NCBI GenBank assembly: GCA_965218795.1
Contig: OZ244653.1
Span: 4,634,472 to 4,698,471 of the forward strand
DNA from: a bacterium
Lineage (GTDB): Bacteria; UBA8248; JACPRG01; G963555815
Direction of reading: 5' to 3'
DNA: 64,000 nucleotides
Part shown: positions 1 through 64,000 of the stretch, piece by piece
Layout: every line of letters begins with the position of its first letter
Numbering within the stretch: the stretch's first letter is position 1
Made by a program: the position numbers and the translations under genes
Notes under the pieces: model-generated
Seen by the model: only the letters and a program-made list of their open reading frames with translations
Database searches by the model: none
What the model was told of the DNA's origin: nothing

Positions 1-2
1 CG

Positions 3-1196
3 GTGGATATCGGGATCGGAGAGGAAGTGATTGGGGAAATCGCTCCGTCTGCATCCCGACCCGCGAAGTCCGTCATCGAGACCGGCGGAAACCTCGTCGC
101 CCCCGCATTCGTGGATGCGCACGTCTACCTCGACAAGGCTTTCCTCGCCGAAGAGGCCGAGTTTCTGCCCGATGCCTTCGGAGAAGAAGACCTCATCGAT
201 TTGACGCAGTCGGCGGCCGGGCCCATGAACCTCGAGGCGGTCGAGAGGCGCGCGCGACGATTTCTCTCGCAGGCCGTTCGTCACGGGACGGGCGTCGTCC
301 GGGGCGTGGCGGATGTTTATCCCGAAATCGGGACGCGGCGCGTGGAGCTTTTCCTTCGGCTCAAGGAGGAGTTCGCCCCGCGACTCGACCTGCAGGTTCT
401 GGCCTATCCACAGCTCGGCGTGGTTCGGACGCCCGGAACCCTGGATTTCTTGCGCGAGGCACTGAATCTGGGTGCGGACGTCCTCGGCGGGGCGCCCGCT
501 TTCGATTCCGACCTGGACGCCCATCTCGACAGCCTGTTCGACCTCGCCCGGTCGCTGGACCGCAGGCTCCATTTCTCCTTGGACATGGACCTCCCGAAGG
601 AGATCCCGGCCGAGCGTCTGGAGGTCTGGAAGGTGATCGAGCGGGCTCGCGCGGCGGGCATGCAGGGGCGGGTGTCCGTGGGTCACCTCTGCGCGCTGGG
701 TTCCATGACGCCGGGGGAGGCGGGCCGGGCCATCGAGGCCATTTCCGGCGCGGACTTGAACGTCCTCGTGTTTGCATCCTCCCAGCTTTACCGGCTGGGC
801 CGGTCGGATGAGAAAGACGTGCGACGCGGGTTGACGCGGATCAAGGAATTACTGGCCGCCGGGGTGAACGTGGCCTATGCCTCCAACGACGTTCGCGATG
901 CCTTCAACCCTTTCGGTAACGGAGACCTTCTGCTCGAAGGATTGACGGTTGCGCAGGCCGCGCACCTCGCTTCGGACGAAGAATTGGCGTCGGTCTTCGA
1001 GATGGCGACAAATAATGCGGCCCGCACACTGGCGATTGGGGAATCGTACGGTCTGGGGACCGGCAAACGGGCGGATCTGGCGGTCTTTGATGCCCCGTCC
1101 GTGGCCGAGGCGATTCGCTCGCAGGTCGAGAAGACGCACGTCGTCAAAGGCGGCAAACTCGTGGCGCGAAATCAGCGTACCAGTGAATTGATGTAG
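3..1196 (+). CDS. Amidohydrolase-superfamily protein (cytosine-deaminase / AtzC-like), 5'-partial at the window edge
   Basis: 397-aa ORF opening with the metal-ligand region ...LVAPAFVDAHVYLDKAFL (HxH-type motif of the amidohydrolase fold). Length and composition fit the cytosine deaminase-like subfamily. Confidence 0.8.
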   Translation: MDIGIGEEVIGEIAPSASRPAKSVIETGGNLVAPAFVDAHVYLDKAFLAEEAEFLPDAFGEEDLIDLTQSAAGPMNLEAVERRARRFLSQAVRHGTGVVRGVADVYPEIGTRRVELFLRLKEEFAPRLDLQVLAYPQLGVVRTPGTLDFLREALNLGADVLGGAPAFDSDLDAHLDSLFDLARSLDRRLHFSLDMDLPKEIPAERLEVWKVIERARAAGMQGRVSVGHLCALGSMTPGEAGRAIEAISGADLNVLVFASSQLYRLGRSDEKDVRRGLTRIKELLAAGVNVAYASNDVRDAFNPFGNGDLLLEGLTVAQAAHLASDEELASVFEMATNNAARTLAIGESYGLGTGKRADLAVFDAPSVAEAIRSQVEKTHVVKGGKLVARNQRTSELM

Positions 1197-1405
1197 AATC
1201 GGCCCCGAAGGATTCGATATTGCTGGATGTGAATGGGTGTTTTGGCGGGGCGCCCTGAAGCGTTGGCCGGATGGGTCGGTCCCCTCGAAGTCCCCACCCG
1301 AAGGATTCTGCCGAGCCTGAGACCCAATCTCATTGCTCCGCCCGGTTGCTGAGAGAATCAGCGGGCACAGGTTTTACCGGAACGCCTTGAAGGGAGAGGT
1401 AATCG

Positions 1406-2227
1406 ATGAAAGTCCGAGTGGCGGCGGCGCAGCCGCTGACCTTTCAAAAAGAACGGGAGCCGGAAAACTTGCCGGTGGCGCTGGATTACATCCGGCAGGC
1501 GGCGGAGGAGGGAGCCCATTTCATCTGCTTTCCGGAGGGCTATCCCGGCCCGTACTCCGGCGCCATGGATTTCGACCCGACCGGTGACTTGGCGGCGGCA
1601 GCCAGGAAGCACGGCATCTATGTGATCGCGGGCGGATTGGAAGAGGCCGGTCCCGACGCCTTCTACAACCTGCTGGATTTCTACTCGCCGGCCGGAGAAA
1701 GGCTCTACCGGTATCGGCGTTGCCAGAGCGCGGGGGACGGCGTGGATGTGCCGCTCTTCGGACGGCACATCCAGGAGGGGGGGGAACTCAAGGCGTTGGA
1801 GACGCCTTACGGCAACGTAGGGCTTCAGGTCTGCTCCGAGGTGTTTTCTCCCGAGATGTCCCGAGTGCTGGCGCTGGAGGGGGCGGACATAATTTTCTAT
1901 CCCGCGGGCGGGATGTTCTACGAGGTTTCGGAATCGTGGCGGATTCTGGTCCGCGCCCGGGCCATCGAAAACTACGTGTACTCCGTGATGTGCCAGAACC
2001 TGTTCGGGATGGAGAGGGGGATCGCGGCGATTGCCGCGCCGGAGGGATTGTTGGCCGAGGGGGACTCCCCTGGATTCGTTATCGCCGACCTCGACCTGGA
2101 CCGGCTGAAATTCCTGCGGGAGACGAAAGAAGACCTCGTCATGCCCAAGCCGTACAAGACCATTCCAGGCCTGATGGATTCCTGGCGCAAGCCGGAGCTG
2201 TATGGGCGGATTGTGGAGCGGAATTAG
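1406..2227 (+). CDS. Carbon-nitrogen hydrolase (nitrilase / aliphatic amidase superfamily)
   Basis: 273 aa. MKVRVAAAQP...HFICFPEG...(E-K-C-type CN-hydrolase layout). Sits 200 bp downstream of the preceding amidohydrolase. Confidence 0.85.
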   Translation: MKVRVAAAQPLTFQKEREPENLPVALDYIRQAAEEGAHFICFPEGYPGPYSGAMDFDPTGDLAAAARKHGIYVIAGGLEEAGPDAFYNLLDFYSPAGERLYRYRRCQSAGDGVDVPLFGRHIQEGGELKALETPYGNVGLQVCSEVFSPEMSRVLALEGADIIFYPAGGMFYEVSESWRILVRARAIENYVYSVMCQNLFGMERGIAAIAAPEGLLAEGDSPGFVIADLDLDRLKFLRETKEDLVMPKPYKTIPGLMDSWRKPELYGRIVERN

Positions 2228-2640
2228 ATTTCAGGACAATGCTGCGCTCCAATCCGAAATCGCTGCAAACGCTGATGACCATGACCTTGGCAAGACGAAA
2301 ATTGCTTCCGATATCATGAAGAAACCGGACAGGCTGTCTGATGACGAATGGAAGCTGATGAAGGCTCATTCCGGATGGGGGGTGGACATACGAAGAGGAA
2401 ATGAAATTGAGGATCCGGTGATCATGGAAATGACCCGCTTCCACCACGAACGATTGAATGGTCGAGGGCGCCCGGATGGTTTGAAGGAAAAAGCCGTAAC
2501 TGATCTTGATGAAAGCCTCCGGAATCGTCGACTTCTTTGTCGCAATGACGACCGATTGGCCTTACGAACACACCCTTTCGATCTTCGATGCGATGAACAA
2601 GCTGAAGCGGGAGAACGCGAACGGCGAGCTTTTTTGATAA
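2202..2640 (+). pseudogene. HD-GYP phosphodiesterase remnant (N-terminally truncated, internal frameshift)
   Basis: Frame 0 reads ...DDHDLGKTKIASDIMKKPDRLSDDEWKLMKAHSGWGVDI...TRFHHERLNGRGRPDGL, the HD-GYP core (HHE..DG.G.P). The expected following segment (SGIVDFFVAMTTDWPYEHTLSIFDAMNKLKRENANGELF) is in another frame from about 2503. The upstream half of the HD domain is absent and the remnant overlaps the CN-hydrolase 3' end. Confidence 0.55.
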
Positions 2641-2786
2641 AGATCTGTTCCAAGGGGATCCGTACGGATGATGGCGGAATAGGAGTGGCTATTTCGTTCA
2701 ACGCCGGACACCTGAATCCAATCAAGGGTCCTGTTCATCCACCATCAAAGAACCTGGAGTTCAATCATCGTGAGACAGCTTTTACC

Positions 2787-4145
2787 TCAGCCGTCGGCCG
2801 CCTTTTGGACCAGCTTGAGCGCCATTTCATTCTGCCGGGCGATCACTTCGTCCAGGTCGACGCCGAGGACCTCGCCCCGGTCGACCCTGAGCTCCCCGTT
2901 CACGAACGAGTAATCCACCTTCGGGACCCCGCAAAAGACCAGCGCGGCGATATAGTCGTGATTCGCCCCGGCAAACTGAATCTGGTTCAGGTTGACGCCG
3001 ATTACGTCCGCCGCCTTGCCGGGCGCGAGGGTTCCGATGTCGTCCCGGCCGAGCACCGCCGCCCCGCCCTTGGTCCCCATTTTGAGGACGTCCCGCGCGG
3101 AGATGTCGGATTCCGAATAGCGGATTCGCTGGATCAAAAGACTCTGCCGCGCCTCGTTGAAAAGGTGGGAGCTGTCGTTGCTGGCGCTGCCGTCCACGCC
3201 GATGCCGACGTTCACGCCCGACCGCATCATGTCCACCACCGGCGCGATGCCTGAGCTCAGGCGCATGTTGCTCACCGGACAATGCGCCACGCCGCCGCCC
3301 AGACCCGCCATCCGCTTGACCTCCGGGTCGTTCAGCCAGACGCTGTGGGCGTGGAAGCACCGTTCGTCCATCCATCCCACCTCCTCCATGAAGTCGAACG
3401 GACGCTTGCCGAAGTGCTGGGCGCAGTACTCGTCCTCGTCTTTGGTTTCCGCCAGGTGCGTGTGGCATTGCACCCCCGGGTAGCTGTCGGCCATCTTCCT
3501 CGATTCGCGGTAGAGGTCTGCGCTGGCGTTGAAGGGCGCGCAGGGGCCGACGCAGATCCGCGTCATACCGTTCGGCTCCGCCTCATGCCACTCCTCGATG
3601 AGCGCCTGGGTGACCCGGTGAACGGCGTCATCCTCTTCCACAATCTCGGGGTCGAGGTCGAATCCGGGGGAAAGGGCGCCCCGGGCCAGATGGAAGCGAA
3701 GACCGATTTCCTGCACCGCGCGAATTTCGTAAGAAGCGATCTCGGGCGAGGACTTCGGATGCACGTAGCAGTGATCCACGGCCGTCGTGCACCCGGACAG
3801 CAGCAACTCAACGGCAATCGTCCGGCCCGCGGACGCTGCCATTTCGTGATCCAAGTTGCGCCACACCCTGAAGTTTTCAATGATCCAGTCGAAGAGCTTC
3901 GCGTCCTGGGCCTGAGGCAGGTTGCGGGTCAGCGACTGGAAGAAGTGATGGTGGGTGTTGATCAAGCCCGGCATGAAGAGGTGTCCCCGCCCGTCGATCG
4001 TCCGATCCGGCTTCGCGTCGGCCGGAACCTCTTTCCCCATCGACTGGATCTGGTTGCCCTCGATCAATACGTAGGCCCCCTTGAGGGGCGCCTCCTCGAC
4101 GTCCGTGACCAGCAGGTCGATATCCCGGATCAGGGTTGTGCTCAT
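2787..4145 (-). CDS. TRZ/ATZ-family amidohydrolase (guanine/8-oxoguanine deaminase or hydroxyatrazine hydrolase-like)
   Basis: 452 aa. MSTTLIRDIDLLVTD...FMPGLINTHHHFFQSLTRN (HxH metal site) and typical downstream His/Asp ligands. Full length. Confidence 0.85.
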   Translation of the reverse strand: MSTTLIRDIDLLVTDVEEAPLKGAYVLIEGNQIQSMGKEVPADAKPDRTIDGRGHLFMPGLINTHHHFFQSLTRNLPQAQDAKLFDWIIENFRVWRNLDHEMAASAGRTIAVELLLSGCTTAVDHCYVHPKSSPEIASYEIRAVQEIGLRFHLARGALSPGFDLDPEIVEEDDAVHRVTQALIEEWHEAEPNGMTRICVGPCAPFNASADLYRESRKMADSYPGVQCHTHLAETKDEDEYCAQHFGKRPFDFMEEVGWMDERCFHAHSVWLNDPEVKRMAGLGGGVAHCPVSNMRLSSGIAPVVDMMRSGVNVGIGVDGSASNDSSHLFNEARQSLLIQRIRYSESDISARDVLKMGTKGGAAVLGRDDIGTLAPGKAADVIGVNLNQIQFAGANHDYIAALVFCGVPKVDYSFVNGELRVDRGEVLGVDLDEVIARQNEMALKLVQKAADG

Positions 4146-4152
4146 CGGTGCC

Positions 4153-5088
4153 TCAATCCTTTGTGTAGGGCAGGGTGATAGCCGCGGGCATGCGAGTGCT
4201 GCCGACGACCCCGGCGTACACCAGCAGCGTCAACAGATACGGCAGCATCCGAAGAATCTGAAATGAGACCGGGAAGCCCAAGGCTTCTATCCGCAGGCTC
4301 AACGCTTCAATAGCGCCGAACAGCAGGGCCACGCCCGCCGCCCGGTAAGGAAACCACTTGGCTACGATGACGATCGCCAGTGCGATGAATCCCCGGCCGC
4401 CCGTCATGCCTTCCACGAAGGAATCCAACTGGCTGATCGACAGATAAGCGCCTCCGATTCCCGCCAGCATACCGGAAATGATGATGGTGAGGTATCGAAC
4501 CCCCGGGACCGACACGCCCAGGCTGTCGGCGGCGCGGGGATATTCGCCGACGGCGTTGATGTGGAGGCCCCAGCGCGTCCGAAACAATATCCAACTGGCG
4601 ATCGGCAGGATGAGGAACGCGAGGTAGGTGAGCGGCGTGTGATGAAAGAGGATCTCCCCAACCACGGGCAGGTCCGTCCATCCCTTGATGTTGATGGCCT
4701 GGAAGGCTGATACCTTTGGGTTCTTGCCGATGCCCCACAGGGTCCGGCTGAGGAACGTGGTCAGCCCAAGTGCGGCGATATTCAGGGCGATGCCGGTCAC
4801 GATCTGATCGCCCGCCAGCGACACGGCCACGTAGGCCAGAAGGGCCGCGAATATCGCGCCCGCAACGATCGAGAACAGGACGCCCGCCCAGGGGCTGCCC
4901 GTGGCGAACGTTCCCGCCACTGCGGCGAAGGCCCCGAATAACATCATCCCCTCCAGGCCGATGTTGACCACTCCCGATCGCTCGGCGAACAGCTCGCCGA
5001 CGCTCAGAAAGACCAGGGGGATGGAGAGCCGGATCGTCGCCGAGATGAAATCGACCGAAAAGAAGAGCTGTTCAATTGAGCCGAGCAT
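4153..5088 (-). CDS. ABC transporter permease (BMP/nucleoside-uptake type, YufQ/NupQ-like)
   Basis: 311 aa, polytopic membrane protein (..IPLVFLSVGELFAERSGVVNIGLEGMMLFGAF..). Adjacent to the second permease and the ATPase. Confidence 0.85.
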   Translation of the reverse strand: MLGSIEQLFFSVDFISATIRLSIPLVFLSVGELFAERSGVVNIGLEGMMLFGAFAAVAGTFATGSPWAGVLFSIVAGAIFAALLAYVAVSLAGDQIVTGIALNIAALGLTTFLSRTLWGIGKNPKVSAFQAINIKGWTDLPVVGEILFHHTPLTYLAFLILPIASWILFRTRWGLHINAVGEYPRAADSLGVSVPGVRYLTIIISGMLAGIGGAYLSISQLDSFVEGMTGGRGFIALAIVIVAKWFPYRAAGVALLFGAIEALSLRIEALGFPVSFQILRMLPYLLTLLVYAGVVGSTRMPAAITLPYTKD

Positions 5089-6160
5089 GCCGTAATTCCT
5101 GTCGTTTCAAGAGGACGCGCATCAGGTATTGGGAAGAAGCCGCAATCAGCAAAACGATGGCCAGTCCCTGAACCACCTGAATGACCGCGGAGGGGACGCC
5201 CATCGTCTGTTGCAGGTTGTCGGAGCCTGAATCCAGCATCCCGAACAATAACGCGGCCAGGATCACGCCGAAGGGCTGGGTCCGCCCCACCAAGGCGACG
5301 GCGATCCCCGTGAATCCATAGCCGGGCGAGAAGAAATCGCTCAGGCGCAACTGGACGCCGTGGACTTCCGCGGTTCCCGCAAGCCCGGCCAACCCGCCGG
5401 CGAAAAACATCGCCAGGGTCGTTGTCCGAAGAACGCTGATGCCGACGAACCGGGCCGTGGAGACGCCGGCTCCCGTCGCCCGGATCTCGAATCCGACCCG
5501 GGTATGCCAAAGAAAGATGTACACGAGGACGGCAACGGCGAGCGCCAGGAAGATGCCGATGTGGATCCCCGTCAGATCGTGGAGTACCGGGAAGCGCGTG
5601 GATTCGGGCACCTCGGCGGACCAGGGGTAGTAGCTCGCCTCGTCCAGCATGGGGCCGTGCACCAAGTAGCTCACAATCCAGAAGGCGATGTAGTTCAACA
5701 TGATGGTGGTGATGATCTCGCTGAGGCCGAACTTCGCGCGCATCCACCCGGCCATGCCGCCCCAAAGCCCTCCTGCCAGAAAGCTGCCCAATAGGATCAT
5801 CGGGAAGTGGACGCCCCAGGGCATCTCCGGTAGGTACAGGGCGAGCGCGGTGGACGCCAGAGCGCCTATGTACAATTGGCCCTCGCCGCCGATGTTGAAC
5901 AGGCCGCACCGAAAGGCCAGCGAGACGCTGAGGCCGACGAAGAGCAGCGGCACCGTCCGCGTGATGCCCAGGCCGAACCCAGCGGGCGTACCGAAGGCTC
6001 CGTTCCACAGTGCGGCGTAGGCGCCGAGTGGGTTGATTCCGATTCCGCCGATGATGAACCCGCCGACCAGGAGCGCAATGATGACCGCCAGGAGGGGGGA
6101 GACCACCTGGAACAGGGCCAGCAGTCGGAAACGGGAGGCGGCAGAGGTTTCGGCCGTCAT
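5072..6160 (-). CDS. ABC transporter permease (BMP/nucleoside-uptake type, YufP/NupP-like)
   Basis: 362 aa, hydrophobic, contains ..GLFNIGGEGQLYIGAL.. Overlaps its neighbours by a few nucleotides, as expected in an operon. Confidence 0.85.
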   Translation of the reverse strand: MTAETSAASRFRLLALFQVVSPLLAVIIALLVGGFIIGGIGINPLGAYAALWNGAFGTPAGFGLGITRTVPLLFVGLSVSLAFRCGLFNIGGEGQLYIGALASTALALYLPEMPWGVHFPMILLGSFLAGGLWGGMAGWMRAKFGLSEIITTIMLNYIAFWIVSYLVHGPMLDEASYYPWSAEVPESTRFPVLHDLTGIHIGIFLALAVAVLVYIFLWHTRVGFEIRATGAGVSTARFVGISVLRTTTLAMFFAGGLAGLAGTAEVHGVQLRLSDFFSPGYGFTGIAVALVGRTQPFGVILAALLFGMLDSGSDNLQQTMGVPSAVIQVVQGLAIVLLIAASSQYLMRVLLKRQELRHARLN

Positions 6161-7677
6161 GTCGCGTTCTCCGTGACCCCGGCCATCCAGAGACCGATGG
6201 TGAGCTCGTCCGCATCGGCGCCCGGGACCTCCCCCTGAAAGCCCCCTTCATAGATCACCAGAACCCGGTCGCTCAGGCTCATGATCTCGGAGAGCTCGCC
6301 GGAGAGAAGAAGGACCGCCGCGCCCTGTTCGCGCCGATCGAGAATCGTCTCGTAGACGAAGGCCGCCGCGCCGACGTCTAATCCCCGCGTCGGATTCATG
6401 GCGACCAGAACGTCCGGCGCTTCCATCATGACGCGGGCGAAGATCACCTTTTGCTGGTTGCCGCCGGAAAGGGCCCCGGCGGTGAGCCCCGGCGACGGCG
6501 GGCGGATGTCAAACCTTCGAATCAACTGGTGGCTGTTCTCCTCGATGACCTTTCCGGCCAGGAATCCCTTCCGTGTGAAGGGGTGGTTCTGGAAACGCTC
6601 CAGGTGAAGGTTTTCCCGCACCGTCAGGCCCAGCATGAGGCCCATGCCGTGTCGGTCTTCCGGAATCCGGCCGACGGCGTGCTTCGTCAGGTCCCGGGGG
6701 TTCCAGGCGCTGATGTCCTCGCCGTGGATGCGGACTGTGCCGGCCGAAGGGCGCCGGAGCCCGAAGACGACCTCCGCCAGCTCCCGCTGCCCGTTGCCGT
6801 CGACCCCCGCGATGCCGAGGATCTCCCCGCGCCGGACAGCCAGCGACGCCCCCTTGAGCGCGGCCAGGCCGTTCTCATCCGTCACGCGGACATTCTCCAG
6901 TTCCAGGACGACCTCGCCGGGCTCTCGATCCGATTTGGGGAAATCGAACACCACCGGGCGGCCGACCATCATCTGCGCCAGGTCGGCCGTAGAGGTCTCG
7001 GAAGTCCGGACGGTGTCCACGACCCGCCCTTGCCGCAGGACCGTCACCCGGTCCGTGACCTGCATGACTTCCTCGAGTTTGTGCGAGATGAATACGATGG
7101 AGACGCCGTTGTCCACCAGCGCCCGAAGGATTTGAGAGAGCTCTTCGAACTCCTGGGGAGTCAGAACCGCCGAGGGTTCATCCAGGATGAGAAGGCGGGC
7201 CTTCCGGTACAGGGCCTTGAGGATCTCCACCTTCTGGCGGGTGCCCAGCGGCAGGGTTTCCGTGACCGCCCAGGGGTCGAGGTCCAGCTTGAATCTCGCG
7301 GCGAGGGTGCGGATCTCCTCCGCCAATTGCTCGAGCTTCAGGACCGGGCTCTTCGTCTCCCGCAGGCCCATCGCCACGTTTTGGACGACCGAAAAAGGGG
7401 GGACCAGCATGAAGTGCTGGTGGACCATCCCGATGCCGTGCCGGATCGCGGCTTTGGGTGACGGGATGCTGACCTCCTGGCCGTCCAGATGGATTCGGCC
7501 CCTATCCGGGTGATAAAGGCCCGTCAGGATGTTCATCAGCGTGGTCTTGCCCGCGCCATTCTCGCCCAGGAGGGCGTGGACCTCTCCCCTCTCGACCTCG
7601 AAGTTCACATGGTCGTTGGCGATGACACCCGGAAAGACCTTCGAGATGTCCTCCATGCGGAGGAGGGGATGGGTCAT
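6157..7677 (-). CDS. ABC transporter ATP-binding protein with duplicated ATPase domains (sugar/nucleoside family)
   Basis: 506 aa. Walker A GENGAGKTTLMNILTG in the first half and a second nucleotide-binding domain in the second half. Confidence 0.9.
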   Translation of the reverse strand: MTHPLLRMEDISKVFPGVIANDHVNFEVERGEVHALLGENGAGKTTLMNILTGLYHPDRGRIHLDGQEVSIPSPKAAIRHGIGMVHQHFMLVPPFSVVQNVAMGLRETKSPVLKLEQLAEEIRTLAARFKLDLDPWAVTETLPLGTRQKVEILKALYRKARLLILDEPSAVLTPQEFEELSQILRALVDNGVSIVFISHKLEEVMQVTDRVTVLRQGRVVDTVRTSETSTADLAQMMVGRPVVFDFPKSDREPGEVVLELENVRVTDENGLAALKGASLAVRRGEILGIAGVDGNGQRELAEVVFGLRRPSAGTVRIHGEDISAWNPRDLTKHAVGRIPEDRHGMGLMLGLTVRENLHLERFQNHPFTRKGFLAGKVIEENSHQLIRRFDIRPPSPGLTAGALSGGNQQKVIFARVMMEAPDVLVAMNPTRGLDVGAAAFVYETILDRREQGAAVLLLSGELSEIMSLSDRVLVIYEGGFQGEVPGADADELTIGLWMAGVTENAT

Positions 7678-7767
7678 GGGCCGGTCGCGGTCGGTAGAGG
7701 AGCCGACGGGGGGAAAGCCGGGCGATGCCGGCCCTCCCCCGTGTCCGAATCGTATGGACTGAGACGG

Positions 7768-8757
7768 CTAGTTCTTCAGGGGTTTCGGAATGAACGGCAC
7801 CTTGATCTTTCCGGCGATGATGTCGTCCCGAATCTTCAGCACTTTGTCCTGTATGGATTTGGGGACGTTGTGAAACTCGGAAAGATCGGTGACCCCTCCG
7901 ACCTTCATCGGATTGACATAAAGGCCGGGGGTGAAGGACCCGTCCTTGAAATACTTGACGATGGGATCAACGGCGGTTCCGCCGTAATCGACGAGTTGCG
8001 TCACGATCACGGCCTTGGGCGCCACCTTGTATTGGTCGAGCCCGTTTCCGATCGCCATAACCCCCTTGTCCTGCGCCGCCCGGACAATCGCCAGGCCCGC
8101 GTGGTCGGCCACATGGTAGAGAACGTCCGCGCCGGCGGAGATCTGCGCCAAGGCCGCCTCCTTGGCCTTGCTCAGGTCTTCAAAGCTGTTGATGTACACG
8201 ATGTTGGTTTTCGCGCAGGGATTGACCGCCTTGACGCCGAGCCGGAAGGCCTCCGCCTGTGAGACGATGGAAGGAAACGGGAACCCGCCGATTGCCCCCA
8301 ACCGGTTCTTTTTCGTGATCATCCCGGCCAATGCGCCCGCGACATAGGCGCTCTCGTTGCTGGCAATCTGGAGCACGCGAACGTTCTTCTGCTTCCCGTC
8401 CTGGTTCACAATCCCGACGATATTGAGGAATTTCGTTTTTGGAAACTTGGGGGCGACCTTCATGATCGGATCGCCGAACTCGAACCCCTGTCCGACGACC
8501 ACGTCGTATCCCTGGGCGGCGTAATTGCTCAGTGTGGAGACGAATTTCGGAGGCGGAGTGTTCTCCGAGTAGGCGACCTTGTACCCCATCTTTTTCAGGC
8601 GCAACACCGCCTCGTATCCCGTCTGGTTGAATCCCTCGTCGTTGATGGTTCCGGGAAACACCCAGGCCACCCGCTTTTGAGCCCAGGCCTGTCCTCCTAT
8701 CAGAAACGATGTGATCAAGAAACCCGCGGCCGCAATCCCTATGAGAATCTTCTTCAT
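7768..8757 (-). CDS. BMP-family ABC transporter substrate-binding protein (basic membrane protein / nucleoside-binding)
   Basis: 329 aa with a signal peptide. ...VFPGTINDEGFNQ...TPPPKFVSTLSNYAAQGYDVVVGQGFEFGD is typical of Bmp/PnrA-like binding proteins. Confidence 0.9.
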   Translation of the reverse strand: MKKILIGIAAAGFLITSFLIGGQAWAQKRVAWVFPGTINDEGFNQTGYEAVLRLKKMGYKVAYSENTPPPKFVSTLSNYAAQGYDVVVGQGFEFGDPIMKVAPKFPKTKFLNIVGIVNQDGKQKNVRVLQIASNESAYVAGALAGMITKKNRLGAIGGFPFPSIVSQAEAFRLGVKAVNPCAKTNIVYINSFEDLSKAKEAALAQISAGADVLYHVADHAGLAIVRAAQDKGVMAIGNGLDQYKVAPKAVIVTQLVDYGGTAVDPIVKYFKDGSFTPGLYVNPMKVGGVTDLSEFHNVPKSIQDKVLKIRDDIIAGKIKVPFIPKPLKN

Positions 8758-8921
8758 TTCACTCCATCCTTTCCATGGCAGTATGCCTTCGAACCCTTCC
8801 GGAACTCCCGATCCGCTCCCTCGGGCCGACCGGCGCCCGGACGATGCCGGCCGGGTATCCGGTATTCCGGGGAAGCGTCCTACGCTCCACCCGCTTCTGC
8901 GCTTCCGGTCTCAACCTCCGC

Positions 8922-9920
8922 TCATTTGGGGTTGGGACGGGGCTTCGGGATAAACGGGACCTTGAGCTTCCCGTCGAGGATGGCCTGACGGGCCTTCATC
9001 ACCCGTTCTCTGATCGGCTGCGAGACGTTGCCGTGAATCTTGCCGAGGTCCGTAGCCCCTGACTTCATGTTATACCGGAGGACCCCAGGCTTGAATTCCC
9101 CGGTTTTCAGATATCTGCCCACCGGCTGGATCCACATGCCTCCCCAGTCCACGAGGTGGGTCGCGACGACCGCTTTGGGCGCCTGACTGTGCTGGTCCAT
9201 CCCCCAGCCGATGGCCATGACGCCTTTCTCCTCAGCCGCCCGAACGACGCCGGCCCCCGCATGATCCGCTACGTGGTATACGACATCCGCTCCCACGCTG
9301 ATCTGGGCGAGCGTCGCCTCCTTGCCCTTCGCGATATCTTCAAACGAGTTGATGAAGGAGATCACGGCCTTCGCGCAAGGGTTGACCGCCTTGACGCCTT
9401 CCCGGAAGCCCTCGAGCTGCGACACGATAGGGGGGAAGGGAAATCCGCCGATGATGCCGATCCGGTTTTTCTTGGTGATCAGCCCGGCCAGCACCCCCGC
9501 GACATAAGCCCCTTCCCGGGCTGCCGGCTGGAGGCTGACCACGTTGGGGACCTTTCCGTCCGTGTTGTGGTTTCCGGCGTTCACGAAGAACTTGGTCTTG
9601 GGATATTTTTTCGCGATTTTCATGACGGGATCGCCGAACTCGAAACCATGCCCCACGACGACCTCGTATCCCTGCGAGGCGTAGTTGGAGAGGGTCGATA
9701 CGAACTTCGGCGGCGGGGTGTGCTCGGAGAACGCGGTCTTGACGCCGTGCATTTTCCGAAGCCTCACCAGTCCGCTGTAGGCGCTCTGATTGAAACCGTG
9801 GTCGTTGATGGTTCCAGGCAGGACCAGCGCCACCCTTTTTTGGGCCAGGGCCGGTCCCGCACCCATCCACAGGACAACAAAGAAAGCGGTGATCGATATT
9901 GTTGCGAGAATCCGCCTCAT
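8922..9920 (-). CDS. BMP-family ABC transporter substrate-binding protein, paralog of 7768-8757
   Basis: About 65% identical to the neighbouring SBP (VLPGTINDHGFNQ...TPPPKFVSTLSNYASQGYEVVVGHGFEFGD). Likely start MRRILATIS, with a signal peptide. Confidence 0.9.
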   Translation of the reverse strand: MRRILATISITAFFVVLWMGAGPALAQKRVALVLPGTINDHGFNQSAYSGLVRLRKMHGVKTAFSEHTPPPKFVSTLSNYASQGYEVVVGHGFEFGDPVMKIAKKYPKTKFFVNAGNHNTDGKVPNVVSLQPAAREGAYVAGVLAGLITKKNRIGIIGGFPFPPIVSQLEGFREGVKAVNPCAKAVISFINSFEDIAKGKEATLAQISVGADVVYHVADHAGAGVVRAAEEKGVMAIGWGMDQHSQAPKAVVATHLVDWGGMWIQPVGRYLKTGEFKPGVLRYNMKSGATDLGKIHGNVSQPIRERVMKARQAILDGKLKVPFIPKPRPNPK

Positions 9921-10088
9921 GTCTGTCCCTCCCTCAGACAAATGGGTTCACTTCGCGAGCCAATGCTTAACAAATGCTCAGCGATCGTCGCGCACGATGC
10001 AGTGCAATCTTGCCAAAACAAGGTATGTCGCTATTCTCCACAATATTCGGTCTTGTCTCAAGCGAATATTGCTTGTGTCGGTCAGACA

Positions 10089-11168
10089 TCATGCCACCGC
10101 GTCCAGATTCTTGGCCAGAAAGTCCGCCAGGGGATGGCGGTTGACGTGGGACATGTTGTGGCAGCAATGAATCCCCTTCTCTTCGTATTGGGTTACGAGC
10201 ACAGGCACGTTCACGGCGGCCGCTTCGAGCTTGTTCGCCTGCTCGAAGGGAATCAGATCGTCCTGGACGCCGTGTTGAATATAGAGGGGACAGGTGATAT
10301 TGCCCGCATGATCCGTCAGGTCGATGAACCCCATCTTTTCCTTCGCCTTCGCCAAGTCGGTCTCGCCGCAGCAATACGCGACGCCGTCTTGAGTGAACTT
10401 GTCCAATCCGTCCCAGATGCTTTCGTAATCGAACATCGCGCCCCAGCAGACACAGACCTTGAACCGTTGGTCATGGGCGGCGCTCAAGGCGGCGTAGTAG
10501 CCTCCCAGACTCCTGCCCAGAAGTCCCAGGCGGGACATGTCCACCTGTCCGGAGCGTTCCTTCTCGAAGAAATCGACCACGGCTGAAGTGAATCGGTTGA
10601 AATCCCTGCGGATCGGGGTTTGGAAGAACATCTCTCCCTGACCGGGACCGTCGAACGCGTACGTCGCCATCCCCCGGTCCAGGCAGAGGCGCTCGAAGAG
10701 AAAGCTCTCTTCTTTCGTGCTTTCCAGTCCCCCGATGAGGACGACCAGCGGTGGATTCTCAACCCCGCGGGGGATTCGCAGATAGCCGGGAATGGAGAAC
10801 TCATCCAGTGGGATCTCAATGCGCTCGCCCGGCGGGAAGAACAGGGGGGCGGCCCGCTTGTAGAGCTCGACCTTCTTCTCTTGACCGGCTTCCCGAAGAT
10901 CCGGCCGCTCGAACATGTAGAACTGCGCGTAGTGGTAGTACATGCTGGCGCGCCAGAGCATCTCTCCGGCCGAGATGTTGCCGCCCTTGGAAAGATATTC
11001 CTCCGCTATTCGCTCGTAGCGGTCGCCGATGTCGGCCACGACTTCATACCAATCGTCGAAGGTCGCGCATCGTTCGAGAATTTCGTCGAGATCCAGTGTC
11101 TCCAGTCCGTCGCCGAGCATGCGGCCCCGGCTGCTGTCCAACAGTTCCTGCAATGGATCTTGGCTCAA
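10089..11168 (-). CDS. Alpha/beta-fold hydrolase with N-terminal helical region
   Basis: 359 aa. Nucleophile elbow LLGRSLGGYYA (GxSxG) plus downstream Asp/His. Overall layout resembles the C-C/ester hydrolases of N-heterocycle pathways; that is only an inference. Confidence 0.7.
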   Translation of the reverse strand: MSQDPLQELLDSSRGRMLGDGLETLDLDEILERCATFDDWYEVVADIGDRYERIAEEYLSKGGNISAGEMLWRASMYYHYAQFYMFERPDLREAGQEKKVELYKRAAPLFFPPGERIEIPLDEFSIPGYLRIPRGVENPPLVVLIGGLESTKEESFLFERLCLDRGMATYAFDGPGQGEMFFQTPIRRDFNRFTSAVVDFFEKERSGQVDMSRLGLLGRSLGGYYAALSAAHDQRFKVCVCWGAMFDYESIWDGLDKFTQDGVAYCCGETDLAKAKEKMGFIDLTDHAGNITCPLYIQHGVQDDLIPFEQANKLEAAAVNVPVLVTQYEEKGIHCCHNMSHVNRHPLADFLAKNLDAVA

Positions 11169-12715
11169 TTTCCGTTTCCTTTCTTCGAATCGGTGAGGCT
11201 CCGATATTCACGTTGCAGAGGCCCGGGAATCGGGCGCTCCGCGGTCAGGTCATCGCAGAAGCGCTCATACAAGGCGACCGCCCGATCACGTTCGGATTCT
11301 CCCGGCCAATCGGGTTCGCCACGCGACTTGACGGCTTCCAGAACTTCGCCGGTTACGTCCGCTTCGTTGACGGTCAGGACCTGGCCCTCCTCTACGACCA
11401 CCTTCCCTGCCACGAGAACGGTCCGCACCGATTGCCCTCCTTCGCAATACACGAGGTTTCGGACCGGATCGTTGATCGGTACCCATGGGATCGATTTCCG
11501 GTCGAGCAGCACGAGATCGGCCGGGCATCCGGCCTGAATCCGGCCCAGGCTCTCGGTCTCCAGCATGGCCGCGCCGCCTCCCCGGGTGGCCATCGAGACG
11601 GCTTCGTCGGCGCTGACGTGCTTGCGGTGATCGGGTTCCAGGTTGTTGTGCATGTAGCAGCCCATCCGGATGGCTTCGAACAGGTTTTGATGATCGTTGC
11701 TGCACGCCCCGTCCACTCCGATGGCCACTGGGAGCCCTCGGTCCAGCATTTTCCGCAGCGGCATCCATCCGCTGCCCATTTTACTGTTGGCCATGGGATT
11801 GTGAACCGGAACGGCCCCGGCTTCGGCGATGAGGTCGAGGTCATGGTCGTCCACCCAGACACAGTGCGGCATAGAGACCTCCGGTCCCAGGAACCCCGCG
11901 TCTTTCATGTAGGCAATGCCGCTCTTTCCGAACCGCTTCCGATTGGCCCAGTCCTGGATGAAGGTTTCGTTGATGTGGATGTGGAAACCCGCCCCGTGGG
12001 ACCGGGAGAGCTCGATGCAATCCTCCAAAAGACGATCACTGCACCACTGGAGCCCGCCGGGACCCGTCATGCACCGGAGACGGCCCTCCTCGGCGCGGTC
12101 CCACGTCCGGAAGAAGCTCTTCAGGTGGCCGAGCGTCTCTTCCCAGGGCGGGGCGTTTTCATAGCGATTCGCGAAGAAGGTATCCTCCAGAGCATGTCCC
12201 CGCTCGATGGCGTACTGCGTGACGTAGTCGGTGTCGGTGACGAGCGGGGCCAAGGCGGTCCGGATTCCGGCGTCCCGGTATGCCTTCATGGCCGCGTCCA
12301 ACCGATCGGGCGTAACCCCCGGTGACATCCAGCAGTGGTCGATGACGCTGGTGCTTCCCGTCTTCAGCATCTCGATTGCGCCGATGAGGCAGCTCAGGTA
12401 GACGTCCCGGGGAGAATACACGCCGGCGGTGCCGTAGACGAAGGGAAGCCACATCTCCAGCGGCTGGCGGTCGTTGATCCCCTTCAGGAAATTCTCGGCG
12501 GAATGGGTGTGCGCGTTGATCAAGCCCGGGATGACCAACCGGTCCGTACCGGGGATGATCGTATCGCTTACCTGTTGTCCGGTGGGTTCGATGGATGAGA
12601 TGGCAGCGCCGGCGATCAGGATGTCCCGGCCTTCCAGGATTTGGTCGCTATGGGCGGGATCCAGTATGGCGCAGTTTTTTATGAGCAGGCTGTCCGCCAC
12701 GTCACGCTCTCCCAC
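11165..12715 (-). CDS. Amidohydrolase-family protein (TRZ/ATZ-like) with C-terminal extension
   Basis: 516 aa. ...LVIPGLINAHTHSAENFLKG (HxH site). Its stop overlaps the start of the alpha/beta hydrolase gene, so the two are probably coupled. Confidence 0.85.
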   Translation of the reverse strand: MGERDVADSLLIKNCAILDPAHSDQILEGRDILIAGAAISSIEPTGQQVSDTIIPGTDRLVIPGLINAHTHSAENFLKGINDRQPLEMWLPFVYGTAGVYSPRDVYLSCLIGAIEMLKTGSTSVIDHCWMSPGVTPDRLDAAMKAYRDAGIRTALAPLVTDTDYVTQYAIERGHALEDTFFANRYENAPPWEETLGHLKSFFRTWDRAEEGRLRCMTGPGGLQWCSDRLLEDCIELSRSHGAGFHIHINETFIQDWANRKRFGKSGIAYMKDAGFLGPEVSMPHCVWVDDHDLDLIAEAGAVPVHNPMANSKMGSGWMPLRKMLDRGLPVAIGVDGACSNDHQNLFEAIRMGCYMHNNLEPDHRKHVSADEAVSMATRGGGAAMLETESLGRIQAGCPADLVLLDRKSIPWVPINDPVRNLVYCEGGQSVRTVLVAGKVVVEEGQVLTVNEADVTGEVLEAVKSRGEPDWPGESERDRAVALYERFCDDLTAERPIPGPLQREYRSLTDSKKGNGN

Positions 12716-13083
12716 AAGCCCCCCGAAACGCCCTGCGGAATCTTGGAGGGATAACTCTTGCCCGTTTTCCCCTCCTGGGAACGAAGCGAGGGCATCGGAG
12801 CGGAACGAGAAATCAGGCCAATGTCATTTGTTCGGTAAGTAGAGGGCGGCTTTTGGCAGATGGTAGTTCAGGGCCACAGGGGTGTCAAGCGCGATAGTTG
12901 CTTGAGCGGGACCCGCTGGGGTGAATTTCGGTTTCCACGTCTCGAAGCAGGGATTGTCCTTCTTCCATTTCATGGATTAGGATGAGGGGTTCGAAAATCG
13001 AGGCGTTATGCAAATCACCCGTGATCGGGATAGCTCCGTCACGTGGCGATGGTTTTGACCGACTTGAGCGTGGAGTCCTGTAG

Positions 13084-15390
13084 ATGAGCGGAGTGATTGG
13101 GCAATCCCTTCCTCGCCTGGACGGCGTCGAGAAAGCAAAAGGGTCCTTCCAATATGTGAGCGATCATTTTCCGACCGATTGTCTGAAGGGAGCGCTTCTG
13201 CGCAGCACGATTCCCCACGGGCGGGTCAGGGGCCTCAACCTGGAACGCGCGCGACAGGCACCCGGAGTTCACGCCGTGATTGGTATCGGCGACAGCCCCG
13301 GGCGGCGGTACAACCCCATTTACAACCAGTCGAATCCCACGACGGACCTGTTGGTGAAGGACGAGGTGGTCTTCGAGGAGGTCATCCGCTACCTGGGCCA
13401 GCCCGTCGCTGCAGTGGCGGCGGAGAGCGCCGATCGGGCAGAGAAGGCCCTGGATCTCATCGAAATCGAGTATGAAGAGTTGCCGGCCGTTTTCGATATG
13501 GACAGGGCGCTCGAGCCGGGGGCCCCGGTCGTCCGTCCCGGCGGCGAGGGCAACATCGCGTTCGGCTGGCGCGACGCCGATGAACCCATCACGCTCCAGC
13601 GGGGTACATTGGAGGAGGGATTTGCCGAAGCGGAACACATTTTCGAGGATGAATTCTCGACTCAGCGCATCAATCAGACCGCTCTGGAGCCGCACCTGGC
13701 CGTTTCGTGGCCCGAGTCGAGCGGCCGGTTGGCCATGCTGTCCACGACCCAGTCGATCTTCGGACTTCGGTCCTGCCTCTCCGAGGCCCTCGGGATGCAC
13801 CCGGGAAGGATCCGGGTCCTCCGCCCGAACCTGGGCGGCGCATTCGGAAAGGGGCTGGACCTGGCCGTCAACGAGGTCATCTGCGCCATCCTGGCGATAC
13901 GCGCCCAGAAGGCCGTCCGGATTGAGTACACGCGCGAGGAGGAGTTCATCGCGAGCGCCCGCCACCCCTCGCGCATCCGGATCCGGACGGGGCTCAAAGG
14001 CGACGGGGCCATCACTGCCCGGCATATGAAAGCGTGGATGGAATGCGGATCGGCGGCCAACCACGGCCCTTCGGTAGTTCTGGTGGGGGGAATGACCTTC
14101 ATCGGGGCCTACAATACGCCCCATTATCTATTCGAAGGGCACGCGGTTTATACGAATGTTTTCCCGTCGGGAGCGATGCGCGGGTACGGCGGCGTTCAGA
14201 CGAACTTCGCAATCGAGTGCCACATGAGCCGGATCGCCTCCGAGATGGGGCTGGACGAGTTCGATTTCCGTTTGAAGAACGCGTATCGGGTGGGCGACGT
14301 ATCGCCCCTTTCGGGTTTTCGGGTTGAATCGTGCGCCCTTCCGGAATGCGCGAAAATCGTCCGGGAGAGGATCGGATGGGACCGGCCGGAGGCCCGGGAA
14401 AGCGCAGGGCCGGCCCGCAAGGTGGGGTTGGGGGTGGCGTTTGCGAACATGCGCAACACGGGCGTTCACGGATCGGATGACCGGCCGGAGAAGATCCTCG
14501 AATACTCGGGGGCCATCGTGAAGGTCAATGAAGACGGCACGGTCAATCTCGTCACGGCGTCCATCGAGCAGGGCGCGGGACAGAGCATGGTGCTCGCGCA
14601 GATCGTGGCGGACGCCATCGGGATCTCCGCGGATGAGGTGATCATCGCGCCGACGGACACGGACACGGCCCCCTTCGACGTGGCCACACATGCCAGCCGC
14701 ATCACGTACGTGTCGGGACACGCCGCTCACCGGGCGGCGCTGGAAGCCCGGCGGCAGCTTGCGGAGACGGCCGGAAGGATGCTCGGCGAGTCGCCGGATG
14801 ACCTCGACATCCAACAGGGCGTCGTGTCCGTCCGCGGCTCGGCCAAACGGCTGGATGTTCGGGAAGTCGCCGCGCACTGCCATTACGAAGAGATGAAGAC
14901 CATCATGGGGACGGCCAGCTCAACGCCACCGGGAAACCCCCCGCCGTTCGGAGTGCAATGCGTCAAGGTCGCTGTGGACATCGAGACGGGGGAGGTCGAG
15001 ATCCTGGACATGGCGGACGCCCACGACGCCGGGAAGGTCGTGAACCCGCTGGGCGCGGAGGGTCAGATCACAGGCGCGTTCGTCCAGGGAATCGGCTACG
15101 CCCTGACGGAGAACCTGGTCATGGACCCGGATTCCGGCGCCCCGGTCAACGGCCAGATGGCCGATTACAAAATCCCGACGACGCTCGATGTTCCGACCGG
15201 CCCGGTCGTGGAATTCGCAGAAAACGTCGATCCCTCGGGGATGGGGGTGAAGAGTGTTGCGGAGTCCGCTGCACTCCCGCCAGCCCCGGCCATCGCCAAC
15301 GCCGTCTCCGATGCCATTGGCGTCAGGATTCACGAATTGCCGATCACGCCGGAAAATATCCTCCGCGCGATTCGCGAAAAAGGGAAGTAG
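13084..15390 (+). CDS. Xanthine dehydrogenase-family molybdopterin-binding large subunit (molybdenum hydroxylase)
   Basis: 768 aa. N-terminal MSGVIGQSLPRLDGVEKAKG... is the typical start of aldehyde-oxidase/XDH Mo-binding subunits. No small FeS or FAD subunit genes are adjacent. Confidence 0.9.
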   Translation: MSGVIGQSLPRLDGVEKAKGSFQYVSDHFPTDCLKGALLRSTIPHGRVRGLNLERARQAPGVHAVIGIGDSPGRRYNPIYNQSNPTTDLLVKDEVVFEEVIRYLGQPVAAVAAESADRAEKALDLIEIEYEELPAVFDMDRALEPGAPVVRPGGEGNIAFGWRDADEPITLQRGTLEEGFAEAEHIFEDEFSTQRINQTALEPHLAVSWPESSGRLAMLSTTQSIFGLRSCLSEALGMHPGRIRVLRPNLGGAFGKGLDLAVNEVICAILAIRAQKAVRIEYTREEEFIASARHPSRIRIRTGLKGDGAITARHMKAWMECGSAANHGPSVVLVGGMTFIGAYNTPHYLFEGHAVYTNVFPSGAMRGYGGVQTNFAIECHMSRIASEMGLDEFDFRLKNAYRVGDVSPLSGFRVESCALPECAKIVRERIGWDRPEARESAGPARKVGLGVAFANMRNTGVHGSDDRPEKILEYSGAIVKVNEDGTVNLVTASIEQGAGQSMVLAQIVADAIGISADEVIIAPTDTDTAPFDVATHASRITYVSGHAAHRAALEARRQLAETAGRMLGESPDDLDIQQGVVSVRGSAKRLDVREVAAHCHYEEMKTIMGTASSTPPGNPPPFGVQCVKVAVDIETGEVEILDMADAHDAGKVVNPLGAEGQITGAFVQGIGYALTENLVMDPDSGAPVNGQMADYKIPTTLDVPTGPVVEFAENVDPSGMGVKSVAESAALPPAPAIANAVSDAIGVRIHELPITPENILRAIREKGK

Positions 15391-15450
15391 CGGAAGTGCC
15401 GGCGGCATGGGAGAGCTCCCCGAACCGGAAATGGATGCGCCCCCGTACCC

Positions 15451-16932
15451 TTGAGCGGGCTGACAGGAGAACTTCCATTGGCATATGAAGACCTGAGGGC
15501 CTATCTGGACGCCCTTGAGCGGGACGAGTTGTTGCACTGGGTGGAGAACGAGGTCGATCCGTCCTGGGAAATTTCGGCGCTTGCCCGGATGATCTTCCGG
15601 GGGTATCGCGAAGAGGACCGATACGGCCTCGGGTTCCGGAACATCAGGGGGTGTCCGGGAGGACGTCTCGTGACGGGGGTCACGGCGATTTCTTCCAGGC
15701 AGATCGGCGTGGCGGTGGAAACGAAATCCGAACCCGGAGCGATCTTCGAGCGGGTCAACGGAGGCATCCGGAACCCGATCTCGCCCGTGATGGTGGACTC
15801 GGGACCCTGCAAGGATGTGGTCCTCATGGGGGAAGAGGCGGACTTGACGCTGTTGCCCGTTCCGACCTGGACTCCAGAGAAGGACGGAGGCCCTTATCTC
15901 ACCCCCCTCTGGGTCACGAAGGATCCGGAAACGGGGGTGCGGGATATCGGCGTCCGCCGGTGCCAGCTCAAAGGGCCGAGACACACGGGCATTCAATTCG
16001 CCGCGCCGGACCGCTACGGGGCCGTTCAGTGGGCCAAGTGGAGGGAGCGGGGGGAGCCCATGCCCGCCGCGCTTTTCAGCGGCGTCGATCCGGTGATCAC
16101 GCTGGTTGGTCCGGGCCGGTACGGGCGCGATGAGCTTGAGGTGGCTGGGGGAATTCGGGGCGAGCCCGTGGAACTGGTCAAATGCGAAACGGTTGATCTG
16201 GAGGTTCCCGCAACAGCGGAGTTCGTGGCCGAAGGGGAGATCACCACGGATCGGGTGGAGGCGGAGGGGCCCTTCGGGGAGTTCACCGGCTACATGGCCG
16301 GGAACCGGGAGTGTCCCGTGTTTCACGTCAAGTGCATCACCCACCGGCGCGACCCCATCCTCGTCGGCCTGATCAGCCAGTTCCCGCCGAACGAGAGCAC
16401 CGTGTTGAAGCGGCACTTTTTGGAGACCGCGATCCATCGGCATCTCGTCTCGACGCTGAAGATTCCCGGGTTGGTGGACCTTCATATGCCCGAGGCGGGG
16501 GGCAGCGCCGCCGCGCTCTGGATGAGCGTGCGCAAGGTCTATGCGGGCCAAGTGGAGCAGCTCATGAACGGCGCCCTGGGATTTTGCGGTATGAGCTACT
16601 TCAAGTGGATCGTGGTGGTGGACGATGACGTCGACGTTCGGGATCCGTTCATTCGGGAATGGGTGATGAACTATCGCGTCCGCCCGGACAAGGACATCCG
16701 CGTCCTAAGCGACATGGGCGCGCTCGAGCTGGACCCATCGTCGGACGACCCCGCCAGGGGGGACCGGCCCATGACGGGGGCCAAAGCGCTCATCGACGCG
16801 ACGAAGAAGTGGAAGTATCCGGATGTCTCCTTCCCGCCCCGAAGGTATCTGGAGCGGGTTCGGGAGGATTGGTCCAAGTATGAGCTCCCGCCATTGGGAG
16901 AGGTCAATCTGCCGAGGGGGCTGGGGGATTGA
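15451..16932 (+). CDS. UbiD-family (prFMN-dependent) reversible decarboxylase
   Basis: 493 aa. N-terminal ...AYEDLRAYLDALERDELLHWVENEVDPSWEISALARMIF and the length match UbiD/Fdc-like decarboxylases. No ubiX is nearby. Confidence 0.9.
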   Translation: MSGLTGELPLAYEDLRAYLDALERDELLHWVENEVDPSWEISALARMIFRGYREEDRYGLGFRNIRGCPGGRLVTGVTAISSRQIGVAVETKSEPGAIFERVNGGIRNPISPVMVDSGPCKDVVLMGEEADLTLLPVPTWTPEKDGGPYLTPLWVTKDPETGVRDIGVRRCQLKGPRHTGIQFAAPDRYGAVQWAKWRERGEPMPAALFSGVDPVITLVGPGRYGRDELEVAGGIRGEPVELVKCETVDLEVPATAEFVAEGEITTDRVEAEGPFGEFTGYMAGNRECPVFHVKCITHRRDPILVGLISQFPPNESTVLKRHFLETAIHRHLVSTLKIPGLVDLHMPEAGGSAAALWMSVRKVYAGQVEQLMNGALGFCGMSYFKWIVVVDDDVDVRDPFIREWVMNYRVRPDKDIRVLSDMGALELDPSSDDPARGDRPMTGAKALIDATKKWKYPDVSFPPRRYLERVREDWSKYELPPLGEVNLPRGLGD

Positions 16933-16965
16933 TGAGCGCCGCGAAAACGCGGAGGCACGTTGTCT

Positions 16966-19389
16966 TCACAAAGCGCCCCCCGCCTCGATGTCTGATGTCT
17001 TCCGCAGGGCCGCCCAGACCGCTTCAGGAGACAGCGGAAGATCCTTGAACCGGACGCCCACGGCGTCCCGGATGGCATTGGCGATGGCGGCGGCCGTCGG
17101 CGCGAGGGCGGGCTCGCCGACGCCTTTCGCGCCGAAGGGGCCGTCGGGGTGGGGAACCTCGACCAGCCGGGCCGTCAGGCTCGGCACGTCCAGCGTGGAG
17201 CACATGTGGTAATCGACGAACGTCGGGTTGAGGAACTTCCCCTCCTCCAGCGTGACTTCCTCGATCAAGGTACAGCCCAGCCCCATAGCCAGGGCGCCCT
17301 CCAACTGCTGAAGGCAGTTCATGGGGTTGATGGCCCGGCCGACGTCGTGGGCCGCGACCAGCCGAAGGACCCTAACCTCCCCGGTTTCATGATCCACCTC
17401 GACTTCGGCCGCCTGGGCCCCATACATCCAGAAAGGCACCGGCCGCGACCCCTGTCCGGTCTCCGGGTCGAGGGGCGTGACGTCCTCCATGTGGTACTCG
17501 CCCCGGCCGACGACAGCCCGCTCACCCCGGATCCCGAAAACCAGCCGGCCGAGTGAAAGCGTCCGTTCCGGGGACCCGGTGACGGTGACCTGCCCGCCTT
17601 TCAGCTCGATATCCTCGGGCGCCGCCTCCAGGACGTCCGCCCCCATTGCGAGAATCTGGGTCCTGGCGTCCGCGGCGGCCCGTTGCAGGGCCAGCCCCAT
17701 TGAGAAGGTCGTCCGGCTCGCCGTCGTGGAGCGGTCGTAGGGTGTGACGTCCGTATCGGGCACGGCCAGGCTGATTTGCGCCGGGTCGACGCCCAGCTCC
17801 TCGGCGACGATCTGTGTCAGTACGGTCTGGGCCCCCTGACCGACTTCGATACTGCTCGAGAGCGCCTGGACGGTCCCGTCCTCGTTGATCTTGACGAATG
17901 CGGAGGAGGAGCCGTACCCGGCCGCCCCGCCCTTGTTCATCGCTGCGATGCCGCGTCCCGTTCCCGGGGTTTTCGGCTCGGTCCAGCCGATCGACTCGGC
18001 CGCGGCCCGGAGCGATTCGAGCACGCCGACGCTTTTCAACGACTCGCCCGTCGGGGAGATATCCCCTTCGCGGTGGGCGTTGCGAAGGCGGAATTCCAGC
18101 GGATCGAGCCCGAGTACCCGGGCAATTTCGTCTATCTGGCACTCCGACGCCCACGTCACCTGCGGTATCCCGTATCCCCGAAAGGCGCCCGCCACGGGGT
18201 TGTTGGTGTACACGCAGAGGCTGTCGATGTGAACGTGGGGAATCCGGTAGGGTCCGCCCGCGGAGTATCCGGCGTTGGTGGCCACCGTCGGACCCTTTTC
18301 CGTGTAGGCCCCCGTGTCCCAGTAGACCTTGATCTCACGGCCCAGCAGGAGACCATCCTCTGTAACGCCCGTCCGCAATTCGTGAACGGTCGGGTGCCGC
18401 ATCATGGTCGATGTAAAGACCTCCTCGCGGGTGAACAAGACCCGAACGGGTCGTCCCCCGGCATGGAGGGCCAGCAGCGCGGCGAGGGGTTCCGCGTTGA
18501 GCCCCCCCTTTCCGCCGAAGCCTCCGCCCATGGGCAGGGAAGTGACGCGCAACCTCGTCATGGGGAGGCCGAAGGCCGCCGCCAGCTCCCGCCTGCATCG
18601 ATAGGGAGCGTCATTGTGGGTCCAGACGGTCAGCTTGTCGCCCGAGGTCTGGGCCATGGCGGCGTGGACTTCCAGCGGCGCATGATGGACCGCGTGGCTC
18701 GAATATCGATCCGTGAAAACCCGGTGGGCCTTGGAGAAGGCTTCCTCGACGCTTCCCCGGCGCAGCCTGAAGTGATGGCAAATGTTCGTTCCCTCGACCG
18801 GCAGACAACTCTTGTCGCGCCGGTACGTCATCATGTCTTCATGGACGACGGGCGCTTCCGGGGAGACCGCCGTTTCGGGGTCGTGCACACCGGGGAGCTC
18901 TTCGTATTCGACATTGATTCGCTCCAGCGCCTCCAGGGCGGCATCGTCGCTTTCCGCCGCCACAGCCGCGACCCCCTCCCCCTGAAACCGGGTCGTCCCA
19001 ACCGCAAGGACCGGGCGGTCCAGCATGGACGAACCGTACAGCCCGGGGTTGTCCCGTCCCGTCACCACGACCCGGACCCCGCGAACCTTCCCGGCCGATG
19101 AAACGTCGATGTTCCGGATTCGCGCGTGAGGATAAGGGCTCCGCAAGGTCCGCCCCGCGAGCATTCCCGGCAGCTTGAAGTCGGCCCCGTAAACGACGGT
19201 ACCGGTGGATTTGTCCCCGGCGTCCACGCGGGGCAGGGATGCGCCCACCAGAATCGATCCGCCGGTGACTTCGGCTTCCTGTCTCATTTCCCTCGCCGTG
19301 CTTCCAGCCGGGCCGTCTTCGGCCCATATCGGGACGCCGGCCCCCGAAGGAGTCCGCCCTGTCCATCCCGTTGGGATCCAATCTCCCAA
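16966..19389 (-). CDS. Xanthine dehydrogenase-family molybdopterin-binding large subunit, second copy
   Basis: 807-aa ORF. The true start is probably internal (MRQEAEV.., about 19287). Contains ...LPRVDAGDKSTGTVVYGADFKLPGMLAGRTLRSPYPHARIRNIDVS..., typical of Mo-hydroxylase large subunits. Confidence 0.85.
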   Translation of the reverse strand: MGDWIPTGWTGRTPSGAGVPIWAEDGPAGSTAREMRQEAEVTGGSILVGASLPRVDAGDKSTGTVVYGADFKLPGMLAGRTLRSPYPHARIRNIDVSSAGKVRGVRVVVTGRDNPGLYGSSMLDRPVLAVGTTRFQGEGVAAVAAESDDAALEALERINVEYEELPGVHDPETAVSPEAPVVHEDMMTYRRDKSCLPVEGTNICHHFRLRRGSVEEAFSKAHRVFTDRYSSHAVHHAPLEVHAAMAQTSGDKLTVWTHNDAPYRCRRELAAAFGLPMTRLRVTSLPMGGGFGGKGGLNAEPLAALLALHAGGRPVRVLFTREEVFTSTMMRHPTVHELRTGVTEDGLLLGREIKVYWDTGAYTEKGPTVATNAGYSAGGPYRIPHVHIDSLCVYTNNPVAGAFRGYGIPQVTWASECQIDEIARVLGLDPLEFRLRNAHREGDISPTGESLKSVGVLESLRAAAESIGWTEPKTPGTGRGIAAMNKGGAAGYGSSSAFVKINEDGTVQALSSSIEVGQGAQTVLTQIVAEELGVDPAQISLAVPDTDVTPYDRSTTASRTTFSMGLALQRAAADARTQILAMGADVLEAAPEDIELKGGQVTVTGSPERTLSLGRLVFGIRGERAVVGRGEYHMEDVTPLDPETGQGSRPVPFWMYGAQAAEVEVDHETGEVRVLRLVAAHDVGRAINPMNCLQQLEGALAMGLGCTLIEEVTLEEGKFLNPTFVDYHMCSTLDVPSLTARLVEVPHPDGPFGAKGVGEPALAPTAAAIANAIRDAVGVRFKDLPLSPEAVWAALRKTSDIEAGGAL

Positions 19390-19601
19390 TTCCGGTCAGA
19401 CAATATACACGAACCCCCCGAAAGCCGCTGGAAGGCTCCGGCCCATTTGAATCGAAGGGATTCGTGAATTCGACGATGCTGCCGAATGCCCGCGCGGTCC
19501 AAGCTCCCCAAGATGGAAACCGAGCAAGGTGGAGGACCTTATAATGTCCCGGTGGTCCATGAGGGCCCGAGACCCAACCGTCCGGACGGAGACGAGGAAT
19601 C

Positions 19602-20423
19602 ATGACTCATTCTTACGAAACCATAGCAGTCGAAAAGTCGGATGGCGTCACCACGCTGCGATTCAATCGGCCGGAGAAGAAGAACGCGATGAGCCCCCGA
19701 CTGCACCGGGAGATGCTGGAGGCGATGGATGTCCTGGAAGATGACCCGGATACGCGGGTTTTGATCGTCACCGGGTCGGGTGACAGCTTTTGCGCCGGGC
19801 AGGACCTGAAGGAATTCTTCGCGGAGTTGGAGGGGAAACCCGTCGAGCGGCGGCGGGCCGCCAAAACCTCCGCAGAGTGGCAGGCCCTGAAGCTTCGTCT
19901 TTTCGCGAAACCCACGATTGCGGCCGTCAACGGCTGGTGTTTCGGGGGCGGGTTCGTCCCCGTGGCCGTTTGCGACCTTGCCGTGGCGGCGGACGAAGCG
20001 GTATTCGGTCTAAGCGAGATCAATTTTGGACAATTTCCCGGAGGTTTGGTCACTCAGGCGTTGGATGAGGTCATGCGCCCCCGGGATTACCTCTACTTTG
20101 CGATGACGGGGGAAACCTTTGACGGTCGGAAGGCCGCGGATATCGGACTCGTGAATTTTTCGGTTCCACTGAAGGATCTGGACGGCGCGGTCCGAAGGCT
20201 GGCGACAAAACTGATGGAAAAAGACCCGGTCGCATTGCGACAGACGAAGGAGGTCTACAAAATCGGAAAGCGGATGGATTGGGAGCAGGCGTACGCGTGG
20301 GCGATGGCCAAGGGGAATGAGTTGACCTTCCACCAGGAGGGGGCCTGGGTGAACGAAGGGATCGGTCAGTTCAAAGACAAGAAATACAAGCCCGGTCTCG
20401 GTTCTTTCAAACCGGAGGAATAA
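19602..20423 (+). CDS. Enoyl-CoA hydratase/isomerase (crotonase) family protein
   Basis: 273 aa. ...TLRFNRPEKKNAMSPRLHREMLEAMDVLEDDPDTRVLIVTGSGDSFCAGQDLKEF shows the crotonase oxyanion-hole region. Confidence 0.85.
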   Translation: MTHSYETIAVEKSDGVTTLRFNRPEKKNAMSPRLHREMLEAMDVLEDDPDTRVLIVTGSGDSFCAGQDLKEFFAELEGKPVERRRAAKTSAEWQALKLRLFAKPTIAAVNGWCFGGGFVPVAVCDLAVAADEAVFGLSEINFGQFPGGLVTQALDEVMRPRDYLYFAMTGETFDGRKAADIGLVNFSVPLKDLDGAVRRLATKLMEKDPVALRQTKEVYKIGKRMDWEQAYAWAMAKGNELTFHQEGAWVNEGIGQFKDKKYKPGLGSFKPEE

Positions 20424-20473
20424 ATCAACCTTCCATCGGATTCCGGGCGATTGAGTTTCCGCAACGCCGCCCG

Positions 20474-21469
20474 TCAGGCCACGGCGGGAATGATCTTTTC
20501 TGAAAACGTGCGCATGAGCGACGCGGCGTCCCCGGTCGTCGAGAGCAGGAACACCTGATTCACGCCGGCCTGGACAAAGGCGTCGAGTTTTCCGATGACT
20601 TCGTCCGGAGTCCCCGCCAGGGAGAAGTGGTCGATCCATTCCTCAGGCACCAGGTCGGCGTGCTCCGCCTGCGTGAGCATATGCTCCTGGTATCGGTAGG
20701 CTTCCTGGAAGCGCCGGGTTTCCTCCGCCGTGAAGCCCGACTTTTCCAGGGGGACCGCTGCGATGGGCCGTCGGGCCACGTAGGTCCGCACGTTCCGCCG
20801 GGCCTCTTCTCTGTCCTCGGAGACGTCGCAACCGATCTGGACGACGATATCAACGGATTTGGGGTCGCGCCCGGCTTCTTCCGCGGCTTGGCCGATGGTC
20901 TCGACAACGTACGTCAGGAGCTCCTCAGTGGCCCCGACGGACGCGATGACGCCGTCGCAGAGCCTCCCGGCCAGGCGCAGCATCTTGGGTCCGTTGGCCG
21001 CGAGATAGATTGGGACATTGGTGGGTTCGAATGTGGATAGAGCGGGGACCTTCCGGCCCTCATAGGTTCCGTCTTCCCCGTCCAGCAGATTGCGCATGCA
21101 CGTGATGGCGTCTTCCAGGACTCCGGTCGATGCGGGTTTCAGTCCCAGATGGAGGCAGGTTGTGTCGCCCGCCCCGATGCCCAGAATGGCTCGCCCGTTG
21201 GAGACTTCGTCCAGGCTGGCGAAGGCCCGGGCGGTCACGGCCGGATGGCGCGCGACGGGAGTCGTTACCGCCGTTCCCAGCTGGATGGTCGAGGTTTCCC
21301 TGGCGCATATGGCGAGGGTCACATAGGGGTCGCGAAAAATGCTTTGACTGTCTCCCTTCCAGGCATGAGAGAATCCCGTTTCCTCGGCCACCCGGACGGC
21401 CTCCACCACTTCAGCCGTCGAGCGCCGCTCCTCATGCGGGAATATCCCGATTCCGAATTTCAGGCCCAT
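20474..21469 (-). CDS. LLM-class flavin-dependent oxidoreductase (luciferase-like, possibly F420-dependent)
   Basis: 331 aa. MGLKFGIGIFP...RAILGIGAGD fits the TIM-barrel luciferase-like family. Confidence 0.8.
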   Translation of the reverse strand: MGLKFGIGIFPHEERRSTAEVVEAVRVAEETGFSHAWKGDSQSIFRDPYVTLAICARETSTIQLGTAVTTPVARHPAVTARAFASLDEVSNGRAILGIGAGDTTCLHLGLKPASTGVLEDAITCMRNLLDGEDGTYEGRKVPALSTFEPTNVPIYLAANGPKMLRLAGRLCDGVIASVGATEELLTYVVETIGQAAEEAGRDPKSVDIVVQIGCDVSEDREEARRNVRTYVARRPIAAVPLEKSGFTAEETRRFQEAYRYQEHMLTQAEHADLVPEEWIDHFSLAGTPDEVIGKLDAFVQAGVNQVFLLSTTGDAASLMRTFSEKIIPAVA

Positions 21470-21670
21470 GCCACCGCTCCTCCCCCCCGAGCTTGCTGAC
21501 GGTTGCTCTCTTACCTTCCCGTGCTGTATCTATGGGAATCATTCATTGATCAGAAAAGGGAAGTCAAGGGTAGCCCATGGGACTTTCTCTGGCCTGAAAA
21601 ATCGTTCGAGGGGGCGAATCCGGAAGTCTGATAGGGACTGTCACGCAGGCGCGATTGGAAAGAGACCTCC

Positions 21671-22816
21671 ATGAATTTTGATCTTACCGAAAAACTGCGG
21701 CTATTGCGCGAAATGGTGCGAGAGTTCGTTCGGCAGGATCTGCTCCCGCACGAAGAGTGGGTGGAGGAGCTTGACGACGTCCCTCCCGAACTTCTGAAAG
21801 AGCTTCGCGTCAAGGCCCGCGACCTGGGCCTTCTGGGCCTCACCATTCCCAAGGAATGCGGCGGCGCAGGAATGGGTTTTTTGGCCAACTGTGTTCTCAG
21901 AGAAGAGCTGGGCCGGGCGAGCCTGGCCATGTCCTATGCAGTCCGGGGTCCGGCTCCCATTTTGTCGATGGGCACGCCCGGGCAGATCGAGAAGTATCTC
22001 GCCCCATGCCTGCGGGCGGAAAAGCGGGACTGTTTCGCCCTGACCGAGCCCAACGCCGGCTCGGACGCTTCGGCCATTGAGACCAGCGCCGTGCGGGATG
22101 GAGAAGACTTCATCCTGAACGGCAATAAGATCTTCATCACCGACGGGATCAAGGCGGATTTCACGATTGTGTTCGCCGTGACGGACAAAGAGAAGCGGGC
22201 GCGCGGGGGCGTGACCGCGTTCTTGGTGGACAAAGGGACGCCGGGCTTTCAGGTGGGGCAAAAGTTCCAGAAGATGGGTTGGCGCGGGACGGATCTGTCC
22301 GAGCTGGTCTTTCAAAACTGCCGGGTCCCCGATACGCAGGTATTGGGTGAAATCGGTCAAGGGTTCCGCTTGGCGATGGAATGGATTGACGTCGGGCGCC
22401 TGGGCATCGCCGCGGCGGCCGTGGGAACAGCGGAGCGGTTGCTGGAAATGGCGAAAGGTTACGCAAGCGAAAGGGTGACCTTCGGCAAGCCTTTGGCGGA
22501 CCGCCAGGCCGTTCAGTGGATGATCGCGGATTCGGCCATGGAAATCCGGGCGGCCCGCCTCCTCACCTACCAGGCGGCGGCCGAGGGGGATCAGGGCCGC
22601 GAGACGCGGCAGGCGGCGGCGATGGCAAAGCTGTACGCGACGGAGATGGTGGGGCGCGTGGCGGACCGGGCGCTCCAGATCCACGGTGGGATGGGATACA
22701 TGAAAGATCTGCCGATTGAGCGCATGTATCGGGATGTCCGCTACAACCGCATCGGGGAGGGCACCTCCGAGATCCTTCGCCATCTCATTGCACGGGGGAT
22801 CCTGAAGGGGAAGTAA
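21671..22816 (+). CDS. Acyl-CoA dehydrogenase
   Basis: 381 aa. N-terminal acyl-CoA dehydrogenase domain, the middle ..FALTEPNAGSDA.. motif and the C-terminal ..QIHGGMGY.. region. Confidence 0.9.
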   Translation: MNFDLTEKLRLLREMVREFVRQDLLPHEEWVEELDDVPPELLKELRVKARDLGLLGLTIPKECGGAGMGFLANCVLREELGRASLAMSYAVRGPAPILSMGTPGQIEKYLAPCLRAEKRDCFALTEPNAGSDASAIETSAVRDGEDFILNGNKIFITDGIKADFTIVFAVTDKEKRARGGVTAFLVDKGTPGFQVGQKFQKMGWRGTDLSELVFQNCRVPDTQVLGEIGQGFRLAMEWIDVGRLGIAAAAVGTAERLLEMAKGYASERVTFGKPLADRQAVQWMIADSAMEIRAARLLTYQAAAEGDQGRETRQAAAMAKLYATEMVGRVADRALQIHGGMGYMKDLPIERMYRDVRYNRIGEGTSEILRHLIARGILKGK

Positions 22817-22825
22817 TCCAGTTGG

Positions 22826-22983
22826 AAGCGGCCCGGCGTGCCTGGCGTCGCTTCGGCAAGGGCAATCACCCTGCGGCGCTGAACGTTGGGGACTGCTTGG
22901 CCTATGCGCTCGCCGATGCGACGGGCTAGCCGCTGCTGTTCAAGGGCGAGGACTTCGCCCAAACCGATATCGGGCCGGCGTGA
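22826..22983 (+). pseudogene. VapC (PIN-domain toxin) C-terminal remnant with an in-frame TAG
   Basis: Translates as [51 protein letters not shown]. This is the conserved VapC C-terminus (G.H.A.LN.GDCF.YALA...PLLFKG.DF..TDI). No N-terminal part and no VapB are present. Confidence 0.6.
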
Positions 22984-23203
22984 TCGAGAAAACGGGCCGG
23001 AGAACGGAAATGACGATGACTGAGCGGGAATGGATGCCTCAGCGATCGCGAATCCACGTGGATGACCGCCGCATCATTTCGCTTGGGTCAGCGCATCATG
23101 CAATAGGCTGATTCAGACTGCCACCGCAGAGCTTGCCGACTTCCTTACGGCACATCTGCCCCCTCTCGGCGGGGATTGGTGGAAGAAGCACGTTGAAGAT
23201 CGC

Positions 23204-26200
23204 TTGAGTTTCCAGCAACAGCGTACGGTGCGGGAGCGCGAGCTCACGACGCTGGAGCAACTGGACTTTGCCGCCCTGCTGCGAGTTCTTGACCAGAACT
23301 GGCACGAGCTTTCTCAGGTGCTCAGTCTGCCTCGCGAAGGACGCACATGGGTCAAGGAGCTGCAAACGGTACGTAACAAGTGGGCGCATCTATCGGCCCA
23401 GACCATGGAGGCGAGTGAAGTCTATCGTGATGCCGATACCCTCGGCCGTCTCCTCGATATGCTGGGCGCTGCTCCGGAATCCGCCGCAGCGGTTGAGGCC
23501 GCGAAGACGGATGCTCTTGCAAGTATGGCGACCGCCCGCGGCGTGATGGCCGGTTCTTCGGAGCCTGCCGAGGGGACAGGCGAACCAGCCGTTGAGGAGA
23601 CAGCGCAGGGTGGCGGATCCGGATCGTCGGGACCTCCTGAGACAATGTTCCAGGTCGGTAGCTTGGTCGCGCTGCGATCCGATCCGGCGATTGTCATGCC
23701 GGTCATCGAGGTCGTGCCGAGTGGGGCCGAATGTCGCTACCGTGTATTTCAGGACACCAGGAAGGTTACCTACTACGAGAGCCAGCTACGACATCCCGAG
23801 CAGACCGAGGAAGCGCAGCCCCGACCGAGCGCGGCGGACCTGCGCGCGTACCTGACGAGCCTGCATCTGCTCTCGCCCTCGACGGCCAACCTTCATTCGC
23901 TGCGCTCGGGGCGTATTCAGTTCGTGCCTTACCAGTACCGCCCCGTGCTGAAGTTGATCCGGGCGGATCGGCCGCGTCTGCTCATCGCCGATGAGGTCGG
24001 CGTCGGCAAGACGATCGAGGCCGGCCTGATCATCAAGGAGCTGCGGGCGCGCATGGACATTTCCTCCGTGCTCGTCATCTGCCCGAAGGCATTGGTCTCC
24101 GAGCGCAAGTGGTTCGTGGAGATGAAGCGCTTCGACGAACACTTCACGGCGCTCGATGGTCCGATGCTGCGCCACAGTCTGCGGGAAACGCATCTGGAAG
24201 GCGAGTGGCCGGACCAGTACGCCAAGGCGATCGTCCCGTTCTCGCTGTTCGATTCGGACCTGCTCTTCGGGAAGGATAGGGAGGGTCGCCTAAAGAGCGA
24301 GGGGCTACTCGCCCTCGACCCGCCGCCGAAGTTCGACCTCGTGATCGTCGACGAAGCGCACCATATCCGCAATCCGGAAACGTACCTCCACCAGGGCGTG
24401 CGCTACTTTTGCGACAACGCGCAGGCCGCCATCTTTCTTACCGCTACGCCGGTCCAGTTGGGCAGCGAGGATCTCTTTACGCTGCTCAACGCACTCCGGC
24501 CGGACCTGGTGATCGACCGTCCGAGCTTCGAACAGATGGCCGCGCCCAATCGGTCCATCAACATGGCCGTGCAGCATTGCCGTTCCGCCAAGGAGGACTG
24601 GCAAGGGCAAGCGCGGGCGTGCCTGGATGAGGCCGCGCAAACGCAATGGGGCAGCCTGTTTGTGCGGGAGTCACCGGCTTTTCAGAACATCTACGACCGG
24701 CTGGGAGGAGAGCAGGTCGATGACGCGGATCGCATCGGCATCGTCCGGTCTCTGGAGGAGCTCTATACCTTCAGCCCGATGATCAACCGGACGCGCCGCA
24801 GGGATATCGGCGAGTTCACGACTCGAAGGCCGGAGACGCTGACGACCGAGTTCACGCCCGAGCAGCAGCGCCTGCACGACGATCTGATCGATGTCGTGGC
24901 CCGTATCCTGGCGTTTGCGCACGGACAGCAGAACGTCAAGTTCATGATGACCACGATTCGCCGCCAGGCGGCGAGCTGTCTGTATGGACTGGCGCCCCTG
25001 CTGCGCAGCATCCTCGCCGGCAAGCTGGATGGCCTTGAGACGATGGAAGCGGGCGATGTCGAGGGCGAAGCCGATCTCGGCTTCCTCGCCGAGGCGCGGA
25101 GCGATATCGAGGCGCTTCTGGAGAGAGCCGACAGCCTCGATCCGCGGGACCCGAAGGTTGATGCTTTTGTCCAGGTTCTGCGCGACAAGAGCCGAATGGC
25201 CAACAACAAGGCCCTGGTGTTCAGCACCTTCCGGCACACGCTTGCGTATATCGCAAGGCACACGGAAGACGCGGGATTGCGCTACGGGCTTGTGCATGGT
25301 GACGTGGCGGACGAGGAGCGGGCGGACTTGCGCCGCCGGTTCGCGCTGCCGAAGGAAGACCCGGACGCGCTGGATGTATTGCTCTCCTCGGAGGTCGGCG
25401 GCGAAGGGCTCGATTTTCAGTTCTGCGACCTGTTGATCAACTACGATCTGCCCTGGAACCCGATGCGCGTCGAGCAGCGCATCGGGCGCATCGACCGCTA
25501 CGGTCAACAGAGCGAGGCCGTTGCCGTCGTCAATCTGGTTACGCCTGGCACGGTGGATGCCGATATCTACGAACGCTGCCTGTTGCGCATCGGCGTGTTC
25601 CAGCACGCGGTCGGCGGCAGCGAGGAGATTCTTGGCGAGATAACCCGTGAAATCCATGATGTCGCGGAGAGCTTCACGCTTACGGCCGAGGAACGCGCGC
25701 AGCGCTTACAGCAGCTCGGCGACAACGGGATTCGGCAAATTCAGGAAGAGCAGGCGCTTGAGGAAAAACAGGCCGAGCTATTCGGGTTGACGGTTCCGAA
25801 ACAATCCTGGCGTCAGGAGATCGAGGCCGCCGAGAGTTTCTGGCTGTCGCCAAGCGCCTTGCAGCGCTGCGTCTCGACCTATCTCTCCGGGCTGATGGAA
25901 ACCGGGGGGGAGTTTTTTCTCGGCGAGAAGCCGCTCAAGACACTGAGGTTGAATCAGGGGGCCCGGGCCAAGCTGCTTGAGGACTTCAAGCGTCAGCCCC
26001 GTTCGACCGACCCGGTGGCCCGGCAATGGGAAAAGTGGCTCAAGGGCACCGGTCCGATGCTGTCGGTCACGTTCGATCAGGAAACCACCGCGGCCGTCCC
26101 CGACGCCGTTCACCTGAACGGCCTTCACCCTCTGGTGCGCCAAGCGGCCCGGTTCCAGGAACGTTCCGAGGTTGCCCGCGTCAGCCTGACCGCATCGAGC

Positions 26201-26698
26201 GAGAGTCTGCCGGCAGGCGAGTACCCGTTCGCGCTTTACCGCTGGCGCAAGGTCGGGGTGCGAACCGACGAAGCGCTGCTCGCGATCAGTACCGAGCCGG
26301 CAATGGACGACGCCATCATGTCATTGCTGGAGGAGGCCGGCGACGCGCGCGCTGAAATACGGGATGCCGATGAAGCCCTGGATGCGCTCGATCATCGGCA
26401 CCATGACGAATGGAGCGTCGCGCGAGCGAACCACGTGGCGGAGAACCGGGAGTTGGTCCAGCATCGCCTCCAAAGCCTGAAGGTCAGCCATCAGGCCCGA
26501 TGCAGGCTGCTTGAGGACCAGGTTCAACGAGCGACCGATGACAGGATTCGCCGCATGAAGGAGTCCGAGCTGGCGAGAGCCGGATATGACTGCGAGCGGA
26601 GGGTTGCGGAATTGGAGGAAGCGGCGAACAGCGCGGACATTCACGCTACACAGGTTGTGTTTGGGATGCTCACCGTGACCATGAGCGACATGAGATGA
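23204..26698 (+). CDS. Large SNF2-family (SF2) helicase with N-terminal Swt1-like HEPN-type domain
   Basis: 1164 aa. The N-terminal roughly 110 aa carry an R-x4-H motif (VRNKWAHLSAQ) in a helical context, followed by an Ala/Gly/Glu-rich linker. The SNF2 ATPase core has Walker A ADEVGVGKTIEAG, DEAH box DEAHHIRN and LTATPVQ. The Helicase_C region includes ...LLSSEVGGEGLDFQ...NPMRVEQRIGRIDRYGQ. The stop overlaps the next start (ATGA). Confidence 0.8.
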   Translation: MSFQQQRTVRERELTTLEQLDFAALLRVLDQNWHELSQVLSLPREGRTWVKELQTVRNKWAHLSAQTMEASEVYRDADTLGRLLDMLGAAPESAAAVEAAKTDALASMATARGVMAGSSEPAEGTGEPAVEETAQGGGSGSSGPPETMFQVGSLVALRSDPAIVMPVIEVVPSGAECRYRVFQDTRKVTYYESQLRHPEQTEEAQPRPSAADLRAYLTSLHLLSPSTANLHSLRSGRIQFVPYQYRPVLKLIRADRPRLLIADEVGVGKTIEAGLIIKELRARMDISSVLVICPKALVSERKWFVEMKRFDEHFTALDGPMLRHSLRETHLEGEWPDQYAKAIVPFSLFDSDLLFGKDREGRLKSEGLLALDPPPKFDLVIVDEAHHIRNPETYLHQGVRYFCDNAQAAIFLTATPVQLGSEDLFTLLNALRPDLVIDRPSFEQMAAPNRSINMAVQHCRSAKEDWQGQARACLDEAAQTQWGSLFVRESPAFQNIYDRLGGEQVDDADRIGIVRSLEELYTFSPMINRTRRRDIGEFTTRRPETLTTEFTPEQQRLHDDLIDVVARILAFAHGQQNVKFMMTTIRRQAASCLYGLAPLLRSILAGKLDGLETMEAGDVEGEADLGFLAEARSDIEALLERADSLDPRDPKVDAFVQVLRDKSRMANNKALVFSTFRHTLAYIARHTEDAGLRYGLVHGDVADEERADLRRRFALPKEDPDALDVLLSSEVGGEGLDFQFCDLLINYDLPWNPMRVEQRIGRIDRYGQQSEAVAVVNLVTPGTVDADIYERCLLRIGVFQHAVGGSEEILGEITREIHDVAESFTLTAEERAQRLQQLGDNGIRQIQEEQALEEKQAELFGLTVPKQSWRQEIEAAESFWLSPSALQRCVSTYLSGLMETGGEFFLGEKPLKTLRLNQGARAKLLEDFKRQPRSTDPVARQWEKWLKGTGPMLSVTFDQETTAAVPDAVHLNGLHPLVRQAARFQERSEVARVSLTASSESLPAGEYPFALYRWRKVGVRTDEALLAISTEPAMDDAIMSLLEEAGDARAEIRDADEALDALDHRHHDEWSVARANHVAENRELVQHRLQSLKVSHQARCRLLEDQVQRATDDRIRRMKESELARAGYDCERRVAELEEAANSADIHATQVVFGMLTVTMSDMR

Positions 26699-28939
26699 GC
26701 GTCATTGAAGAAATCCGTCGAAGGAGAGAAAAGCTTCTCGATGCCTTGAAGACGAATCCTGAGATTCAGATTCGCAAGGTGGTCGAGGACATATACCCCG
26801 ATCGAGTACATTTCATATACGAGCTTCTCCAGAACGCCGAGGATACGGGCGCGTCCGAGGTCAGATTCGATCTCTCCGAAAAGAAGCTTGTGTTCGAACA
26901 CGATGGGCGGTCCTTTGATAAAGCGGACATCGAAGCCATTACGGGTATAGGCACCGGAACCAAGAAGGACGATGGCGACAAGATCGGCCGTTTCGGCATC
27001 GGATTCAAGGCGGTCTTTGCCTATACGGAGACGCCGCGCATCTGGTCGCCGACGTTCAGTTTCGAAATCTCGGACTTGGTGTTGCCGAACGAAATTGAAT
27101 CAGTTTCTTCACTTGGTGGAAAGACGCGGTTCGAGTTCCCGTTCGACTCCCCGAAGAAGCCGGCGTCGGATGCATTTCCAGAAATTCGGGATGGACTCGA
27201 AGGAATATCGGAAACCACGCTGTTGTTCCTCTCCCATATCGAATCGATTCACTGGCAAGTAGATGGCGGTTCGGAAGGACGCTTGTTGCGAATCTCGCAC
27301 CCCGATCATCACGTTGAGATACTGAGGGAGAGAGATGGCAAGGCGACGAAAAGTTCGCACTTCCTCCGATTTACGCAACCCGTCGAGGGACTGGAACTGC
27401 AACACGTCGCCATCGCGTTCGCGCTCGAAGCGTTACCGGCCGCAAGCAGATTCGACGCGGCCAAGCCCTTGGCGAAACAGTTCCGAATCGCACCGGTCGT
27501 GCCGGGGCGCGTCGCGGTTTACTTTACCGCCGAGAAGGAGACGTCGGGACTGCGTTTCCATCTCCATGCGCCCTTCGTGCCCGAACTCAGCCGCGCCAGC
27601 ATCAAGGACACGCCGGCGAACGAACCGCTGTTTCAGCAGTTGGCGGAGCTTGCGGCGCGTTCCCTGTTTGCGATCCGCGATCTCGGTTTTCTGAACACCG
27701 ATTTTCTCTCGGTGCTGCCGAACCCGAATGACGTTCTCCCCGACAGATACGAATGCATACGCGATGCCATCGTCGATGAGATGAATGAGCAACCGCTGAC
27801 GCCCACCCATGCGAAGACTCATGCGCCCGCCACGCAACTGCTACAGGCGAGAGCGTCTCTGAAGACCCTCTTGGCCAAGGAAGATATCGAGATTCTCGTC
27901 GACTTCGAGGAGACGCCGCTTGCCTGGGCGATTGGCGCAACTCAGAAGAACAGCGACATTGACCGCTTTCTCTCTGGCTTGGCTATCAGGGATTGGGACA
28001 TTAAACAGTTCGTGGAGAGGTTGGTAGAAGGGTTAAGCAGTAAGCCGAGATTTTCTCATGACGGCACAAAATTTCTTACCGAGCCTGATAAGACGTTGCT
28101 TCAGTGGTTGCGGTCGAAATCCGATGATTGGCACCAAACACTGTACGCGCTTCTCAATGGGAAAGAATCAGAGGGAGCTGCGTCCCGACTGAAGTATTCC
28201 TACATCGTTAGTCTCTCTACCGGCGATTATATAGTTGGCAACGAATGCTACTTTCTTACGGAGGACGTTCAAGAGGACACAATGCTACCGAGGGTAGCGA
28301 TCGGTACTTACACTTCGGGAAGGAACAGAAAGGAGCAGATACAGGCTAAAGAATTTCTTGAATCCATCGGCGTTCGTGAGGTAGGCGAGCGTGAACAAGT
28401 CGAGGCCATTCTCAAGCAGCGATACTCGAAAGAAGCCGAAATACCTGACAAGAAAACGCATAAGAACGATCTGAGACGCTTCATTTCGTTGGTGGAGAAC
28501 GATCCAAAGGCGACTTGTCTCTTTAAGGATTACTTTATATTTGAGCTGGCTGACGACCAATGGAGACAGCCTGCTCAGGCACGTTCTGCAATAACCCCTT
28601 CGGTAACACCAGTTGCACAATCCTGCCGCGTATCGCAACCGGGCGCGACGATGCCCGGGAGACCGAACTGGCGGGAGGCAGCCTCGAGGAACTGGACCGC
28701 GAGCAATTGCCGCCCTGCGTGGACGAACATGCCACCATCATGGCGCCGTTCGCGTTGCCGATGGTCAAGAACCATCCCTACGCGAAATCGGCCGAACAGA
28801 CGCACGGTCATTTCGCCCCCACCCCTTACACGATCCAGCCCTATTCAGCGGCGGCCATTCCGTTCCACTGGATGCTGAAAGAGCAGGCCGAGGGCAACGA
28901 GGAGTTCGGCGTTCCGAGCAGGGCCGAGGATCTCAAGCT
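26695..28939 (+). pseudogene. Sacsin-like GHKL (HATPase_c) ATPase, frame break near 28555 and 3' end cut by IS1380
   Basis: N-terminal ...VHFIYELLQNAEDTGASEVRFDLSEKKLVFEHDGRSFDKADIEAITGIGTGTKK...GRFGIGFKAVF is the sacsin/bacterial GHKL signature. From about 28555 the annotated frame turns Arg/Pro/Ser-rich, while the adjacent frame stays protein-like (...HFAPTPYTIQPYSAAAIPFHWMLKEQAEGNEEFGVPSRAEDLKL) up to the IS boundary at 28940. Confidence 0.65.
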
Positions 28940-30645
28940 GGGCTATCCTGGATATCTCACAAAGAAAGAGAGCCAAGCCGGTTTTTTTCGGGTAAACTCT
29001 TTTTGATCAACGGGTTGCCCGAAGAAAGGAGACCGACTTGACTCGCACACAGAGTATCGCAGAACAGATGGAATTCCAAGGGTTGGGTTCTCGGCGTGTG
29101 ATCGCCACTTCCAACGGCGGGGCGATCACCTCTGATGCGGGCGGTCTTTTGCTACGCGACACCGAGGGGCGGGTGAAGCTGATCGCAGGCTTCGCGGCCT
29201 GTTTTGAGGACGGTCGGGACGCGAGGCGGGTGGAACATGAGTTGGGGGCGTTGTTGCGGCAGCGGGTGTACGCGCTGGCGCTTGGCTATGAGGACGTCAA
29301 CGACCACGAGCGGCTTCGCTTTGACCCGATGCTCCAGATCCTCTCGGGCAAGCTGGAGGCCACGCGGCGCAAGGGGGGTCCGGCCCTTGCGGGCAAGAGC
29401 ACGCTGAACCGTTTGGAGCGTCTTGCGGGCGATGGCGATGAGCGCTACCACAAGATCGCCTACCGAGGCGAGGCGATCGACCGGCTGTTGGTGGACAACT
29501 TCCTTCGGTCGCAGAGGCGGGCGCCGGGTCGGATCGTTTTGGACATCGACGCCACCGACGACCCGGTGCACGGCTGTCAGAAGGGGCGTTTCTTCCACGG
29601 CTATCACGGTCATTACTGCCACCTTCCGCTTTACATCTTCTGCGGGGATTTCCTTTTGTGCGCTCGGCTTCGGCCCTCCAATATCGACGCCTCCTCGGGG
29701 GTGGTGGAAGAGTTGGAGCGGATCGTTGCCCAGATTCGGGCACGCTGGCCGCAGGTGTCGATCCTGCTTCGGGCGGATTCGGACTTCTCGCGCGAGTGGA
29801 TCATGGCCTGGTGCGAGGCGCAGGGGGTGGATTACGTGTTCGGCCTGGCCAAGACCTCCCGGCTGCAGGAAGCGGTGAAGGACGAGCTGGCCGAAGCGAA
29901 GGCGCGTCATCAGAGCACGGGGAAGGGGGCGCGGTTATTCCGGTCGTTTCCTCACCGGACGCTTACATCCTGGAGCCGGGTGCGGCGGGTGGTCGCCAAG
30001 GCCGAGCACCTGGCCAAGGGCGCCAATCCGCGCTTCATCGTGACTTCGCTGGACGAGGAGGCGATCGACGCGAAGCCTCTGTACGAGCGCATCTACTGCG
30101 CCCGGGGGACGATGGAGAACCGGCTCAAGGAGCAGCAGCTCGACCTGTACGCGGACCGGACGTCGTGCACGCGGATGCGCTCCAATCAGTTGCGGCTCTA
30201 CCTGTCGGCGGTGGCCTATGAACTGATGCATGCGTTGCGTCGGCTAGGCCTTCGGGGGACGGCGTTTGCAAAGGCAACGTGTGGAACGGTGCGGACGCGG
30301 CTGCTGAAGATCGGGGCGCAGGTTCGGGTGAGCGTGCGGCGGGTGCACGTGGCCCTTGCGACGGGTTATCCGTACATGAATGTGTTCTTCCACGCCTGGC
30401 GGAACCTGCGCGCGGGGCCGGAGGGAGAGCCCGCCGTCTAAGACAGATTGCAAAATGAACGCGCAGGGAGTCGAGGCAAACGTGCGTGCGGAGCCGAGCC
30501 AAATCGGCCAAAAAGCCCCTCTCACGGGTCAACTCCAACCACCCACCGGCCCTGGCATCCACCGCAAAAGCGACAGACAGGAAAAAACACTCCAATTCAC
30601 ACCCGATAATCCATCCGCCGAGTGGGTGGTGAGAAATGCGGGCTA
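28940..30645 (+). mobile_element. IS1380-family insertion sequence, copy 1 (about 1.7 kb, one transposase gene)
   Basis: A roughly 1.7-kb block identical to 33440-35144. Boundaries come from where the two copies diverge from their flanks. The ends are imperfect inverted repeats (...ggatatctcac / gtgagaaatgc...). No target-site duplication is evident. Confidence 0.8.
29038..30441 (+). CDS. IS1380-family DDE transposase
   Basis: 467 aa with a TTG start. Size, the single-ORF layout and motifs (..ILLRADSDF.., ..YCARGTMENRLKE..) are typical of IS1380-family transposases. Confidence 0.85.
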   Translation: MTRTQSIAEQMEFQGLGSRRVIATSNGGAITSDAGGLLLRDTEGRVKLIAGFAACFEDGRDARRVEHELGALLRQRVYALALGYEDVNDHERLRFDPMLQILSGKLEATRRKGGPALAGKSTLNRLERLAGDGDERYHKIAYRGEAIDRLLVDNFLRSQRRAPGRIVLDIDATDDPVHGCQKGRFFHGYHGHYCHLPLYIFCGDFLLCARLRPSNIDASSGVVEELERIVAQIRARWPQVSILLRADSDFSREWIMAWCEAQGVDYVFGLAKTSRLQEAVKDELAEAKARHQSTGKGARLFRSFPHRTLTSWSRVRRVVAKAEHLAKGANPRFIVTSLDEEAIDAKPLYERIYCARGTMENRLKEQQLDLYADRTSCTRMRSNQLRLYLSAVAYELMHALRRLGLRGTAFAKATCGTVRTRLLKIGAQVRVSVRRVHVALATGYPYMNVFFHAWRNLRAGPEGEPAV

Positions 30646-31166
30646 GGTCCACGTCCTTCATTGCCAAGTCCGAAGCAGATTCATGCCCACCTAACCGCAC
30701 CTTCACACGCCTTTCGAATGCATTTGAGCATCCCTCACTTCTGGCCGTGTAGGGGAGAACACCCACCGACGTATGCGGGCGTTCTCCCATCGTGAATGAT
30801 GGCGTATAGCGTAAATGCTTTTTCTGTGTAGATTTACCAACAGCCGAAAGGCTGATTTTCCCAACGGCCATAAGCCTCCATCTCTGCGCTTCGTTCTATT
30901 TGTGGCCGATGAGAGTTATTACTTCCAGTTATTTGGATCATTGCATTTTTCGTTACTAATTCTTTTTTTTATTAACGCCAGTTCATATGATTGCCCTGCA
31001 CAAGCACCTATGATCGGTTAAATCCCTATCATCCAGAGAGCGGTGACCCTCGCCGAGGACATTGCAGCGGTGGAGACGCGAATCCAGACGCCGACGGGCT
31101 TTCACTGCGGCTTCTTCGCCGTTCGCACACCATGATATACTAACCGATCTTATACGTTGGCAGGGA

Positions 31167-32834
31167 CTACTTCTTTTTGGTAGCAGGGGCCTCTTTCGCA
31201 GGGCGGGGTACCAGGCCTTGTGCCAGATTGCTCTGTCCGAGGATTGCCGCAGCACCGGCGAGTCCGCTTCCCGCGCCTTGCACCAGGACATTGGGAACCT
31301 TCACAAGTGCTGGATTCTTTACGGCAGCAGCCAGCATTTTTTCGAGCAATGCCAGTTGCAATACGCGATCCTGTCCCAGAACTTCGGCCTGGGCCCTCTG
31401 GCCGGCGGCGATTTCCAGGAGGCGAAGCTTTTCCCCCTCGCCCTGCAGCTTGGCAGCCCGTTTTCGCTGTTCGGCGACCTTCACCGCAATCTCAGCCGCA
31501 ACCAGTTGCGGTTGTCTGTCCGCCCGCGCTCTCGTATTCTCGGTCTTGATCCGCTCCTGTTGCGCTTCTTGCTCTCTTTGATAGGTTCTCCTCAAAAGCT
31601 CGGCAAGCTGTTCACGTCGCCGGGCGACCAACAATTCAGGAGGAATGATGGGCTCGCCAAAACGGACTTCTCGAATAGAAAGACCTGCCTTCTGGCCTTC
31701 CGGCTGAATTCTTTTCTCCACCCGTGACTCAATTTCCGCTCGTTGCTCTTGAAGGTCCAGAACCTTGCGTCCCTTTGCGCCAACGACATTTCTTATGACG
31801 CTTCGGATCGCCGGCGTCAGAACTTTATCCTCGACCTCTTTAATCCCGCCAACCGAGGCGACGACGAAGGGAGCGTCTTCGGGTGTTACCTGGCCCAAAA
31901 CCCGGAGCTCAAGCGGGACATCCCATCCTTCAATACGGGCCATGATGGCATCCACCGCATTAGGGGGAACAGGAATGTCCCGGCGTCTTTCTCTCTGAGT
32001 GATTTTCCCCTCTTGATCCACGGATAGGTCGATATAGCGCCGCAGATATCCACCTTTGTATGTCCATGCATGGATGAGGGTGCTGATGATTGTGACTTCA
32101 TAGGCACGATGGTTTAAATAATACTTTCCGGGAAAGAGCGGCTCGCTCCAAACGCCGATACAGTTTTTCGAAACAAGCGGAACCGAAATGAAGGCTTCCC
32201 GTCCAGTCGTCATGCGCTTGCAATCTTTTATCGCCTGGACGTTTGACTTGACCACGCCGACTTCGCCGGCCCGGATGCTTGTCGCATTACCCTGCTTGAC
32301 CTCAAACAAATACTGATTGACGCGGTATCGTCCGGGTTTCAACACCGTCAGTTGAGGACCCTTCTGCCCTCCTTTCTTCAGGAAGTACGCCGCATCCTGA
32401 ACCATCTTTACGAACTCGCGCTCCGGCCATCTATCGGAGAGAAACTGTTCTTTTCTCAGTGAACGGCCATCTCGGGCGGTAACAAATCCGTATTTCCCCT
32501 CGGGGATCTCCAAGATGGACTTCTGCTCAACGTCGTGAATGACGTTGAGCAAAGGTCGGAAATGGAACCCCGGAGGCAAAATCTCCGCTTGGGGGCCCTT
32601 CTCTCCGTTTGCGGCGATGATCCTCCCTGGAGGCAGAGACCTTCCAAAATAAATTTTCTTGAGGTGGCCGACCTCATCCGCACCGATATGCACGTATGAG
32701 GTGGAGAATACGAGAAACACGGCGATTATTCCTAACACAGCTCTCAGGGCCATCCTTGAGGCTGCATCAGGAATTCTTCGAGGAACAAATACTGCGGCCA
32801 CAAGAAGCACGATTGCAAAGAGCACCCACGTCAT
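31167..32834 (-). CDS. Flotillin / SPFH (band-7) family membrane protein (YqiK-like)
   Basis: 555 aa. N-terminal TM segment, SPFH domain, then a long Glu/Arg/Ala/Gln-rich coiled-coil tail (..EQRKRAAKLQGEGEKLRLLEIAAGQRAQAE..). GC content is clearly lower than the surroundings. Confidence 0.8.
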   Translation of the reverse strand: MTWVLFAIVLLVAAVFVPRRIPDAASRMALRAVLGIIAVFLVFSTSYVHIGADEVGHLKKIYFGRSLPPGRIIAANGEKGPQAEILPPGFHFRPLLNVIHDVEQKSILEIPEGKYGFVTARDGRSLRKEQFLSDRWPEREFVKMVQDAAYFLKKGGQKGPQLTVLKPGRYRVNQYLFEVKQGNATSIRAGEVGVVKSNVQAIKDCKRMTTGREAFISVPLVSKNCIGVWSEPLFPGKYYLNHRAYEVTIISTLIHAWTYKGGYLRRYIDLSVDQEGKITQRERRRDIPVPPNAVDAIMARIEGWDVPLELRVLGQVTPEDAPFVVASVGGIKEVEDKVLTPAIRSVIRNVVGAKGRKVLDLQEQRAEIESRVEKRIQPEGQKAGLSIREVRFGEPIIPPELLVARRREQLAELLRRTYQREQEAQQERIKTENTRARADRQPQLVAAEIAVKVAEQRKRAAKLQGEGEKLRLLEIAAGQRAQAEVLGQDRVLQLALLEKMLAAAVKNPALVKVPNVLVQGAGSGLAGAAAILGQSNLAQGLVPRPAKEAPATKKK

Positions 32835-32847
32835 CGCACCCCTCCTT

Positions 32848-33069
32848 CTAGAACGGGTTGTCGGTTCTTTGATACCAAGCGGGAATTTCCCATTTCAACT
32901 TGGACCGAATCCCCTCTGGTCTCGTTTGGAGCTTGAACTTAAATTCACCATTCCGCAGCACCCGGATTGAAACCACGTCTCGCAATTCTGATAGCAGCAT
33001 GATCTTCCTTATAATTATTGGCTGTAGATCTGAAAAGCAGCGAAATAAAAATTGGAAGGATGCGACCAT
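32848..33069 (-). CDS. Small protein immediately upstream of flotillin (possible NfeD-like OB-fold partner)
   Basis: 73 aa. Its stop is 14 bp before the flotillin start, in a low-GC region. Assignment rests on position only. Confidence 0.3.
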   Translation of the reverse strand: MVASFQFLFRCFSDLQPIIIRKIMLLSELRDVVSIRVLRNGEFKFKLQTRPEGIRSKLKWEIPAWYQRTDNPF

Positions 33070-33439
33070 CTTCCATTATGACGTAACCTTAGTCCTCGCT
33101 GGCATTAACGCACGTCTCCTTTCTTTTTAGATATCAGAAGTGCCATCTTGTTAATCGATCCCAAGCTCTCTCGATTGATTTCATGATCCTCAATCGTTAT
33201 TACCGGAATTTCCCATATCAAATCCGGACAGGCCTGTACCGACCCCTCGTTGCTGTTTAACTCAATTAGACCCCTCTCTATCCGGACCTGTCAATCCCAT
33301 TTCAGGTGCCTGAAACCTTAATCGGAGCGTTATCCACCATTGAAAATCATGCCACCCCTCCGGGTAGGCGAGCCTTCCCAGCAGGTCATCTGGAAGGGAC
33401 AGAACATTCACCATTTTGTCCTCGAGTGGACTGCGCCAA

Positions 33440-35144
33440 GGCTATCCTGGATATCTCACAAAGAAAGAGAGCCAAGCCGGTTTTTTTCGGGTAAACTCTT
33501 TTTGATCAACGGGTTGCCCGAAGAAAGGAGACCGACTTGACTCGCACACAGAGTATCGCAGAACAGATGGAATTCCAAGGGTTGGGTTCTCGGCGTGTGA
33601 TCGCCACTTCCAACGGCGGGGCGATCACCTCTGATGCGGGCGGTCTTTTGCTACGCGACACCGAGGGGCGGGTGAAGCTGATCGCAGGCTTCGCGGCCTG
33701 TTTTGAGGACGGTCGGGACGCGAGGCGGGTGGAACATGAGTTGGGGGCGTTGTTGCGGCAGCGGGTGTACGCGCTGGCGCTTGGCTATGAGGACGTCAAC
33801 GACCACGAGCGGCTTCGCTTTGACCCGATGCTCCAGATCCTCTCGGGCAAGCTGGAGGCCACGCGGCGCAAGGGGGGTCCGGCCCTTGCGGGCAAGAGCA
33901 CGCTGAACCGTTTGGAGCGTCTTGCGGGCGATGGCGATGAGCGCTACCACAAGATCGCCTACCGAGGCGAGGCGATCGACCGGCTGTTGGTGGACAACTT
34001 CCTTCGGTCGCAGAGGCGGGCGCCGGGTCGGATCGTTTTGGACATCGACGCCACCGACGACCCGGTGCACGGCTGTCAGAAGGGGCGTTTCTTCCACGGC
34101 TATCACGGTCATTACTGCCACCTTCCGCTTTACATCTTCTGCGGGGATTTCCTTTTGTGCGCTCGGCTTCGGCCCTCCAATATCGACGCCTCCTCGGGGG
34201 TGGTGGAAGAGTTGGAGCGGATCGTTGCCCAGATTCGGGCACGCTGGCCGCAGGTGTCGATCCTGCTTCGGGCGGATTCGGACTTCTCGCGCGAGTGGAT
34301 CATGGCCTGGTGCGAGGCGCAGGGGGTGGATTACGTGTTCGGCCTGGCCAAGACCTCCCGGCTGCAGGAAGCGGTGAAGGACGAGCTGGCCGAAGCGAAG
34401 GCGCGTCATCAGAGCACGGGGAAGGGGGCGCGGTTATTCCGGTCGTTTCCTCACCGGACGCTTACATCCTGGAGCCGGGTGCGGCGGGTGGTCGCCAAGG
34501 CCGAGCACCTGGCCAAGGGCGCCAATCCGCGCTTCATCGTGACTTCGCTGGACGAGGAGGCGATCGACGCGAAGCCTCTGTACGAGCGCATCTACTGCGC
34601 CCGGGGGACGATGGAGAACCGGCTCAAGGAGCAGCAGCTCGACCTGTACGCGGACCGGACGTCGTGCACGCGGATGCGCTCCAATCAGTTGCGGCTCTAC
34701 CTGTCGGCGGTGGCCTATGAACTGATGCATGCGTTGCGTCGGCTAGGCCTTCGGGGGACGGCGTTTGCAAAGGCAACGTGTGGAACGGTGCGGACGCGGC
34801 TGCTGAAGATCGGGGCGCAGGTTCGGGTGAGCGTGCGGCGGGTGCACGTGGCCCTTGCGACGGGTTATCCGTACATGAATGTGTTCTTCCACGCCTGGCG
34901 GAACCTGCGCGCGGGGCCGGAGGGAGAGCCCGCCGTCTAAGACAGATTGCAAAATGAACGCGCAGGGAGTCGAGGCAAACGTGCGTGCGGAGCCGAGCCA
35001 AATCGGCCAAAAAGCCCCTCTCACGGGTCAACTCCAACCACCCACCGGCCCTGGCATCCACCGCAAAAGCGACAGACAGGAAAAAACACTCCAATTCACA
35101 CCCGATAATCCATCCGCCGAGTGGGTGGTGAGAAATGCGGGCTA
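33440..35144 (+). mobile_element. IS1380-family insertion sequence, copy 2 (identical to copy 1, same orientation)
   Basis: Sequence identity with 28940-30645 begins and ends at these coordinates. The right end runs straight into the truncated helicase gene. Confidence 0.8.
33537..34940 (+). CDS. IS1380-family DDE transposase (copy 2)
   Basis: Protein identical to the 29038-30441 product. Confidence 0.85.
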   Translation: MTRTQSIAEQMEFQGLGSRRVIATSNGGAITSDAGGLLLRDTEGRVKLIAGFAACFEDGRDARRVEHELGALLRQRVYALALGYEDVNDHERLRFDPMLQILSGKLEATRRKGGPALAGKSTLNRLERLAGDGDERYHKIAYRGEAIDRLLVDNFLRSQRRAPGRIVLDIDATDDPVHGCQKGRFFHGYHGHYCHLPLYIFCGDFLLCARLRPSNIDASSGVVEELERIVAQIRARWPQVSILLRADSDFSREWIMAWCEAQGVDYVFGLAKTSRLQEAVKDELAEAKARHQSTGKGARLFRSFPHRTLTSWSRVRRVVAKAEHLAKGANPRFIVTSLDEEAIDAKPLYERIYCARGTMENRLKEQQLDLYADRTSCTRMRSNQLRLYLSAVAYELMHALRRLGLRGTAFAKATCGTVRTRLLKIGAQVRVSVRRVHVALATGYPYMNVFFHAWRNLRAGPEGEPAV

Positions 35145-38100
35145 TACGGCCGAGCGCGAGCCGGACCTCGGTTTCACCACCAGTTGGGTACAGGAAGGCA
35201 CGAACCAACGCGTGCTGCTGGACACGTTCTTCAGCGCCGCCAGGCCGGATCAATCGCTCGTCTTTTTTTACGCGAAACGCACACCGATGGCGGAAGACGT
35301 CCGCCGCGTGATTGTTGGCGTCGGGCGTGTGAAAACCATTGGCGCGGCGACAGCGTATCGCGACGTCGTCGGCACCCGGCCGAATAGCAAGATCAATGGC
35401 TACCTGTGGGAACGCAATATCGAGCACTCGATACGCCCTGATGGTACGGACGGATTTCTGCTGCCTTATCGCGAACTGATCGCACTCGCCGAAGACGATG
35501 CCAGTCTCGATCTCGGTGCCTGCACCGCTTTTGCCCCGGACGAGTACTTTGAACAGTACTCCTATGGCAGCGAGCTGCTGCCGCAGGATGGCGCCATTGC
35601 CTCATTGCTGGCGCTGGAGAAGGCAATTAAGTCCATGCGTAGCCTGCTCGAGGCACCCTGGGCGGAGTACCTTCAGTGGATAGACCGAGAGCTTAACCGG
35701 CTATGGCAGGTGCGCGGCGCCTTCCCCGGCCTCGGCGCGACCCTGCATGCGTTCGGCCTGCCACATGGGAATCTGTTGGTGTGGCACCTGGTGGGCGACA
35801 GCGAGAAAGCCATCGACCCGTGGCCTGTATTGACTGCGGCACTCAAAAAGCCGTCGTCCCTGCCGGAATACCTCCGCGACGGCATTGGCAAAACCCAGCA
35901 ACAGAAGTGGGAAAAACTTCCGGACTCGCGCCGCGCGTTGCCGGACTCGCGCCGCGCGTTGCTGATGCTGTTGGCGCGGTTCAACCTGACCAATGTTCAG
36001 GCGCTGCGGTGGTATCAGGAGACCGAGAGGGACAGCGCAGGCATCACGCTCGACGACAAGGATATCCTGGCCAACCCGTACACGATCTATGAAGCTGATC
36101 GTCTTCAAGCGGACCCCATTGCATTCGCGGTGATTGACCGCGGCATGTTCCCCCCGGAGCCGCTGCGCAAGGATTTCCCGACCCCCGAGCCCAGCAGGGT
36201 GCATGAGGCGATAGACCCGCGACGCGTGCGCTCGGCAATGATCCAGACGCTGGAAGACGCGGCCGGTGAGGGGCACACACTGATACCGGCCTCCTGGCTG
36301 ATCCAGCGCGTGCGTGCGCGGCCCATGAAACCAGAGTGTCCCGTAGATGCAGACACGCTTGCTGTCGTGGGAGACAGCCTGGAACCATTGATTACGACAG
36401 TCAATCTGGAAACAGAGGACGATGCGTTTCAGCTCGATCGCTATGTCGAAACGTCGAAGCTGATCGGCGCTGCGATTACGAAGCGCAGAAACGGCAAGGC
36501 AAACGGCGGTGAATCCGATTGGGCCGCGTTGGTTAATGAGGCGATTGATGAGGGGAAAAAGAAATCCGCACTTACCGCTGACGACAAAAAGGCACGTCAG
36601 GAAAAGGCTGCTGCGCTGAAAGAATTGTACCGGGGCCGGGTTTGCTTATTGATGGGATCTGCCGGTACCGGTAAGAGTACATTGCTGAAAGCCCTATGCC
36701 GCATCGATGCAGTGTTTAAAGGCGGCATCCTGTTGCTCGCCCCTACCGGCAAAGCGCGCGTCAGACTCGAACAAGCCAGCGGCATGGCCGGCCAGGGGAA
36801 AACCGTCGCGCAATTCCTGAACGGATTGCAGCGTTACGATGGCAATACCGGACGTTATTACGTCAATACCGACGCTCCTCGCTCATCGGCGCATAAGACC
36901 GTCGTGATCGACGAATGCTCGATGCTGACCGAAGAGCAGCTCGCGGCTCTACTTGACGCCGTCAAGGGTGTTGAGCGTTTGATCCTGGTTGGCGATCCGA
37001 AGCAGTTGCCGCCGACCGGAGCCGGACGCCCCTATGTGGACATCGCGCAATGCCTGAAGCCCGACAACATCGACAGTTTGTTCCCGCGCGTCGCTTCCGG
37101 ATATGCCGAACTGACAGTAACCATGCGGCAGGAGACCACAGGCGATGCGGCACGTGTGGATGTGCTTCTGGCCAATGCATTCAGTGGGCGCGCGCTGGAT
37201 GCTGGCGCCGACGAGGTGTGGCACGCGGTTACGGCTGGGGAAACCCGATTTGTGAAGTTGGTACGCTGGAATCAGCCGGACCAATTGCAAAAGCTACTGC
37301 TAGCTGAATTGGCGGCAGTACTCGGATTGAAATCCGCCGATGATGAAATCGGCTTTGAGGAATCCATCGGTGGCACGGCTTCCGAGTACAACGGCCAGAC
37401 CAATATCTTCTTCAACACGCGCTACAAGGCGCTCTCTGGGGCTGCGGAAAAGGCCGAGCAATGGCAAATCCTAACCCCAGTCCGCCAGAACCAGACAGGT
37501 GTACTGGCGCTGAACCGCGCCATTCAACAGCAGTTTCGTAAACGTTTCCTTGATCTCGCGGTACGTTCGGGGTCCCAGAAAAGGATCATCACGAGTCCTG
37601 CCGGGCCGGAAAGCATCATTTACGGCGACAAAGTGATCAATATCGTCAATAGCAGTCGCCGTGGTGTCTACCCTGACAAAGACGACCGTTATGTTGCCAA
37701 CGGCGATATCGGGGTGGTGACCGGGCACCGGCGCACGAAGAAGAAAGACTGGAAGCCGGTGGAGGTTGAAGTTGAACTGGCCTCGCAACCGGGGTTTGTC
37801 TACAAGTACAAATCATGGGAATTCGACGCCCAGGAGAGTTCCCCGCCCCTGGAGTTGGCCTATGCGCTGACCATCCACAAGACGCAAGGCAGCGAATTCG
37901 GCACGACGTTTTTGGTGATTCCCAATCCCTGCCGGGTACTCAGCCGGGAAATGCTGTACACGGCATTAACGCGGCACATGGGAAGAGTCATCATTCTCCA
38001 TCAGGGTGATTTCCGCGAGCTGCAACGCTTCAGCCATGATGAGGCGTCGGAAGTCGCGCGACGCATGACGAACCTGTTCAGGCCGTCGCGACCTGTAGAA

Positions 38101-38520
38101 GTGCGAATCAGCAACCAGTCGGTGTTCCTTGACAGCAACCTGATTTATTGGACTGAGCGCGGTGAACTGGTGCGCTCCAAGTCTGAATGGATCATCGCCG
38201 ACAAGATGCATGCCGCCGGCATCGACTATCAATATGAACAAGCTTTGCTCCTGGCAGGCATTGAACGTTTCCCGGACTTCACCATCGTAGATGACGATAG
38301 TGGGAGCACCTGGTACTGGGAGCACAATGGCATGCTCAGCAACAAGGATTACCTCAAGCGTTGGGATCGCAAGCTGGCTGCCTACCGAGAGCAAGATATT
38401 CTGCGGTTAGAAGAAGGTGGCGGGAAGAACGGCACCTTGCTGGTCACAGAAGAGCAAGCAGGCACCGGGCTCGACGCCGGGCACATACAAAGCAATATCG
38501 ATGCGATTCTGGCGGGATAA
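35145..38520 (+). CDS. RecD-like SF1 helicase (AAA_30 / UvrD_C_2 type) with C-terminal endonuclease-like domain, 5'-truncated by the IS
   Basis: The annotated ORF (34879-38520) begins inside the IS right end and reads through in frame. After the junction: a beta-rich N-terminal region, Walker A LLMGSAGTGKSTLLKAL, Walker B VVIDECSML, RecD motif LILVGDPKQLPPTG, motif V/VI YALTIHKTQGSEFGTTFLVIP. The last roughly 150 aa (WIIADKMHAAGIDYQYEQ...PDFTIVDD...WYWEHNG) resemble a Vsr/PD-(D/E)xK-type nuclease fold. Confidence 0.75.
35920..35961. repeat. Perfect 21-bp tandem duplication inside the helicase gene (in-frame, LPDSRRA x2)
   Basis: ccggactcgcgccgcgcgttg repeated twice back to back. Confidence 0.8.
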
Positions 38521-38536
38521 ATGTACACCGAACAGG

Positions 38537-38909
38537 TGAAGTTACCCCGTTTCGATGGACGATTTAGGGTTTTCGCCACCAGTCCTGAGGTGGGCGATAG
38601 CCGGTGGACGTAAAGTCTTACCCACGCCCGGTGGATAGGGTCCCACCCGGAGGGTATTTCTGGACCTCCGGCTCGCCGATCCGGGAAGCATCGGGGACGG
38701 ATCGAGCCGGGCGATGAGCGTTGCGCGCCGCACGCGGCGTTGCCTTCGCGGCGGACCGCTCGAAGCCGTTGGGGCTGAGGTAACCCAGGGCAGAGTGGCG
38801 GCGGCGCGGATGATACCAGCTCTCGACGAAGCCGCCGCAGCTCCTCGAGCTCCGTGCTCCTCAGACCGTCCTCACCTTTCACACAGTCCGATGGCTCAAA
38901 CCTAGCCAA
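38537..38909 (-). mobile_element. IS3-family remnant (internally deleted; related to the element at 61601-62786)
   Basis: The reverse strand encodes an OrfA leucine-zipper piece (STELEELRRLRREL) joined directly to the OrfB C-terminus (PRRRHSALGYLSPNGFE). The terminal roughly 100 bp are about 85% identical to the right end of the 61601-62786 copy (..agactttacgtccaccggct.tcgcccacc.caggactggtggcga..gaaacggggtaa..). Confidence 0.55.
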
Positions 38910-38975
38910 GCTATAAGGGTCGGATTTATGCGTCCTTTGGATTGATCCTGGCTTCAGCGAGCGCAGACCTCGCTC

Positions 38976-41915
38976 TCAAAGGCCCAAGTCCATCTCGACC
39001 CGTTTCCCACGGTCCGGCGCAGCCGGCTCCCGGTTCCTCACGACCGGCTCGGTCTCTTTCCCGGCCGCCTCGCTCCCGCCTCGGTCCGTATCCCGGGTGG
39101 CTTCTGTCTCCCGCGCCGCCGTCCGTCCCGCTTTCGCATCGGCTTCCATGCCCTTTGTCCGCTCGTCCCGCGCCGCCTCTCCGATCCCCTCCAGCGCCGA
39201 GACCCGCTCGCCCGTCGCGGTTTCGAGTTGCTCGCGCAGTCGCGCCGCATCGTCCGTCACCAACTCGGCCCGGTCGCGGGCGCGGCTGATCTCCACATAG
39301 AAGCTCTTCTGCGTGGTGAGGTGGGGGTGATTGGCCTCCATCGCCGCGATCACGTTGTCCACCGTCCGCCCCTGAAAGGCATGCACGGTCGAGGCCCAGG
39401 CGTGGTCGAGATGGCGCAATTGGGGATCGCCCGCCTTCATGTCGAGCATGCGCCCGTCCTCCAGACGGAAGGTCACACGGCCGTCCTTCACGCTCGCGAC
39501 CTCGGCGGTGCGGCTGTTGACGAGGCCGAGGCCCTTGTCGTTGCGGGTCCAGCGGATGCGCTCCCCGGCGCGAAGCTCGATGCCCTCGGCGCGGTAAACC
39601 TCGACGCCGCCGGACCGCCCGGCGATCCGGCCCGGCTTCCAGGGAACGGTAGCGCCGTCCCCGCCTTCGAGTATCACCGTATGGCTCTTGTGATCCACGC
39701 CGGCAACCCGGCGCTCGTCGCCCTTGTCGACCCCCAGGGTCTTGTAGGGGCGATGGAAGGCGACGATATCGCCCTCGGCGTAGTTGGCCGCGAGCGATTT
39801 CTCGGCGTTCGTGTAGCCGTGGGAGACCAGCCGCTCGCCCGTGAAGGCGGGGCCGTGGATCCTGCCGTCGCGCGCGAGGCGCTCCCGGATATGGCCGTTG
39901 ATCTCCCGGCGAAGCTCATGGCTCGGCGCCATGACGCCGGTGTTCTCTCTCGCCTCGGGGGACAGCTTGAGCCAGCGCGCCGCCACCGCGCCCGCGATGT
40001 TGTCGGCCTGGACCTCGGCCACGTTGGGGCCGAGCTTCTCGAAGGCCCTGCCGATCTCGCCGGCGAGGCTCGCCTCCACGGCCGCCTTCAGCTCCGGGTC
40101 GCGCTGGCGCAGGATCTCGTCCATCACCGCCGTCTTCATCCCTGCCCGCTGCAACTGCGCAAAGGGTTTACCGGCGTCGACCGCGTCGAGCTGCTTCTCG
40201 TCGCCGACCAGGACCACGCGGGGAAGGCGCAATACGTTAGCGATCCTCAGGAGGTCGCGGGCCTGGACGGTGGAGGCGAGCGAGCCCTCGTCCACCACCA
40301 GCACGGTCTTCGCGAACGCCGCGCGCATCTCCTTCTCGCCCTTCTTCGTCAAACGCCCTTCGGCGACCCCGGCGTTCCGCGCGAGGAAGCGTTGCAGGGT
40401 CTCGCTCTCGATCCCGGCTTCGGTCGCCAGCGTCTTCACCGCCGAGGCCGAAGGGGCCAGTCCCATCATGCGGTAGCTGTTCTTCTCCGCGAGCGCGCGG
40501 GCGCGGTTCAGCATGGTGGTCTTGCCGGTGCCGGCATAGCCCTGCACGCCGACGACGCGGTCCTTCGAAGACAGGATCAGCTTGACCGCCTGCTTCTGGC
40601 CCTCGGTGAGCGGTCCCTTGTGCAGCCGCGCGCTCGCCATCCAGCTTCGCATCACCACCGGGCTTCTGTCCTGTCCGCCCTGCATCAGCCCGATCGTCTC
40701 GCGCTCGTCGGCGAGGGCCTTGTCGGTGGTCAGGCCGTCGCCTGCATGCAATGCCGGCGCGGCATGGAGCCGTCCCTGACCTTCGAGATCGCCCAACGCC
40801 TTCTCCGCGGCCTCGACGGACACGGCGCCCGGTTGCCAGGCGAGCGCGGCGGCGAGCAGATCGGCGCGCGAGAACACCGCCTCGCGTTCGGCGAGATGCG
40901 CCGTCGCCCATTCCGCGGCCTCGGCCGAAGCGGGATCGATATCCCGTGCGGGAGCGTTCTCCCGGCCGGAGTCCCTGCCGGCTTCCCTCACCGCGGCCTC
41001 GGCGGCGAGCGCCCGCGCGTCGAACCCCAGCCCGGCGGCCTGCTTCTCCCAGCTTGCCCTGAGCGCCACCTTCTCGACCTCGCGCTTGTGGGCCCGGGTC
41101 ATCAGCGCCGCGCGCTCGGCCAGGCGCTGGTTCTCGGCGGTGCCGCTCATGCCCCGCTCGGCCATGGCCGCTTCGATCTCCGCCCGCCGGGTCGAGAACG
41201 CCTCGATCGCCTTGCGTGGGACCCCGGCGATCTCGAAGCGTCCGTCGGCATGGCTCTTCTCGATGCCGTAACCGAGCTTGCCCAACTCCCGCGCGAGCTC
41301 GCTCCGGTAGATCATGCCGATCAGCTTCTGGCGGCGGTAGAGCGCCTCGTTGGCCATGGTCCGCCACTTGCCGTCCCCGCCCTGGACCATGTTGGCGAGG
41401 ACCGCGTGGGTGTGGAGCTGGGGATCGAGATTGCGCGAGGCGTCGTGCCGGAAGGTCGCGGCCACCGTCTTCTGGTCCCCGGCCCGGACCATGCGTCCGG
41501 TCTCCGGGTCCTTCAACCGGGTCTCGGCGGCGTTGCCCTCGATCCAGGCCAGCGAGCGCTTGACCGCCCGGTCATGGGCGTCGACCACGCGCCCGTCGCC
41601 GCCGATCAGCGCCGCCAGCGAGACGGATTTTGGGGCCGAGAAGGTGAGATCCCGCCCGGGCCGGTGCTGCAGGGCCCCATCGGGTCCCCCGCGTCCGAGT
41701 TGCCGTCCGGTCCCGTCGAGTACCTTGCCCTCCAGCACCGCCTTGAAGAGGTCCGGCTCGACCGGACCGGAGAGGCCGAGGTCCTCCGCGCCCTTGCCGG
41801 TCCAGGCGCTCGCGTCCCTGTGGGCCGGGTCGTCCCTGGCGTAGTAGCCGTCCCTCTCGTAATAGGAGATGCCCTGGGCCGAGGACGCGACGGCGCCGAT
41901 CGAGACGACCATCAC
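38976..41915 (-). CDS. traI: Conjugative relaxase-helicase, TrwC/TraI (MOBF) family
   Basis: 979 aa. N-terminal relaxase domain (..ISYYERDGYY.., HTHAVLANM). C-terminal RecD-like helicase (VVGVQGYAGTGKTTML, VLVVDEGSLAST, VVLVGDEKQLDAVDAGKPF). Confidence 0.9.
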   Translation of the reverse strand: MMVVSIGAVASSAQGISYYERDGYYARDDPAHRDASAWTGKGAEDLGLSGPVEPDLFKAVLEGKVLDGTGRQLGRGGPDGALQHRPGRDLTFSAPKSVSLAALIGGDGRVVDAHDRAVKRSLAWIEGNAAETRLKDPETGRMVRAGDQKTVAATFRHDASRNLDPQLHTHAVLANMVQGGDGKWRTMANEALYRRQKLIGMIYRSELARELGKLGYGIEKSHADGRFEIAGVPRKAIEAFSTRRAEIEAAMAERGMSGTAENQRLAERAALMTRAHKREVEKVALRASWEKQAAGLGFDARALAAEAAVREAGRDSGRENAPARDIDPASAEAAEWATAHLAEREAVFSRADLLAAALAWQPGAVSVEAAEKALGDLEGQGRLHAAPALHAGDGLTTDKALADERETIGLMQGGQDRSPVVMRSWMASARLHKGPLTEGQKQAVKLILSSKDRVVGVQGYAGTGKTTMLNRARALAEKNSYRMMGLAPSASAVKTLATEAGIESETLQRFLARNAGVAEGRLTKKGEKEMRAAFAKTVLVVDEGSLASTVQARDLLRIANVLRLPRVVLVGDEKQLDAVDAGKPFAQLQRAGMKTAVMDEILRQRDPELKAAVEASLAGEIGRAFEKLGPNVAEVQADNIAGAVAARWLKLSPEARENTGVMAPSHELRREINGHIRERLARDGRIHGPAFTGERLVSHGYTNAEKSLAANYAEGDIVAFHRPYKTLGVDKGDERRVAGVDHKSHTVILEGGDGATVPWKPGRIAGRSGGVEVYRAEGIELRAGERIRWTRNDKGLGLVNSRTAEVASVKDGRVTFRLEDGRMLDMKAGDPQLRHLDHAWASTVHAFQGRTVDNVIAAMEANHPHLTTQKSFYVEISRARDRAELVTDDAARLREQLETATGERVSALEGIGEAARDERTKGMEADAKAGRTAARETEATRDTDRGGSEAAGKETEPVVRNREPAAPDRGKRVEMDLGL

Positions 41916-43852
41916 AGCCAGTCGGGCGGACAGCGCCCGTCCGCGCCGCCGGCGCCGTTGTCCTCGGGTTTATCCTGATCGGCCGCGGGGTCTTCCCGTT
42001 GCCCGGAAAGGACGGAATCCCGGCCGCCGGAACCGGCAGCCGGGACCTCGGGCATTTCCGCGCCTTCCGCTTCCACCGCGCGGCATTCGGCCGGGGCCGG
42101 CTCGAGACCGAGCTCGGGTTGATCGCCGGTCCATCCGGCCGCCGAACCCGCCGCGCCCGTATCGCCATTCTCACTTTCGTTCCCGGCATCGCCCGGGGCC
42201 GGGGCATCGGTGTCGTGCCTGCTTCCGGAATCGGCCGCGGTCACATCGGAGACCCAACCGCCTTGCTCCGAAGGACCTTCCTCCCTTGGCACGAACCGTT
42301 CGGCCGCCTTGGGCCTCTTGACGTAGTCGAGCTTGATCCGGGCCACGGGCCACGGCCCCGGGAACTTCAGATACCCCTGCAGGTTCTTAAGCCGCATGAT
42401 CTCCGACGGCAGGGCCAAAGAACGCATCTCCCGGCGCTGGGTCAGCGACACCCCGTCCCGCAGGACGCTCGCCCCGTAGCTCAGGCCGTGGGAATACTCC
42501 TCCACCTCGCCCCGCCCCAGGCTCTCGGCCGACCACCGGGCCGTCTCCTGGTCGGGCGCGGCCAGGACCACCCGGGTGCCGCACAGCCCGGAGATGGTCT
42601 CCGCCCCGTTCTTTCCGTAGAGGTCGCGCAAGGCCGAGATCACCTGGATCCCGAGCACGAAGCACCCGCCGAACTGTCGGGATTCCGCGAGCCCCGGCTG
42701 GAGGCTCGGCACCTGATGGAGGGTGGGCAGCTCGTCCAGGACCACCCAGACCCTGCGCGCGTCGTCCTGATGGAGGGACAGAAGCGCGTTGACCGCGATC
42801 TCCAGCCAGGTGGAGATGAGCCCCCGCAGGCTCGCGTGCTGGTCGCCCCTCGAGGTCAGGAACAGGAACCCCGTCCCGTCCTCCCTCCCCACCCAGTCCC
42901 GGATCGAGAAGGGCTCTCCCGTATCGGGCAGGAACTCGAGGGCCCCGAGGTGCGCGGTCAGCATGGCCCGGACCGAGAGGGCGGTCTTGGGGTTTTCGGG
43001 ATCCACGATGGACTGGGCCACCGTGCCCTCCATGGCCCGGGCCAGGGCCGTCAGGTCGGTCTTGAGCAGGTGGTCGACCAGCACCCGGTTTTCGGTCACG
43101 CCCTGCTTCCAGAGCACGCCCGCGCCGTTGGAGAACAGTTGCCTGGCGGCGGTGACCCAGAAGGGGTCCACCGTGTCCTTCTGCTGGGGGATGAGGGCGG
43201 CCGCCATCATGTCGAAGTCCCGGGGGGTCCTGGCCTCGAAGAAGGGGGACCAGCGCGGCGCCCGGGCATCCAGGGGGTTCATCAGCACGGTCTTGCCCGA
43301 GCCGGTGGTGCCGGAGACGATGGTGTGCTGGGTCTCGGCGCGTTCTGGCCATGGGATCCCGGCGATACGGCAGGAGGCCCGGCGCGCGGCGGGGAACAGG
43401 GCCTCGGCCAGGCGGAGCGAAAGAGGCTGCACGCGCCTTCTCAGCTCCCGGGACGTGGCCATTTCCGCGCCGCGGACCGCGCCTCCCGCGCCGATCCAGA
43501 GGCCGAGCCACGCCTTGGCGTAGACGGTGTGGAGCAGACGTTTGCGGATCCGTTCGATCCTGGGGTCTGAGGCGATGTCGACGATCCTGAGCGTCGTCTT
43601 CTCGCCCTCTCGCCACTCGTACGCCTGGAGGGAATGGCGCGGATACCCGAGTGCGAGCTTGACCTGGGCGAGGGTACCCGTTCCGACGAGGCGCCATTCA
43701 TGGGCGGTGGTGGTGCGGAACAGGGCGATGGCGGGGACCAGGACGACCGTCAGGGCGATGCCGAAAAGCCCCCAGCGGACCAGCTGGCCCCACATGTGGA
43801 CGTCGTGGACCAGGGTCTGGCCGCCCCTGAGCGTTGCGTTGCCGAACATCAT
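41912..43852 (-). CDS. traD: Type IV secretion coupling protein (TraD/TrwB/VirD4 family)
   Basis: 646-aa ORF (the real start may be MWGQ.. near 43795). N-terminal TM region, Walker A TIVSGTTGSGKT. The stop overlaps the relaxase start (ATGA). Confidence 0.85.
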   Translation of the reverse strand: MMFGNATLRGGQTLVHDVHMWGQLVRWGLFGIALTVVLVPAIALFRTTTAHEWRLVGTGTLAQVKLALGYPRHSLQAYEWREGEKTTLRIVDIASDPRIERIRKRLLHTVYAKAWLGLWIGAGGAVRGAEMATSRELRRRVQPLSLRLAEALFPAARRASCRIAGIPWPERAETQHTIVSGTTGSGKTVLMNPLDARAPRWSPFFEARTPRDFDMMAAALIPQQKDTVDPFWVTAARQLFSNGAGVLWKQGVTENRVLVDHLLKTDLTALARAMEGTVAQSIVDPENPKTALSVRAMLTAHLGALEFLPDTGEPFSIRDWVGREDGTGFLFLTSRGDQHASLRGLISTWLEIAVNALLSLHQDDARRVWVVLDELPTLHQVPSLQPGLAESRQFGGCFVLGIQVISALRDLYGKNGAETISGLCGTRVVLAAPDQETARWSAESLGRGEVEEYSHGLSYGASVLRDGVSLTQRREMRSLALPSEIMRLKNLQGYLKFPGPWPVARIKLDYVKRPKAAERFVPREEGPSEQGGWVSDVTAADSGSRHDTDAPAPGDAGNESENGDTGAAGSAAGWTGDQPELGLEPAPAECRAVEAEGAEMPEVPAAGSGGRDSVLSGQREDPAADQDKPEDNGAGGADGRCPPDWL

Positions 43853-44018
43853 CGGGTCCTCCCGTTCGAGGTTATGTGGATAGCGGCGGTCTTGGCGCCG
43901 TTGTGTTGCGATGCGCCGGGCGGGAGGCCGAGGAAGGCGGGGTCAAGGGCGCGGGACGCCGGGGCCGGAGAGGCTGGCGCCCGCGATGTCTTGAACCGCA
44001 ACCCCGGAGGAACCACCC

Positions 44019-44387
44019 ATGTCCAATCCACCCGACCCATCCAACGGCTGGCGCGCCCGGGCCTTCGTCCTCGGCGGGATCGCACTCGCCCTTGCCGTCA
44101 CCGTCGTTTCCGTGGCCGCCGGGACCGGTGTCCGCTTCCTGGGGGGCATCTGGTTCTGGGCGGCGATCTGGACCGTTCTGGCCGGACTCACGTGCACCCT
44201 GTGGCGGGGGTTCCGCCATGGGGACTGGTCCGCCTTCGGCCGCTGCGGGCTCCCGGAAGAGGGCGGTGACCGGTTCGACTGGTCGACCCGGACCGGCCGC
44301 TATGCCTGGCTCCGCGATCTCGAGGATCCACATCTCCACGACCACGATCCCCTTCGCGGTCATGGCCCCAGCACCTGGTCCCCGTAG
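44019..44387 (+). CDS. Small hypothetical membrane protein (two predicted TM helices)
   Basis: 122 aa, hydrophobic stretches GGIALALAVTVVSVAAG and IWFWAAIWTVLAGL. Sits between divergent transfer genes. It may not be real. Confidence 0.3.
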   Translation: MSNPPDPSNGWRARAFVLGGIALALAVTVVSVAAGTGVRFLGGIWFWAAIWTVLAGLTCTLWRGFRHGDWSAFGRCGLPEEGGDRFDWSTRTGRYAWLRDLEDPHLHDHDPLRGHGPSTWSP

Positions 44388-45091
44388 AAGGGACCGTCGC
44401 GTCCGCGGTCGTCCTTCTCACCCTTCTTCCCCCGGTCCGGCGCCGCGTTCCTGGCCGTTCCGTAGAGTTTTCCCGCGAGCCACTCGCCGATGAACGGCGC
44501 CTCCTTCGCGGCGTGCTCCTGAAAAGGTTTGGCGAGCTCGGCCTTTACGCCTTCACGGCCCCGCGCCATGCCGGCCTTCACGTCCTTGGCCCGCTCCTCT
44601 CGTCCCGCTTGCCGGGCCCTCAGATCATGCTCGGTCTGGGCGCGCCCGCGCCTTGCCCGGGTCTCGACCTTGCCCGGCCCGGCCCCGCGTCCCCGGTCGC
44701 GCACCGCGTCCGACCAACCGCCCCAGGCCGCCTCGGTCTCTCTCGCGTGCGACTCCTTCAGCCCGTCGCGCGTCCGCTCGTAATCCGCCAGCCCCGGGAC
44801 CGAGGCCGGGTCAGGTCCCTCGGGCGTTGGGAAACGCTCCGCGATAAAGGCGGCGGCATGCGCGCGCAGCTCTTCGGCATCCTCCGGGGTCTGGGGCGAG
44901 GCGAGCCGCATGGCGCCGGCCACGCCGATCTCGCGGCCGCCGGCGCCAGGCCGGGCGGTCAGCCAGGCGAAGAAGGGCTGGCCGAGCTCCCGGTCGATGG
45001 CCCGGGACCGGCTTCGCACCTCGGCCGCCTGAGAGATCCAGCTCTCGGCTTCCCGGTGGCTCAGGGCCTCCTGCTCGCCGTAGCGGCGCAT
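44360..45091 (-). CDS. Hypothetical charged protein; possibly the C-terminal part of a frame-broken traG
   Basis: 243 aa, Arg/Glu/Ala-rich. Its start lies 31 nt upstream of the TraG(N) stop in another frame, the pattern an internal frameshift would produce. There is no independent motif support. Confidence 0.35.
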   Translation of the reverse strand: MRRYGEQEALSHREAESWISQAAEVRSRSRAIDRELGQPFFAWLTARPGAGGREIGVAGAMRLASPQTPEDAEELRAHAAAFIAERFPTPEGPDPASVPGLADYERTRDGLKESHARETEAAWGGWSDAVRDRGRGAGPGKVETRARRGRAQTEHDLRARQAGREERAKDVKAGMARGREGVKAELAKPFQEHAAKEAPFIGEWLAGKLYGTARNAAPDRGKKGEKDDRGRDGPFYGDQVLGP

Positions 45092-46299
45092 CCGGGGGTC
45101 AGGTTGGCGCCAAAACTTTCCTCCAGGCTCTTGAGCTCGCTCTCGCCCGAGGCGGTGGAGTAGCGCCTGGAGGCTTCGGCGACCCGGGACCAGAGATCGA
45201 GCACTTGGTTCTGCTCGGCATAGTCGGTCATCCGGTTCCAGGCCTCCCGGCCGAAGGTCTGGCCCCGCCAGCTCGCCGAACCGTCGGCGCCGAACTTCAC
45301 GATGAAGTCGAAGCCCCCTCCCACCTTGGCCTCGCCCGACCAGTGCCGGGCCTGCTCCCGGGCCGCGCCTGCCCGGCTCTCGTGGCTGACCGCAAGGGAT
45401 TCGGAGAGCCGGACGCCCGCCGCGGGGATCCGGCTGGTGGCGGCGCCGGCGTCCATGACCGCGGCGCCGTCGCCGGTCACGGTGAAGGCCGCGCCCTCCG
45501 GGGCGAAGCCGGTATAGCGGTCCGTATCGACGTGCATGGAGGTGCGGAGCTGCCGGCCCTCAAGCGTCGCGAAGCGGTGGACGTCGGCCTGGGTGTTGGC
45601 GAGGGAGATGTTGCCCGTCGTGCCCTCGTGGGCGGCCGAGGAGGCCGCGTCCTGGCCGACCGGCATCAGCGCGCCCGCGCTCATGCGTTCGGGCGAGGCC
45701 CCGGCGGACGGCGATCCCGTGGCGGTGACGAGCGACCAGATATCGGTGCTCTCGCGCAGGTCGTCGGCCGAGACGTGGCCCAGGAGCAGGGCGTGGAACA
45801 CGCATTGTCTCGCATAGGCCCGGAGGTTCCGGGCGAACACCGTATCGGTCACCTCCATGCGGGTCGCGGCGGCCGCGAGCCTCGCGCCGAAGATCAGGCC
45901 GTGGCGGCGGTAGGTCAGGTCGTCCGGAAGGGAGAAGGCCTGTTCGGTCAGCCGTGTCAGGCCGTCACCCACCTGGCTCGTCAGGGAGGCGAAGAGGGCC
46001 AGGCCGAGCGGGACGTTGTCGATGACCGCGGGCGCCAGCGCCGGGTCGAGTCGATCCACCACCCGGACGGTCGCCTTGGGCACGATCATCGCGCCCCAGA
46101 CGGCGACGAAGAGGAGGATCCACTTGGCGTTGTCCTTCCACGAGCCGCCGAAGGCGGTGCGGAACAGGGCCCAGGCGAGCCCGGCGATGCCCGCGATCCG
46201 GGCCAGGGTCACGAAGGCCCCGCCGCCGGTGATCGCAGCGACCGCGTTCAGGAGGTCGACCAGATAGGTCCCGCCGCCCAGGGTGAAGAGCTCGTACAT
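45061..46299 (-). CDS. traG: F-type TraG, N-terminal (mating-pair stabilisation / pilus assembly) domain only
   Basis: 412 aa. MYELFTLGGGTYLVDLLNAVAAITGGG...ILLFVAVWGAMIVPKATVRVVD matches the conserved F-TraG N-terminus. Full-length F TraG is about twice this size. Confidence 0.75.
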   Translation of the reverse strand: MYELFTLGGGTYLVDLLNAVAAITGGGAFVTLARIAGIAGLAWALFRTAFGGSWKDNAKWILLFVAVWGAMIVPKATVRVVDRLDPALAPAVIDNVPLGLALFASLTSQVGDGLTRLTEQAFSLPDDLTYRRHGLIFGARLAAAATRMEVTDTVFARNLRAYARQCVFHALLLGHVSADDLRESTDIWSLVTATGSPSAGASPERMSAGALMPVGQDAASSAAHEGTTGNISLANTQADVHRFATLEGRQLRTSMHVDTDRYTGFAPEGAAFTVTGDGAAVMDAGAATSRIPAAGVRLSESLAVSHESRAGAAREQARHWSGEAKVGGGFDFIVKFGADGSASWRGQTFGREAWNRMTDYAEQNQVLDLWSRVAEASRRYSTASGESELKSLEESFGANLTPGCAATASRRP

Positions 46300-46321
46300 G
46301 GTCGCGTTCTCCCGATATTGT

Positions 46322-47356
46322 TTATCGGGCCCCTGCGCCGCCCCGTGAGAAGGCCAGCGCCGCCCTGAGTTCGGCCGAGAGCGCGCCCGCGAGCTCGGTC
46401 TCGATCAGCCTGAGCTTCTCCACCACGGCGAGGGCGGTGTTGAACCGCTCCAGCCCCTCATGACGGTGTCTGGCGAGGGCGGTCCGGTTCCGGCGCAGCC
46501 CCTCGCGCCAGCGCTCCAGCTGGTCGTGGTCGGCGATGTCGAGGGTGCCGGCGCGTTCCTCGATTGTCCTGTGCAGGTCCGAGATCCAGACCTGGAGCAC
46601 GTCCAGGGCCACGGCCTCGGCCAGGGCGTCCACCTCCTGGTCCACCACCGCGCCGCGATAGGCGGCGGCGGTGTTGATGACCCGGTAGACCGGCAGGGTG
46701 GTGAGATTGACGAGCCCCAATGCGTCCGCCGGGGGCGCCGTGTCGGCGCGCACCGCCTCGACCAGCCGGCGGAGCAGGCCGGCGACCCGGTCCCGGAATC
46801 CCCGGGCCGCCGGCACGGTGAGCCGTCCGAGGACGGGGTTGAGGCAGTCCACGGAGGTGTCGCAGCGGTAGACCGGGAGGTCGCCTCCCCCCTCCATCAG
46901 GATCTCGGTCACCCGGCGGTCAAGGGCCAGGGGCTCCAGGATGCGTATCCTGGGGCCGGAATCGTCGCTGTCCGAGACCGGGGCGGTGACGATCGCGGTG
47001 CCCGAGATCGACATGGCGAACTCGCCGAGGTCGCGGTCGGACGCCAGGAAGCCCGACGCCCTCACCGCGCGCCAGGCGTAGTTGACGTTGACCGGGGCCT
47101 GGTCCTTGAGCGGTCCCGAGGCGGCGGCCAGGGTCGAGTGGCGCTTGCCGTCCGCGCCGCAGCCGTGGCGCGCGGCCGCGTAGTCGGAGAAGATCCCCTG
47201 TCTCGTGCCGATGGCCGCGCAGATCGCAGCGCTCGCCCGGTCGTTTTTGGACCAGACCGCCCCGACCAGGGCCTGGGCGGTCTCGCAGGAGTTGAGGTTC
47301 TGGCTGTTCACCCACTGGGCCAGGGCCCGGAGCTTGGACAGGGTCTCGGCGATCAC
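46322..47356 (-). CDS. traH: F-type TraH (pilus assembly), apparently lacking the N-terminal ~125 aa incl. signal peptide
   Basis: 344-aa ORF starting on GTG. ..LNSCETAQALVGAVWSKNDRASAAICAAIGTRQGIFSDYAAARHGCG.. aligns to the middle of F TraH. The upstream part would overlap the TrbB-like gene. Confidence 0.7.
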   Translation of the reverse strand: MIAETLSKLRALAQWVNSQNLNSCETAQALVGAVWSKNDRASAAICAAIGTRQGIFSDYAAARHGCGADGKRHSTLAAASGPLKDQAPVNVNYAWRAVRASGFLASDRDLGEFAMSISGTAIVTAPVSDSDDSGPRIRILEPLALDRRVTEILMEGGGDLPVYRCDTSVDCLNPVLGRLTVPAARGFRDRVAGLLRRLVEAVRADTAPPADALGLVNLTTLPVYRVINTAAAYRGAVVDQEVDALAEAVALDVLQVWISDLHRTIEERAGTLDIADHDQLERWREGLRRNRTALARHRHEGLERFNTALAVVEKLRLIETELAGALSAELRAALAFSRGGAGAR

Positions 47357-47909
47357 GGGCGAGATGGTCCTCGGCGACCACGCCGAAGGAGACCGGCAGC
47401 GTCCGTCGGGTTCGCGTGTCGTAGAGGACCACGGCGGGGAAGACTGGGGCCTTGAGGCCGAGCCGCTCGGCCCGGCCCTGGTCGGGGACCGCCTCGGGCC
47501 ATCCCTCGAGGGGCTCGCCCGTCATCGAGACCGCGAGCACGTCGAGTCCGTGACGGAGCGCGAAGGCGCGCAGAAGCGGACCGAACACCCGGCATCCCGG
47601 GCATTGCGCATGGCCGAGATAGATGAGGCCGTAACGCTCCCCGAGCCGGGCCAGGACGGCGTCGCGCTCGGCCCGGCGCTGCTCCGACCAGACCTGCTTG
47701 GCGAGCGCGCCCACCGGACGCTTCAGGGTGTAATCGAGATCGGGGCTCGCCCAGACCGTGCGGCGGAAGGCGTCCGAGAAGGAGGCGGCCCTTTGCAGGG
47801 CCTCCTGCTGGAGGCGCAGGTAGGCCGTGACGTTCCCCTCGCTCGGGTCCAGGATGGCCCGGGCCCGGGCTTCCTCCAAGTCCCGGCGTATCTTCAAGAC
47901 GCGTGCCAT
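47357..47909 (-). CDS. TraF/TrbB-family thioredoxin-fold protein with CPGC active-site motif (TrbB-like disulfide isomerase)
   Basis: Real start MARVLKIRRDLEE.. at 47909. ..LIYLGHAQCPGCRVFGPLL.. carries a CxxC motif. The annotated ORF (46920-48068) continues as low-complexity read-through over traH, so the 3' end is approximate. Confidence 0.65.
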
Positions 47910-47979
47910 CGCGGTCCCGGGCGGCGAGGACCCGGCAGGAGGCAGGCGAGGGCGTACGGGATGGTCATGGCCGCCTCCT

Positions 47980-49056
47980 TCACTTGCTCTTGGTGTAGAA
48001 GTCATGGATGCGCTCGCGCATCGCCGCGCCGGTTCGGCCGGCTTCCGGAAGCTCGATAGAGGGCTCATGCGACCCGTCGATCAGGTTCTCGGCGAACTCG
48101 GAGAGGTCCACGGCCTCGAAGTCGATGCGCTCCATCTCGTCGACCGTGAAGCCGCGGCAGCTGCCCCAGCCGATCCCGAGCTGGCCGCGCGTCGCTTCCT
48201 GCAGGATGCGCCCGAGCTTCGAGCCGAACACGCACCAGGAACGTTTCCAGCGGATGCACACGCCGAAGATCCGCTTCGCGCATCCACGGCCCAGGTAATG
48301 CGTGTTCCCGGCGTGGCGCTCCTCGGCCAGGAGGCGTTCCTCCCTGGTGCAGCCGGCCACGCCCACGAGCGCGCCCGAGTTCCTGCAGCAATCGGCGAGC
48401 CCGCCCCACTGGATCCGGCAGGACCGGCGATCGCCTTGGAAGAACCGGAGGTTTTGGCGGTCGAATTCCTCGCCGCCCAGCTCGATGGCCATGTTGAGCC
48501 GGGCCGCCGAATCGACGAACCCGGTGTTTGCCCGGGACGGCGCGGTCCCGCAGTCGGCCCCCACGCACCAGGAGACCGAGCCGCAATGGCCGCCGGCCTC
48601 GGCGCGCTCGAGTCCCGCCTCGCAGTCCGTCACCGATCCGGAGGCGATCCCGTCCGCGCCCCAGAGAGGGGAATCGGCGTCGCCTTCGATCCCGTCCCCG
48701 CGCTGCGCGATCGGATCGTCCGCCTTGACCGGCGCGTCCGGACGCGCGGCCGCGCCCTCGATCACGGAGCGTCCGGCTTGGCCTCCGGGATCGACTGGAT
48801 CGGCCAGCACCTGGTTCGCGGCGTCCTCCAGATCGCCGGCGCCCAGGCCTCTCTCGGGCAGGTTCGTTCCAGCGTAGCCCGGCACATGAGCGGTTGAATC
48901 CGCATCCTTCGCGATGGCCCCTGCCGCGGCCTGTCCCGCTTGGCCGATCGCGCGGGCCGCCGCTGCCGGGTCTTCGGCCTTGGCGTTGCCGGTGGTCAGG
49001 TACGCCAGGACCGGTAGAGCCAAGACGAAGGCTTTCATTCCGTTTTTTCGGCTCAT
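47980..49056 (-). CDS. traN: F-type TraN (cysteine-rich outer-membrane mating-pair stabilisation protein), short form
   Basis: Real start MSRKNGMKAFVLALPVLAYL (signal peptide) at about 49056. Cys-rich C-terminal half (..TDCEAG..GHCGS..WCVGADCG...CCRN..GCT...CAKRIFGVC..). Confidence 0.75.
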   Translation of the reverse strand: MSRKNGMKAFVLALPVLAYLTTGNAKAEDPAAAARAIGQAGQAAAGAIAKDADSTAHVPGYAGTNLPERGLGAGDLEDAANQVLADPVDPGGQAGRSVIEGAAARPDAPVKADDPIAQRGDGIEGDADSPLWGADGIASGSVTDCEAGLERAEAGGHCGSVSWCVGADCGTAPSRANTGFVDSAARLNMAIELGGEEFDRQNLRFFQGDRRSCRIQWGGLADCCRNSGALVGVAGCTREERLLAEERHAGNTHYLGRGCAKRIFGVCIRWKRSWCVFGSKLGRILQEATRGQLGIGWGSCRGFTVDEMERIDFEAVDLSEFAENLIDGSHEPSIELPEAGRTGAAMRERIHDFYTKSK

Positions 49057-49766
49057 GGCCGGTCTCCTCTCAGGCTTGCGAGATGGCGGCGCGCCGCCGC
49101 TCGGCCCGGTCCGCCCTCGCCGGCGATGGCCTCGAGGGCCGCTTCCAGGCCGATGTTCCCCGCAATGCGGTCGTGGGGCGGCGCAGGATCCGTTGCGCAA
49201 CCCCGGCTCTTGCAAGGCGGGGCCCCGCCAGGGACCACGGCCACGGCCGGGATCACCGTGATGCCGAAGAGCCGGAACAGACGCGGATCGATCGTGGCGT
49301 CGGACTTTCGGTCCAGGTACGGGCCGATGCGCTTCACCGTGGCTCGCAACCCGTCCGGGCCGATCCCGCGCAGCACCAGCGGCGCGCCGACCCGCGCGGC
49401 CTCGCGGCTCCACTGCCGCCAGCTCGCCGCGGGCGCCGAGAGGCTCATGAACACGATGACCTCGGGGCCATGGGGACGCGCGGATAGGCCGCGGGCAACG
49501 CGGCCGGCATGGCGCTCGGCCGGGAGCGGGCCGGAGGCCCCGGGGACGTTTTTCCCCGCGCGTTCCAGCGCGCGCTCGATCACCGAGCGCGACCAGGCGT
49601 CCAAGTCGTTCCCGCGGGCTTTCCTTGTCTTCTCCAGGACCCGTTCTGCCATATCGCGCGCCATGTCCCCGGCTGTTTCCTGGGCCCGGGCCGGGCCGCA
49701 CCAGGCCGCCAGCGCGAGCGCGGAGGCGAGAGCCGGGATGGTCTTGCGAATCGGGTTATCGTTCAT
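49053..49766 (-). CDS. trbC: F-type TrbC (pilus assembly, periplasmic)
   Basis: 237 aa, signal peptide. ..VIVFMSLSAPAASWRQWSREAARVGAPLVLRGI.. is the TrbC signature region. Confidence 0.75.
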   Translation of the reverse strand: MNDNPIRKTIPALASALALAAWCGPARAQETAGDMARDMAERVLEKTRKARGNDLDAWSRSVIERALERAGKNVPGASGPLPAERHAGRVARGLSARPHGPEVIVFMSLSAPAASWRQWSREAARVGAPLVLRGIGPDGLRATVKRIGPYLDRKSDATIDPRLFRLFGITVIPAVAVVPGGAPPCKSRGCATDPAPPHDRIAGNIGLEAALEAIAGEGGPGRAAARRHLASLRGDRP

Positions 49767-49776
49767 GTCAGCCTCC

Positions 49777-50778
49777 TCAGAGCAGACAGCAGTTGCGCTT
49801 GCGCCAGAGCAGGTAGCCGAAGCTCTCGCCCGCCACGGGCAGCTCGCGCAGCGCTTCCCAGATCACCGAGGATCGGCCCGTGGGGTTGCAGCCCGTGAGG
49901 GGCGAGGTGGCCGGGACCGGCTGGGTCATCTGCCAGCGGTACTGGGACTTCTTCATGATCGGCATGGGGTAGCGCCCGCAGAGCGCCGCCGTCCCCGAGG
50001 TCCCCCAGGCGAGCAGTAGCCGGTGAAGACGGAACACGAGCCGCCCGGCCGCGAGGAGCGAGGCCTGGACCCCGCCCACGTGGGCGGCCACGTTGCCGGT
50101 CAAGGGATACATTCCCCCCTGGCAGCCCGCGCACCAGAACAGCGGATCCAGCGGCAGGCCCGCCGAGGCGGCGGCGCAATCGGCCGCGCAGGCCGCCTGG
50201 GCCGGCAGGTCCGCGAACAGCGCGGCTTCCGGGTTCAACAGGAAGGACAGCTCGTCGTCGAGCCAGGCGGGGTCGAGCTCGGAGACCCAGGCGATGTCGA
50301 GCCCCCCGCTTTCGAGGCAGCCGATGTCGAGCAGGGCCCCGATCCAGGAGAGAAGGGGATAGGCGTAGTCATGGACGTGCCACACGGAGCCCGAGGCGCC
50401 GTCGCCACCCGAGGATCCGGTGCGTCCGCGCCCTGCTGGCAGGCCCGGGTCTATGGTCATGCCCCCGAGGTTGGGGAAGCACCAGGGCGCGCGGCTGACG
50501 TCGATCAGCCGCGCCGGCTCCCACAAGCCCAGGGAGAGCCCGATCCGGGGGATCGGCTTGCCGCAGAGGCAGATCGGCGATCCCGGATTGGGCGTGTCCG
50601 GCGCGCCCGCAGCGCCGCCCATGCGGATCGGCCCGATCGAGATCGGCAAAAGGCACTCCCAGCACACGTCCGTGACGGGGTTCACGAAACGCCCGGTGCA
50701 GGACTGGGCGGATGCGGTCCCCGTGGACAGGACTCCGGCGAGGACCAGCGCCGCGCAGACGGTCTCCAGGGATCTCAT
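49777..50778 (-). CDS. traU: F-type TraU
   Basis: 333 aa. Signal peptide, then CTGRFVNPVTDVCWECLLPI, the hallmark TraU N-terminal motif. Confidence 0.85.
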   Translation of the reverse strand: MRSLETVCAALVLAGVLSTGTASAQSCTGRFVNPVTDVCWECLLPISIGPIRMGGAAGAPDTPNPGSPICLCGKPIPRIGLSLGLWEPARLIDVSRAPWCFPNLGGMTIDPGLPAGRGRTGSSGGDGASGSVWHVHDYAYPLLSWIGALLDIGCLESGGLDIAWVSELDPAWLDDELSFLLNPEAALFADLPAQAACAADCAAASAGLPLDPLFWCAGCQGGMYPLTGNVAAHVGGVQASLLAAGRLVFRLHRLLLAWGTSGTAALCGRYPMPIMKKSQYRWQMTQPVPATSPLTGCNPTGRSSVIWEALRELPVAGESFGYLLWRKRNCCLL

Positions 50779-51428
50779 GGATGGTCTCCGGCGGTCGCGG
50801 GATTGGCTTCGTCCCTGAGCGGCACTTCCGTGATCCGGAGCATGGATCCCACGACCTCGACCAGGGACGGGGTGGCGCGGAGCCCGAACCGTTTCGAGAG
50901 CCGGCCGTTCTGATCGAAGAAAAAGGGCCGTCCGTGGGCGCGCATCAGGTCCAGCGGCCGGCCCGCCAGGAGCACGATCCGCGCGGGCCGTTCGTGGCCG
51001 AGGGCCCAGGCCACCTCAACCGGCCGCGCGCCGTCGATGAACAGCAGGTCCCGGGTCAGCGGGTACACCTCGAGGGGGTTGATCCGAGCGCCCCGGGCCG
51101 CAATCAGGGTTCCGTCGTGCGCGAGGATGTCTTGCTCGACCGTGATGGAAGGATCGTGCAGCCGGGTGCGAGGGACGCGCGCGGGCCCGATGCCCTCGAC
51201 GCGTCCGGGCGCCTCGATGCGCTCCCGGGCCCGGTCCAGGGCCTCGCGGCCCATGCGGGCCAGCTCGCCGGAGGCCTCCAGCGCTCCAAGCCGGGCCTCG
51301 ATCCGGGCGAGCAGGTCGGGCTCGGCGATCGGCCACACCGCGCCGCGCACGCCGAGGTCCTTTGCAGGAGCGGGCCGCGCCACAAGCATCAGCGCGCAGC
51401 CAAACGCGACCAGTAGGAAGCGGGTCAT
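50775..51428 (-). CDS. traW: F-type TraW
   Basis: 217 aa. Signal peptide, ..GAVWPIAEPDLLARIE.. as in F TraW. Confidence 0.8.
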   Translation of the reverse strand: MTRFLLVAFGCALMLVARPAPAKDLGVRGAVWPIAEPDLLARIEARLGALEASGELARMGREALDRARERIEAPGRVEGIGPARVPRTRLHDPSITVEQDILAHDGTLIAARGARINPLEVYPLTRDLLFIDGARPVEVAWALGHERPARIVLLAGRPLDLMRAHGRPFFFDQNGRLSKRFGLRATPSLVEVVGSMLRITEVPLRDEANPATAGDHP

Positions 51429-51958
51429 GGCCGTGCCTCCTTAGGTCTTGCGAGCGGTCCCTTGAGCCCGAGCCAGGGAATGTCGGGCAGCGCCCAGGCC
51501 CGGCCCCGGATGCGTTCCCGCGGGACCAGCCCGATTTCCCGATAGCGGCTGTCGTGGCTGTCTATGTGATCGGCGTGGACGTAGTAGCGGCCCGGCGGGA
51601 TCACGCCCGGTTGGGCCGCGTCCAGGACTCGGCCGTCCATTGCGTGGGTCTTGGCGATCCCGAGGACCGCGCCGTTCACCGAGACCCGGCACTCCCTGTC
51701 CACCTCCACCCGGTCTCCGGGCAAGCCGCGCACGGTCTTGAGGTAGGGGACCGTCGAGCCCACCGCCTCGGGCGGATCGAACAGGACCGCGTCGCCCCGT
51801 TCTGGCGCGCCGAGGAGGGGCAGCACGAGATACCCCCAGGCCCCGTCGGACCAGCTGGCATTCACGTAGACGCGAGAGGCCGCAACGAGCCAAAGTGTGG
51901 CCAGCATGGCCGCCCAGAGCAGGAACTTGCGCCCCAATGCGTTCGCGTCCTTCCTCAT
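51425..51958 (-). CDS. S26-family conjugative signal peptidase (TrhF/TraF-type, pilin-processing)
   Basis: Real start MRKDANALGRKFLLWAAML at about 51958. Signal-peptidase I-like core (..VPYLKTVRGLPGDRVEV...VSVNG...). Its position between traC and traW matches the SXT/R27 trhF slot. Confidence 0.8.
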   Translation of the reverse strand: MRKDANALGRKFLLWAAMLATLWLVAASRVYVNASWSDGAWGYLVLPLLGAPERGDAVLFDPPEAVGSTVPYLKTVRGLPGDRVEVDRECRVSVNGAVLGIAKTHAMDGRVLDAAQPGVIPPGRYYVHADHIDSHDSRYREIGLVPRERIRGRAWALPDIPWLGLKGPLARPKEARP

Positions 51959-52335
51959 GGTTCTTCCTCCGGATTCGTTGTCGGAAGGGTTCGCGGCGGG
52001 GCCGCCTGGATCGCCGCCTTTATCTCGGCGGTGAGGTCCGGCGCGCCGGCCGCGACCGCCCTTGCCGGCAGCAGCACCGCGCGGTGGCGCGCCGCCGTCC
52101 GGACGAGCGCGGCTTCCAGCCGATACGCCCAGCCGCGTACGGCTTTCACGGCCTCCTCTTGGTCGCCGTGCACCCGGGCGGCCTTTGCCATGTAGTCCGC
52201 CGTGAGCTCGGCCAGCCGCACGCTCGCGATGCGCGGGACCCTCTCCAGGGCCATGCGCGCCGTGACGGCCGCGACCGCCGCGGCCACGCCCGCGGACAGC
52301 AGAAGCGCGGCGGTCAACGTTGTGGGCCCGCTCAT
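51955..52335 (-). CDS. trbI: F-type TrbI-like small membrane protein
   Basis: 126 aa. N-terminal TM, then C-terminal ..AVLLPARAVAAGAPDLTAEIKAAIQAA.. aligning with F TrbI (..AVILVSPAVVQGAPDITREIQQDIA..). Confidence 0.65.
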   Translation of the reverse strand: MSGPTTLTAALLLSAGVAAAVAAVTARMALERVPRIASVRLAELTADYMAKAARVHGDQEEAVKAVRGWAYRLEAALVRTAARHRAVLLPARAVAAGAPDLTAEIKAAIQAAPPRTLPTTNPEEEP

Positions 52336-53084
52336 GACCCAGTCCGTTCCGGCGCCGTCTCTTCGTGCGTGACATGCGATTCCTCCGGTGGGGCTTGGTT
52401 GTTCTTTTTGGAGGACTCCTCCGGGATGGGTGCGATGGCGTCCCGTCCCGCACCCTTCGACCCCTTCAGGGCCCGCAAGCGTTCCAGCCAGAGCCTGGCC
52501 GCCCGGCCGGGCTCCACGGTTCGGATGCGGCGCTTGAGGGGCGGGAAGGCGACCGCGGAAGCCGCTCCGTCCCGCGCTCCCGGCAGGTCCCGGTCCTCCG
52601 CGGCCTCGGCCATGCGGGCCACGAAACGCAGCAGTTCCGCCTGCTCATGGGAGGGTTCCGCATCGAGCCCGGCCGACTCGCGCACGGCCCGGTCGACGAT
52701 CCCGTTGAGCCGCTTCAGCCGCTCCGCCCCGCGCTGGGAGGAGGCGGCCTCGGGCCCCAGCCACGCAACGCTCGCGTCAACGAGAAGCGCATGGAGCGCC
52801 GCCTCCCGGCGGTCCCCGGATCCTTCAAAGGCCTCGATCTCCTCGCTCATCAGCACCCCGTGGGCCGCCAGCGAGTGGAACCGCCCGAGCCGGCCGCCCA
52901 GGCGGCAGGTGTTGGCCAGCACGTGAGCCAGGGCCTCGAAGTCCACGGCGTCTGGCGTCAGCCCCTCGGGATCCCCCGGCCAGGCAAGGGGCCGGTCCCC
53001 GGGTCCGGGCTCCTCCGCCCGGGCCGCGGTCCGTTTGGGGGATGTGGCGCTCAATGGGGCCCGCCTGTTCCTGTCCTTGCTCAT
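52332..53084 (-). CDS. Hypothetical protein in the traC-trhF interval
   Basis: About 250 aa (probable start MSKDRNRRAPL). No recognisable motif. Overlapping stops and starts with its neighbours suggest it is in the same operon. Confidence 0.4.
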   Translation of the reverse strand: MSKDRNRRAPLSATSPKRTAARAEEPGPGDRPLAWPGDPEGLTPDAVDFEALAHVLANTCRLGGRLGRFHSLAAHGVLMSEEIEAFEGSGDRREAALHALLVDASVAWLGPEAASSQRGAERLKRLNGIVDRAVRESAGLDAEPSHEQAELLRFVARMAEAAEDRDLPGARDGAASAVAFPPLKRRIRTVEPGRAARLWLERLRALKGSKGAGRDAIAPIPEESSKKNNQAPPEESHVTHEETAPERTGS

Positions 53085-53121
53085 GTGTGTCTCCTTCTCG
53101 TTCTTGAGGTATGAAGAACCG

Positions 53122-55430
53122 TCACGGCGCATCGTTCCCGGGGCCCGCTGCCTCCCCGGGCAGGCCGCTCTCCGCGATGCGGTCGATAGCCTGCTCGGTG
53201 GTGAGGCCTTCGTCCTTCAGTTTTTCGACCGCGGCGAAGGCGGGTCCGCGCGAGGAGTAGAGGGCTACCGACCATGGGTCCAGGGCGAGGCGCGCCACGC
53301 GCCAGCCGTCCGGGCCGTGCAGCACCAGCTCGGCATGGCGCCCGTCCACGGTGGCCAGGCTCTTGAGGGCCCGCTCCATGCCCGGATCGCAGTGGATGCG
53401 CTTTTCCTGCTTGAGGAGCTCGACCGACTCGTCCTTCTGGGCCAGGAAGATCGTCCAGTCCGCGTTGTCCCAGGCGGCCCGGGCCGCGGGGTTGGCGTAG
53501 TAGTCGTTGACGCTCTGGGTGCCGGTGACCAGCGCGCCCCGGTACTTGCGCGCCCGCCTGGCCGCGCCCTCGAGGAAGGCCCGGCTGTCCTCGCCCGACA
53601 GAAGGTCCCAGGCCTCGTCGATGACGATGGCCTTCGGTCGCGTGCGGGGGCCGTGATACATGCGCTGGGTGGCGAGGAAGACCACCAGCATGAGCACCAC
53701 GCCCTGGACGTCGCCCCGGCCCTTGAGCTCGGCGAGCTCGAACACGGTGAGCGCGGCGTCCAGGGCCGGGGTCTCCGATCCCTCGAAGAGCCGCCCGAGG
53801 GCGCCGCCCGCGGCCGCCACGGTCCGAGGGCGAGAGCCATGTCCGATGCCCGCCGGTCGCCCGCTTCCTCCAGCCGGCGCTGCACGGTCCCGAGATCGGC
53901 GCCGTTGCCGGCCTCCTCCCAGGCGCGGGCGATGGCCTCGTCGATCAGCGCCGCCTCGATGTCGTCGATGCGCCCGCGCCTTCGGCACATCCGCCCGATC
54001 ACGGCGGCCAGCATGGAAAAGCATTCCTCGCGGTAGTCCCCGTCCCGGGCCGCCACGTCCGCGTCGATCATGGCGAAGGGGTTGAGTCTCGCCGGGTCCT
54101 TGCCGAAGGCGATGAAGGCGCCGCCGAGGGCTTCGGCCGTGTGCTGGAAGGAACGCCCGTCATCGATCACCACGGCCTCGCCGCCCGAGCCCGCGATCCC
54201 CGAGACCAGCTCCTGCATCAGGACCGACTTGCCCGACCCGGACTTGCCGGTCACGGCCACGTTGTAGTTGCCGGCCTCGTTGGCGAAGGGGGACCAGCAC
54301 GCGGGCTGGCCCCGCCTTCCGATCAGGAGCAGCGCCGGCGGCGCGTCCGGCGACGCCCCCTGGCCGCGCCACTCACCGTGCACCGGTGCGAGATTGACGG
54401 CCGAGGAGGTGAGCAGGGTCTTCATCCGGCCCATGCGGGCGAGATCGGCGTCGAGCCCGCCGGCCGGGACCATGGGCAAACAGGCGAGCCAGGCCGGCAG
54501 GTGGGCGTAACGCTCGGCGCCCAGGCGCCAGCCCTGGCCGTGATAGATGGCGCGCACCGCCTGCTCGGCCTCGTCGATGGCGTCCAGGGGCGCGTAGACC
54601 GCGATCATGTAGCAGGCCTTGACCAGCCGCTCGCCGTCCTTGAGCCGCTCGGTGACGAAGCGCCAGTCCTGGGCCTTCTCGGGCAGGCCCGGCAGGTAGC
54701 GCGCGATCCCCGTGCCCGCCTGCTGCGTGGCCCGGGCCGAGAGCACGCGCACCGCCACGTCCGTCCCGTCCGGGTGGTGGAAGACCAGGCCCGTGGGCGC
54801 GACGGTCAGGGCCCGGCCCGGGGCCGCGCACTGAAGATGAATGGGGTCCCTGGGCGACCAGCGCCTCCGCCCCGGCCGAGGCGAGGGTGCCTTCCAAGGC
54901 CCGTCGGAACCCCCCGAGGGCGGTCTCGGCCGCCGGTCCGGCCGGGCCCGCCATACAGGCCGCCAGGAACACCCGGCAGTCGTTCAGCGTAAACGGCGGT
55001 CCGCCCGCATGAAGCGGGCGCCATCCGGCATGGGCGAACAGGGTCCCGCGCCGTTTTGCCATCCCCGCCTGCACGCCGCCCGTCAGGCGCCGGGATTCGG
55101 CCCAGCTCTCGATCGCCGCCCCGTAGCGTGGGCTCGTCCAATGGATGATCTGCACCACCGCGCGCTCGGGCGCGGCGTCGGCGAGGGTGCCGGCCAGTGC
55201 GCCCAGCGTCTCCTCGTCGATCCCCACGAAGGGCGGCAGCTCCAGCAGGAAGCCGCAGCTCGCGGCGTTGATAAAGAGCTCGCTCCCCTCGTCCCAGGCC
55301 CGCCAGGGCAGGAGGCCGGCGAGGGGCGCCGGCAGGGCCGGAAGGGTCCAGGGCTGAAGCGCGTCCGGTCCCCTGAGCAGGTCCTTGAGGCGCTGGATCA
55401 CGGCAGCCTCCAGTGCGCCGGCTCCAGCAC
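53122..55430 (-). pseudogene. traC: F-type TraC (VirB4-family ATPase), coding sequence spread over three reading frames
   Basis: N-terminal part ..LEAAVIQRLKDLL...LFINAASCGFLLELPPFVGIDEETLGALAGTL.. is in the 54373-55608 frame. Walker A region NVAVTGKSGSGKSVLMQELV is in the 53265-54758 frame. C-terminal ..IVIDEAWDLL...GALVTGTQSVNDY...WSVALYSSRGPAF.. is in the 53122-54024 frame. At least two frame breaks, and the start is uncertain. Confidence 0.75.
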
Positions 55431-55527
55431 CGTGCGAACCCAGTGGGCCTCGCGGTTGGGAACGCCGACCGCCAAGCGCCTCGCGCCGATGGCTCCAGCA
55501 CCGTGCGAACCCAGTGGGCCTCGCGGT
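55420..55527. repeat. 38-bp direct repeat (71-bp period) at the traV 3' / traC 5' junction
   Basis: ggctccagcaccgtgcgaacccagtgggcctcgcggt occurs at 55420-55456 and 55491-55527. It duplicates the codons for ..REAHWVRTVLEP.. of TraV. Confidence 0.7.
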
Positions 55528-56059
55528 AGACCCCGTCGGCGTCCACGAAGGGCGCGATCCAGATCCGCGCGATGCTCTCCTTCGTACGCAGGCGGTCATT
55601 GATCGCATCCTGGGTTCCTTCGCCCGGCGGAGCCGGCTTTGGTTCGGCGGGGGCCGCGGGGGTGGGATGTCCCGCGTCCGTGGACTCCTCTGTGGCGGTG
55701 TCGCGATCCCCTACGGTCCGGAACCACTTCGCGAGCCAGGCCAGGGGATCGCAGCCTCCGGCGCAGGGGGTGTCGTCACTCGGCTTTGTCGCCGGGGCGC
55801 CGGACCCTTGGGCATCGTCGGTCTTTGCCTGGTAGAGCGGCGTCCGGGTGGCGAGCCCTTGCGCCTTGCCGGGGGCCGCGACCGCCGGATCGGTCTCCGC
55901 GACGCTCGTGCAGGCCGCGCCCTGGGCCAGGGGGCACTGCCAGGAGTCGCCCACGTGGGTCGCCGCGCAGCCGCCCAGGACCAGGGCCGCCGCAAAGATC
56001 GCGGGGACCAACGTCCAGCCCTGTCCGGTTCGTGGATGAATCGTCGATTGCGTTCTCAT
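55491..56059 (-). CDS. traV: F-type TraV lipoprotein
   Basis: Signal peptide with lipobox (ALVLGGC), CPLAQGAACTS motif, C-terminal ..RIWIAPFVDADGVYREAHWVRTVLEPS. The 3' end coincides with a 38-bp direct repeat, so the stop position is uncertain. Confidence 0.75.
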
Positions 56060-57138
56060 TTGCCTCCTCTCTTCTTGTCCTTGCGCCCGTCGAGCCAGGC
56101 GCCCTCGATGAACACCACGGTCACCCGCGTGCCCGTCTGGAGCTGGATCACCGGCTGGTACTGCTCGGCCCGGCGGATCAGGTAGTCGGCGACCCTGCGG
56201 CCGGCCGAGCCCGCGCCGGCGCCGATCCCGGCTTGGCCGAGCGCGGCTAGGCTCGATGCGTTCACGGCTCCGTCCGAGCCGGTTGTCCTGGCCGGGGCCT
56301 GAAGCAGGTTGGCGGCCGTTTCGCCCACGCCCGAGATGAGGCCCGCGAGGAACGCCTTCTCGACCAGGGCCCCCTCGCGGCTCACCACCGGACCCCGGAT
56401 GCCCACCTTGCCGCTCCCGGCCACGAAGCCCGCGACCTGCGTCTCGGTCACGGTGCCCCGGGAAGGCCCGGCGCCGGTCAGCGTGGATCCCGCCACGTCC
56501 GCCTCGAGCGCTTCGCCGCCCTCGGCCGCGCTCCGGGCGGGGCCGGTCAGCCGCAGCAGCACCGGGCGCGGCTCGCCCTGGGAGGCGACGCCCTTACCCG
56601 CCGGATCCGCATCGCCTTCGAACACCTGGATCATCGGTACGGCCGGTGCGGCATCCGAGGTCGCGGGGGCTCTCTTGCCGGGAGCGGGGTGGCTTGAACC
56701 CGCACGGGTAAAATCATCCGTGCCCGCCGGACCCGGCGCGGCCGCCCGGGCTTCGAGCCGGCCGCGCAGTTCCTCGATGGCCGCCTCCTGTTGGTCGATC
56801 ACCGCCCGGCCGTCCTCGGCGCCGCGCGCGAGGCGCTCTCTGAGCTTGACGTTCTCCTGTTCGGCCCGCCGGCCCCGCGTCTCCATGTCCCGGAGCCGCG
56901 TCTCCAGTTCGCCGATCCGCGCCTCCGAGCGGCGCACCCAGCTCACCTCCGCCGTATCCGGTCCGGCCAGCTTCGCCTCGATCCCGGTCGGCGGCGGCCA
57001 GCCTCCGCCTCCGCCCGCCGAGATCCACACCGCGAACACGATCAGCACTGCCGCGGCCACGCCCGAGAACAGCAGCACCTGCCGCTGGCGGGTGCGCCGG
57101 GCCTCCGGATCCATGGGGGTCTTGTCCGCGCCGCTCAT
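56056..57138 (-). CDS. traB: F-type TraB (VirB10-like)
   Basis: 360 aa. N-terminal TM, coiled coil, C-terminal ..VADYLIRRAEQYQPVIQLQTGTRVTVVF.. typical of TraB. Confidence 0.85.
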   Translation of the reverse strand: MSGADKTPMDPEARRTRQRQVLLFSGVAAAVLIVFAVWISAGGGGGWPPPTGIEAKLAGPDTAEVSWVRRSEARIGELETRLRDMETRGRRAEQENVKLRERLARGAEDGRAVIDQQEAAIEELRGRLEARAAAPGPAGTDDFTRAGSSHPAPGKRAPATSDAAPAVPMIQVFEGDADPAGKGVASQGEPRPVLLRLTGPARSAAEGGEALEADVAGSTLTGAGPSRGTVTETQVAGFVAGSGKVGIRGPVVSREGALVEKAFLAGLISGVGETAANLLQAPARTTGSDGAVNASSLAALGQAGIGAGAGSAGRRVADYLIRRAEQYQPVIQLQTGTRVTVVFIEGAWLDGRKDKKRGGK

Positions 57139-57929
57139 GGCGCCTCCTCCTCCTCCCCCGCCGGAACGGTCCGGAAGGCGTCATGCACGGCCACGGCGAG
57201 CCGTCCGCCCGAGGGGCCGGTCCCCGGCGCCGCCAGCCAGATCGCGGCCGCGCCCGGCGCGAGACGGCCCGCCAGGGCCTCGGCGCCGGTTCCCGGGCCG
57301 GGGCCCGCTTCCAGCACGCGCGCAATGAACCGCGGCCCCCGCCAGACCTCGATGACTGAAAGACCTTCCTTGTAGAATGTTCCTGAAGGCGTCTCGATCG
57401 TGTAGCCCGGAAGGGTCTCACGCCGCGCCACTGCGCGGACGAGCGCCACCAGCGTGCCCACGCGCCGATGGCCCGGCCTTTGGACGTCCGGTTCGGACAT
57501 CGCGGCCGCATTGCGGATCAGGATCTGGGCCGAGCCGCGTTCGGCCACGGTCAACGCCAGCCGGTAGGTGAAGCCCGCGGCCGTCCCGATGAAGAGCGTC
57601 ACCGGCTCCCGGGGAACGCCGTTGAGGCCCGCGGGCCGCAGGTAGATGTCGCCACGCGCCGCGTCGTGCTCGACCTGGAAACCGTCCGGCCCCCGGATCA
57701 CCCGGGCGATCCGATCGCCCGCCAGCGCGATGCGGCTCACCGCCCGGTCCGAGACCTCCGCTTCCAGCTCCGCGTGGTCCACGGCCTCCAGGATCTGCAT
57801 GGCCGAGGCCGGCGTGCAGTAAAAGAACGCTCCCAAAAGCAACACCGGAATGAAAAAATACGTGAAGCCCGCCCCGGCACGCGCCGGGGCCCGGCCTTTT
57901 GCACCCCTGGTTCTCTTCCCTTGCTTCAT
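57135..57929 (-). CDS. traK: F-type TraK (VirB9/secretin-like)
   Basis: Real start MKQGKRTRGAKG.. at about 57929. Signal/TM then a beta-rich domain. Sits between traE and traB. Confidence 0.8.
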   Translation of the reverse strand: MKQGKRTRGAKGRAPARAGAGFTYFFIPVLLLGAFFYCTPASAMQILEAVDHAELEAEVSDRAVSRIALAGDRIARVIRGPDGFQVEHDAARGDIYLRPAGLNGVPREPVTLFIGTAAGFTYRLALTVAERGSAQILIRNAAAMSEPDVQRPGHRRVGTLVALVRAVARRETLPGYTIETPSGTFYKEGLSVIEVWRGPRFIARVLEAGPGPGTGAEALAGRLAPGAAAIWLAAPGTGPSGGRLAVAVHDAFRTVPAGEEEEAP

Positions 57930-57931
57930 GC

Positions 57932-58501
57932 TCAGTCCTCCAGCTCTTCGAAACGCACCAGGCCGATCCGCCCCGCGTCCACGCGGAAGGCCAGCCGGTA
58001 GCGCTTGCGCTCGCGCGAGACCGGCTCGCGCCCGAGCCAGGTCGCGAGCTCTCCGGTCACCAGGACCGTCAACGCCTCCGGCTTTGCCTCGATGCGCTCG
58101 GGATAGAAAGCGGTCGCCAGGTCCCGCCGCGCCATGCGCCCGGCCTCGGCCGCGACCCAGGCCCCGATCGCGCCCCAGGCCCCGATCGCGCCCCGGGCCG
58201 AGGCGTGGCTCAGCCGCGTTGCCGCCTCCCGCACGTGCTCCGCGTTCTCCGGCGTCAGCGTCAGCAGCGTCACCGCCACGGTCCGTCCCATGTCTTCCAG
58301 ATAGCGAAGCCCGGCCCGGCTGCTCCCGACCTCCCAGGCAGGCCCCGTGACCGCCGGGATCAGCACCGCCATGCGATCCACCGAGGCCAGGCCGACGCTC
58401 AGGCCCAGATTGGCCAGGAGCGAGAGGCCCAGGAGCCCGGCCAGGGCCGCACGCCCGTCGCGCACCCGCCGCCGCTCCGCTTCCATGATGTCCCGTCTCA
58501 T
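57932..58501 (-). CDS. traE: F-type TraE
   Basis: Real start MRRDIMEAERRRV.. at about 58501. N-terminal TM LAGLLGLSLLANLGLSVGLA. Contains an in-frame 6-aa tandem duplication (GAIGAWGAIGAW). Confidence 0.8.
   Translation of the reverse strand: MRRDIMEAERRRVRDGRAALAGLLGLSLLANLGLSVGLASVDRMAVLIPAVTGPAWEVGSSRAGLRYLEDMGRTVAVTLLTLTPENAEHVREAATRLSHASARGAIGAWGAIGAWVAAEAGRMARRDLATAFYPERIEAKPEALTVLVTGELATWLGREPVSRERKRYRLAFRVDAGRIGLVRFEELED
58157..58192. repeat. Perfect 18-bp tandem duplication inside traE (in-frame, GAIGAW x2)
   Basis: ccaggccccgatcgcgcc x2 on the + strand. Confidence 0.8.
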
Positions 58502-58911
58502 CCAACTCTCCTCATCCGATGAACCGGCGCACGTGGCTCGGAGGCGCGCCCTTGAGGCCCAGGGTGAAGCCGGGCAGGAACCAGTAGAGCGCGCATATCG
58601 CCACATCCGCGCCGCCGCCCCGCTTGGCCCGGCGCAGCAAGGCCCAGGCCCCGAGCCCGGCCACCAGCCCGGTCACGAAGGCGTTGGCGGCCAGCCCCAG
58701 GACCGCGGGCCCCAGGAGCGCCGCCGCCTCGTCCAGGGTCCAGAACAGCCAGCGCGGCCGCGAGCTGCCCGCCCGTGCCCGAGACGATGTCGGTCACCGT
58801 GCCGAGCGGACTCGAGAAGGTCGTGTCCGTCGAGGCCCAGGCCGCCTCCAGGCTACCCAGCGTCAACACGAGCGCCGGAAGCATCCGTTTCGTCGGAAAA
58901 AGCGTTCTCAT
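58498..58911 (-). pseudogene. traL: F-type TraL region; TraL core lacks a start and is fused or overlapped with an upstream signal-peptide ORF in another frame
   Basis: One minus frame gives ..LDEAAALLGPAVLGLAANAFVTGLVAGLGAWALLRRAKRGGGADVAICALYWFLPGFTLGLKGAPPSHVRRFIG*. This aligns with F TraL but has no start codon after the upstream stop. The neighbouring frame begins MRTLFPTKRMLPALVLTLGSLEAAWA.. and degenerates after about 57 aa. Confidence 0.55.
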
Positions 58912-59141
58912 CGCGCCTCCCTCCTCCGTCCGTCCCCTCCGTCGTCCGAGGTCGAGACCCGCCGCCGCGCCGAGGCCCAGGTCTCCAGGTCGGCGAGCAG
59001 GTAGCGCACCCGGGCCCCGAACCGGTGGAACACCGGTCCCTCGCCGCTCACCCGGTAGCGGTCCAGGGTCCTCGGCGAGAGGCCCAGCCATGCGGCCGCC
59101 TCCCGCGTGCTCATGTAATGCCTGCCGTTGTTGTCGCTCAT
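58908..59141 (-). CDS. Small HTH DNA-binding protein (AlpA/excisionase-like, MerR-type HTH)
   Basis: 77 aa. ..MSTREAAAWLGLSPRTLDRYRVSGEGPVFHRFGARVRYLLADLETWA.. is a typical AlpA/Xis-like HTH. Lies directly upstream of the tra operon. Confidence 0.6.
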   Translation of the reverse strand: MSDNNGRHYMSTREAAAWLGLSPRTLDRYRVSGEGPVFHRFGARVRYLLADLETWASARRRVSTSDDGGDGRRREAR

Positions 59142-59144
59142 GCA

Positions 59145-59636
59145 CTTGTCTCCTTCTCGCTTGTGGGTGGATGAACCGGGCCGGAACGCCCCGGCAAGAG
59201 GGTTCTTGTCCGTCACCCCGGCGCGGATGGCCCGGGCCTCTTCCGCGCTCGCATGGGCCGCCATCCAGGCGCGCACCCGATCGACCGTGGTCAGCCGCGG
59301 CGACACTCCCCGGCGCAGCCTTCCCACGAAGGACGGATTGCCGGCGGCCTCCAGGCCCAATACCGAGAGCTTGGTCCCGGTCACGGCCAGGAATGCCTCG
59401 ACCTCGCGCCGGAACACAGGACCCAGGGGCGGATCCCCCATGAAGACCAGCACCCGGTCCGCCGTGGCCAGCCGCAGCGAACGCCCCCGCATCTGGGAGG
59501 CCACGAAACCCGGGTCCCCGAGGGCTTCCATGCCGAAGCGCCGGGCGCTCATGCCGTGGCGTGCGCGCCAGGCCGCAACGGTCCGGCGGAGGCGCTCGTC
59601 GAAAGGCATATCGGAGGGGGTGCCAGGCGTTGTCAT
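59145..59636 (-). CDS. Putative regulator with an internally duplicated ~38-aa motif
   Basis: Two repeats, SARRFGMEALGDPGFVASQMRGRSLRLATADRVLVFM and TKLSVLGLEAAGNPSFVGRLRRGVSPRLTTVDRVRAWM. Same frame and operon as the HTH gene. Function unknown. Confidence 0.4.
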
Positions 59637-59639
59637 GTG

Positions 59640-59784
59640 CATGAAAATAAAGGGGAGATTCGCGCTTGATAATAGGTATAAATAGTGTATAACCTGCAGT
59701 TGGATTACATTCGTATGCACGTCCGCGGTGGAATGCGCGGGGGTGCGGCAAAAAACCGGGGAGACGGCAGGTGGAAGGGAAAGG
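59640..59784. promoter_or_regulatory. AT-rich divergent intergenic region between the regulator operon (-) and the S24 repressor gene (+)
   Basis: Sharp local GC drop (..catgaaaataaaggggagattcgcgcttgataataggtataaatagtgtataacctgcagttggattacattcgtatgcac..), the only such region among the tra regulators. A likely promoter/operator site. Confidence 0.4.
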
Positions 59785-60528
59785 ATGAACCTAGAGGGAA
59801 AGACGGACGAAAGGGAGGCGATCAGGCGCGACCCGGTCCGGCTCAGGCTGAGGGACCAGCTCCGGCGCAACGACCTCACTCTCGCCGCCGCGTCGCTGGC
59901 CATCGGTCGTAACAAGACCTATCTGCAGCAGTACGTGGACCGCGGGGTGCCCGCGGTCCTCGGCTATCGCGACAGCGAGGCCCTGGCCGACCTGCTCGGC
60001 TGCGGTCCCGGGCAGCTGCGACACGAGACCGTGCCCAAACGCAGGCCCATGAAGCGCAGACGGCCCCGGCCGCCGGCCGGGCTTCCCGGCGCCCCGGTGG
60101 CGGCCATCCCGGAGATCGCGGTGGAGGCCGGGGCCGGGGCGGGAGCGCTTGCCGAGGAGTTCGTCTCCGAGACGGCGCGCTGGCACTGGCCGGAGAACAT
60201 GCTCCGCTACGAGGGCGGCACGGCGCCCGAGAACGTGCGCATCCTCAGGGTGCGGGGCAACTCGATGCAGCCGGAGATGCGCGAGGGCGACCGGATCGTG
60301 GTGGACGTCTCGCGCCGTTTGCCGTCAACGGGGGAGACGTTCGTGCTGTGGGACGGCAACGGGCTGGTGGTCAAGCAGGTCGAGGCGGTGCAAAGCCATG
60401 GGGCGGGCGAGGACAAACCGCCCCGGCTCAGGCTGATCTCCGCCAACCCGGACTACGCCCCCTACTCATGCCTCGCCCAGGACGTCCACGTCCTCGGCAA
60501 GGTGTTGTGGGTGGTAAGAAGGGTGTGA
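59785..60528 (+). CDS. LexA/CI-type repressor with C-terminal S24 peptidase domain (SetR-like)
   Basis: N-terminal HTH (..DLTLAAASLAIGRNKTYLQQYV..). C-terminal S24 catalytic elements (..VRGNSMQPEMREGDRIVVD.. and ..LVVKQVE..). Confidence 0.8.
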   Translation: MNLEGKTDEREAIRRDPVRLRLRDQLRRNDLTLAAASLAIGRNKTYLQQYVDRGVPAVLGYRDSEALADLLGCGPGQLRHETVPKRRPMKRRRPRPPAGLPGAPVAAIPEIAVEAGAGAGALAEEFVSETARWHWPENMLRYEGGTAPENVRILRVRGNSMQPEMREGDRIVVDVSRRLPSTGETFVLWDGNGLVVKQVEAVQSHGAGEDKPPRLRLISANPDYAPYSCLAQDVHVLGKVLWVVRRV

Positions 60529-60717
60529 GCGCATGGGTCCGGGAATCAAGGGAGGCGTGGACCGGGACGGTCGAACCCTTGCACATGCTTCCGGGTGGTC
60601 ATACGGATCGAACCCGTCACCGCCTTGACCCGCATACAGGGAACCGGTCCATGATGGAAGCGCACTGGCGTTCCGATCCACGATCGCCTATATTTCTTCC
60701 AGAATGGAGGAAGCATA

Positions 60718-61341
60718 ATGGCGACGAGCATTGTGTCCCAGACCCTGTCGGCGAACGAGGCGGCCTGTGTGACCGGCGTTCCCCTGAAACAGGTCCACCG
60801 CATCATCGACGCTGGCCTGTTGGGCAGCGCCGCCACAAACCACAAGGGCTCCCGTGTCGTCCTTCGCGACGGCTTGGTGGGCCTGAAGCTCGCCCACGAG
60901 ACGACGGACACCCTCACCCTCGATGGACGCCGCCGGCTCGTGCGCTATCTCCTCGACAATCCGGAGGCCCGGGCGGCCCGTGAGAGCCACGTTTCCGTGG
61001 ACGTACGGCTCATGAAGGGCGAAGTCCGGCGAGGGCTTTCCACGCTGGCAAGGGCGCGGAAGATGATCGCGGCCGACAAGGCCGTACTCTCCGGCGCCGC
61101 GTGCATTAAGGGAACCCGCATACCCGCTCACGATATCGCCGAAATGCTCGCCAACGGCGACGGCGTTCACGCAATCCGCGACGCCTACCCGGCGCTCACT
61201 GGTGCACAGATCGAAGCCGCGGTCCTCTATGCCCGGGCCTACCCGCGCCGTGGCCGTCCCCGTGGCGAGCCCTTCTGGCGCAACCGAAAGCCGGTCATCT
61301 CGAGCGAGGTCGCCTTCCACGAGCTGCCTCCGACCCGGTGA
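60718..61341 (+). CDS. DUF433-domain protein (putative antitoxin of a DUF433/DUF5615 pair)
   Basis: C-terminal ..GAACIKGTRIPAHDIAEMLANGDGVHAIRDAYPALTGAQIEAAVLYA.. is the DUF433 signature. Its stop overlaps the start of the next gene. Confidence 0.7.
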   Translation: MATSIVSQTLSANEAACVTGVPLKQVHRIIDAGLLGSAATNHKGSRVVLRDGLVGLKLAHETTDTLTLDGRRRLVRYLLDNPEARAARESHVSVDVRLMKGEVRRGLSTLARARKMIAADKAVLSGAACIKGTRIPAHDIAEMLANGDGVHAIRDAYPALTGAQIEAAVLYARAYPRRGRPRGEPFWRNRKPVISSEVAFHELPPTR

Positions 61342-61600
61342 AGTTTCTGATCGACGAATGTCTGAGCCCCACGCTCGCGACCATCGCCCGAAAACAAGGG
61401 TTCCCGCAATCGACGCACGTGAGCTGGCTCGGGTTGAGGTCCAGGAAGGACTGGCTCCTCGTCCGGCGCGCGATCCGGGACGGGTATGTGCTCGTGACGA
61501 ACGACACGGCGGATTTTACGTCGCTGATGGAGCGGGAGCACCGCCATCCCGGTCTGGTCTGCATGAACGTGGCGCATGGCCTCATGAGCCTCGACGTGCA
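61338..61600 (+). pseudogene. DUF5615 (PIN-like, Mut7-C-type) putative toxin, 3' end cut by IS3-family insertion
   Basis: MKFLIDECLSPTLA...VLVTNDTADF.. is a typical DUF5615 N-terminus. The IS sequence begins at 61601 after ..MSLDVH. Only GKCFQ* follows in frame on the far side of the IS. Confidence 0.65.
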
Positions 61601-62786
61601 TGGAGTTGCCCCGTTTTTGTGGACACCTTCAGACTGTGCGGAGGAGGTGTTCAGATGGCGAGAACTCATTCACCCTACGCGCCGGAATACCGGCGCCAGA
61701 TGGTTGAGTTGGTTCGCTCGGGAGACCGGCTCGGTCCGGGCGAAGTCTTCGAACTCGTGAAGGCGAATCAGGCCTGCCATCGGGTGGCCACGATGTGCCG
61801 TCGGCTGGGTGTCTCCCCAGCGGATACTACGCGTGGCGAAGCCGTGGGCGTTCGAATCGTGCGAAGCGCGACGAGGAGCTGCGCGGCACGATCCGGGCCA
61901 TCCACGAGGGCTCTGGTGGCACCTATGGGGCGCCTCGGGTCCATGCCGAACTCGTGGCCAACGGGCGCCGGGTGAGCCGCAAACGGGTGGCTCGGCTGAT
62001 GCGCGAGTCGGGCTTGGCCGGGGTGAGCCGGCGCCGAGGCACGGGTACTACGCGCGTGGACCCGAGCCATCGTGCGGTCCCGGACCGGGTCGAACGCCAG
62101 TTCCAGGCCGATGGGCCGGACCGAATCTGGGTGGCCGACATCACCTACGTGCCGACCTGGACGGGGTTCGTGTACCTGGCCATCGTGCTCGACGTGTTCA
62201 GCCGCCGGGTGGTGGGATGGTCCATGACCCACCATCTTCGCACCGAACTGGTGCTCGGGGTCCTGAACATGGCGTTGGGACAGCGCCGCCCCCAAGGGGT
62301 CGTACATCACTCCGACCAGGGCTCGCAGTACACCTCGCTTGCCTTTGGGAAGCGGTGCCGGGAGATGGGGGTGGTTCCGTCGACCGGGTCGGCCGGGGAT
62401 TGCTTCGACAACGCCATGGCCGAGAGCTTCTTCGCCACGCTGGAGTGCGAGCTCATCGACCGGCGCTCGTTCCGTACCCAGGCCGAAGCGCGCATGGCGA
62501 TCTTCCAATTCATCGAAGGCTGGTACAACCCACGCCGTCGTCATTCGGCCCTGGGTTACCTCAGCCCCAACGACTTCGAACGCGCCGTGGCGAAGGAAAC
62601 GCCACGTGCAGTGCGCAACGCTCATCGTCCGGCTCGAACCGTCCCCGGTGCTTCCCGGAGCAGCGAGCCGGGGGTACCCTATCTACATCTACCGGATAGG
62701 GAGAAGACTTTACGTCCACCGGCTTTCGCCCACCGCAGGACTGGTGGCGACAGCCCAAACCCGTCCACTGAAACGGGGTAAATCCA
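61601..62786 (+). mobile_element. IS3-family insertion sequence, short (1.19 kb) internally deleted derivative
   Basis: About 22-bp imperfect terminal inverted repeats (tggagttgccccgtttttgtgg / ccactgaaacggggtaaatcca). OrfA is reduced to about 25 aa of HTH fused to the OrfB N-terminal region. OrfB (DDE) is intact in its own frame. Confidence 0.75.
61795..62781 (+). CDS. IS3-family transposase OrfB (DDE integrase core)
   Basis: ..SGYYAW...TYGAPRVHAEL...RIWVADITYVPTWTGFVYLAIVLDVFSRRVVGW...HHSDQGSQYTS...YNPRRRHSALGYLSP.. are classic IS3 OrfB motifs. Confidence 0.85.
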   Translation: MPSAGCLPSGYYAWRSRGRSNRAKRDEELRGTIRAIHEGSGGTYGAPRVHAELVANGRRVSRKRVARLMRESGLAGVSRRRGTGTTRVDPSHRAVPDRVERQFQADGPDRIWVADITYVPTWTGFVYLAIVLDVFSRRVVGWSMTHHLRTELVLGVLNMALGQRRPQGVVHHSDQGSQYTSLAFGKRCREMGVVPSTGSAGDCFDNAMAESFFATLECELIDRRSFRTQAEARMAIFQFIEGWYNPRRRHSALGYLSPNDFERAVAKETPRAVRNAHRPARTVPGASRSSEPGVPYLHLPDREKTLRPPAFAHRRTGGDSPNPSTETG

Positions 62787-63444
62787 GGGGCAAGTGTTTC
62801 CAGTAACGAACGCCGATCTCCGCCAGCGCACAGCGGTTGCGGCGCCCGCGTTGGATCCGGTAGCTTCCGTCGCAATGCTGTTCGCAATAGACCGGATCGT
62901 CAGGACGCAGTCGCGGGCGCGAGCAGGTGCCAAAGTCCTGCTCGGTGAACTTGCATTCGACGGCGACCCGCTTTTCCGGTCCACGGAGCAACACGTCGAT
63001 ACTGGTCGGTCTCGGCTCTTCCAGGCAGTGCACCTCGTACTCGAAGTCCAACGCCGAGCCGCGGTGGTCTTCAAAGAAGGCCGGTCGCCCGCACTCGGCG
63101 GACACATCCCGAAGCAGATCAAGCCGGTCGAAGGCGCGGACCGCCCCGAACACGCTTTGGGTCAGTGCCTGGGAGCTCTTCAGGCTACCAAACCATTTAT
63201 GCCGCTGGTTTTGAGGAATGGCGGCACGGATGTCATTCGCTTTCGACCCATCCGGCGGAACCAAGACCCCCTTCAAGGCGAACTTGTCTGCGAGAACAGG
63301 TGGACGCCCCTGCCGCTTGCCGCCGTCGAGTTCGCCCCTGTGGTGTCGGTTGGCCCAGGTCCACAAAGCCCGGAGCACTGCCTTTTCATAATCGGCATAG
63401 CTCATCATCGCCAATTCTCCACGACGCTCACTTCGTTGACCCAA
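62710..63444 (-). CDS. Hypothetical protein, possible PD-(D/E)xK-type nuclease; last ~25 codons lie inside the IS3 right end
   Basis: 244-aa ORF. ..IDVLLRGPEKRVAVECKFTEQDFG.. gives a D...E.K arrangement. The ORF stop (62710) lies within the IS (which ends at 62786), so the native C-terminus was probably replaced. Confidence 0.45.
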   Translation of the reverse strand: MGQRSERRGELAMMSYADYEKAVLRALWTWANRHHRGELDGGKRQGRPPVLADKFALKGVLVPPDGSKANDIRAAIPQNQRHKWFGSLKSSQALTQSVFGAVRAFDRLDLLRDVSAECGRPAFFEDHRGSALDFEYEVHCLEEPRPTSIDVLLRGPEKRVAVECKFTEQDFGTCSRPRLRPDDPVYCEQHCDGSYRIQRGRRNRCALAEIGVRYWKHLPLDLPRFSGRVWAVATSPAVGESRWT

Positions 63445-63543
63445 TGAAGAAAAGAACGAACAATCTATTCAGTGAGCGCATTCCTGCACACCTCTGCGCA
63501 TGTGTGTCGCAATCGAGCGGCAAGACTGACAATCCGTCTCATA

Positions 63544-63570
63544 CCCGAAGGCCGCGGGTTCGAATCCTGC
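63544..63570 (+). other. tRNA 3'-end-like fragment (T-arm + acceptor 3' strand + CCA) without a 5' half; possible att-site remnant
   Basis: gcggg-ttcgaat-cctgc forms a canonical T-arm with a GTTCGAATC loop, followed by cccgcaa-cca. No complementary 5' acceptor strand or D/anticodon arms can be folded from the upstream 90 nt. Confidence 0.4.
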
Positions 63571-64000
63571 CCCGCAACCAGATGAAACATCGCTAACTTG
63601 TCCACTTAACCATCTTGGCTAACGAATAGATTGATGGTTTCGATGGGCCTTCGGCCCTGGTTTCGATACCCCGGATGGGGTCGTTCGGTGTGGATTCCCG
63701 TTGCAGCCTGCACTCGAATGTTCCCCGCTTACTGCCTGCGGGGACAAGCTCAGTCGGGGGCGGGAATGACAAGACGGGGGGCTGCATGGTCTCTGTTCTG
63801 TCATTCCTGCGCAAGCAGGAATCCAGAGGAGGGGGTCAGCTGGCAGGTTGCCATAGGAATCCGGGGGCAGGCCCCGATACGTTGTCCAGTTCGCGCCAAC
63901 TCCAGAACGCTCAGTCGGTGCTCGGCCGGCTCGCCGCCGCGCGCTTCCCATCCCATCTCACCTTTGACAGCCTCCTTATTCAGTATGAAATAGCACGGAA

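Follow-up and report, generated by a model that had tools for sequence, protein, structure and literature searches.

A conserved gene cluster of uncultured Tectomicrobia/Nitrospinota-like bacteria with a probable role in uptake and deamination of a purine- or pterin-like nitrogen ring compound

Closest described systems

The nearest experimentally defined systems to the locus described here are cluster I of Cupriavidus sp. LA-1 (PMC12391406) and the atrazine genes of pADP-1. In the LA-1 route, a pterin deaminase produces lumazines, which a Mo-hydroxylase converts to 6,7-dihydroxylumazine; ring contraction then gives xanthine-8-carboxylate, from which a UbiD enzyme forms xanthine by decarboxylation (PMC12391406). 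The 6,7-dihydroxylumazine isomerase that defines the pathway is always accompanied by a GTPase, and LA-1-like variants include a CDA-like deaminase and, in Streptomyces, only the MPT-binding subunit of the Mo-hydroxylase (PMC12391406). On pADP-1, atzT-U-V-W precedes an amidohydrolase gene of the same orientation. Among individual enzymes, Pa0142 is reported to accept guanine and 8-oxoguanine as well as isocytosine and ammeline (PMC10481359), and the AtzB/8-oxoGuaD cluster has members that act on damaged or alkylated guanines, N2,N2-dimethylguanine hydrolase among them (PMC13054789). LA-1 cluster I and the pADP-1 genes appear to be analogues of our locus rather than orthologs; no close ortholog cluster with a defined substrate, and no characterised ortholog of any cluster enzyme, was found.

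Layout and extent of the cluster

The window is a 64,000-nt stretch of bacterial DNA. The original prediction treated positions 3–22816 as one 22.8-kb island for degradation of a purine/pterin/triazine-like N-heterocycle. Genes were called from ORFs with Pfam and NCBIfam, and the nearest solved structures were taken from PDB matches:

3–1196, + strand: AH1, CodA/AtzC-class amidohydrolase (Pfam Amidohydro_1/3), 5′ end cut by the window edge
1406–2227, + strand: CN-hydrolase of the Nit/omega-amidase-like branch (Pfam CN_hydrolase, E = 6.5e-31)
2253–2495, + strand: HD-GYP domain remnant, a pseudogene fragment (HD_5, E = 5e-4; 20.2 bits, below the 27.2 cut-off)
2787–4145, − strand: AH2, deaminase of the AtzB/8-oxoGuaD cluster (NCBIfam and PDB matches), last gene of the operon
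4153–5088 and 5072–6160, − strand: two permeases (Pfam BPD_transp_2)
6157–7677, − strand: fused double ABC ATPase (two Pfam ABC_tran domains)
7768–8757, − strand: BMP_b, periplasmic BMP/PnrA-family binding protein (Pfam Bmp, E = 4e-52)
8922–9941, − strand: BMP_a, periplasmic BMP/PnrA-family binding protein (Pfam Bmp, E = 8e-56)
10089–11168, − strand: alpha/beta-fold hydrolase, DHPONH-like (PDB 2jbw, E = 3e-71)
11165–12715, − strand: AH3, TRZ/ATZ-like subtype-III amidohydrolase of 516 aa (Pfam Amidohydro_1, E = 8e-45), first gene of the operon
12860–12888, − strand: sigma-70-like promoter match 5′ of AH3, in a 368-nt divergent intergenic region
13084–15390, + strand: MoL1, xanthine-oxidase-family molybdopterin-binding large subunit (Pfam Ald_Xan_dh_C, MoCoBD_1, MoCoBD_2)
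15451–16932, + strand: UbiD-family (prFMN) decarboxylase (Pfam UbiD, UbiD_C)
16966–19389, − strand: MoL2, Mo-hydroxylase large subunit
19602–20423, + strand: HCHL, crotonase (NF006588 passed, 339.6 against 276)
20474–21469, − strand: LLM, F420-type (ORF/Pfam/NCBIfam calls)
21671–22816, + strand: ACAD (ORF/Pfam/NCBIfam calls)

The firmest unit, as judged from the ORF calls, is a single minus-strand operon running from 12715 to 2787 in the order AH3, DHPONH-like hydrolase, two BMP binding proteins, ABC ATPase, two permeases and AH2. Its genes overlap by 4, 4 and 17 nt or are separated by gaps of 7–164 nt. The TTG start of the hydrolase overlaps the AH3 stop by 4 nt (TTGA), as the proposed translational coupling of these two genes had it; the ATPase gene overlaps the permease gene downstream by 4 nt and the permease genes share 17 nt. 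The AH1/CN-hydrolase pair is convergent to the operon and the MoL1/UbiD pair divergent from it.

In relatives at 74–87% identity the core genes stay clustered, in three different gene orders. In the ortholog locus L002 (L002 and L089 are at 74–75%), UbiD-MoL1 diverges from AH3-BMP-ATPase-permease-permease-AH2, which converges on CN-hydrolase-AH1. In L089, a Mo large subunit lies within the operon (AH3-MoL-BMP-ATPase-permease-permease-AH2), which again converges on the CN-hydrolase gene; in L097, the CN-hydrolase gene is followed directly by a MoL1 ortholog (87% identity). AH2 keeps its place in the operon in all three close relatives. Farther away, AH3, BMP-ABC and CN-hydrolase genes cluster in Solirubrobacterales and Conexibacter (L012, L013), where the CN-hydrolase ends the operon, and in a Verrucomicrobia MAG (L032); in L090 and L091 the CN-hydrolase gene overlaps the AH3 start. 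The core association is therefore more than chance, with adjacency kept through three permutations and BMP-type ABC transporter genes present within 10 kb at 23 of 80 loci centred on distant relatives of AH3. Part of the close co-conservation could be inherited synteny, because only four related MAG lineages, at 74–96% identity, contribute to it.

The right-hand ∼6 kb behaves differently. MoL2, HCHL, LLM and ACAD each lie on the strand opposite to their neighbours, recur only in the near-identical strain L001 (94–97% identity) and are missing from L002 and L089. The crotonase falls in the p-hydroxycinnamoyl-CoA hydratase/lyase equivalog and therefore points to phenylpropanoid, not N-heterocycle, chemistry. 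These four genes are neighbours, not cluster members. The single-island view thus fails: the UbiD, crotonase, LLM oxidoreductase and ACAD genes that it listed are all present, with the last three outside the cluster, and co-conservation breaks down over 16966–22816 while it holds for the core. What is left is a gene cluster of ∼17 kb (about 3–16932), kept in a few uncultured Tectomicrobia/Nitrospinota-like bacteria.

No gene of 3–22816 except HCHL reached an NCBIfam equivalog cut-off, and identity to AtzA/B/C, AtzT-W and TrzN was only 24–41%, in line with the earlier view that the genes match none of the textbook operons for purines, pyrimidines, atrazine or nicotinate. Also as predicted, no regulator gene was found in 1–24000 apart from the HD-GYP fragment, and the same interval gave no Rfam riboswitch. 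The match at 12860–12888 (TTGACA-17-TACCAT, 10/12 positions) is a weak candidate for the AH3 promoter: it is kept in L001 and not alignable in L002, and promoter-like sites in the 368-nt region are not above shuffled expectation.

The importer and the DHPONH-like hydrolase

The predicted complete BMP/nucleoside-type ABC importer with duplicated binding proteins was recovered in full, with two Bmp, two ABC_tran and two BPD_transp_2 matches. BMP_a and BMP_b are paralogs (62% mutual identity) with signal-peptide-like N termini ending AQ/K; L002 and L089 have the BMP_b type only. Their nearest PDB entry is 7x0r Lbp, which figures among nucleoside-bound BmpA structural homologs (PMC13325309), and the next is AtzT (6pi5). 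By sequence match, the closest solved relatives of both binding proteins are thus nucleoside/purine binders or AtzT. The ATPase is 41% identical to AtzU and the permeases 41% to AtzW and 34% to AtzV, against 82–87% between the permeases and their L002 and L089 orthologs.

The alpha/beta hydrolase aligns with 2jbw over residues 13–352 (244 bits), resembling 2,6-dihydroxy-pseudo-oxynicotine hydrolase, a C-C hydrolase. It is present in the window and L001 only and missing from L002 and L089, which suggests a lineage-specific insertion.

The amidohydrolases

Three amidohydrolases, AH1, AH2 and AH3, were found in 3–22816, and no further Amidohydro_1/3 paralog in the whole window. The earlier count of four, with two TRZ/ATZ-like enzymes and one extended, was thus one too high, although AH3 is indeed extended, having a family-specific insertion and a C-terminal extension.

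AH3 is an uncharacterised TRZ/ATZ-like amidohydrolase of the deaminase type. It reached no NCBIfam cut-off (top score 259.7 against 609) and its top PDB match scored only 160 bits; the top matches are nucleobase and triazine enzymes. H69, H71, H247, E250, H284 and D335 are invariant in 24 relatives. Identity is 24% to TrzN and, to AtzA, 22% (MAFFT) or 25% (BLASTP), and Glu74 stands at HxH+3, as in TrzN (HxHxxE). The Gln after beta-strand 1 binds the exocyclic oxygen (PMC12828455); with Glu in place of this guanine-deaminase-type oxyanion Gln, we infer from one mechanistic study and one sequence comparison that the ring carbon attacked by AH3 would have an amino, not an oxo, neighbour. The superfamily branch of AH3 also holds formiminoglutamate deiminase.

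AH2 is assigned by its matches to the 8-oxoguanine/isocytosine-deaminase type. It scored 530.7 against NF006055 (8-oxoguanine deaminase; cut-off 532), 1.3 bits short, and is equally distant (∼E-120) from VCZ isocytosine deaminase (7ww2, E = 2e-120) and 8-oxoguanine deaminase (3hpa, E = 6e-120). Its catalytic residues are complete: HHHFFQ (HxHxxQ), HTHLAE, H267 and D318. By sequence offset, F85, W87 and F205 correspond to F88, W90 and F210 of VCZ. AH2 is 34% identical to AtzB, and matches isoxanthopterin deaminase 2paj at 199 bits, against 404 bits for the 8-oxoguanine/isocytosine deaminases. An assignment as NdmH was considered and is unlikely, because the AtzB/NdmH-type insertion and first Trp are absent.

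AH1 scored 237.9 against PRK05985 (cut-off 408) and matches cytosine deaminase 4r7w (E = 1.5e-48) and AtzC (E ∼1e-39; 29% identity to the pADP-1 protein). Its metal site is non-canonical, with CodA H63 replaced by Y42 and the H214 position by S192 in ‘HFSLD’. These replacements are confined to its own orthogroup (window, L002, P0294), whereas HxH and DxH are kept in 33 relatives, and activity of AH1 is doubtful.

CN-hydrolase, MoL1 and UbiD

The CN-hydrolase, present as predicted, belongs to a rare subfamily (53 database proteins at E≤1e-20). Its top PDB match is mouse Nit2 (2w1v, 75 bits) and its top, weak, NCBIfam match N-carbamoylputrescine amidase. Across phyla it accompanies AH3 more constantly than any other gene does, and it adjoins AH2 in L002 and L089. 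The spacer to AH2 is 560 nt here, against 37 nt in L002, and contains the dead HD-GYP fragment noted earlier (residues HDLGK...HHERLNGRGRPDGL); the rest of the ORF carrying it (2202–3254) overlaps the AH2 3′ end.

MoL1 scored 581.7 against the XdhA equivalog (cut-off 780), with 4-hydroxybenzoyl-CoA reductase alpha (1rm6, 307 bits) as top PDB match, and is only 35% identical to MoL2. Both large-subunit genes of the predicted Mo-hydroxylases are real; their implied completeness is not, as tblastn for [2Fe-2S], FAD/CoxM and CoxG subunits, and for UbiX, found none in the 64 kb, L001, L002 or L089. Mo large subunits occur in 12 loci of the clustering (window, L001 and L002 counted), and those near AH3 are non-orthologous between loci (that of L089 shares 36% identity with MoL1 and 44% with MoL2).

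UbiD starts 60 nt 3′ of MoL1, and the two adjoin in L001 and L002 as well. It passed the generic TIGR00148 cut-off and no other, and its top PDB match is HmfF (6h6x, 194 bits). Orthologs at 56–66% identity are common in varied contexts, those at 59–66% occurring without AH or BMP genes; its closest relatives on plasmids (34% identity) belong to a cluster that lacks Amidohydro_2.

Candidate substrates

We give an even chance to the reading that the genes of about 3–16932 serve the catabolism or salvage of a nucleobase-like N-heterocycle that carries amino substituents and is of purine, pterin, pyrimidine or triazine type. Of the pathway originally proposed for the whole 22.8 kb, a conserved uptake-plus-hydrolysis cluster in the left two-thirds stands.

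A salvage or house-cleaning role, in which purine bases that were damaged or modified and set free by nucleic-acid turnover would be converted to xanthine, hypoxanthine or urate, is unlikely. Candidates would be 8-oxoguanine, formamidopyrimidines, N2-/N6-substituted purines and 2,6-diaminopurine. The near-threshold 8-oxoguanine deaminase score of AH2, the damaged- and alkylated-guanine enzymes in its cluster and the kinship of the binding proteins to nucleoside and purine receptors point this way, as does the creatininase-family gene beside AH1 in L002. The creatininase family includes a formamidopyrimidine deformylase, and CN-hydrolases include formamidases. However, genes for a glycosylase, nucleosidase, phosphorylase or phosphoribosyltransferase are absent from the cluster, neither UbiD nor the DHPONH-like hydrolase has an obvious part in such a route, AH2 lacks the insertion and Trp noted above, and no 8-oxoG/guanine-type riboswitch was found. 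This salvage would be a specific case of the nucleobase-like heterocycle reading.

Pterin or lumazine degradation as in LA-1 is improbable. The 2paj match of AH2 would suit it, and the unusual trio of that pathway (Mo-hydroxylase, UbiD and amidohydrolase-type deaminase), compared by description, are neighbours here, with the lone MPT-binding subunit of the Streptomyces variants (PMC12391406). Yet the pathway-defining isomerase (Amidohydro_2 alpha/beta), its GTPase and UbiX are missing here, UbiD lies nearest to HmfF with its best plasmid relatives clustered without Amidohydro_2, and AH2 is far nearer to the 8-oxoguanine/isocytosine deaminases than to 2paj. Transport also differs, by a BMP ABC system here and by purine/pyrimidine permeases in LA-1.

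Little probability attaches to a non-heterocyclic substrate, for which AH3 would be the deiminase of a guanidino or amidino compound, whether acyclic or cyclic, the CN-hydrolase would strip the resulting N-carbamoyl group, an amine oxidase and aldehyde dehydrogenase would use the amine, and AH2, MoL1 and UbiD would be bystanders. AH3-CN-hydrolase is the tightest and widest association, with translational overlap in L090, and other recurrent neighbours are flavin amine-oxidase-like proteins (L002, L097, L005, L012, L038), an HDAC-like deacylase (amidohydrolase), isochorismatase, aldehyde dehydrogenases and creatininase; on these neighbours, a guanidino/ureido-amine pathway fits as well as a heterocycle pathway. 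The N-carbamoylputrescine amidase match and the formiminoglutamate deiminase in the AH3 branch agree with it. Against it stand a BMP transporter family whose known substrates are nucleosides and nucleobases, the complete set of aromatic-deaminase catalytic residues in AH3 with its nucleobase and triazine matches, the retention of AH2 in the operon, and Rhizobiales relatives tied to RutR-like regulators and, in one case, to a pyrimidine nucleoside phosphorylase.

A melamine/s-triazine pathway (TriA/TrzN-like AH3, ammeline deaminase AH2, AtzC/TrzC-like AH1, AtzT-like importer) is highly improbable: the melamine/atrazine upper pathway has the same three amidohydrolase classes and transporter type, pADP-1 a comparable gene order, Pa0142-type enzymes reportedly deaminate ammeline (PMC10481359) and AH3 shares HxHxxE with TrzN, but identity to triazine-system proteins is only 22–34% (enzymes) and 27–41% (transporter), cyanuric acid hydrolase, AtzE/F and biuret hydrolase are absent here, two canonical metal ligands are missing from AH1, triazine chemistry offers no role for the Mo-hydroxylase, UbiD or the CN-hydrolase, and the cluster, in contrast to xenobiotic pathways of recent assembly, has no flanking IS elements and is syntenic in several MAG lineages from the environment.

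Proposed pathway

The nucleobase-like heterocycle reading follows the gene architecture, in which BMP protein(s), an ABC importer and two complete subtype-III deaminase genes, AH3 and AH2, share one operon. The substrate would be taken up through the duplicated BMP protein and the fused-ATPase/two-permease importer. AH3 would attack a ring carbon that has an amino group, not an oxo group, as its neighbouring substituent, leaving a 2-amino-4-oxo core of isocytosine/guanine type, the substrate type of AH2, and the two enzymes together could yield a xanthine-, urate-, uracil-, lumazine- or ammelide-like dioxo ring. The Nit-like CN-hydrolase may hydrolyse an amide, formamide or N-carbamoyl group, be it in the substrate, in a side chain released from it or in a product of ring opening. 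MoL1 may hydroxylate the ring with electron-transfer subunits encoded elsewhere, and UbiD may act as decarboxylase on a heteroaromatic carboxylate. The DHPONH-like hydrolase and second binding protein would be recent add-ons, probably widening the range to an acyl-substituted analogue. The role of the cluster in these bacteria is probably the uptake of a purine- or pterin-like nitrogen ring compound and the removal of its amino groups.

Gene content and operon layout

Genes were called as six-frame open reading frames (ORFs) filtered by third-position GC. This gave 17 genes in the region 3–22816, leaving the space full, and comparison with Pfam and NCBIfam bore out nearly all of the genes in the original prediction. 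Two parts of that gene list did not hold. There are three amidohydrolase-superfamily genes (AH1, AH2 and AH3) rather than four, and the Mo-hydroxylases, which had been taken as complete, are each represented by the molybdopterin-binding large subunit only (MoL1 and MoL2), with the Fe–S and FAD partners absent from the 64 kb. The features are:

3–1196, + strand: AH1, truncated by the window edge
1406–2227, + strand: CN-hydrolase
12715–2787, − strand: operon of AH3 (516 aa; 11165–12715), alpha/beta hydrolase (10089–11168), two BMP-family binding proteins (BMP), fused ABC ATPase, two permeases and AH2 (2787–4145), in that order
13084–15390, + strand: MoL1
15451–16932, + strand: UbiD
16966–19389, − strand: MoL2
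19602–20423, + strand: crotonase
20474–21469, − strand: F420-type LLM protein
21671–22816, + strand: ACAD

The minus-strand operon is compact, with AH3 at its head and AH2 at its tail. The TTG start of the alpha/beta hydrolase overlaps the stop codon of AH3 (TTGA), there are overlaps of 4 and 17 nt around the ATPase and permease genes, and AH2 begins 7 nt beyond the permeases. The two BMP proteins are 62% identical to each other. MoL1 is divergent from AH3, with 368 nt and no ORF of note between them, and UbiD lies 60 nt past MoL1.

The ‘dead HD-GYP fragment’ noted previously is real. It sits in the 560-nt spacer (2228–2786) where the CN-hydrolase and AH2 genes converge, with GYP changed to GRP and no intact ORF context. 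The same spacer is only 37 nt long in the related locus L002, and the remnant looks like a lineage-specific insertion that then decayed. An Rfam scan of window positions 1–24000 for a ligand-reporting riboswitch found none, a promoter and terminator scan gave nothing above the shuffled expectation, and alignment of the divergent AH3/MoL1 intergenic region revealed no motif kept as far as L002.

Conservation of the core genes

An exact-sequence look-up of the window AH3 in a public collection gave no match. Relatives of AH3 with 96%, 74% and 75% identity led to three informative loci (L001, L002 and L089, respectively), and a locus in a fourth genome (L097) was reached via the CN-hydrolase; the named relatives are Nitrospinota and Ca. 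Tectomicrobia MAGs. In L001, the gene order is as in the window from ACAD through to the first BMP gene. In L002, UbiD–MoL1 is divergent from AH3–BMP–ATPase–permease–permease–AH2, which converges on CN-hydrolase–AH1, followed by a creatininase-family gene and an amine oxidase. The alpha/beta hydrolase, second BMP, MoL2, crotonase, LLM and ACAD genes are all missing from this locus, with an insertion sequence (IS) and a sensor kinase at the place of the last four. In L089 (Ca. Tectomicrobia), AH3 is followed within its operon by a Mo large subunit and then by BMP–ATPase–permease–permease–AH2, convergent with the CN-hydrolase. In L097, the CN-hydrolase is directly upstream of an 87% identical MoL1 ortholog and an amine oxidase adjoins.

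The core genes (∼3–16932) have thus remained together as a co-conserved set despite three rearrangements, whereas the 6 kb on the right (MoL2, crotonase, LLM and ACAD) is not kept with them, so that the region cannot be treated as the single 22.8-kb island originally described. The crotonase passes the p-hydroxycinnamoyl-CoA hydratase/lyase model NF006588 (339.6 versus 276 bits), which assigns it to the cleavage of phenylpropanoid side chains and sets it apart from the N-heterocycle hypothesis.

Immediately to the right of the reported region, 23204–26698 encodes a 1164-aa protein with an N-terminal Swt1-like HEPN and an SNF2 helicase (DISARM DrmD-like at 319.6 bits, cut-off 610), opening a defence/mobile stretch. 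Two identical 1705-bp IS copies with a DDE_Tnp_1_4 transposase of 481 aa (28941–30645 and 33440–35144) lie in direct orientation with ∼2.8 kb between them, and the second overlaps the 5′ end of a possibly truncated 1213-aa AAA_30/UvrD-like helicase ORF (34879–38520). Over ∼38900–60500 the GC content rises from ∼0.60 to 0.71, and there are F-type conjugation genes (TrwC relaxase-helicase, coupling protein, TraG_N, TraH, TraU and TrbI-like) and a gene for an S24/LexA-like peptidase. This block, foreign in composition, is an integrated conjugative element or derives from a plasmid.

Wider distribution of AH3 and its neighbours

A profile search with AH3, taking one genome per species, produced 80 loci with 32–44% identity, and among the genome contigs searched there was no relative closer than 44%. 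The 80 loci were compared by tblastn with the window proteins and all neighbouring ORFs were clustered. BMP-type ABC genes were present within 10 kb of the AH3 relative in 23 of the 80 loci, Mo large subunits in 12 loci of the ORF clustering (a set that also includes the window, L001 and L002) and close CN-hydrolase homologs in a handful of the AH3 loci. Solirubrobacterales and Conexibacter have the order AH3–BMP–ATPase–permease–permease–CN-hydrolase, and two metagenome contigs (49% identity) show an overlap of the CN-hydrolase with the start of AH3, with a BMP importer next. Further recurrent partners of AH3 were a flavin amine-oxidase-like protein, an HDAC-like amidohydrolase, a DUF5591-like protein, isochorismatase, PF06684, an amidohydrolase of ∼385 aa and aldehyde dehydrogenases. 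The AH3 family has at least 738 database relatives at E ≤ 1e-30, many of which adjoin BMP transporters.

The CN-hydrolase subfamily is small, with 53 matches at E ≤ 1e-20. One further locus with a CN-hydrolase ortholog beside an amidohydrolase (L098) was set aside because the amidohydrolase there is unrelated to AH3. Orthologs of the UbiD (56–66% identity) are numerous and their context is not constant, with UbiD-anchored neighbourhoods holding other UbiDs, NicX, DctP and non-orthologous Mo subunits. UbiD is therefore not firmly tied to the operon, and this is the weakest of the links in the cluster.

In ∼15 Rhizobiales loci, an AH3-like gene and BMP importer occur with a RutR-like TetR regulator, a GMC oxidoreductase and NIPSNAP. 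This conserved gene set (L018, L019, L037, L047 and ∼12 others, with AH3 relatives at 33–37% identity) also contains a 283-aa protein with a faint match to the UDG superfamily. In Pleomorphomonas (L031), the AH3-like gene and BMP importer are instead accompanied by UbiD, UbiX, an SDR and a pyrimidine nucleoside phosphorylase. These sets look like a candidate modified-pyrimidine pathway.

The amidohydrolase-superfamily proteins

AH2 scored 530.7 bits against the 8-oxoguanine deaminase equivalog NF006055, missing the cut-off of 532 by 1.3 bits. Its end-to-end alignments to VCZ (7ww2), an isocytosine deaminase, and to 3hpa, an 8-oxoguanine deaminase, are equally strong, both at E-120. Its catalytic set (HxHxxQ, HxxE, His and Asp) comprises H65, H67, Q70, H230, E233, H267 and D318, and the pocket aromatics F85, W87 and F205 are as in VCZ and Pa0142. 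By sequence offset, Q70, F85, W87, F205, E233, H267 and D318 correspond to Q73, F88, W90, F210, E237, H271 and D322 of VCZ. For N2,N2-dimethylguanine hydrolase (NdmH), a C-Q-x-x-N motif plus N has been reported, as well as the substrate-flanking residues W85, W93, Y98 and Y133 (PMC13054789). AH2 has C202-A203-x-x-N206 in place of this motif, with no Gln, and with AtzB as a proxy for NdmH (alignment A5) it lacks the AtzB-type two-residue insertion and the first Trp; by this comparison it does not fit the NdmH/AtzB subgroup.

AH2 thus shares an end-to-end alignment and the catalytic and pocket residues with the 8-oxoguanine/isocytosine deaminase group, but differs in being encoded within a transporter operon that also holds another deaminase; we know of no description of such an arrangement around these deaminases. 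Pa0142 is reported to accept 8-oxoguanine, guanine, isocytosine and ammeline, and enzymes of the AtzB/8-oxoGuaD cluster are described as promiscuous, with a 2-substituted 4-oxo-pyrimidine core (PMC13054789, PMC12828455). Because the group is promiscuous, the native substrate of AH2 is not readable from homology.

AH3 is not close to any characterised enzyme: its best PDB match was 160 bits and it reached no curated cut-off. Its deaminase residues are all invariant across 24 relatives. Residue 74, three residues past HxH (HTHSAE), is a Glu that is invariant across the AH3 family. The same Glu is found in TrzN (HQHLYE), whose sequence was confirmed on plasmid pTC1. At this position AtzA, AtzB, AH2 and the guanine deaminases have an oxyanion-binding Gln, which in guanine-deaminase-type enzymes binds the exocyclic oxygen. 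We infer that the Glu of AH3 may reflect a substrate in which the adjacent ring substituent is something other than oxo.

AH1 is CodA/AtzC-like, with Tyr in place of CodA His63 (the second His of HxH) and Ser in place of His214 (‘HFSLD’ versus ‘DxHxD’). The swap is confined to a three-member orthogroup with 66–76% identity, which includes L002 18606–19874; 33 relatives keep both His residues. The substitutions suggest that the metal site may be remodelled or lost, and the catalytic competence of AH1 is doubtful.

Other enzymes and the importer

The alpha/beta hydrolase aligned to 2,6-dihydroxy-pseudo-oxynicotine hydrolase (DHPONH, 2jbw) with an E value of 3e-71 (residues 13–352 versus 29–361), and by sequence is clearly a relative of this enzyme. 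The CN-hydrolase is Nit2-like. MoL1 is nearest to the 4-hydroxybenzoyl-CoA reductase alpha subunit and UbiD to HmfF. MoL1 and MoL2 both belong to the xanthine-oxidase family. Neither the 64 kb nor the loci L001, L002 and L089 yielded genes for [2Fe-2S], FAD or CoxG subunits, or for UbiX. Against the XdhA/PucD equivalog, MoL1 and MoL2 scored 581.7 and 536.6, respectively, versus 780; canonical xanthine dehydrogenase and aerobic purine catabolism are thus not represented, with no uricase or allantoinase genes among the Pfam assignments in 3–22816.

The importer has the BMP-type architecture: a single operon encodes Bmp-domain proteins with signal peptides, the fused double ATPase and both BPD_transp_2 permeases. 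It did not reach the curated ‘putative B6 transporter’ equivalogs (e.g. 469 versus 670). Of the PDB structures, both BMP proteins are nearest to nucleoside-bound Lbp and then to AtzT. A nucleoside or nucleobase is a candidate BMP ligand, judged by homology to nucleoside-, purine- and hydroxyatrazine-binding structures.

Comparison with known pathways

The atrazine/melamine upper pathway (pADP-1 of Pseudomonas sp. ADP; TrzN of Paenarthrobacter aurescens pTC1) has three amidohydrolase classes in common with the window: TRZ/ATZ (AtzA/TrzN), the AtzB/8-oxoGuaD cluster and the CodA/AtzC cluster. HxHxxE is common to AH3 and TrzN, and HHHFFQ to AH2 and AtzB. By BLASTP and MAFFT, AH3 is 24% identical to TrzN and 22–25% identical to AtzA, AH2 is 34% identical to AtzB and AH1 is 29% identical to AtzC. 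AtzTUVW and the window importer both consist of a BMP-family binding protein, fused ATPase and two permeases, with 27–31% identity to AtzT and 34–41% to AtzU/V/W; an AtzT-type BMP protein with an ABC importer is therefore present by family and architecture, AtzT being the second-best PDB match, as a matter of homology and not orthology. On pADP-1, as in the window, the transporter genes are followed by a same-strand amidohydrolase, but this is CodA-like rather than 8-oxoGuaD-like. The pADP-1 genes (NC_004956.1, 92490–98737) run atzT-U-V-W and then a 443-aa CodA-like amidohydrolase (HVHLDK).

None of AH1–AH3 reached an NCBIfam equivalog cut-off, and orthologs of AtzA/TriA/TrzN, AtzB and AtzC/TrzC were not found among them. 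The cyanuric-acid lower pathway (AtzD/TrzD, AtzE, AtzF and biuret hydrolase) is absent, the 17 genes of 3–22816 having other Pfam assignments, with no ring-opening amidohydrolase or amidase-signature gene. The window also adds a CN-hydrolase, Mo-hydroxylase large subunit, UbiD and DHPONH-like hydrolase that have no role in triazine chemistry. Its genes are arranged as a compact operon, in contrast to atzA, atzB and atzC, which lie scattered between IS elements. On these sequence comparisons, the cluster is not assigned to the s-triazine pathway.

Pterins and lumazine are broken down to xanthine by cluster I of Cupriavidus sp. LA-1, whose enzymes are a pterin deaminase, a Mo-hydroxylase (lumazine dehydrogenase), an isomerase of the Amidohydro_2 type and its helper GTPase, and xanthine-8-carboxylate decarboxylase, a UbiD enzyme with UbiX (Doi, Maeda and Takaya 2025, PMC12391406). 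It shares with the window a Mo-hydroxylase, UbiD, an amidohydrolase-type deaminase and uptake genes. Reported variants have a CDA-like deaminase or, in Streptomyces, only the MPT-binding subunit (PMC12391406); the window likewise has this subunit only. However, the isomerase and GTPase always accompany LA-1-type clusters (PMC12391406), and both 6,7-dihydroxylumazine isomerase (DHLI; Amidohydro_2, PF04909) and an LA1_0143-type GTPase are absent from the 3–22816 genes. Moreover, LA-1 has UbiX, whereas the window has UbiD without UbiX in 64 kb; the window Mo large subunit lacks the Fe–S and FAD subunits of LA-1 lumazine dehydrogenase; the importer is ABC/BMP rather than a permease; and two window genes, the CN-hydrolase and a second deaminase, are additional. 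The cluster is probably not of the LA-1 type.

A plasmid tblastn search with UbiD produced a Rhizobiaceae UbiD/Mo/UbiX cluster without Amidohydro_2. On the Neorhizobium petrolearium plasmid NZ_CP123001.1 (6320–17471), a UbiD with 34% identity to that of the window is grouped with a Mo large subunit that stands alone, a GntR regulator and UbiX. Divergent from these genes are those of a binding protein and of a Mo-hydroxylase with its full set of subunits (L, CoxG, Fe–S and FAD). The UbiD/Mo-subunit module recurs on rhizobial megaplasmids.

Nicotine degradation on Arthrobacter pAO1 is matched by the DHPONH-like alpha/beta hydrolase, by MoL1 (230 bits versus 6-hydroxypseudooxynicotine dehydrogenase 7dqx) and by the Nit2/omega-amidase-like CN-hydrolase. 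However, the window has no other nicotine genes, the hydrolase is a lineage-specific insertion, and the deaminases and BMP importer are foreign to that pathway. Clostridial purine fermentation (amidohydrolase ring opening, CN-hydrolase ureido-amidase and UbiD aminoimidazole-carboxylate decarboxylase) is attractive on paper but was set aside, since the window amidohydrolases are of the deaminase type. A route through 7-deazapurine (preQ0 nitrile) was dropped as nothing supported it.

A proposed pathway and its significance

The original observation was confirmed in part, and its interpretation is likewise partly supported: the core is predicted to be an N-heterocycle catabolic cluster of known enzyme families. 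From the architecture of the core and its co-conservation we infer the following substrate class and order of steps. The BMP-type importer would take in an amino-substituted nucleobase analogue, and AH3 and then AH2 would strip its exocyclic nitrogen substituents. The CN-hydrolase would remove an amide, formyl or carbamoyl group. Further processing of the oxo-heterocycle would fall to UbiD and to the Mo subunit, whose partners would be encoded elsewhere. The triazine and LA-1 systems provide chemical precedent for this logic. Literature searches on PDB 7X0R, diaminopurine deaminases, the clostridial xanthine-to-aminoimidazole pathway and PF06684 returned nothing usable.

We put the chances of the general reading, import and deamination of an amino-substituted nucleobase analogue, at about even. 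Within it, damaged or modified purines are our leading guess, ahead of pterins and triazines, with t6A-type N6-carbamoyl purines kept as one possible substrate class. A serious alternative is that the genes encode a guanidino or ureido-amine pathway acting on a non-heterocycle, to which the amine-oxidase, deacylase and creatininase neighbours point.

For the heterocycle reading, a more specific proposal is that the core specifies a natural pathway not described before, with an N-heterocycle carrying two or three amino groups (or amino and formamido groups) as its substrate; in it, TrzN-like AH3 and then AH2 would be followed by the Nit-like amidase, the Mo subunit and UbiD. We offer this tentatively, and consider it rather unlikely in this exact form. 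The candidate substrates are 2,6-diaminopurine, diamino- and triaminopyrimidines, formamidopyrimidines of oxidised purines and an aminopteridine. If true, the melamine/atrazine upper pathway and the AtzT transporter would have been recruited from a natural template of this kind.

The question of natural origin has been pursued experimentally for AtzB (PMC7615792, PMC13054789), and the core could show the natural chemistry behind the enzymes and transporter recruited for atrazine and melamine breakdown. It also supplies concrete substrate-screening targets in uncultured Tectomicrobia/Nitrospinota-like bacteria. Should the core prove to be a real pathway, a large and uncharacterised branch of TRZ/ATZ-like amidohydrolases would gain a native function, as would a rare subfamily of CN-hydrolases and BMP proteins outside nucleoside salvage.

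Follow-up and report, generated by a model that had tools for sequence, protein, structure and literature searches.

Gene content of the locus

The window, a stretch of 64,000 nucleotides from the bacterial contig OZ244653.1, contains the remains of a wrecked cassette of three genes, which is cargo located beside conjugation genes. In order, the cassette comprises (i) a HEPN-SNF2 gene, (ii) a gene for a sacsin-type GHKL ATPase with a terminal HNH-like zinc domain, and (iii) a gene for the RecD-like helicase-nuclease PDC-S68. It was noted that TrwC, TrwB, TraG, and TraN genes adjoin the locus, in agreement with the conjugative-element setting proposed in an earlier note on this DNA. Lesions were called against the reference relative L006, which is 93-98% identical to the window. 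The segment common to both begins at 22828, with a vapC-like remnant as its left edge. The features were annotated as follows.

22825..22983, + strand: putative vapC (PIN) C-terminal remnant with an in-frame stop (translation; weak match to the C-terminal end of the PIN model, E 0.14)
23098..26698, + strand: HEPN(Swt1-type)-SNF2 gene, native ATG at 23098 (Pfam domains; L006 comparison)
23372..23389, + strand: HEPN catalytic R-x4-H motif, RNKWAH (alignment of relatives)
23927..25504, + strand: SNF2 ATPase core with DEVGVGKT, DEAH, and QRIGRIDRYGQ (Pfam; RapA match; DrmD profile)
26695..28578, + strand: sacsin-type GHKL ATPase gene, codons 1-628 of ~1041 (Pfam SACS; PADLOC; L006 comparison)
28576..28579, unstranded: junction of a 1952-bp deletion (L006 15383-17334 missing; microhomology CAGG/AAGG)
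28578..28945, + strand: PDC-S68 5' fragment, ~codons 26-147 (L006 comparison; frame joining)
28941..30645, + strand: IS copy 1, transposase 29038-30441, DDE_Tnp_1_4 (repeat comparison; Pfam)
31167..32834, - strand: SPFH/Band-7 gene between the IS copies (ORF; Pfam)
33440..35144, + strand: IS copy 2, transposase 33537-34940 (100% identical to copy 1)
35145..38520, + strand: PDC-S68 3' part (Pfam, PADLOC, frame joining)
35920..35961, + strand: exact 21-bp tandem duplication in the PDC-S68 gene (in-frame 7-aa repeat LPDSRRA)
~36601-37977, + strand: RecD-like SF1B helicase core of PDC-S68 (most similar to RecD/RecD2)
~38008-38517, + strand: putative C-terminal PD-(D/E)xK-like domain of PDC-S68 (SKSE, PDF, and WEHNG motifs)

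Lesions in the three genes

Compared with L006, all three genes of the window are damaged, and a separate ENA contig (L189) carries the same lesions, including the 1-nt insertion and the same deletion junction. In the HEPN-SNF2 gene, one nucleotide (C at 23101) was inserted directly after the native ATG, which now reads ATG CAA TAG. The longest surviving ORF starts from a TTG (23204-26698, 1164 aa) and lacks the first 36 HEPN residues because of this insertion. The earlier note had taken this ORF as a complete HEPN-SNF2 protein; its HEPN region, R-x4-H motif, and SNF2 domains were recovered, but the ORF is not the whole gene. Pfam matches on the 1164-aa ORF comprised HEPN_Swt1 (PF18731, E 6.7e-15), SNF2-rel_dom, ResIII, and Helicase_C. 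In the alignment of relatives (A1), R57, N58, W60, and H62 are invariant columns, and RN[RK]WAH was found in at least 100 of 110 loci. Fold and motif are those of the HEPN RNases of the Swt1/Abi2 clade, and RNase activity is predicted. The closest solved relative of the SNF2 core is RapA (E 4e-39), and the DrmD profile PDLC02623 aligns with the protein over nearly its full length (E 4.3e-117, positions 6-963 of 1040).

The GHKL start at 26695 sits within an ATGA overlap with the SNF2 stop, exactly as had been described, and the ORF contains a Pfam SACS domain (E 9e-19). While the sacsin-type assignment of an ORF of at least 750 aa was upheld, GHKL sequence makes up codons 1-628 only. The remainder of the long ORF (28578-28945) belongs to the 5' end of the helicase gene, translated in the wrong frame, and was joined on by the 1952-bp deletion relative to L006. 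At ~28578, this deletion cost the GHKL gene its 3' 40%, with the HNH-like zinc domain, and the helicase gene its start. Intact GHKL partners elsewhere measure 1030-1056 aa, and the N-box and G2-box residues are invariant among relatives. The C-terminus of the intact partners is a McrA-like HNH zinc domain with a beta-beta-alpha-metal fold and zinc-binding CxxC pairs. The canonical catalytic His is absent from this domain, where McrA 'EVHHV' aligns with 'EAVEF' or 'EAVQC', and the subsequent H and N are not invariant.

The same deletion removed the first 25 codons and the promoter of PDC-S68. The rest of the gene is split by a 6.2-kb IS-SPFH-IS block (28946-35144) with two 1705-bp IS copies that are 100% identical; the first five bases of copy 1, GGCTA, coincide with the target-site sequence. 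The block had previously been described as an IS-bounded insertion between genes. The IS copies are indeed present, but they interrupt the helicase gene itself, since 28578-28945 joined to 35145-38520 gives a single open frame.

The identification of this gene as a RecD-like SF1 helicase was confirmed. The Vsr/PD-(D/E)xK-like C-terminus that had been proposed is a candidate domain (expected core E...PD...E-x-K/H in an alpha/beta fold): 10 diverse homologs all carry the SKSE, PDF, and WEH(L/N)G motifs; the PADLOC PD-DEXK model gave a weak match (E 1.8e-4) and T7 endonuclease I only E 1.3. A Pfam search returned no match to this C-terminal domain, nor to the N-terminal region, for which a modified-base reader had been proposed. 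The RecD-like gene matches the PADLOC profile PDLC05065 with 1414 bits over positions 136-1218, essentially full length once the upstream fragment is included, and an intact S68 neighbor in L005 covers positions 4-1219 of 1221. The window gene matches the profile but is 5'-truncated, IS-split, and extended by the LPDSRRA duplication, which is missing from the homologs' consensus. PADLOC lists PDC-S68 as a single-gene phage-defense candidate, and its inclusion in an undescribed combination had been overstated.

Given the 1-nt insertion in the first gene, the 1.95-kb deletion fusing the second and third, and the IS-SPFH-IS split of the third, the window copy is, judging from its sequence, almost certainly inactive. 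It is not a working module, as all three genes are disrupted. With three independent lesions, the locus is a fossil, and the conjugative element should not be credited with active immunity on its account.

Distribution of the pair and its neighbors

We determined that SNF2 and SACS genes are adjacent, in that order, in ~75 of ~75 assessable genome loci. In metagenomes, all 53 loci in which 3.7 kb or more precedes SACS have SNF2 directly upstream, down to 28-30% identity. The overlap between the two genes is 4 bp in most loci. The SNF2 and GHKL genes form an obligate, translationally coupled pair, and the co-occurrence previously put forward for checking was borne out. The family is patchy and crosses phyla, with at least 389 species matches and 1385 clusters at 50% identity (E<=1e-30); it occurs in hundreds of species, with members in Pseudomonadota, Planctomycetota, Chloroflexota, and Actinomycetota. 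Horizontal transfer has carried the pair into many phyla. Loci differ in the module at the N-terminus of the SNF2 protein, which can be exchanged: it is a HEPN, an uncharacterized 175-aa domain, or absent. As ~30% of SNF2 partners lack HEPN, this domain cannot be the universal effector.

The flanks of the pair are variable and include IS elements, integrases, and other defense genes (GmrSD/HEC-05, DrmA/D, type III REase, KwaB, ZacA), and many immediate neighbors are housekeeping or metabolic genes. Only two full-length matches fell on viral contigs and three on plasmids. No conserved methyltransferase or DrmA/B/C was encountered among the immediate neighbors of the ~75 loci, and identity with DISARM, BREX, or Hma was rejected. 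Among 136 immediate neighbors, only one had a DrmA match; DrmA/DrmD matches were confined to a single locus. PDC-S68 is the sole recurrent neighbor (8 of ~75 genome loci and 8 of 80 metagenome loci, ~10%), usually co-oriented and with gaps of -14 to ~200 bp. Of the two third components that had been suggested, the RecD-like gene is recurrent but confined to this minority of loci, and a methyltransferase is not conserved.

A rival reading is that the true unit comprises three genes, SNF2, GHKL, and the RecD-like nuclease-helicase, with other loci being incomplete or carrying a substitute. Wherever PDC-S68-like genes are present, they lie directly beside the pair, mostly in the same orientation, with gaps down to 0, 14, and -14 bp, in both orders, and at 25-47% mutual identity. 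An SF1 helicase-nuclease also accompanies SNF2+SACS in other architectures, in Janthinobacterium (L090) and on an Ensifer plasmid (L092, 11-bp gap), and a GmrSD-like gene lies 4 bp downstream of SACS in L003. However, ~90% of loci lack S68, a 93%-identical S68 homolog is solitary in three unrelated contexts, other homologs occur in type III R-M-like loci, and PADLOC treats the gene as a single-gene candidate. On this balance a three-gene unit appears unlikely.

Relation to named systems and proposed mechanism

PADLOC-DB v2.0.0 does not contain the pair as a system of its own, and the best matches are the generic DrmD and the N-terminal half of TmtA. All nine TmtA profiles match the GHKL protein (best E 1e-50 to 1e-54), as would be expected if the pair were a Tiamat system with an accessory helicase and hence already named. 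Tiamat (TmtA) is a validated single-gene anti-phage system, and it shares with the present family the N-terminal sacsin-type GHKL ATPase and the next ~500 residues. However, intact GHKL partners align to approximately positions 6-580 (up to ~820) of profiles that are 1063-1782 positions long, and are 250-700 residues shorter. Their HNH-like zinc C-terminus also differs from the PD-(D/E)xK module reported for Tiamat (bioRxiv 10.1101/2024.10.26.620412), and, whereas Tiamat is one gene, they have an obligate SNF2 partner, found upstream in every metagenome locus counted above. We consider a Tiamat identity quite improbable; by its sequence, the GHKL protein is related to TmtA in part, the resemblance being confined to the N-terminal half.

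A role outside immunity was also weighed, in DNA/RNA housekeeping or mobile-element maintenance, for instance recycling of RNA polymerase in the manner of RapA, aided by a chaperone-like sacsin ATPase, or as an addiction module. The RapA relationship of the motor, the chaperone-type nature of sacsin (PMC3710099), and the metabolic genes among many neighbors are consistent with such a role. It is given little credence here, as the sporadic, phylum-crossing distribution, the variable flanks with IS elements and integrases, the HEPN toxin domain with its conserved active site, the exchangeable N-terminal modules, and the ready pseudogenization in both the window and L006 all argue against it.

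The DISARM class 1 core consists of DrmA (helicase), DrmB (DUF1998/MZB), and DrmC (PLD); the class also has the adenine methyltransferase DrmMI. When the window was compared with this class, the SNF2 helicase DrmD was found (PDLC02623), while DrmA, DrmB, DrmC, and a methyltransferase were absent from the region 22.8-38.5 kb. The family resembles DrmD almost end to end in its SNF2 core and C-terminal extension, but differs in its N-terminal HEPN and GHKL partner. It is very improbable that the locus is a degraded DISARM (or BREX/Hma) system with the SNF2 gene as its orphan DrmD: for all the strength of the DrmD match, the weaker matches to BrxHI/HII, HmaA, and DpdE, and the visible degradation of the window copy, no DrmA, DrmB, DrmC, or methyltransferase is present in the window region or recurrent among the immediate neighbors of the ~75 loci, and the constant partner is a GHKL gene joined by a 4-bp overlap.

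The view that this is not a described system was upheld insofar as the pair is absent from PADLOC-DB as its own system, but the general kind had been predicted in 2008 and 2013. No published experiments on the HEPN-SNF2 + GHKL pair were found in open-access text. An R-M-like nature was predicted for operons of GHKL ATPases with a SWI2/SNF2 (SFII) helicase and HNH (Iyer, Abhiman & Aravind 2008, PMC2292703). These MORC/paraMORC operons likewise combine a GHKL+S5 ATPase with an SFII/SNF2 helicase and an HNH-fold domain, whereas the present family has a sacsin-clade GHKL, a fused HNH without the catalytic His, a HEPN on the helicase, and no methylase. A Swt1/Abi2-family HEPN fused to SWI2/SNF2 was listed as WQE_15321 (Anantharaman et al. 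2013, PMC3710099), although its pairing with a sacsin-type GHKL is not described there. The same paper presents PrrC and RloC as pairing an ATPase sensor with a HEPN anticodon nuclease. Like these and the Ymh-HEPN-paraMORC fusions, the pair would link ATPase-based sensing to a HEPN RNase as effector, but here the SNF2 protein carries the HEPN, and the GHKL is a separate protein, translationally coupled to it. In eukaryotic sacsin, the HEPN belongs to another HEPN family and all parts are fused in one giant protein. We regard the pair as a variation on the previously predicted GHKL-plus-SNF2 conflict systems and as a candidate defense system; it has the look of an anti-phage or anti-plasmid system that has yet to be named.

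GHKL ATPases such as MutL, MORC, and topoisomerase II dimerize when ATP binds, and HEPN RNases work as dimers. We propose that the RapA/DrmD-like SNF2 motor and a MutL/MORC-like GHKL clamp would act jointly on DNA to detect when it is invading or in an abnormal state, with the HNH-like zinc finger aiding DNA binding. ATP-driven GHKL dimerization would bring two HEPN domains together, and the composite R-x4-H RNase would then cut RNA and abort the infection or plasmid establishment. PDC-S68, found in about a tenth of loci, may represent a separate or facultative DNA-degrading arm. In our judgment it is probable that the window holds a broken three-gene cassette whose intact pair is an obligate module acting in this way, with PDC-S68 facultative. 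A broader reading is possible but more doubtful: that SNF2 and sacsin-GHKL form the core of an unrecognized, widespread immune system, in which a RapA/DrmD-like DNA motor and a MutL/MORC-like clamp would sense foreign DNA independently of methylation and activate exchangeable effectors (mostly the fused HEPN RNase, elsewhere a RecD-/RecB-like helicase-nuclease), foreshadowing the animal sacsin combination.

Several observations are counterpoints to a defense mechanism. The pair is not accompanied by a self/non-self mark such as a methyltransferase, and the similarity to RapA would fit a transcription-linked, non-defense role. Housekeeping neighbors are many, viral and plasmid matches are few, and the HNH-like domain lacks its catalytic His.

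If the pair is a defense system, it would add a methylation-independent, helicase- and GHKL-driven system with an RNase output. It would also shed light on how Tiamat-type GHKL proteins work, and would explain PADLOC DrmD and TmtA profile matches at loci that are neither DISARM nor Tiamat. Human sacsin is mutated in the ataxia ARSACS, and the pair would provide a bacterial model for its ATPase-plus-HEPN pairing.

Organisation of the locus and its three lesions

On the + strand, the 23.2-38.5 kb segment was read as four long ORFs, listed as SNF2, GHKL, a transposase pair and a helicase.

Genes of the 23.2-38.5 kb segment and their Pfam domains
23204-26698, + strand: HEPN-SNF2 ORF, 1164 aa, with HEPN_Swt1 (E 6.7e-15), SNF2-rel_dom, ResIII and Helicase_C
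26695-28878, + strand: GHKL ORF, 727 aa, with a sacsin (SACS) GHKL domain (E 9e-19)
29038-30441 and 33537-34940, + strand: two identical transposase ORFs, with DDE_Tnp_1_4
31167-32834, minus strand: SPFH/Band-7 gene between the IS copies, 555 aa, membrane-anchored
34879-38520, + strand: helicase ORF, with AAA_30, AAA_19 and UvrD_C_2

The HEPN, SNF2, sacsin-type GHKL and helicase domains that an earlier note had read from the sequence alone were borne out by Pfam, and the ATGA overlap it described between the first two genes follows from their coordinates (26695 against 26698). Its anatomy of the locus held only in part, as a deletion was found and the IS block lies inside the helicase gene. 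Upstream, metabolic genes extend up to 22816, and the downstream flank from 38976 encodes a TrwC relaxase, a TrwB coupling protein, TraG and TraN. The G+C content rises from approximately 58-64% to approximately 70% in a sharp step at 38.6-39 kb, where the TrwC relaxase gene has its 3' end, which indicates that the defence/IS segment and the upstream metabolic genes have a composition unlike that of the F-type conjugation genes. The DNA between the IS copies (30646-33439) was lower in G+C, at approximately 53-57%. No relative of the region was found among plasmids searched at near identity. For the vapC remnant proposed nearby, the Pfam PIN model gave only E 0.14, and the VapC of locus L001, used as a probe, belongs to another PIN family and showed no similarity.

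We compared the window with L006, the closest relative found, a 1.8-Mb MAG contig that aligns in three pieces.

Alignment of the window to L006
22828-28579 of the window, 9626-15382 of L006: 93% identity
28577-28946 of the window, 17335-17704 of L006: 99% identity
35139-36782 of the window, 17698-19320 of L006: 98% identity

The start of the SNF2 gene reads ATGAATAGT in L006 and ATGCAATAGG in the window at 23098, where a 1-nt insertion produces ATG CAA TAG. After this ATG the next start codon is the TTG at 23204, with none between, and any SNF2 product would therefore lack its first 36 residues. This N-terminal stretch is present in the homologs of approximately 1197 aa, and the Pfam HEPN match in the window begins at model position 40. 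The second lesion is a deletion of 1952 bp (L006 15383-17334), which joins codon 628 of the GHKL gene to approximately codon 26 of the next gene at the microhomology CAGG/AAGG, so that the 727-aa ORF owes its odd tail, rich in Pro, Arg and Ser, to helicase sequence translated in the wrong frame. A GHKL frameshift near 28560 followed by an IS cut was rejected, since the "shifted" frame is the helicase 5' end joined by the deletion.

The third lesion is the 6.2-kb IS-SPFH-IS block, which has one GGCTA per side in the window; the empty site in L006 is CTGGGCTATACGG. When 28578-28945 and 35145-38520 were joined, a single open frame was obtained, and readings that place a composite transposon in an intergenic site or within GHKL were rejected because the block sits inside the helicase gene. 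GGCTA was observed at all four IS junctions (28941-28945, 30641-30645, 33440-33444 and 35140-35144), with one copy in the empty target of L006. Given that single copy, simple insertion of a composite transposon with a single 5-bp duplication fails to account for the two internal copies; a target preference followed by IS-IS recombination is a possible explanation, as is insertion of a circular IS-plus-cargo unit with a period of 4499 bp. The helicase gene also carries an exact 21-bp tandem duplication (35920-35961) giving an in-frame LPDSRRA repeat, which is absent from the consensus of 33 helicase homologs.

The insertion, the deletion junction and the IS block all recur in a separate ENA contig (L189; 99.7% identity, scattered indels aside), indicating that the lesions are not errors peculiar to the window. 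In L006 the helicase gene is truncated at 19320, unlike the truncation in the window, and similarity to the window ends there, which indicates independent decay of the cassette in two lineages. Beyond this truncation lies a 441-aa minus-strand ORF (L006 19320-20690). Ancestrally, HEPN-SNF2 was followed by GHKL and then by the RecD-like gene on the same strand; in the window each of the three is defective today, and this copy is a pseudogenised relic.

Conservation of the SNF2 and GHKL pair

The HEPN-plus-SNF2 architecture was common to thousands of relatives of the SNF2 protein, and a scan of one genome per species placed relatives in at least 389 species. The best 80 loci came from Pseudomonadota, Planctomycetota, Verrucomicrobiota, Chloroflexota, Actinomycetota, Acidobacteriota, Gemmatimonadota and others. 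A SACS-type gene directly followed the SNF2 gene in every locus with enough downstream DNA, the only exceptions being contig ends, and the two genes overlapped by 4 bp in most loci. In the reverse test, with GHKL as the metagenome query, SNF2 was directly upstream in all 53 loci with at least 3.7 kb of upstream DNA, down to 28-30% GHKL identity, and 37 of these 53 carried the HEPN region. An exhaustive profile-free search returned 1385 clusters at 50% identity (E<=1e-30), and the best 150 were nearly all approximately 1020-1060 aa and matched over almost their whole length. In viral collections, only two contigs (L173 and L174, IMG/VR, 45-48 kb) encoded a full-length HEPN-SNF2 relative, at 52-58% identity. 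Intact two-gene loci include those of Sulfuricaulis limicola AP014879.1 (L003) and Thiocystis minor DSM 178 (L051), and intact three-gene loci those of Pseudomonas fluorescens LY3 (L014) and Oceanicella sp. SM1341 (L031).

The N-terminal module of the SNF2 protein varies by locus: HEPN was found in approximately 70%, with its RN[RK]WAH motif kept in at least 100 of 110 loci, a 175-aa unknown domain in some, no module in others, and in a few a DUF2283+HTH piece read in frame upstream. The conserved domain of approximately 175 aa (MSGPS.L.LFGF.NPRE...WIQDG.G.G...IYAFQF) that replaces HEPN in L040, L095, L110 and L140 had no Pfam match. The best PADLOC profile for the SNF2 protein was the model of DrmD, the SNF2 helicase of DISARM class 1, matched nearly end to end (4e-117). 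The closest solved structure was RapA (E 4e-39), and a RapA-like role of the pair in transcription is a less likely alternative to defence.

Full-length GHKL partners measure 1030-1056 aa, and an AlphaFold model (pLDDT 82) matched ParE, MutL, topoisomerase II, SMCHD1 and MORC over 230-250 residues, which as modelled is the GHKL plus transducer module. A structural search with the middle region (approximately aa 330-900) gave no match and no recognisable relative. The family profile matched the McrA HNH domain (E 3e-5), and a zinc-binding CQxC...CP[NTV][HC] pattern was almost universal; since the catalytic "HH" of McrA is replaced by "EAVEF" or "EAVQC", the HNH-like domain is probably a DNA- or partner-binding zinc finger and not a nuclease. 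In L003 (Sulfuricaulis limicola AP014879.1), a GmrSD_N / HEC-05-like gene (16753-18549) begins 4 bp past the GHKL stop and is followed by a Schlafen/AlbA_2 gene; the former could be another accessory effector.

The RecD-like helicase as a recurrent neighbour

The helicase corresponds to the PADLOC candidate PDC-S68 (S68; 1414 bits), and its best matches by sequence and fold were RecD2 and RecD. Neither its N-terminal nor its C-terminal region, searched separately, matched a Pfam family. In divergent homologs the SKSE, PDF and WEH(L/N)G motifs persist in the last 150 residues, a region that also gave weak PD-(D/E)xK matches, and a Vsr-like nuclease there is plausible.

Across the three nearest ORFs per flank of the homologous loci (387 in total), only the S68 family recurred in more than four loci, and the 136 immediate neighbours, scanned with Pfam and PADLOC, confirmed it as the sole recurrent neighbour. 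It was found in 8 loci of the genome neighbour set, always as the immediately adjacent gene, and in 8 of 80 metagenome loci. Most copies shared the orientation of the pair, and they lay after GHKL or before the SNF2 gene, separated by -14 to approximately 200 bp. These neighbours were only 25-47% identical to the reference copy in L005, a homologous locus. An S68 homolog of 93% identity occurs by itself in three unrelated contexts, and other homologs occur in type III R-M-like loci, which argues that S68 is not a fixed component; it is best regarded as an add-on, frequent and possibly cooperating with the pair.

In L090 (Janthinobacterium sp. 78, QENT01000001.1, 1-12846), a SACS protein of more than 2423 aa, a 102-aa ORF, a DrmD-like SNF2 protein (885 aa; PDLC02634, 3e-239) and S68 lie in a row, with a further SF1 helicase and a PIN_4 protein behind them; the SACS, SNF2 and S68 trio takes a second architecture here. 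A tight four-gene operon on an Ensifer adhaerens conjugative plasmid (L092, NZ_CP118613.1, 6286-16542) encodes an unknown protein of 184 aa, an SNF2 protein without HEPN, a SACS protein whose end is HNH-like and, 11 bp downstream, a 1129-aa protein combining PD-(D/E)xK, RNase H-like and SF1 helicase parts, labelled in RefSeq as a TM0106 family RecB-like nuclease.

Relation to known systems and proposed function

Membership of DISARM, BREX or Hma was rejected because their defining partners are missing; no methyltransferase, DrmA, DrmB or DrmC recurs among the three nearest ORFs per flank. PADLOC profiles for TmtA, the protein of the single-gene anti-phage system Tiamat, matched the GHKL partner strongly, but only over the N-terminal ~570-820 of 1063-1782 positions. 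The pair is not Tiamat sensu stricto: the GHKL protein has a different length and C-terminus, and it is obligately paired with SNF2.

Systems of this general kind were known from earlier comparative genomics. Operons of GHKL (MORC/paraMORC) ATPases, SWI2/SNF2 helicases and HNH nucleases were predicted in 2008 to be R-M-like (PMC2292703), and the 2013 HEPN census listed Swt1/Abi2-type HEPN fused to SWI2/SNF2, as well as HEPN fused to paraMORC, treated there as analogous to PrrC/RloC (PMC3710099). In open-access text, no description or test of the SNF2 and sacsin-GHKL pair was found. On sequence grounds the family is a credible defence candidate, and the earlier note's interpretation as a defence module stands at that level, though not for a functional copy in the window.

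By analogy with MutL/MORC clamps, SNF2 translocases and ATPase-gated HEPN nucleases, we infer that the SNF2 and GHKL pair would survey DNA for an invader-specific state. Meeting this state would drive ATP-dependent dimerisation and assemble an active HEPN dimer, which would then cut RNA; in HEPN-less or S68-linked variants, the helicase-nuclease could supply a DNA-level effector.

What the first reader, a model, noticed from the sequence alone, without database searches (positions are those of the whole stretch)
28940..35144. Two identical, directly oriented IS1380-family copies bracket a low-GC flotillin cassette (composite-transposon-like); right end of copy 2 forms an in-frame fusion with the helicase
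Copies at 28940-30645 and 33440-35144 are identical over about 1.7 kb, which suggests very recent transposition or a shared origin. The 2.8-kb segment between them (flotillin plus a small ORF) has distinctly lower GC than everything around it. No 4-5 bp target duplications flank either copy or the composite, which suggests IS-associated deletion or recombination rather than clean insertions. The copy-2 right end supplies an in-frame start (34879) that reads into the truncated helicase. IS1380-family members such as ISEcp1 are known for outward promoters and one-ended mobilisation of adjacent DNA.
Basis: partly seen in the sequence, partly recalled or inferred. Interest (0 to 1): 0.6.

Follow-up and report, generated by a model that had tools for sequence, protein, structure and literature searches.

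The report
SPFH-carrying IS1380 composite transposon in helicase
Two copies of an IS1380-family insertion sequence carrying a membrane-protein (SPFH) gene form a mobile composite transposon that inserted cleanly, with a 4-bp target duplication, into an already damaged candidate phage-defence helicase gene; this is an ordinary mobile-element event.

Summary
The repeat is real: window 28941-30645 and 33440-35144 are 100% identical over 1705 bp. The insertion sequence (IS) itself is 1696 bp (28947-30642 and 33446-35141), with CC...GG ends and an IS1380-family transposase.

A 4-bp duplication, CTAT, flanks the whole IS-cargo-IS unit and lies inside the identical stretch. Related uninterrupted loci (L092, L004) carry a single CTAT in exactly the reconstructed sequence.

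The helicase was not truncated by the IS. Codons 25-148 lie left of copy 1 (28578-28946) and codons 149 to the end lie right of copy 2.

The same IS-SPFH-IS unit occurs at other loci in other assemblies. One copy (L088) is complete, with its own CTAA/CTAA duplication, so the unit is a mobile composite transposon. Relatives of this IS insert at YTAR with 4-bp duplications (47 of 56 sites).

A separate 1952-bp deletion fused the sacsin-like GHKL gene out of frame to helicase codon 25.

The ORF starting at 34879 exists but looks like a chance read-through.

The identity extends 6 and 3 nt past the IS ends only in this assembly. That reflects gene conversion or a consensus artefact.

This is a new member of a known kind, of low interest.

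The parts
28943..28946 (.). Left copy of the 4-bp target-site duplication, CTAT
   Evidence: the uninterrupted targets in L004 and L092 read CTCAAGCTGGGCTATACGG, with a single CTAT.
28947..30642 (+). IS1380-family insertion sequence, copy 1 (1696 bp). IRL is CCTGGATATCTCAC and IRR is GTGAGAAATGCGGG; 11 of 14 positions are complementary.
   Evidence: Ends were defined by comparison with 99%-identical copies in different flanks (L005-L009, L085-L088).
29038..30441 (+). Transposase gene of copy 1 (467 aa, TTG start with an AGGAG upstream)
   Evidence: NF033539, 399 bits (cutoff 180); PF13701, 498 bits. Gene calls of 467 aa in L085-L088.
30643..33445 (.). Cargo segment X (2803 bp including the inner flanking tetranucleotides CTAG and CTAT), GC 0.521
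   Evidence: It is 99% identical to the cargo in L085-L089 and L091, where the inner flanks are TTAG and TTAG.
31167..32834 (-). SPFH/Band_7 membrane protein gene (555 aa), the only recognisable cargo gene
   Evidence: PF01145, E 8e-11; over 1300 homologs of 550-580 aa; a 76% homolog stands alone with no IS in L090; no PADLOC hit.
33203..33441 (.). About 240-bp terminal fragment of a second, different repeated element ('IS-B', end CCGGAATTTCCCAT...) into which copy 2 originally inserted
   Evidence: L087 and L093-L095 carry this end in different left flanks and continue uninterrupted through ...GAGCGGTTAG|ACAGGTAC. The downstream ORFs in L087 hit DDE_Tnp_1_4.
33446..35141 (+). IS1380-family insertion sequence, copy 2 (1696 bp); transposase gene at 33537-34940
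35142..35145 (.). Right copy of the target-site duplication, CTAT
28578..28946 (+). 5' fragment of the SF1B helicase gene (PDC-S68 type), codons 25-148. The out-of-frame tail of the GHKL ORF overlaps it.
   Evidence: DNA homology to L001-L004 and L092 starts at 28577/28578. The protein is colinear with P0001 and P0002 through ...AEDLKLGY|TAERE.
35146..38520 (+). 3' fragment of the same helicase gene, codons 149 to the stop
   Evidence: 98.5% nt identity to the L092 helicase; family PDC-S68, 1608 bits for the homolog P0001.
34879..35145 (+). IS-derived leader of the 1213-aa read-through ORF (34879-38520). It overlaps the transposase 3' end and IRR.
   Evidence: There is no Shine-Dalgarno-like sequence before either in-frame ATG (read) and no promoter-like site.
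26695..28577 (+). Truncated sacsin-like GHKL ATPase gene (first ~627 of ~1040 codons). The deletion joint is at 28577-28579.
   Evidence: homologs are 1025-1050 aa; matches only the N-terminal parts of the TmtA profiles; the window lacks L092 7022-8973.

Best explanation
The 6195-bp unit at 28947-35141 is a mobile composite transposon. It consists of two directly oriented copies of a 1696-bp IS1380-family insertion sequence bracketing 2.8 kb of captured DNA. That DNA carries an SPFH-domain membrane protein gene plus the end of another IS.

The transposase of this IS group cuts at CC...GG ends and inserts at YTAR tetranucleotides, duplicating 4 bp. Using the outer ends of the two copies, the unit inserted at a CTAT in codons 147/148 of a roughly 1265-codon SF1B helicase gene of the candidate-defence family PDC-S68. 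This duplicated CTAT and split the gene without losing any bases. An equivalent route gives the same product: a solo IS inserts first, and homologous recombination then brings in IS plus cargo.

Shown here: the anatomy, the duplication, the empty site, the other copies and the target preference.

Inferred: which route was taken. Also inferred is that the helicase is non-functional, because it had separately lost its first 24 codons in a 1952-bp deletion. The ORF reading out of copy 2 is taken to be a by-product.
For: - True IS ends come from 99%-identical copies in unrelated flanks.
- The outer flanks are CTAT and CTAT.
- Deleting 28947-35145 gives GATCTCAAGCTGGGCTATACGGCCGAG. This is identical to the uninterrupted helicase genes in L004 and L092.
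- The reconstructed protein is colinear with the 1264-aa homologs, without a gap.
- The same IS-X-IS unit, 99.0-99.5% identical, occurs at other loci. L088 is complete, lies between a chorismate mutase gene and the atp operon, and has a CTAA/CTAA duplication. L085, L086 and L087 are decayed copies at three loci of one sample.
- An independent assembly of the very same locus (L091) has both IS copies and the cargo.
- Among 56 distinct insertion sites of this IS and its relatives, 47 have a perfect 4-bp duplication: CTAG 23, CTAA 11, TTAG 10, TTAA 1, ATAG 1 and CTAT 1.
- The native, uninterrupted TTAG target of copy 2 is seen in L087 and L093-L095.
- The transposase passes the curated IS1380 model.
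Against: - Composite transposition and 'solo insertion followed by homologous recombination with IS plus cargo' give identical products and cannot be separated from sequence.
- In this window the inner junctions differ from all six other copies. Position 30643 is C instead of T, and 33437-33445 reads CAAGGCTAT instead of TGAGAGCGGTTAG. A simple insertion does not explain this.
- CTAT is a rare target for this IS group (1 of 47 sites).
- No transposition has been observed experimentally.
Confidence: 0.85

Rival explanations
1. A solo IS first inserted at the helicase CTAT. The cargo arrived later, when a circle or another replicon carrying one IS plus X recombined homologously with that resident IS. 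The transposase never moved the 6.2-kb unit as a whole.
For: - The end product is identical to what is seen.
- Copy 2 alone has matching CTAT/CTAT flanks in this window.
- IS copies here clearly recombine or convert: there are mismatched flanks at 9 of 56 sites and shared variant blocks between copies.
- The genome behind L085-L087 holds several copies of the unit that could act as donors.
Against: - L088 shows a second complete unit with its own perfect outer duplication (CTAA). The recombination route would have to have happened twice, each time at a pre-existing solo IS.
- The matching flank on the left of copy 2 is private to this assembly. The orthologous locus L091 has TTAG there.
Confidence: 0.25
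2. One reading: the two copies are separate insertions or rearrangement products without target duplications. IS-mediated deletion removed the helicase 5' end, and the copy-2 right end now provides a functional start and promoter for a truncated helicase.
For: - An open frame does run from 34879 into the helicase.
- The helicase has indeed lost its first 24 codons.
Against: - The duplication exists and the junction is base-perfect.
- The 5' loss is a separate deletion 370 bp upstream of the IS, joined by 3-nt microhomology to the GHKL gene.
- No promoter-like site or ribosome-binding site precedes the fusion start.
- An 88-codon open stretch in 63% GC DNA has roughly an 8% chance expectation (my calculation from base composition).
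- The fusion product would lack the conserved N-terminal 148 residues, including the Cys-rich CxxPCGNTSC segment conserved in all homologs inspected.
Confidence: 0.04
3. Assembly artefact: only one IS copy exists at this locus, and the second copy, or the cargo's placement, is a mis-join of repeats.
For: - The two copies are identical even 6 nt and 3 nt beyond the true IS ends.
- The inner junction sequence is a hybrid seen in no other copy.
- Together these show that at least the consensus near the repeats may have been affected.
Against: - The independent assembly L091, from a different sample, has the same helicase-IS-X-IS-GHKL order.
- L088 and L089 confirm the IS-X-IS arrangement elsewhere.
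Confidence: 0.03
4. ISEcp1-style one-ended transposition: a single IS mobilised adjacent DNA using a surrogate end, and the second copy is incidental.
For: - This behaviour is known for the family member ISEcp1 (from my own knowledge of the literature).
- In L087 the cargo carries only one full IS.
Against: - In the window, L088 and L091 the duplicated tetranucleotide lies outside two complete copies, not at an IS end plus a surrogate end.
- The single-IS copies (L085, L086) retain remnants of the other copy, truncated by further insertions.
- In L087 the far side of the cargo continues into native IS-B sequence, so it looks like a precursor or a rearranged state, not a transposition unit.
Confidence: 0.03

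Closest known systems
IS1380 family insertion sequences (IS1380, ISEcp1 and relatives)
   Same: - The DDE transposase passes the curated family model.
- It is a single-ORF element of about 1.7 kb.
- It has short imperfect terminal inverted repeats beginning with CC.
   Different: - It is not a named element as far as these tools show. There was no hit in PLSDB plasmids.
- The nearest copies are in unclassified MAGs.
- This subgroup shows a strict YTAR target preference. That resembles IS5 rather than what I recall for ISEcp1 (5-bp, AT-rich targets).
- There is no evidence here for an outward promoter or for one-ended mobilisation.
Classical composite transposons (for example Tn10, Tn5 or IS26-bounded units)
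   Same: - Two copies of one IS bracket passenger DNA.
- The unit is flanked by a single target duplication.
- The unit recurs at several loci.
- The flanking copies are homogenised.
   Different: - The copies are in direct orientation.
- The cargo is an SPFH membrane protein gene of unknown role, not a resistance or catabolic gene.
- The cargo includes a fragment of a second IS.
IS5 (target YTAR, 4-bp duplication)
   Same: The target consensus (CTAG, CTAA, TTAG) and the duplication length are the same as those I recall for IS5.
   Different: The transposase family is different: IS1380/DDE_Tnp_1_4 rather than the IS5 group. The resemblance is in target choice only.
PADLOC candidate defence gene PDC-S68 (the target gene)
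   Same: The full-length homolog P0001 matches the PDC-S68 profile end to end (1608 bits). It has an SF1B RecD-like core with large N- and C-terminal extensions.
   Different: In this window the gene is broken three ways: a 5' deletion, the transposon at codon 148 and a 21-bp in-frame duplication. PDC-S68 is a candidate, not a demonstrated defence system.

Membership tests
IS1380 family | Transposase matches the family model above its curated cutoff | tested here: met
   NF033539, 399 bits against a cutoff of 180. PF13701, 497.8 bits against 34.7.
IS1380 family | Element of about 1.5-2.1 kb with one transposase ORF and short terminal inverted repeats beginning with CC | tested here: met
   The element is 1696 bp. 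IRL is CCTGGATATCTCAC and the reverse complement of IRR is CCCGCATTTCTCAC, matching at 11 of 14 positions. The family ranges are from memory of ISfinder.
IS1380 family | Target-site duplication of 4-5 bp | tested here: met
   CTAT/CTAT in the window and CTAA/CTAA in L088 for the unit. CTAG/CTAG for solo copies L006 and L008. Overall 47 of 56 relatives have perfect 4-bp duplications.
Composite transposon | Two copies of the same IS bracket passenger DNA, and the whole is flanked by one target duplication | tested here: met
Composite transposon | An uninterrupted (empty) target site exists in relatives and equals the flanks minus one duplication copy | tested here: met
   L004 and L092 carry GATCTCAAGCTGGGCTATACGG.
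Composite transposon | The unit is found at independent sites, showing mobility | tested here: met
   It occurs at the window/L091 locus, L088, L085, L086 and L087, with different outer flanks. Actual transposition has not been observed.
ISEcp1-type transposition unit | A single IS plus adjacent DNA ending at a surrogate right end, flanked by a 5-bp duplication | tested here: not met
   Two complete copies are present and the duplication is 4 bp at the outer IS ends. None of the 56 sites has a 5-bp duplication.
ISEcp1-type outward promoter | A promoter in the IS right end that drives the downstream gene | tested here: inconclusive
   The consensus scan found no sigma-70-like site on the plus strand in 34700-35200. 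This needs transcript mapping.
Flotillin (as opposed to a generic SPFH protein) | SPFH domain plus a flotillin-specific C-terminal domain or a family model hit | tested here: not met
   There is only a partial PF01145 hit (residues 306-426, E 8e-11), no NCBIfam hit, and the best PDB match is QmcA at E 0.006. It is best called an SPFH-domain membrane protein.
PDC-S68 (PADLOC candidate) | Full-length match to the PDC-S68 profile | tested here: met
   For the intact homolog P0001 (93% identical): 1608 bits over residues 9-1262. The window's copy is interrupted and 5'-deleted.
Sacsin-like GHKL ATPase (PADLOC TmtA-like) | N-terminal sacsin ATP-binding domain within a protein of about 1030-1050 aa | tested here: not met
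   The domain is present (NF047352, 99 bits). However, only the first ~627 codons remain, and the last 100 residues of the 727-aa ORF are an out-of-frame read of helicase DNA.

The most novel reading that the evidence does not exclude
The SPFH cargo is not a passive hitch-hiker. The unit has reached at least three loci in one sample's assembly (probably one genome) and at least three further assemblies because the membrane protein gives a selectable benefit, for example envelope stress tolerance or interference with phage or defence. Its landing in a defence gene on a conjugative element would then be part of a defence/counter-defence turnover. Alternatively, the read-through ORF from copy 2 yields an N-terminally truncated, deregulated helicase.
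Probability: 0.07. Interest if true: 0.45.

Novelty: new member of a known kind. Interest (0 to 1): 0.2.

Why it matters
The main value is as a correction. The locus is not an IS-driven deletion or a gene fusion. It is a textbook clean insertion whose duplication was hidden inside the repeat.

It documents an unnamed IS1380-family element with a strict YTAR, 4-bp target rule, and a composite transposon whose cargo is an SPFH membrane protein. It also shows stepwise decay of a three-gene helicase/GHKL/helicase candidate defence module on a conjugative element.

None of this changes current understanding. It is useful for annotating this genome and for cataloguing the IS.

Tried and rejected
1. 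Exact-product look-ups of the transposase (both start variants) and of the SPFH protein found nothing. The window's contig is in the protein collection (P0121, P0361; 5.17-Mb contig) but not in the position index.

2. The PLSDB plasmid searches with the IS (megablast) and with the cargo (blastn) gave no match.

3. I first read the GGCTA at all four IS junctions as a 5-bp duplication. I considered that the cargo had inserted into an IS tandem dimer (IS-CTAT-IS), or that the IS prefers GGCTAN. Both were rejected. Other copies place the ends at CC...GG with 4-bp duplications. The positions upstream of the target vary. The GGCTA repeats around the cargo are private to this assembly, and the canonical inner flanks are TTAG/TTAG.

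4. I considered that the cargo was once a circle, with an IS inserted at TTAG and then cointegrated. This was rejected. The native sequence to the right of that TTAG is IS-B DNA (ACAGGTAC...), not the cargo's left end. Equal tetranucleotides are also expected in about a third of cases given the target bias.

5. A literature search for the family's target rule and for 'TmtA' gave nothing usable.

6. The 102-aa ORF upstream of the SPFH gene has no Pfam hit and is frameshifted in the window. It is probably not a gene, and it overlaps the IS-B end.


Full report
**The observation**

A direct repeat with a 4499-bp offset is present. Window 28941-30645 equals 33440-35144 over 1705 bp without a mismatch. 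Identity drops to background (0.23-0.24) immediately outside, and there is no third copy in the window.

Each copy holds a 467-aa ORF (29038-30441 and 33537-34940). The ORF scores 399 bits on the curated IS1380-family model (cutoff 180) and 498 bits on PF13701.

Between the copies lies a minus-strand ORF of 555 aa (31167-32834) with a partial SPFH/Band_7 hit. The only solved relative is QmcA, at E 0.006, and there is no NCBIfam or PADLOC hit. 'SPFH-domain membrane protein' is therefore safer than 'flotillin'.

The cargo's GC is 0.521, against 0.629 for the IS and 0.646 for the window. The neighbouring GHKL gene is just as low at 0.533.

**True ends of the IS and the hidden duplication**

A scan of one genome per species found five full copies 99% identical in DNA (transposase 98% identical) in one MAG (L005-L009), plus dozens of relatives with 52-58% transposase identity. 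Aligning them shows that the element is CCTGGATATCTCAC...GTGAGAAATGCGGG. That places it at window 28947-30642 and 33446-35141, a length of 1696 bp.

The 1705-bp identity therefore overshoots the IS by 6 nt on the left (GGCTAT) and 3 nt on the right (CTA). With the right ends in hand, the flanks are as follows:

| Copy | Left flank | Right flank |
|---|---|---|
| Copy 1 | CTAT | CTAG |
| Copy 2 | CTAT | CTAT |
| Whole unit (outer pair) | CTAT | CTAT |

Across 56 distinct insertion sites of this IS and its relatives, 47 have a perfect 4-bp duplication: CTAG 23, CTAA 11, TTAG 10, TTAA 1, ATAG 1 and CTAT 1. None has a 5-bp duplication. This subgroup therefore inserts at YTAR and duplicates 4 bp.

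**The target is the helicase gene itself, cleanly split**

The tail of the 'GHKL' ORF (after about 28577) translates to low-complexity Arg/Pro/Ser/Trp-rich sequence. Another frame reads ...HWMLKEQAEGNEEFGVPSRAEDLKLGY up to the IS.

Joining 28560-28945 to 35145-38520 gives a 1253-aa protein. Hundreds of roughly 1264-aa homologs cover it at 99-100%. The junction ...AEDLKLGYTAEREPDLGF matches P0002, which reads ...AEDLKLGYTAEHEPDLGF.

At the DNA level, the uninterrupted genes in L004 and L092 read GATCTCAAGCTGGGCTATACGGCCGAG. This is identical to the window's left flank plus right flank with one CTAT. The blastn alignment crosses the junction without a gap.

The insertion lies at codons G147/Y148 of a roughly 1265-codon gene. 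The homolog P0001 matches the PADLOC candidate single-gene system PDC-S68 end to end at 1608 bits.

**The unit is mobile**

Close variants of the SPFH protein led to other copies of the same IS-X-IS arrangement, at 99.0-99.5% nucleotide identity.

- **L088** is complete. It sits between a chorismate mutase gene and the atp operon, with outer flanks CTAA/CTAA.
- **L085, L086 and L087** are three loci in one sample. In each, one copy is truncated or rearranged by further IS insertions. Their outer flanks are CTAG.
- **L089** is a short contig showing both inner junctions.
- **L091**, from yet another sample, is the same locus as the window at 99.66% identity. It has both IS copies and the cargo in place. 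This disposes of the repeat-duplication artefact worry.

In all these copies the inner flanks are IRR|TTAG...X...GAGCGGTTAG|IRL.

A 76%-identical SPFH homolog stands alone, without any IS, in L090. DNA similarity there is confined to the coding region.

**Origin of the cargo**

A metagenome scan with the cargo's right end found three further contigs (L093-L095). In them, and in L087, the last ~240 bp of X (window 33203-33441) form the terminus of another repeated element (CCGGAATTTCCCAT...) sitting in different left flanks. That element continues uninterrupted through ...GAGCGGTTAG|ACAGGTAC.... In L087 the continuation encodes DDE_Tnp_1_4 fragments.

Copy 2 therefore originally inserted at a TTAG inside a second IS next to the SPFH gene, and copy 1 inserted at a TTAG beyond the gene's 3' end. 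The cargo was not a circle.

**What is odd in this window only**

Relative to L091 and every other copy, the window differs at the inner junctions:

- Position 30643 is C rather than T, giving CTAG instead of TTAG.
- Positions 33437-33445 read CAAGGCTAT rather than TGAGAGCGGTTAG.

Both changes move the inner flanks toward the outer flank sequences. CAAGGCTAT is the helicase left flank CAAGCTGGGCTAT minus four bases.

Both window copies also share private variants at IS positions 107, 635 and 674, which are absent from all other copies.

Two readings fit: real gene conversion between the copies running a few bases into the flanks, or a consensus artefact. The artefact could arise, for instance, if reads from cells that had lost the cargo by IS-IS recombination pulled the polished sequence toward the solo-IS junctions. 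I cannot decide between these without reads.

In either case, '100% identity' is weak evidence for a very recent event. In L088 the two copies share a 15-variant block, so the copies are homogenised in other assemblies too.

**The older lesion**

L092 carries the intact arrangement: SNF2 helicase, then sacsin-like GHKL (1041 aa), then a 640-bp spacer, then the helicase (1265 aa).

- Window 22828-28579 aligns to L092 1264-7021 (92.8%).
- Window 28577-38534, minus the transposon, aligns to L092 8974-12711 (98.5%).

So 1952 bp are missing at a 3-nt microhomology. This removed the last ~400 codons of the GHKL gene (homologs are 1025-1050 aa), the spacer and helicase codons 1-24, and joined the two genes out of frame.

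L091 shares this deletion. Its order relative to the transposon insertion is unknown.

**The fusion ORF**

The ORF from 34879 is real as an open frame. It begins within the transposase 3' end and has no Shine-Dalgarno-like sequence before either in-frame ATG (read). No promoter-like site was found in the IS right end. Its product would lack the conserved first 148 residues.

From base composition I estimate about an 8% chance that any given frame stays open for 88 codons here. I regard the ORF as a by-product, subject to transcript mapping.

**Verdict**

This is an ordinary but well-documented composite transposon of a new IS1380-family element, cleanly inserted into an already decaying candidate defence gene. 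It is a new member of a known kind.

Noticed in passing
window 28577-28579 (joint); L092 7022-8973 (missing segment): A 1952-bp deletion at a 3-nt microhomology fuses the sacsin-like GHKL gene (codon ~627 of ~1040) out of frame to codon 25 of the helicase. The 727-aa 'GHKL' ORF therefore ends in about 100 residues of mistranslated helicase DNA.
   Followed up: yes
window 23204-38520; L092 2558-12697: A HEPN(Swt1)-SNF2 helicase (DrmD-like, sub-threshold), a sacsin-like GHKL ATPase (TmtA-like) and a PDC-S68 helicase are adjacent in the same order in L092. In L001-L004 the PDC-S68 helicase stands alone next to other defence or mobile genes. The three may or may not form one system.
   Followed up: partly
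window 35920-35961: A perfect 21-bp tandem duplication sits inside the helicase. It is in frame and repeats PDSRRAL. It is present in the window and L091 but absent from L092 and P0001.
   Followed up: partly
window 38976-43852 (minus strand): A TrwC-type relaxase (979 aa) and a TrwB/TraG-type coupling protein (646 aa) lie immediately downstream. GC rises from about 0.55 to 0.70 at about 38.6 kb. The defence genes appear to sit at the edge of an integrative conjugative or plasmid-like region. There are no tRNA genes in the window.
   Followed up: partly
L091, equivalent of window 35132-35156: In the independent assembly of the same locus, 25 bp are missing across the copy-2 right end: the last 10 nt of IRR, CTAT and 11 nt of the helicase. 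If real, this would immobilise that end. Coverage there is only 4x, so it may be an error.
   Followed up: no
L005, L007, L009, L077 (positions ~630-2409): Four copies of the IS in one MAG share the same left flank (809-1778 bp). That flank is a frameshifted, different IS1380-family element in the same orientation ending ...GTTTAG. Their right flanks differ (TCGA, TTAA, TCAA) and do not fit YTAR. This may be a hybrid unit moving with a different left end.
   Followed up: partly
L086 10174-11519: An IS3-family element (~1.3 kb, rve/HTH_Tnp_1 genes) has inserted into the cargo 17 bp from the IS right end. L085 likewise has copy 1 truncated at the equivalent of window 30081 by other transposase genes. 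The unit is itself a target for further insertions.
   Followed up: no
window 33105-33410 (minus strand): A 102-aa ORF is called upstream of the SPFH gene in L088 and L089. It is frameshifted in the window, has no Pfam hit and overlaps the IS-B end fragment, so it is probably not a gene.
   Followed up: partly
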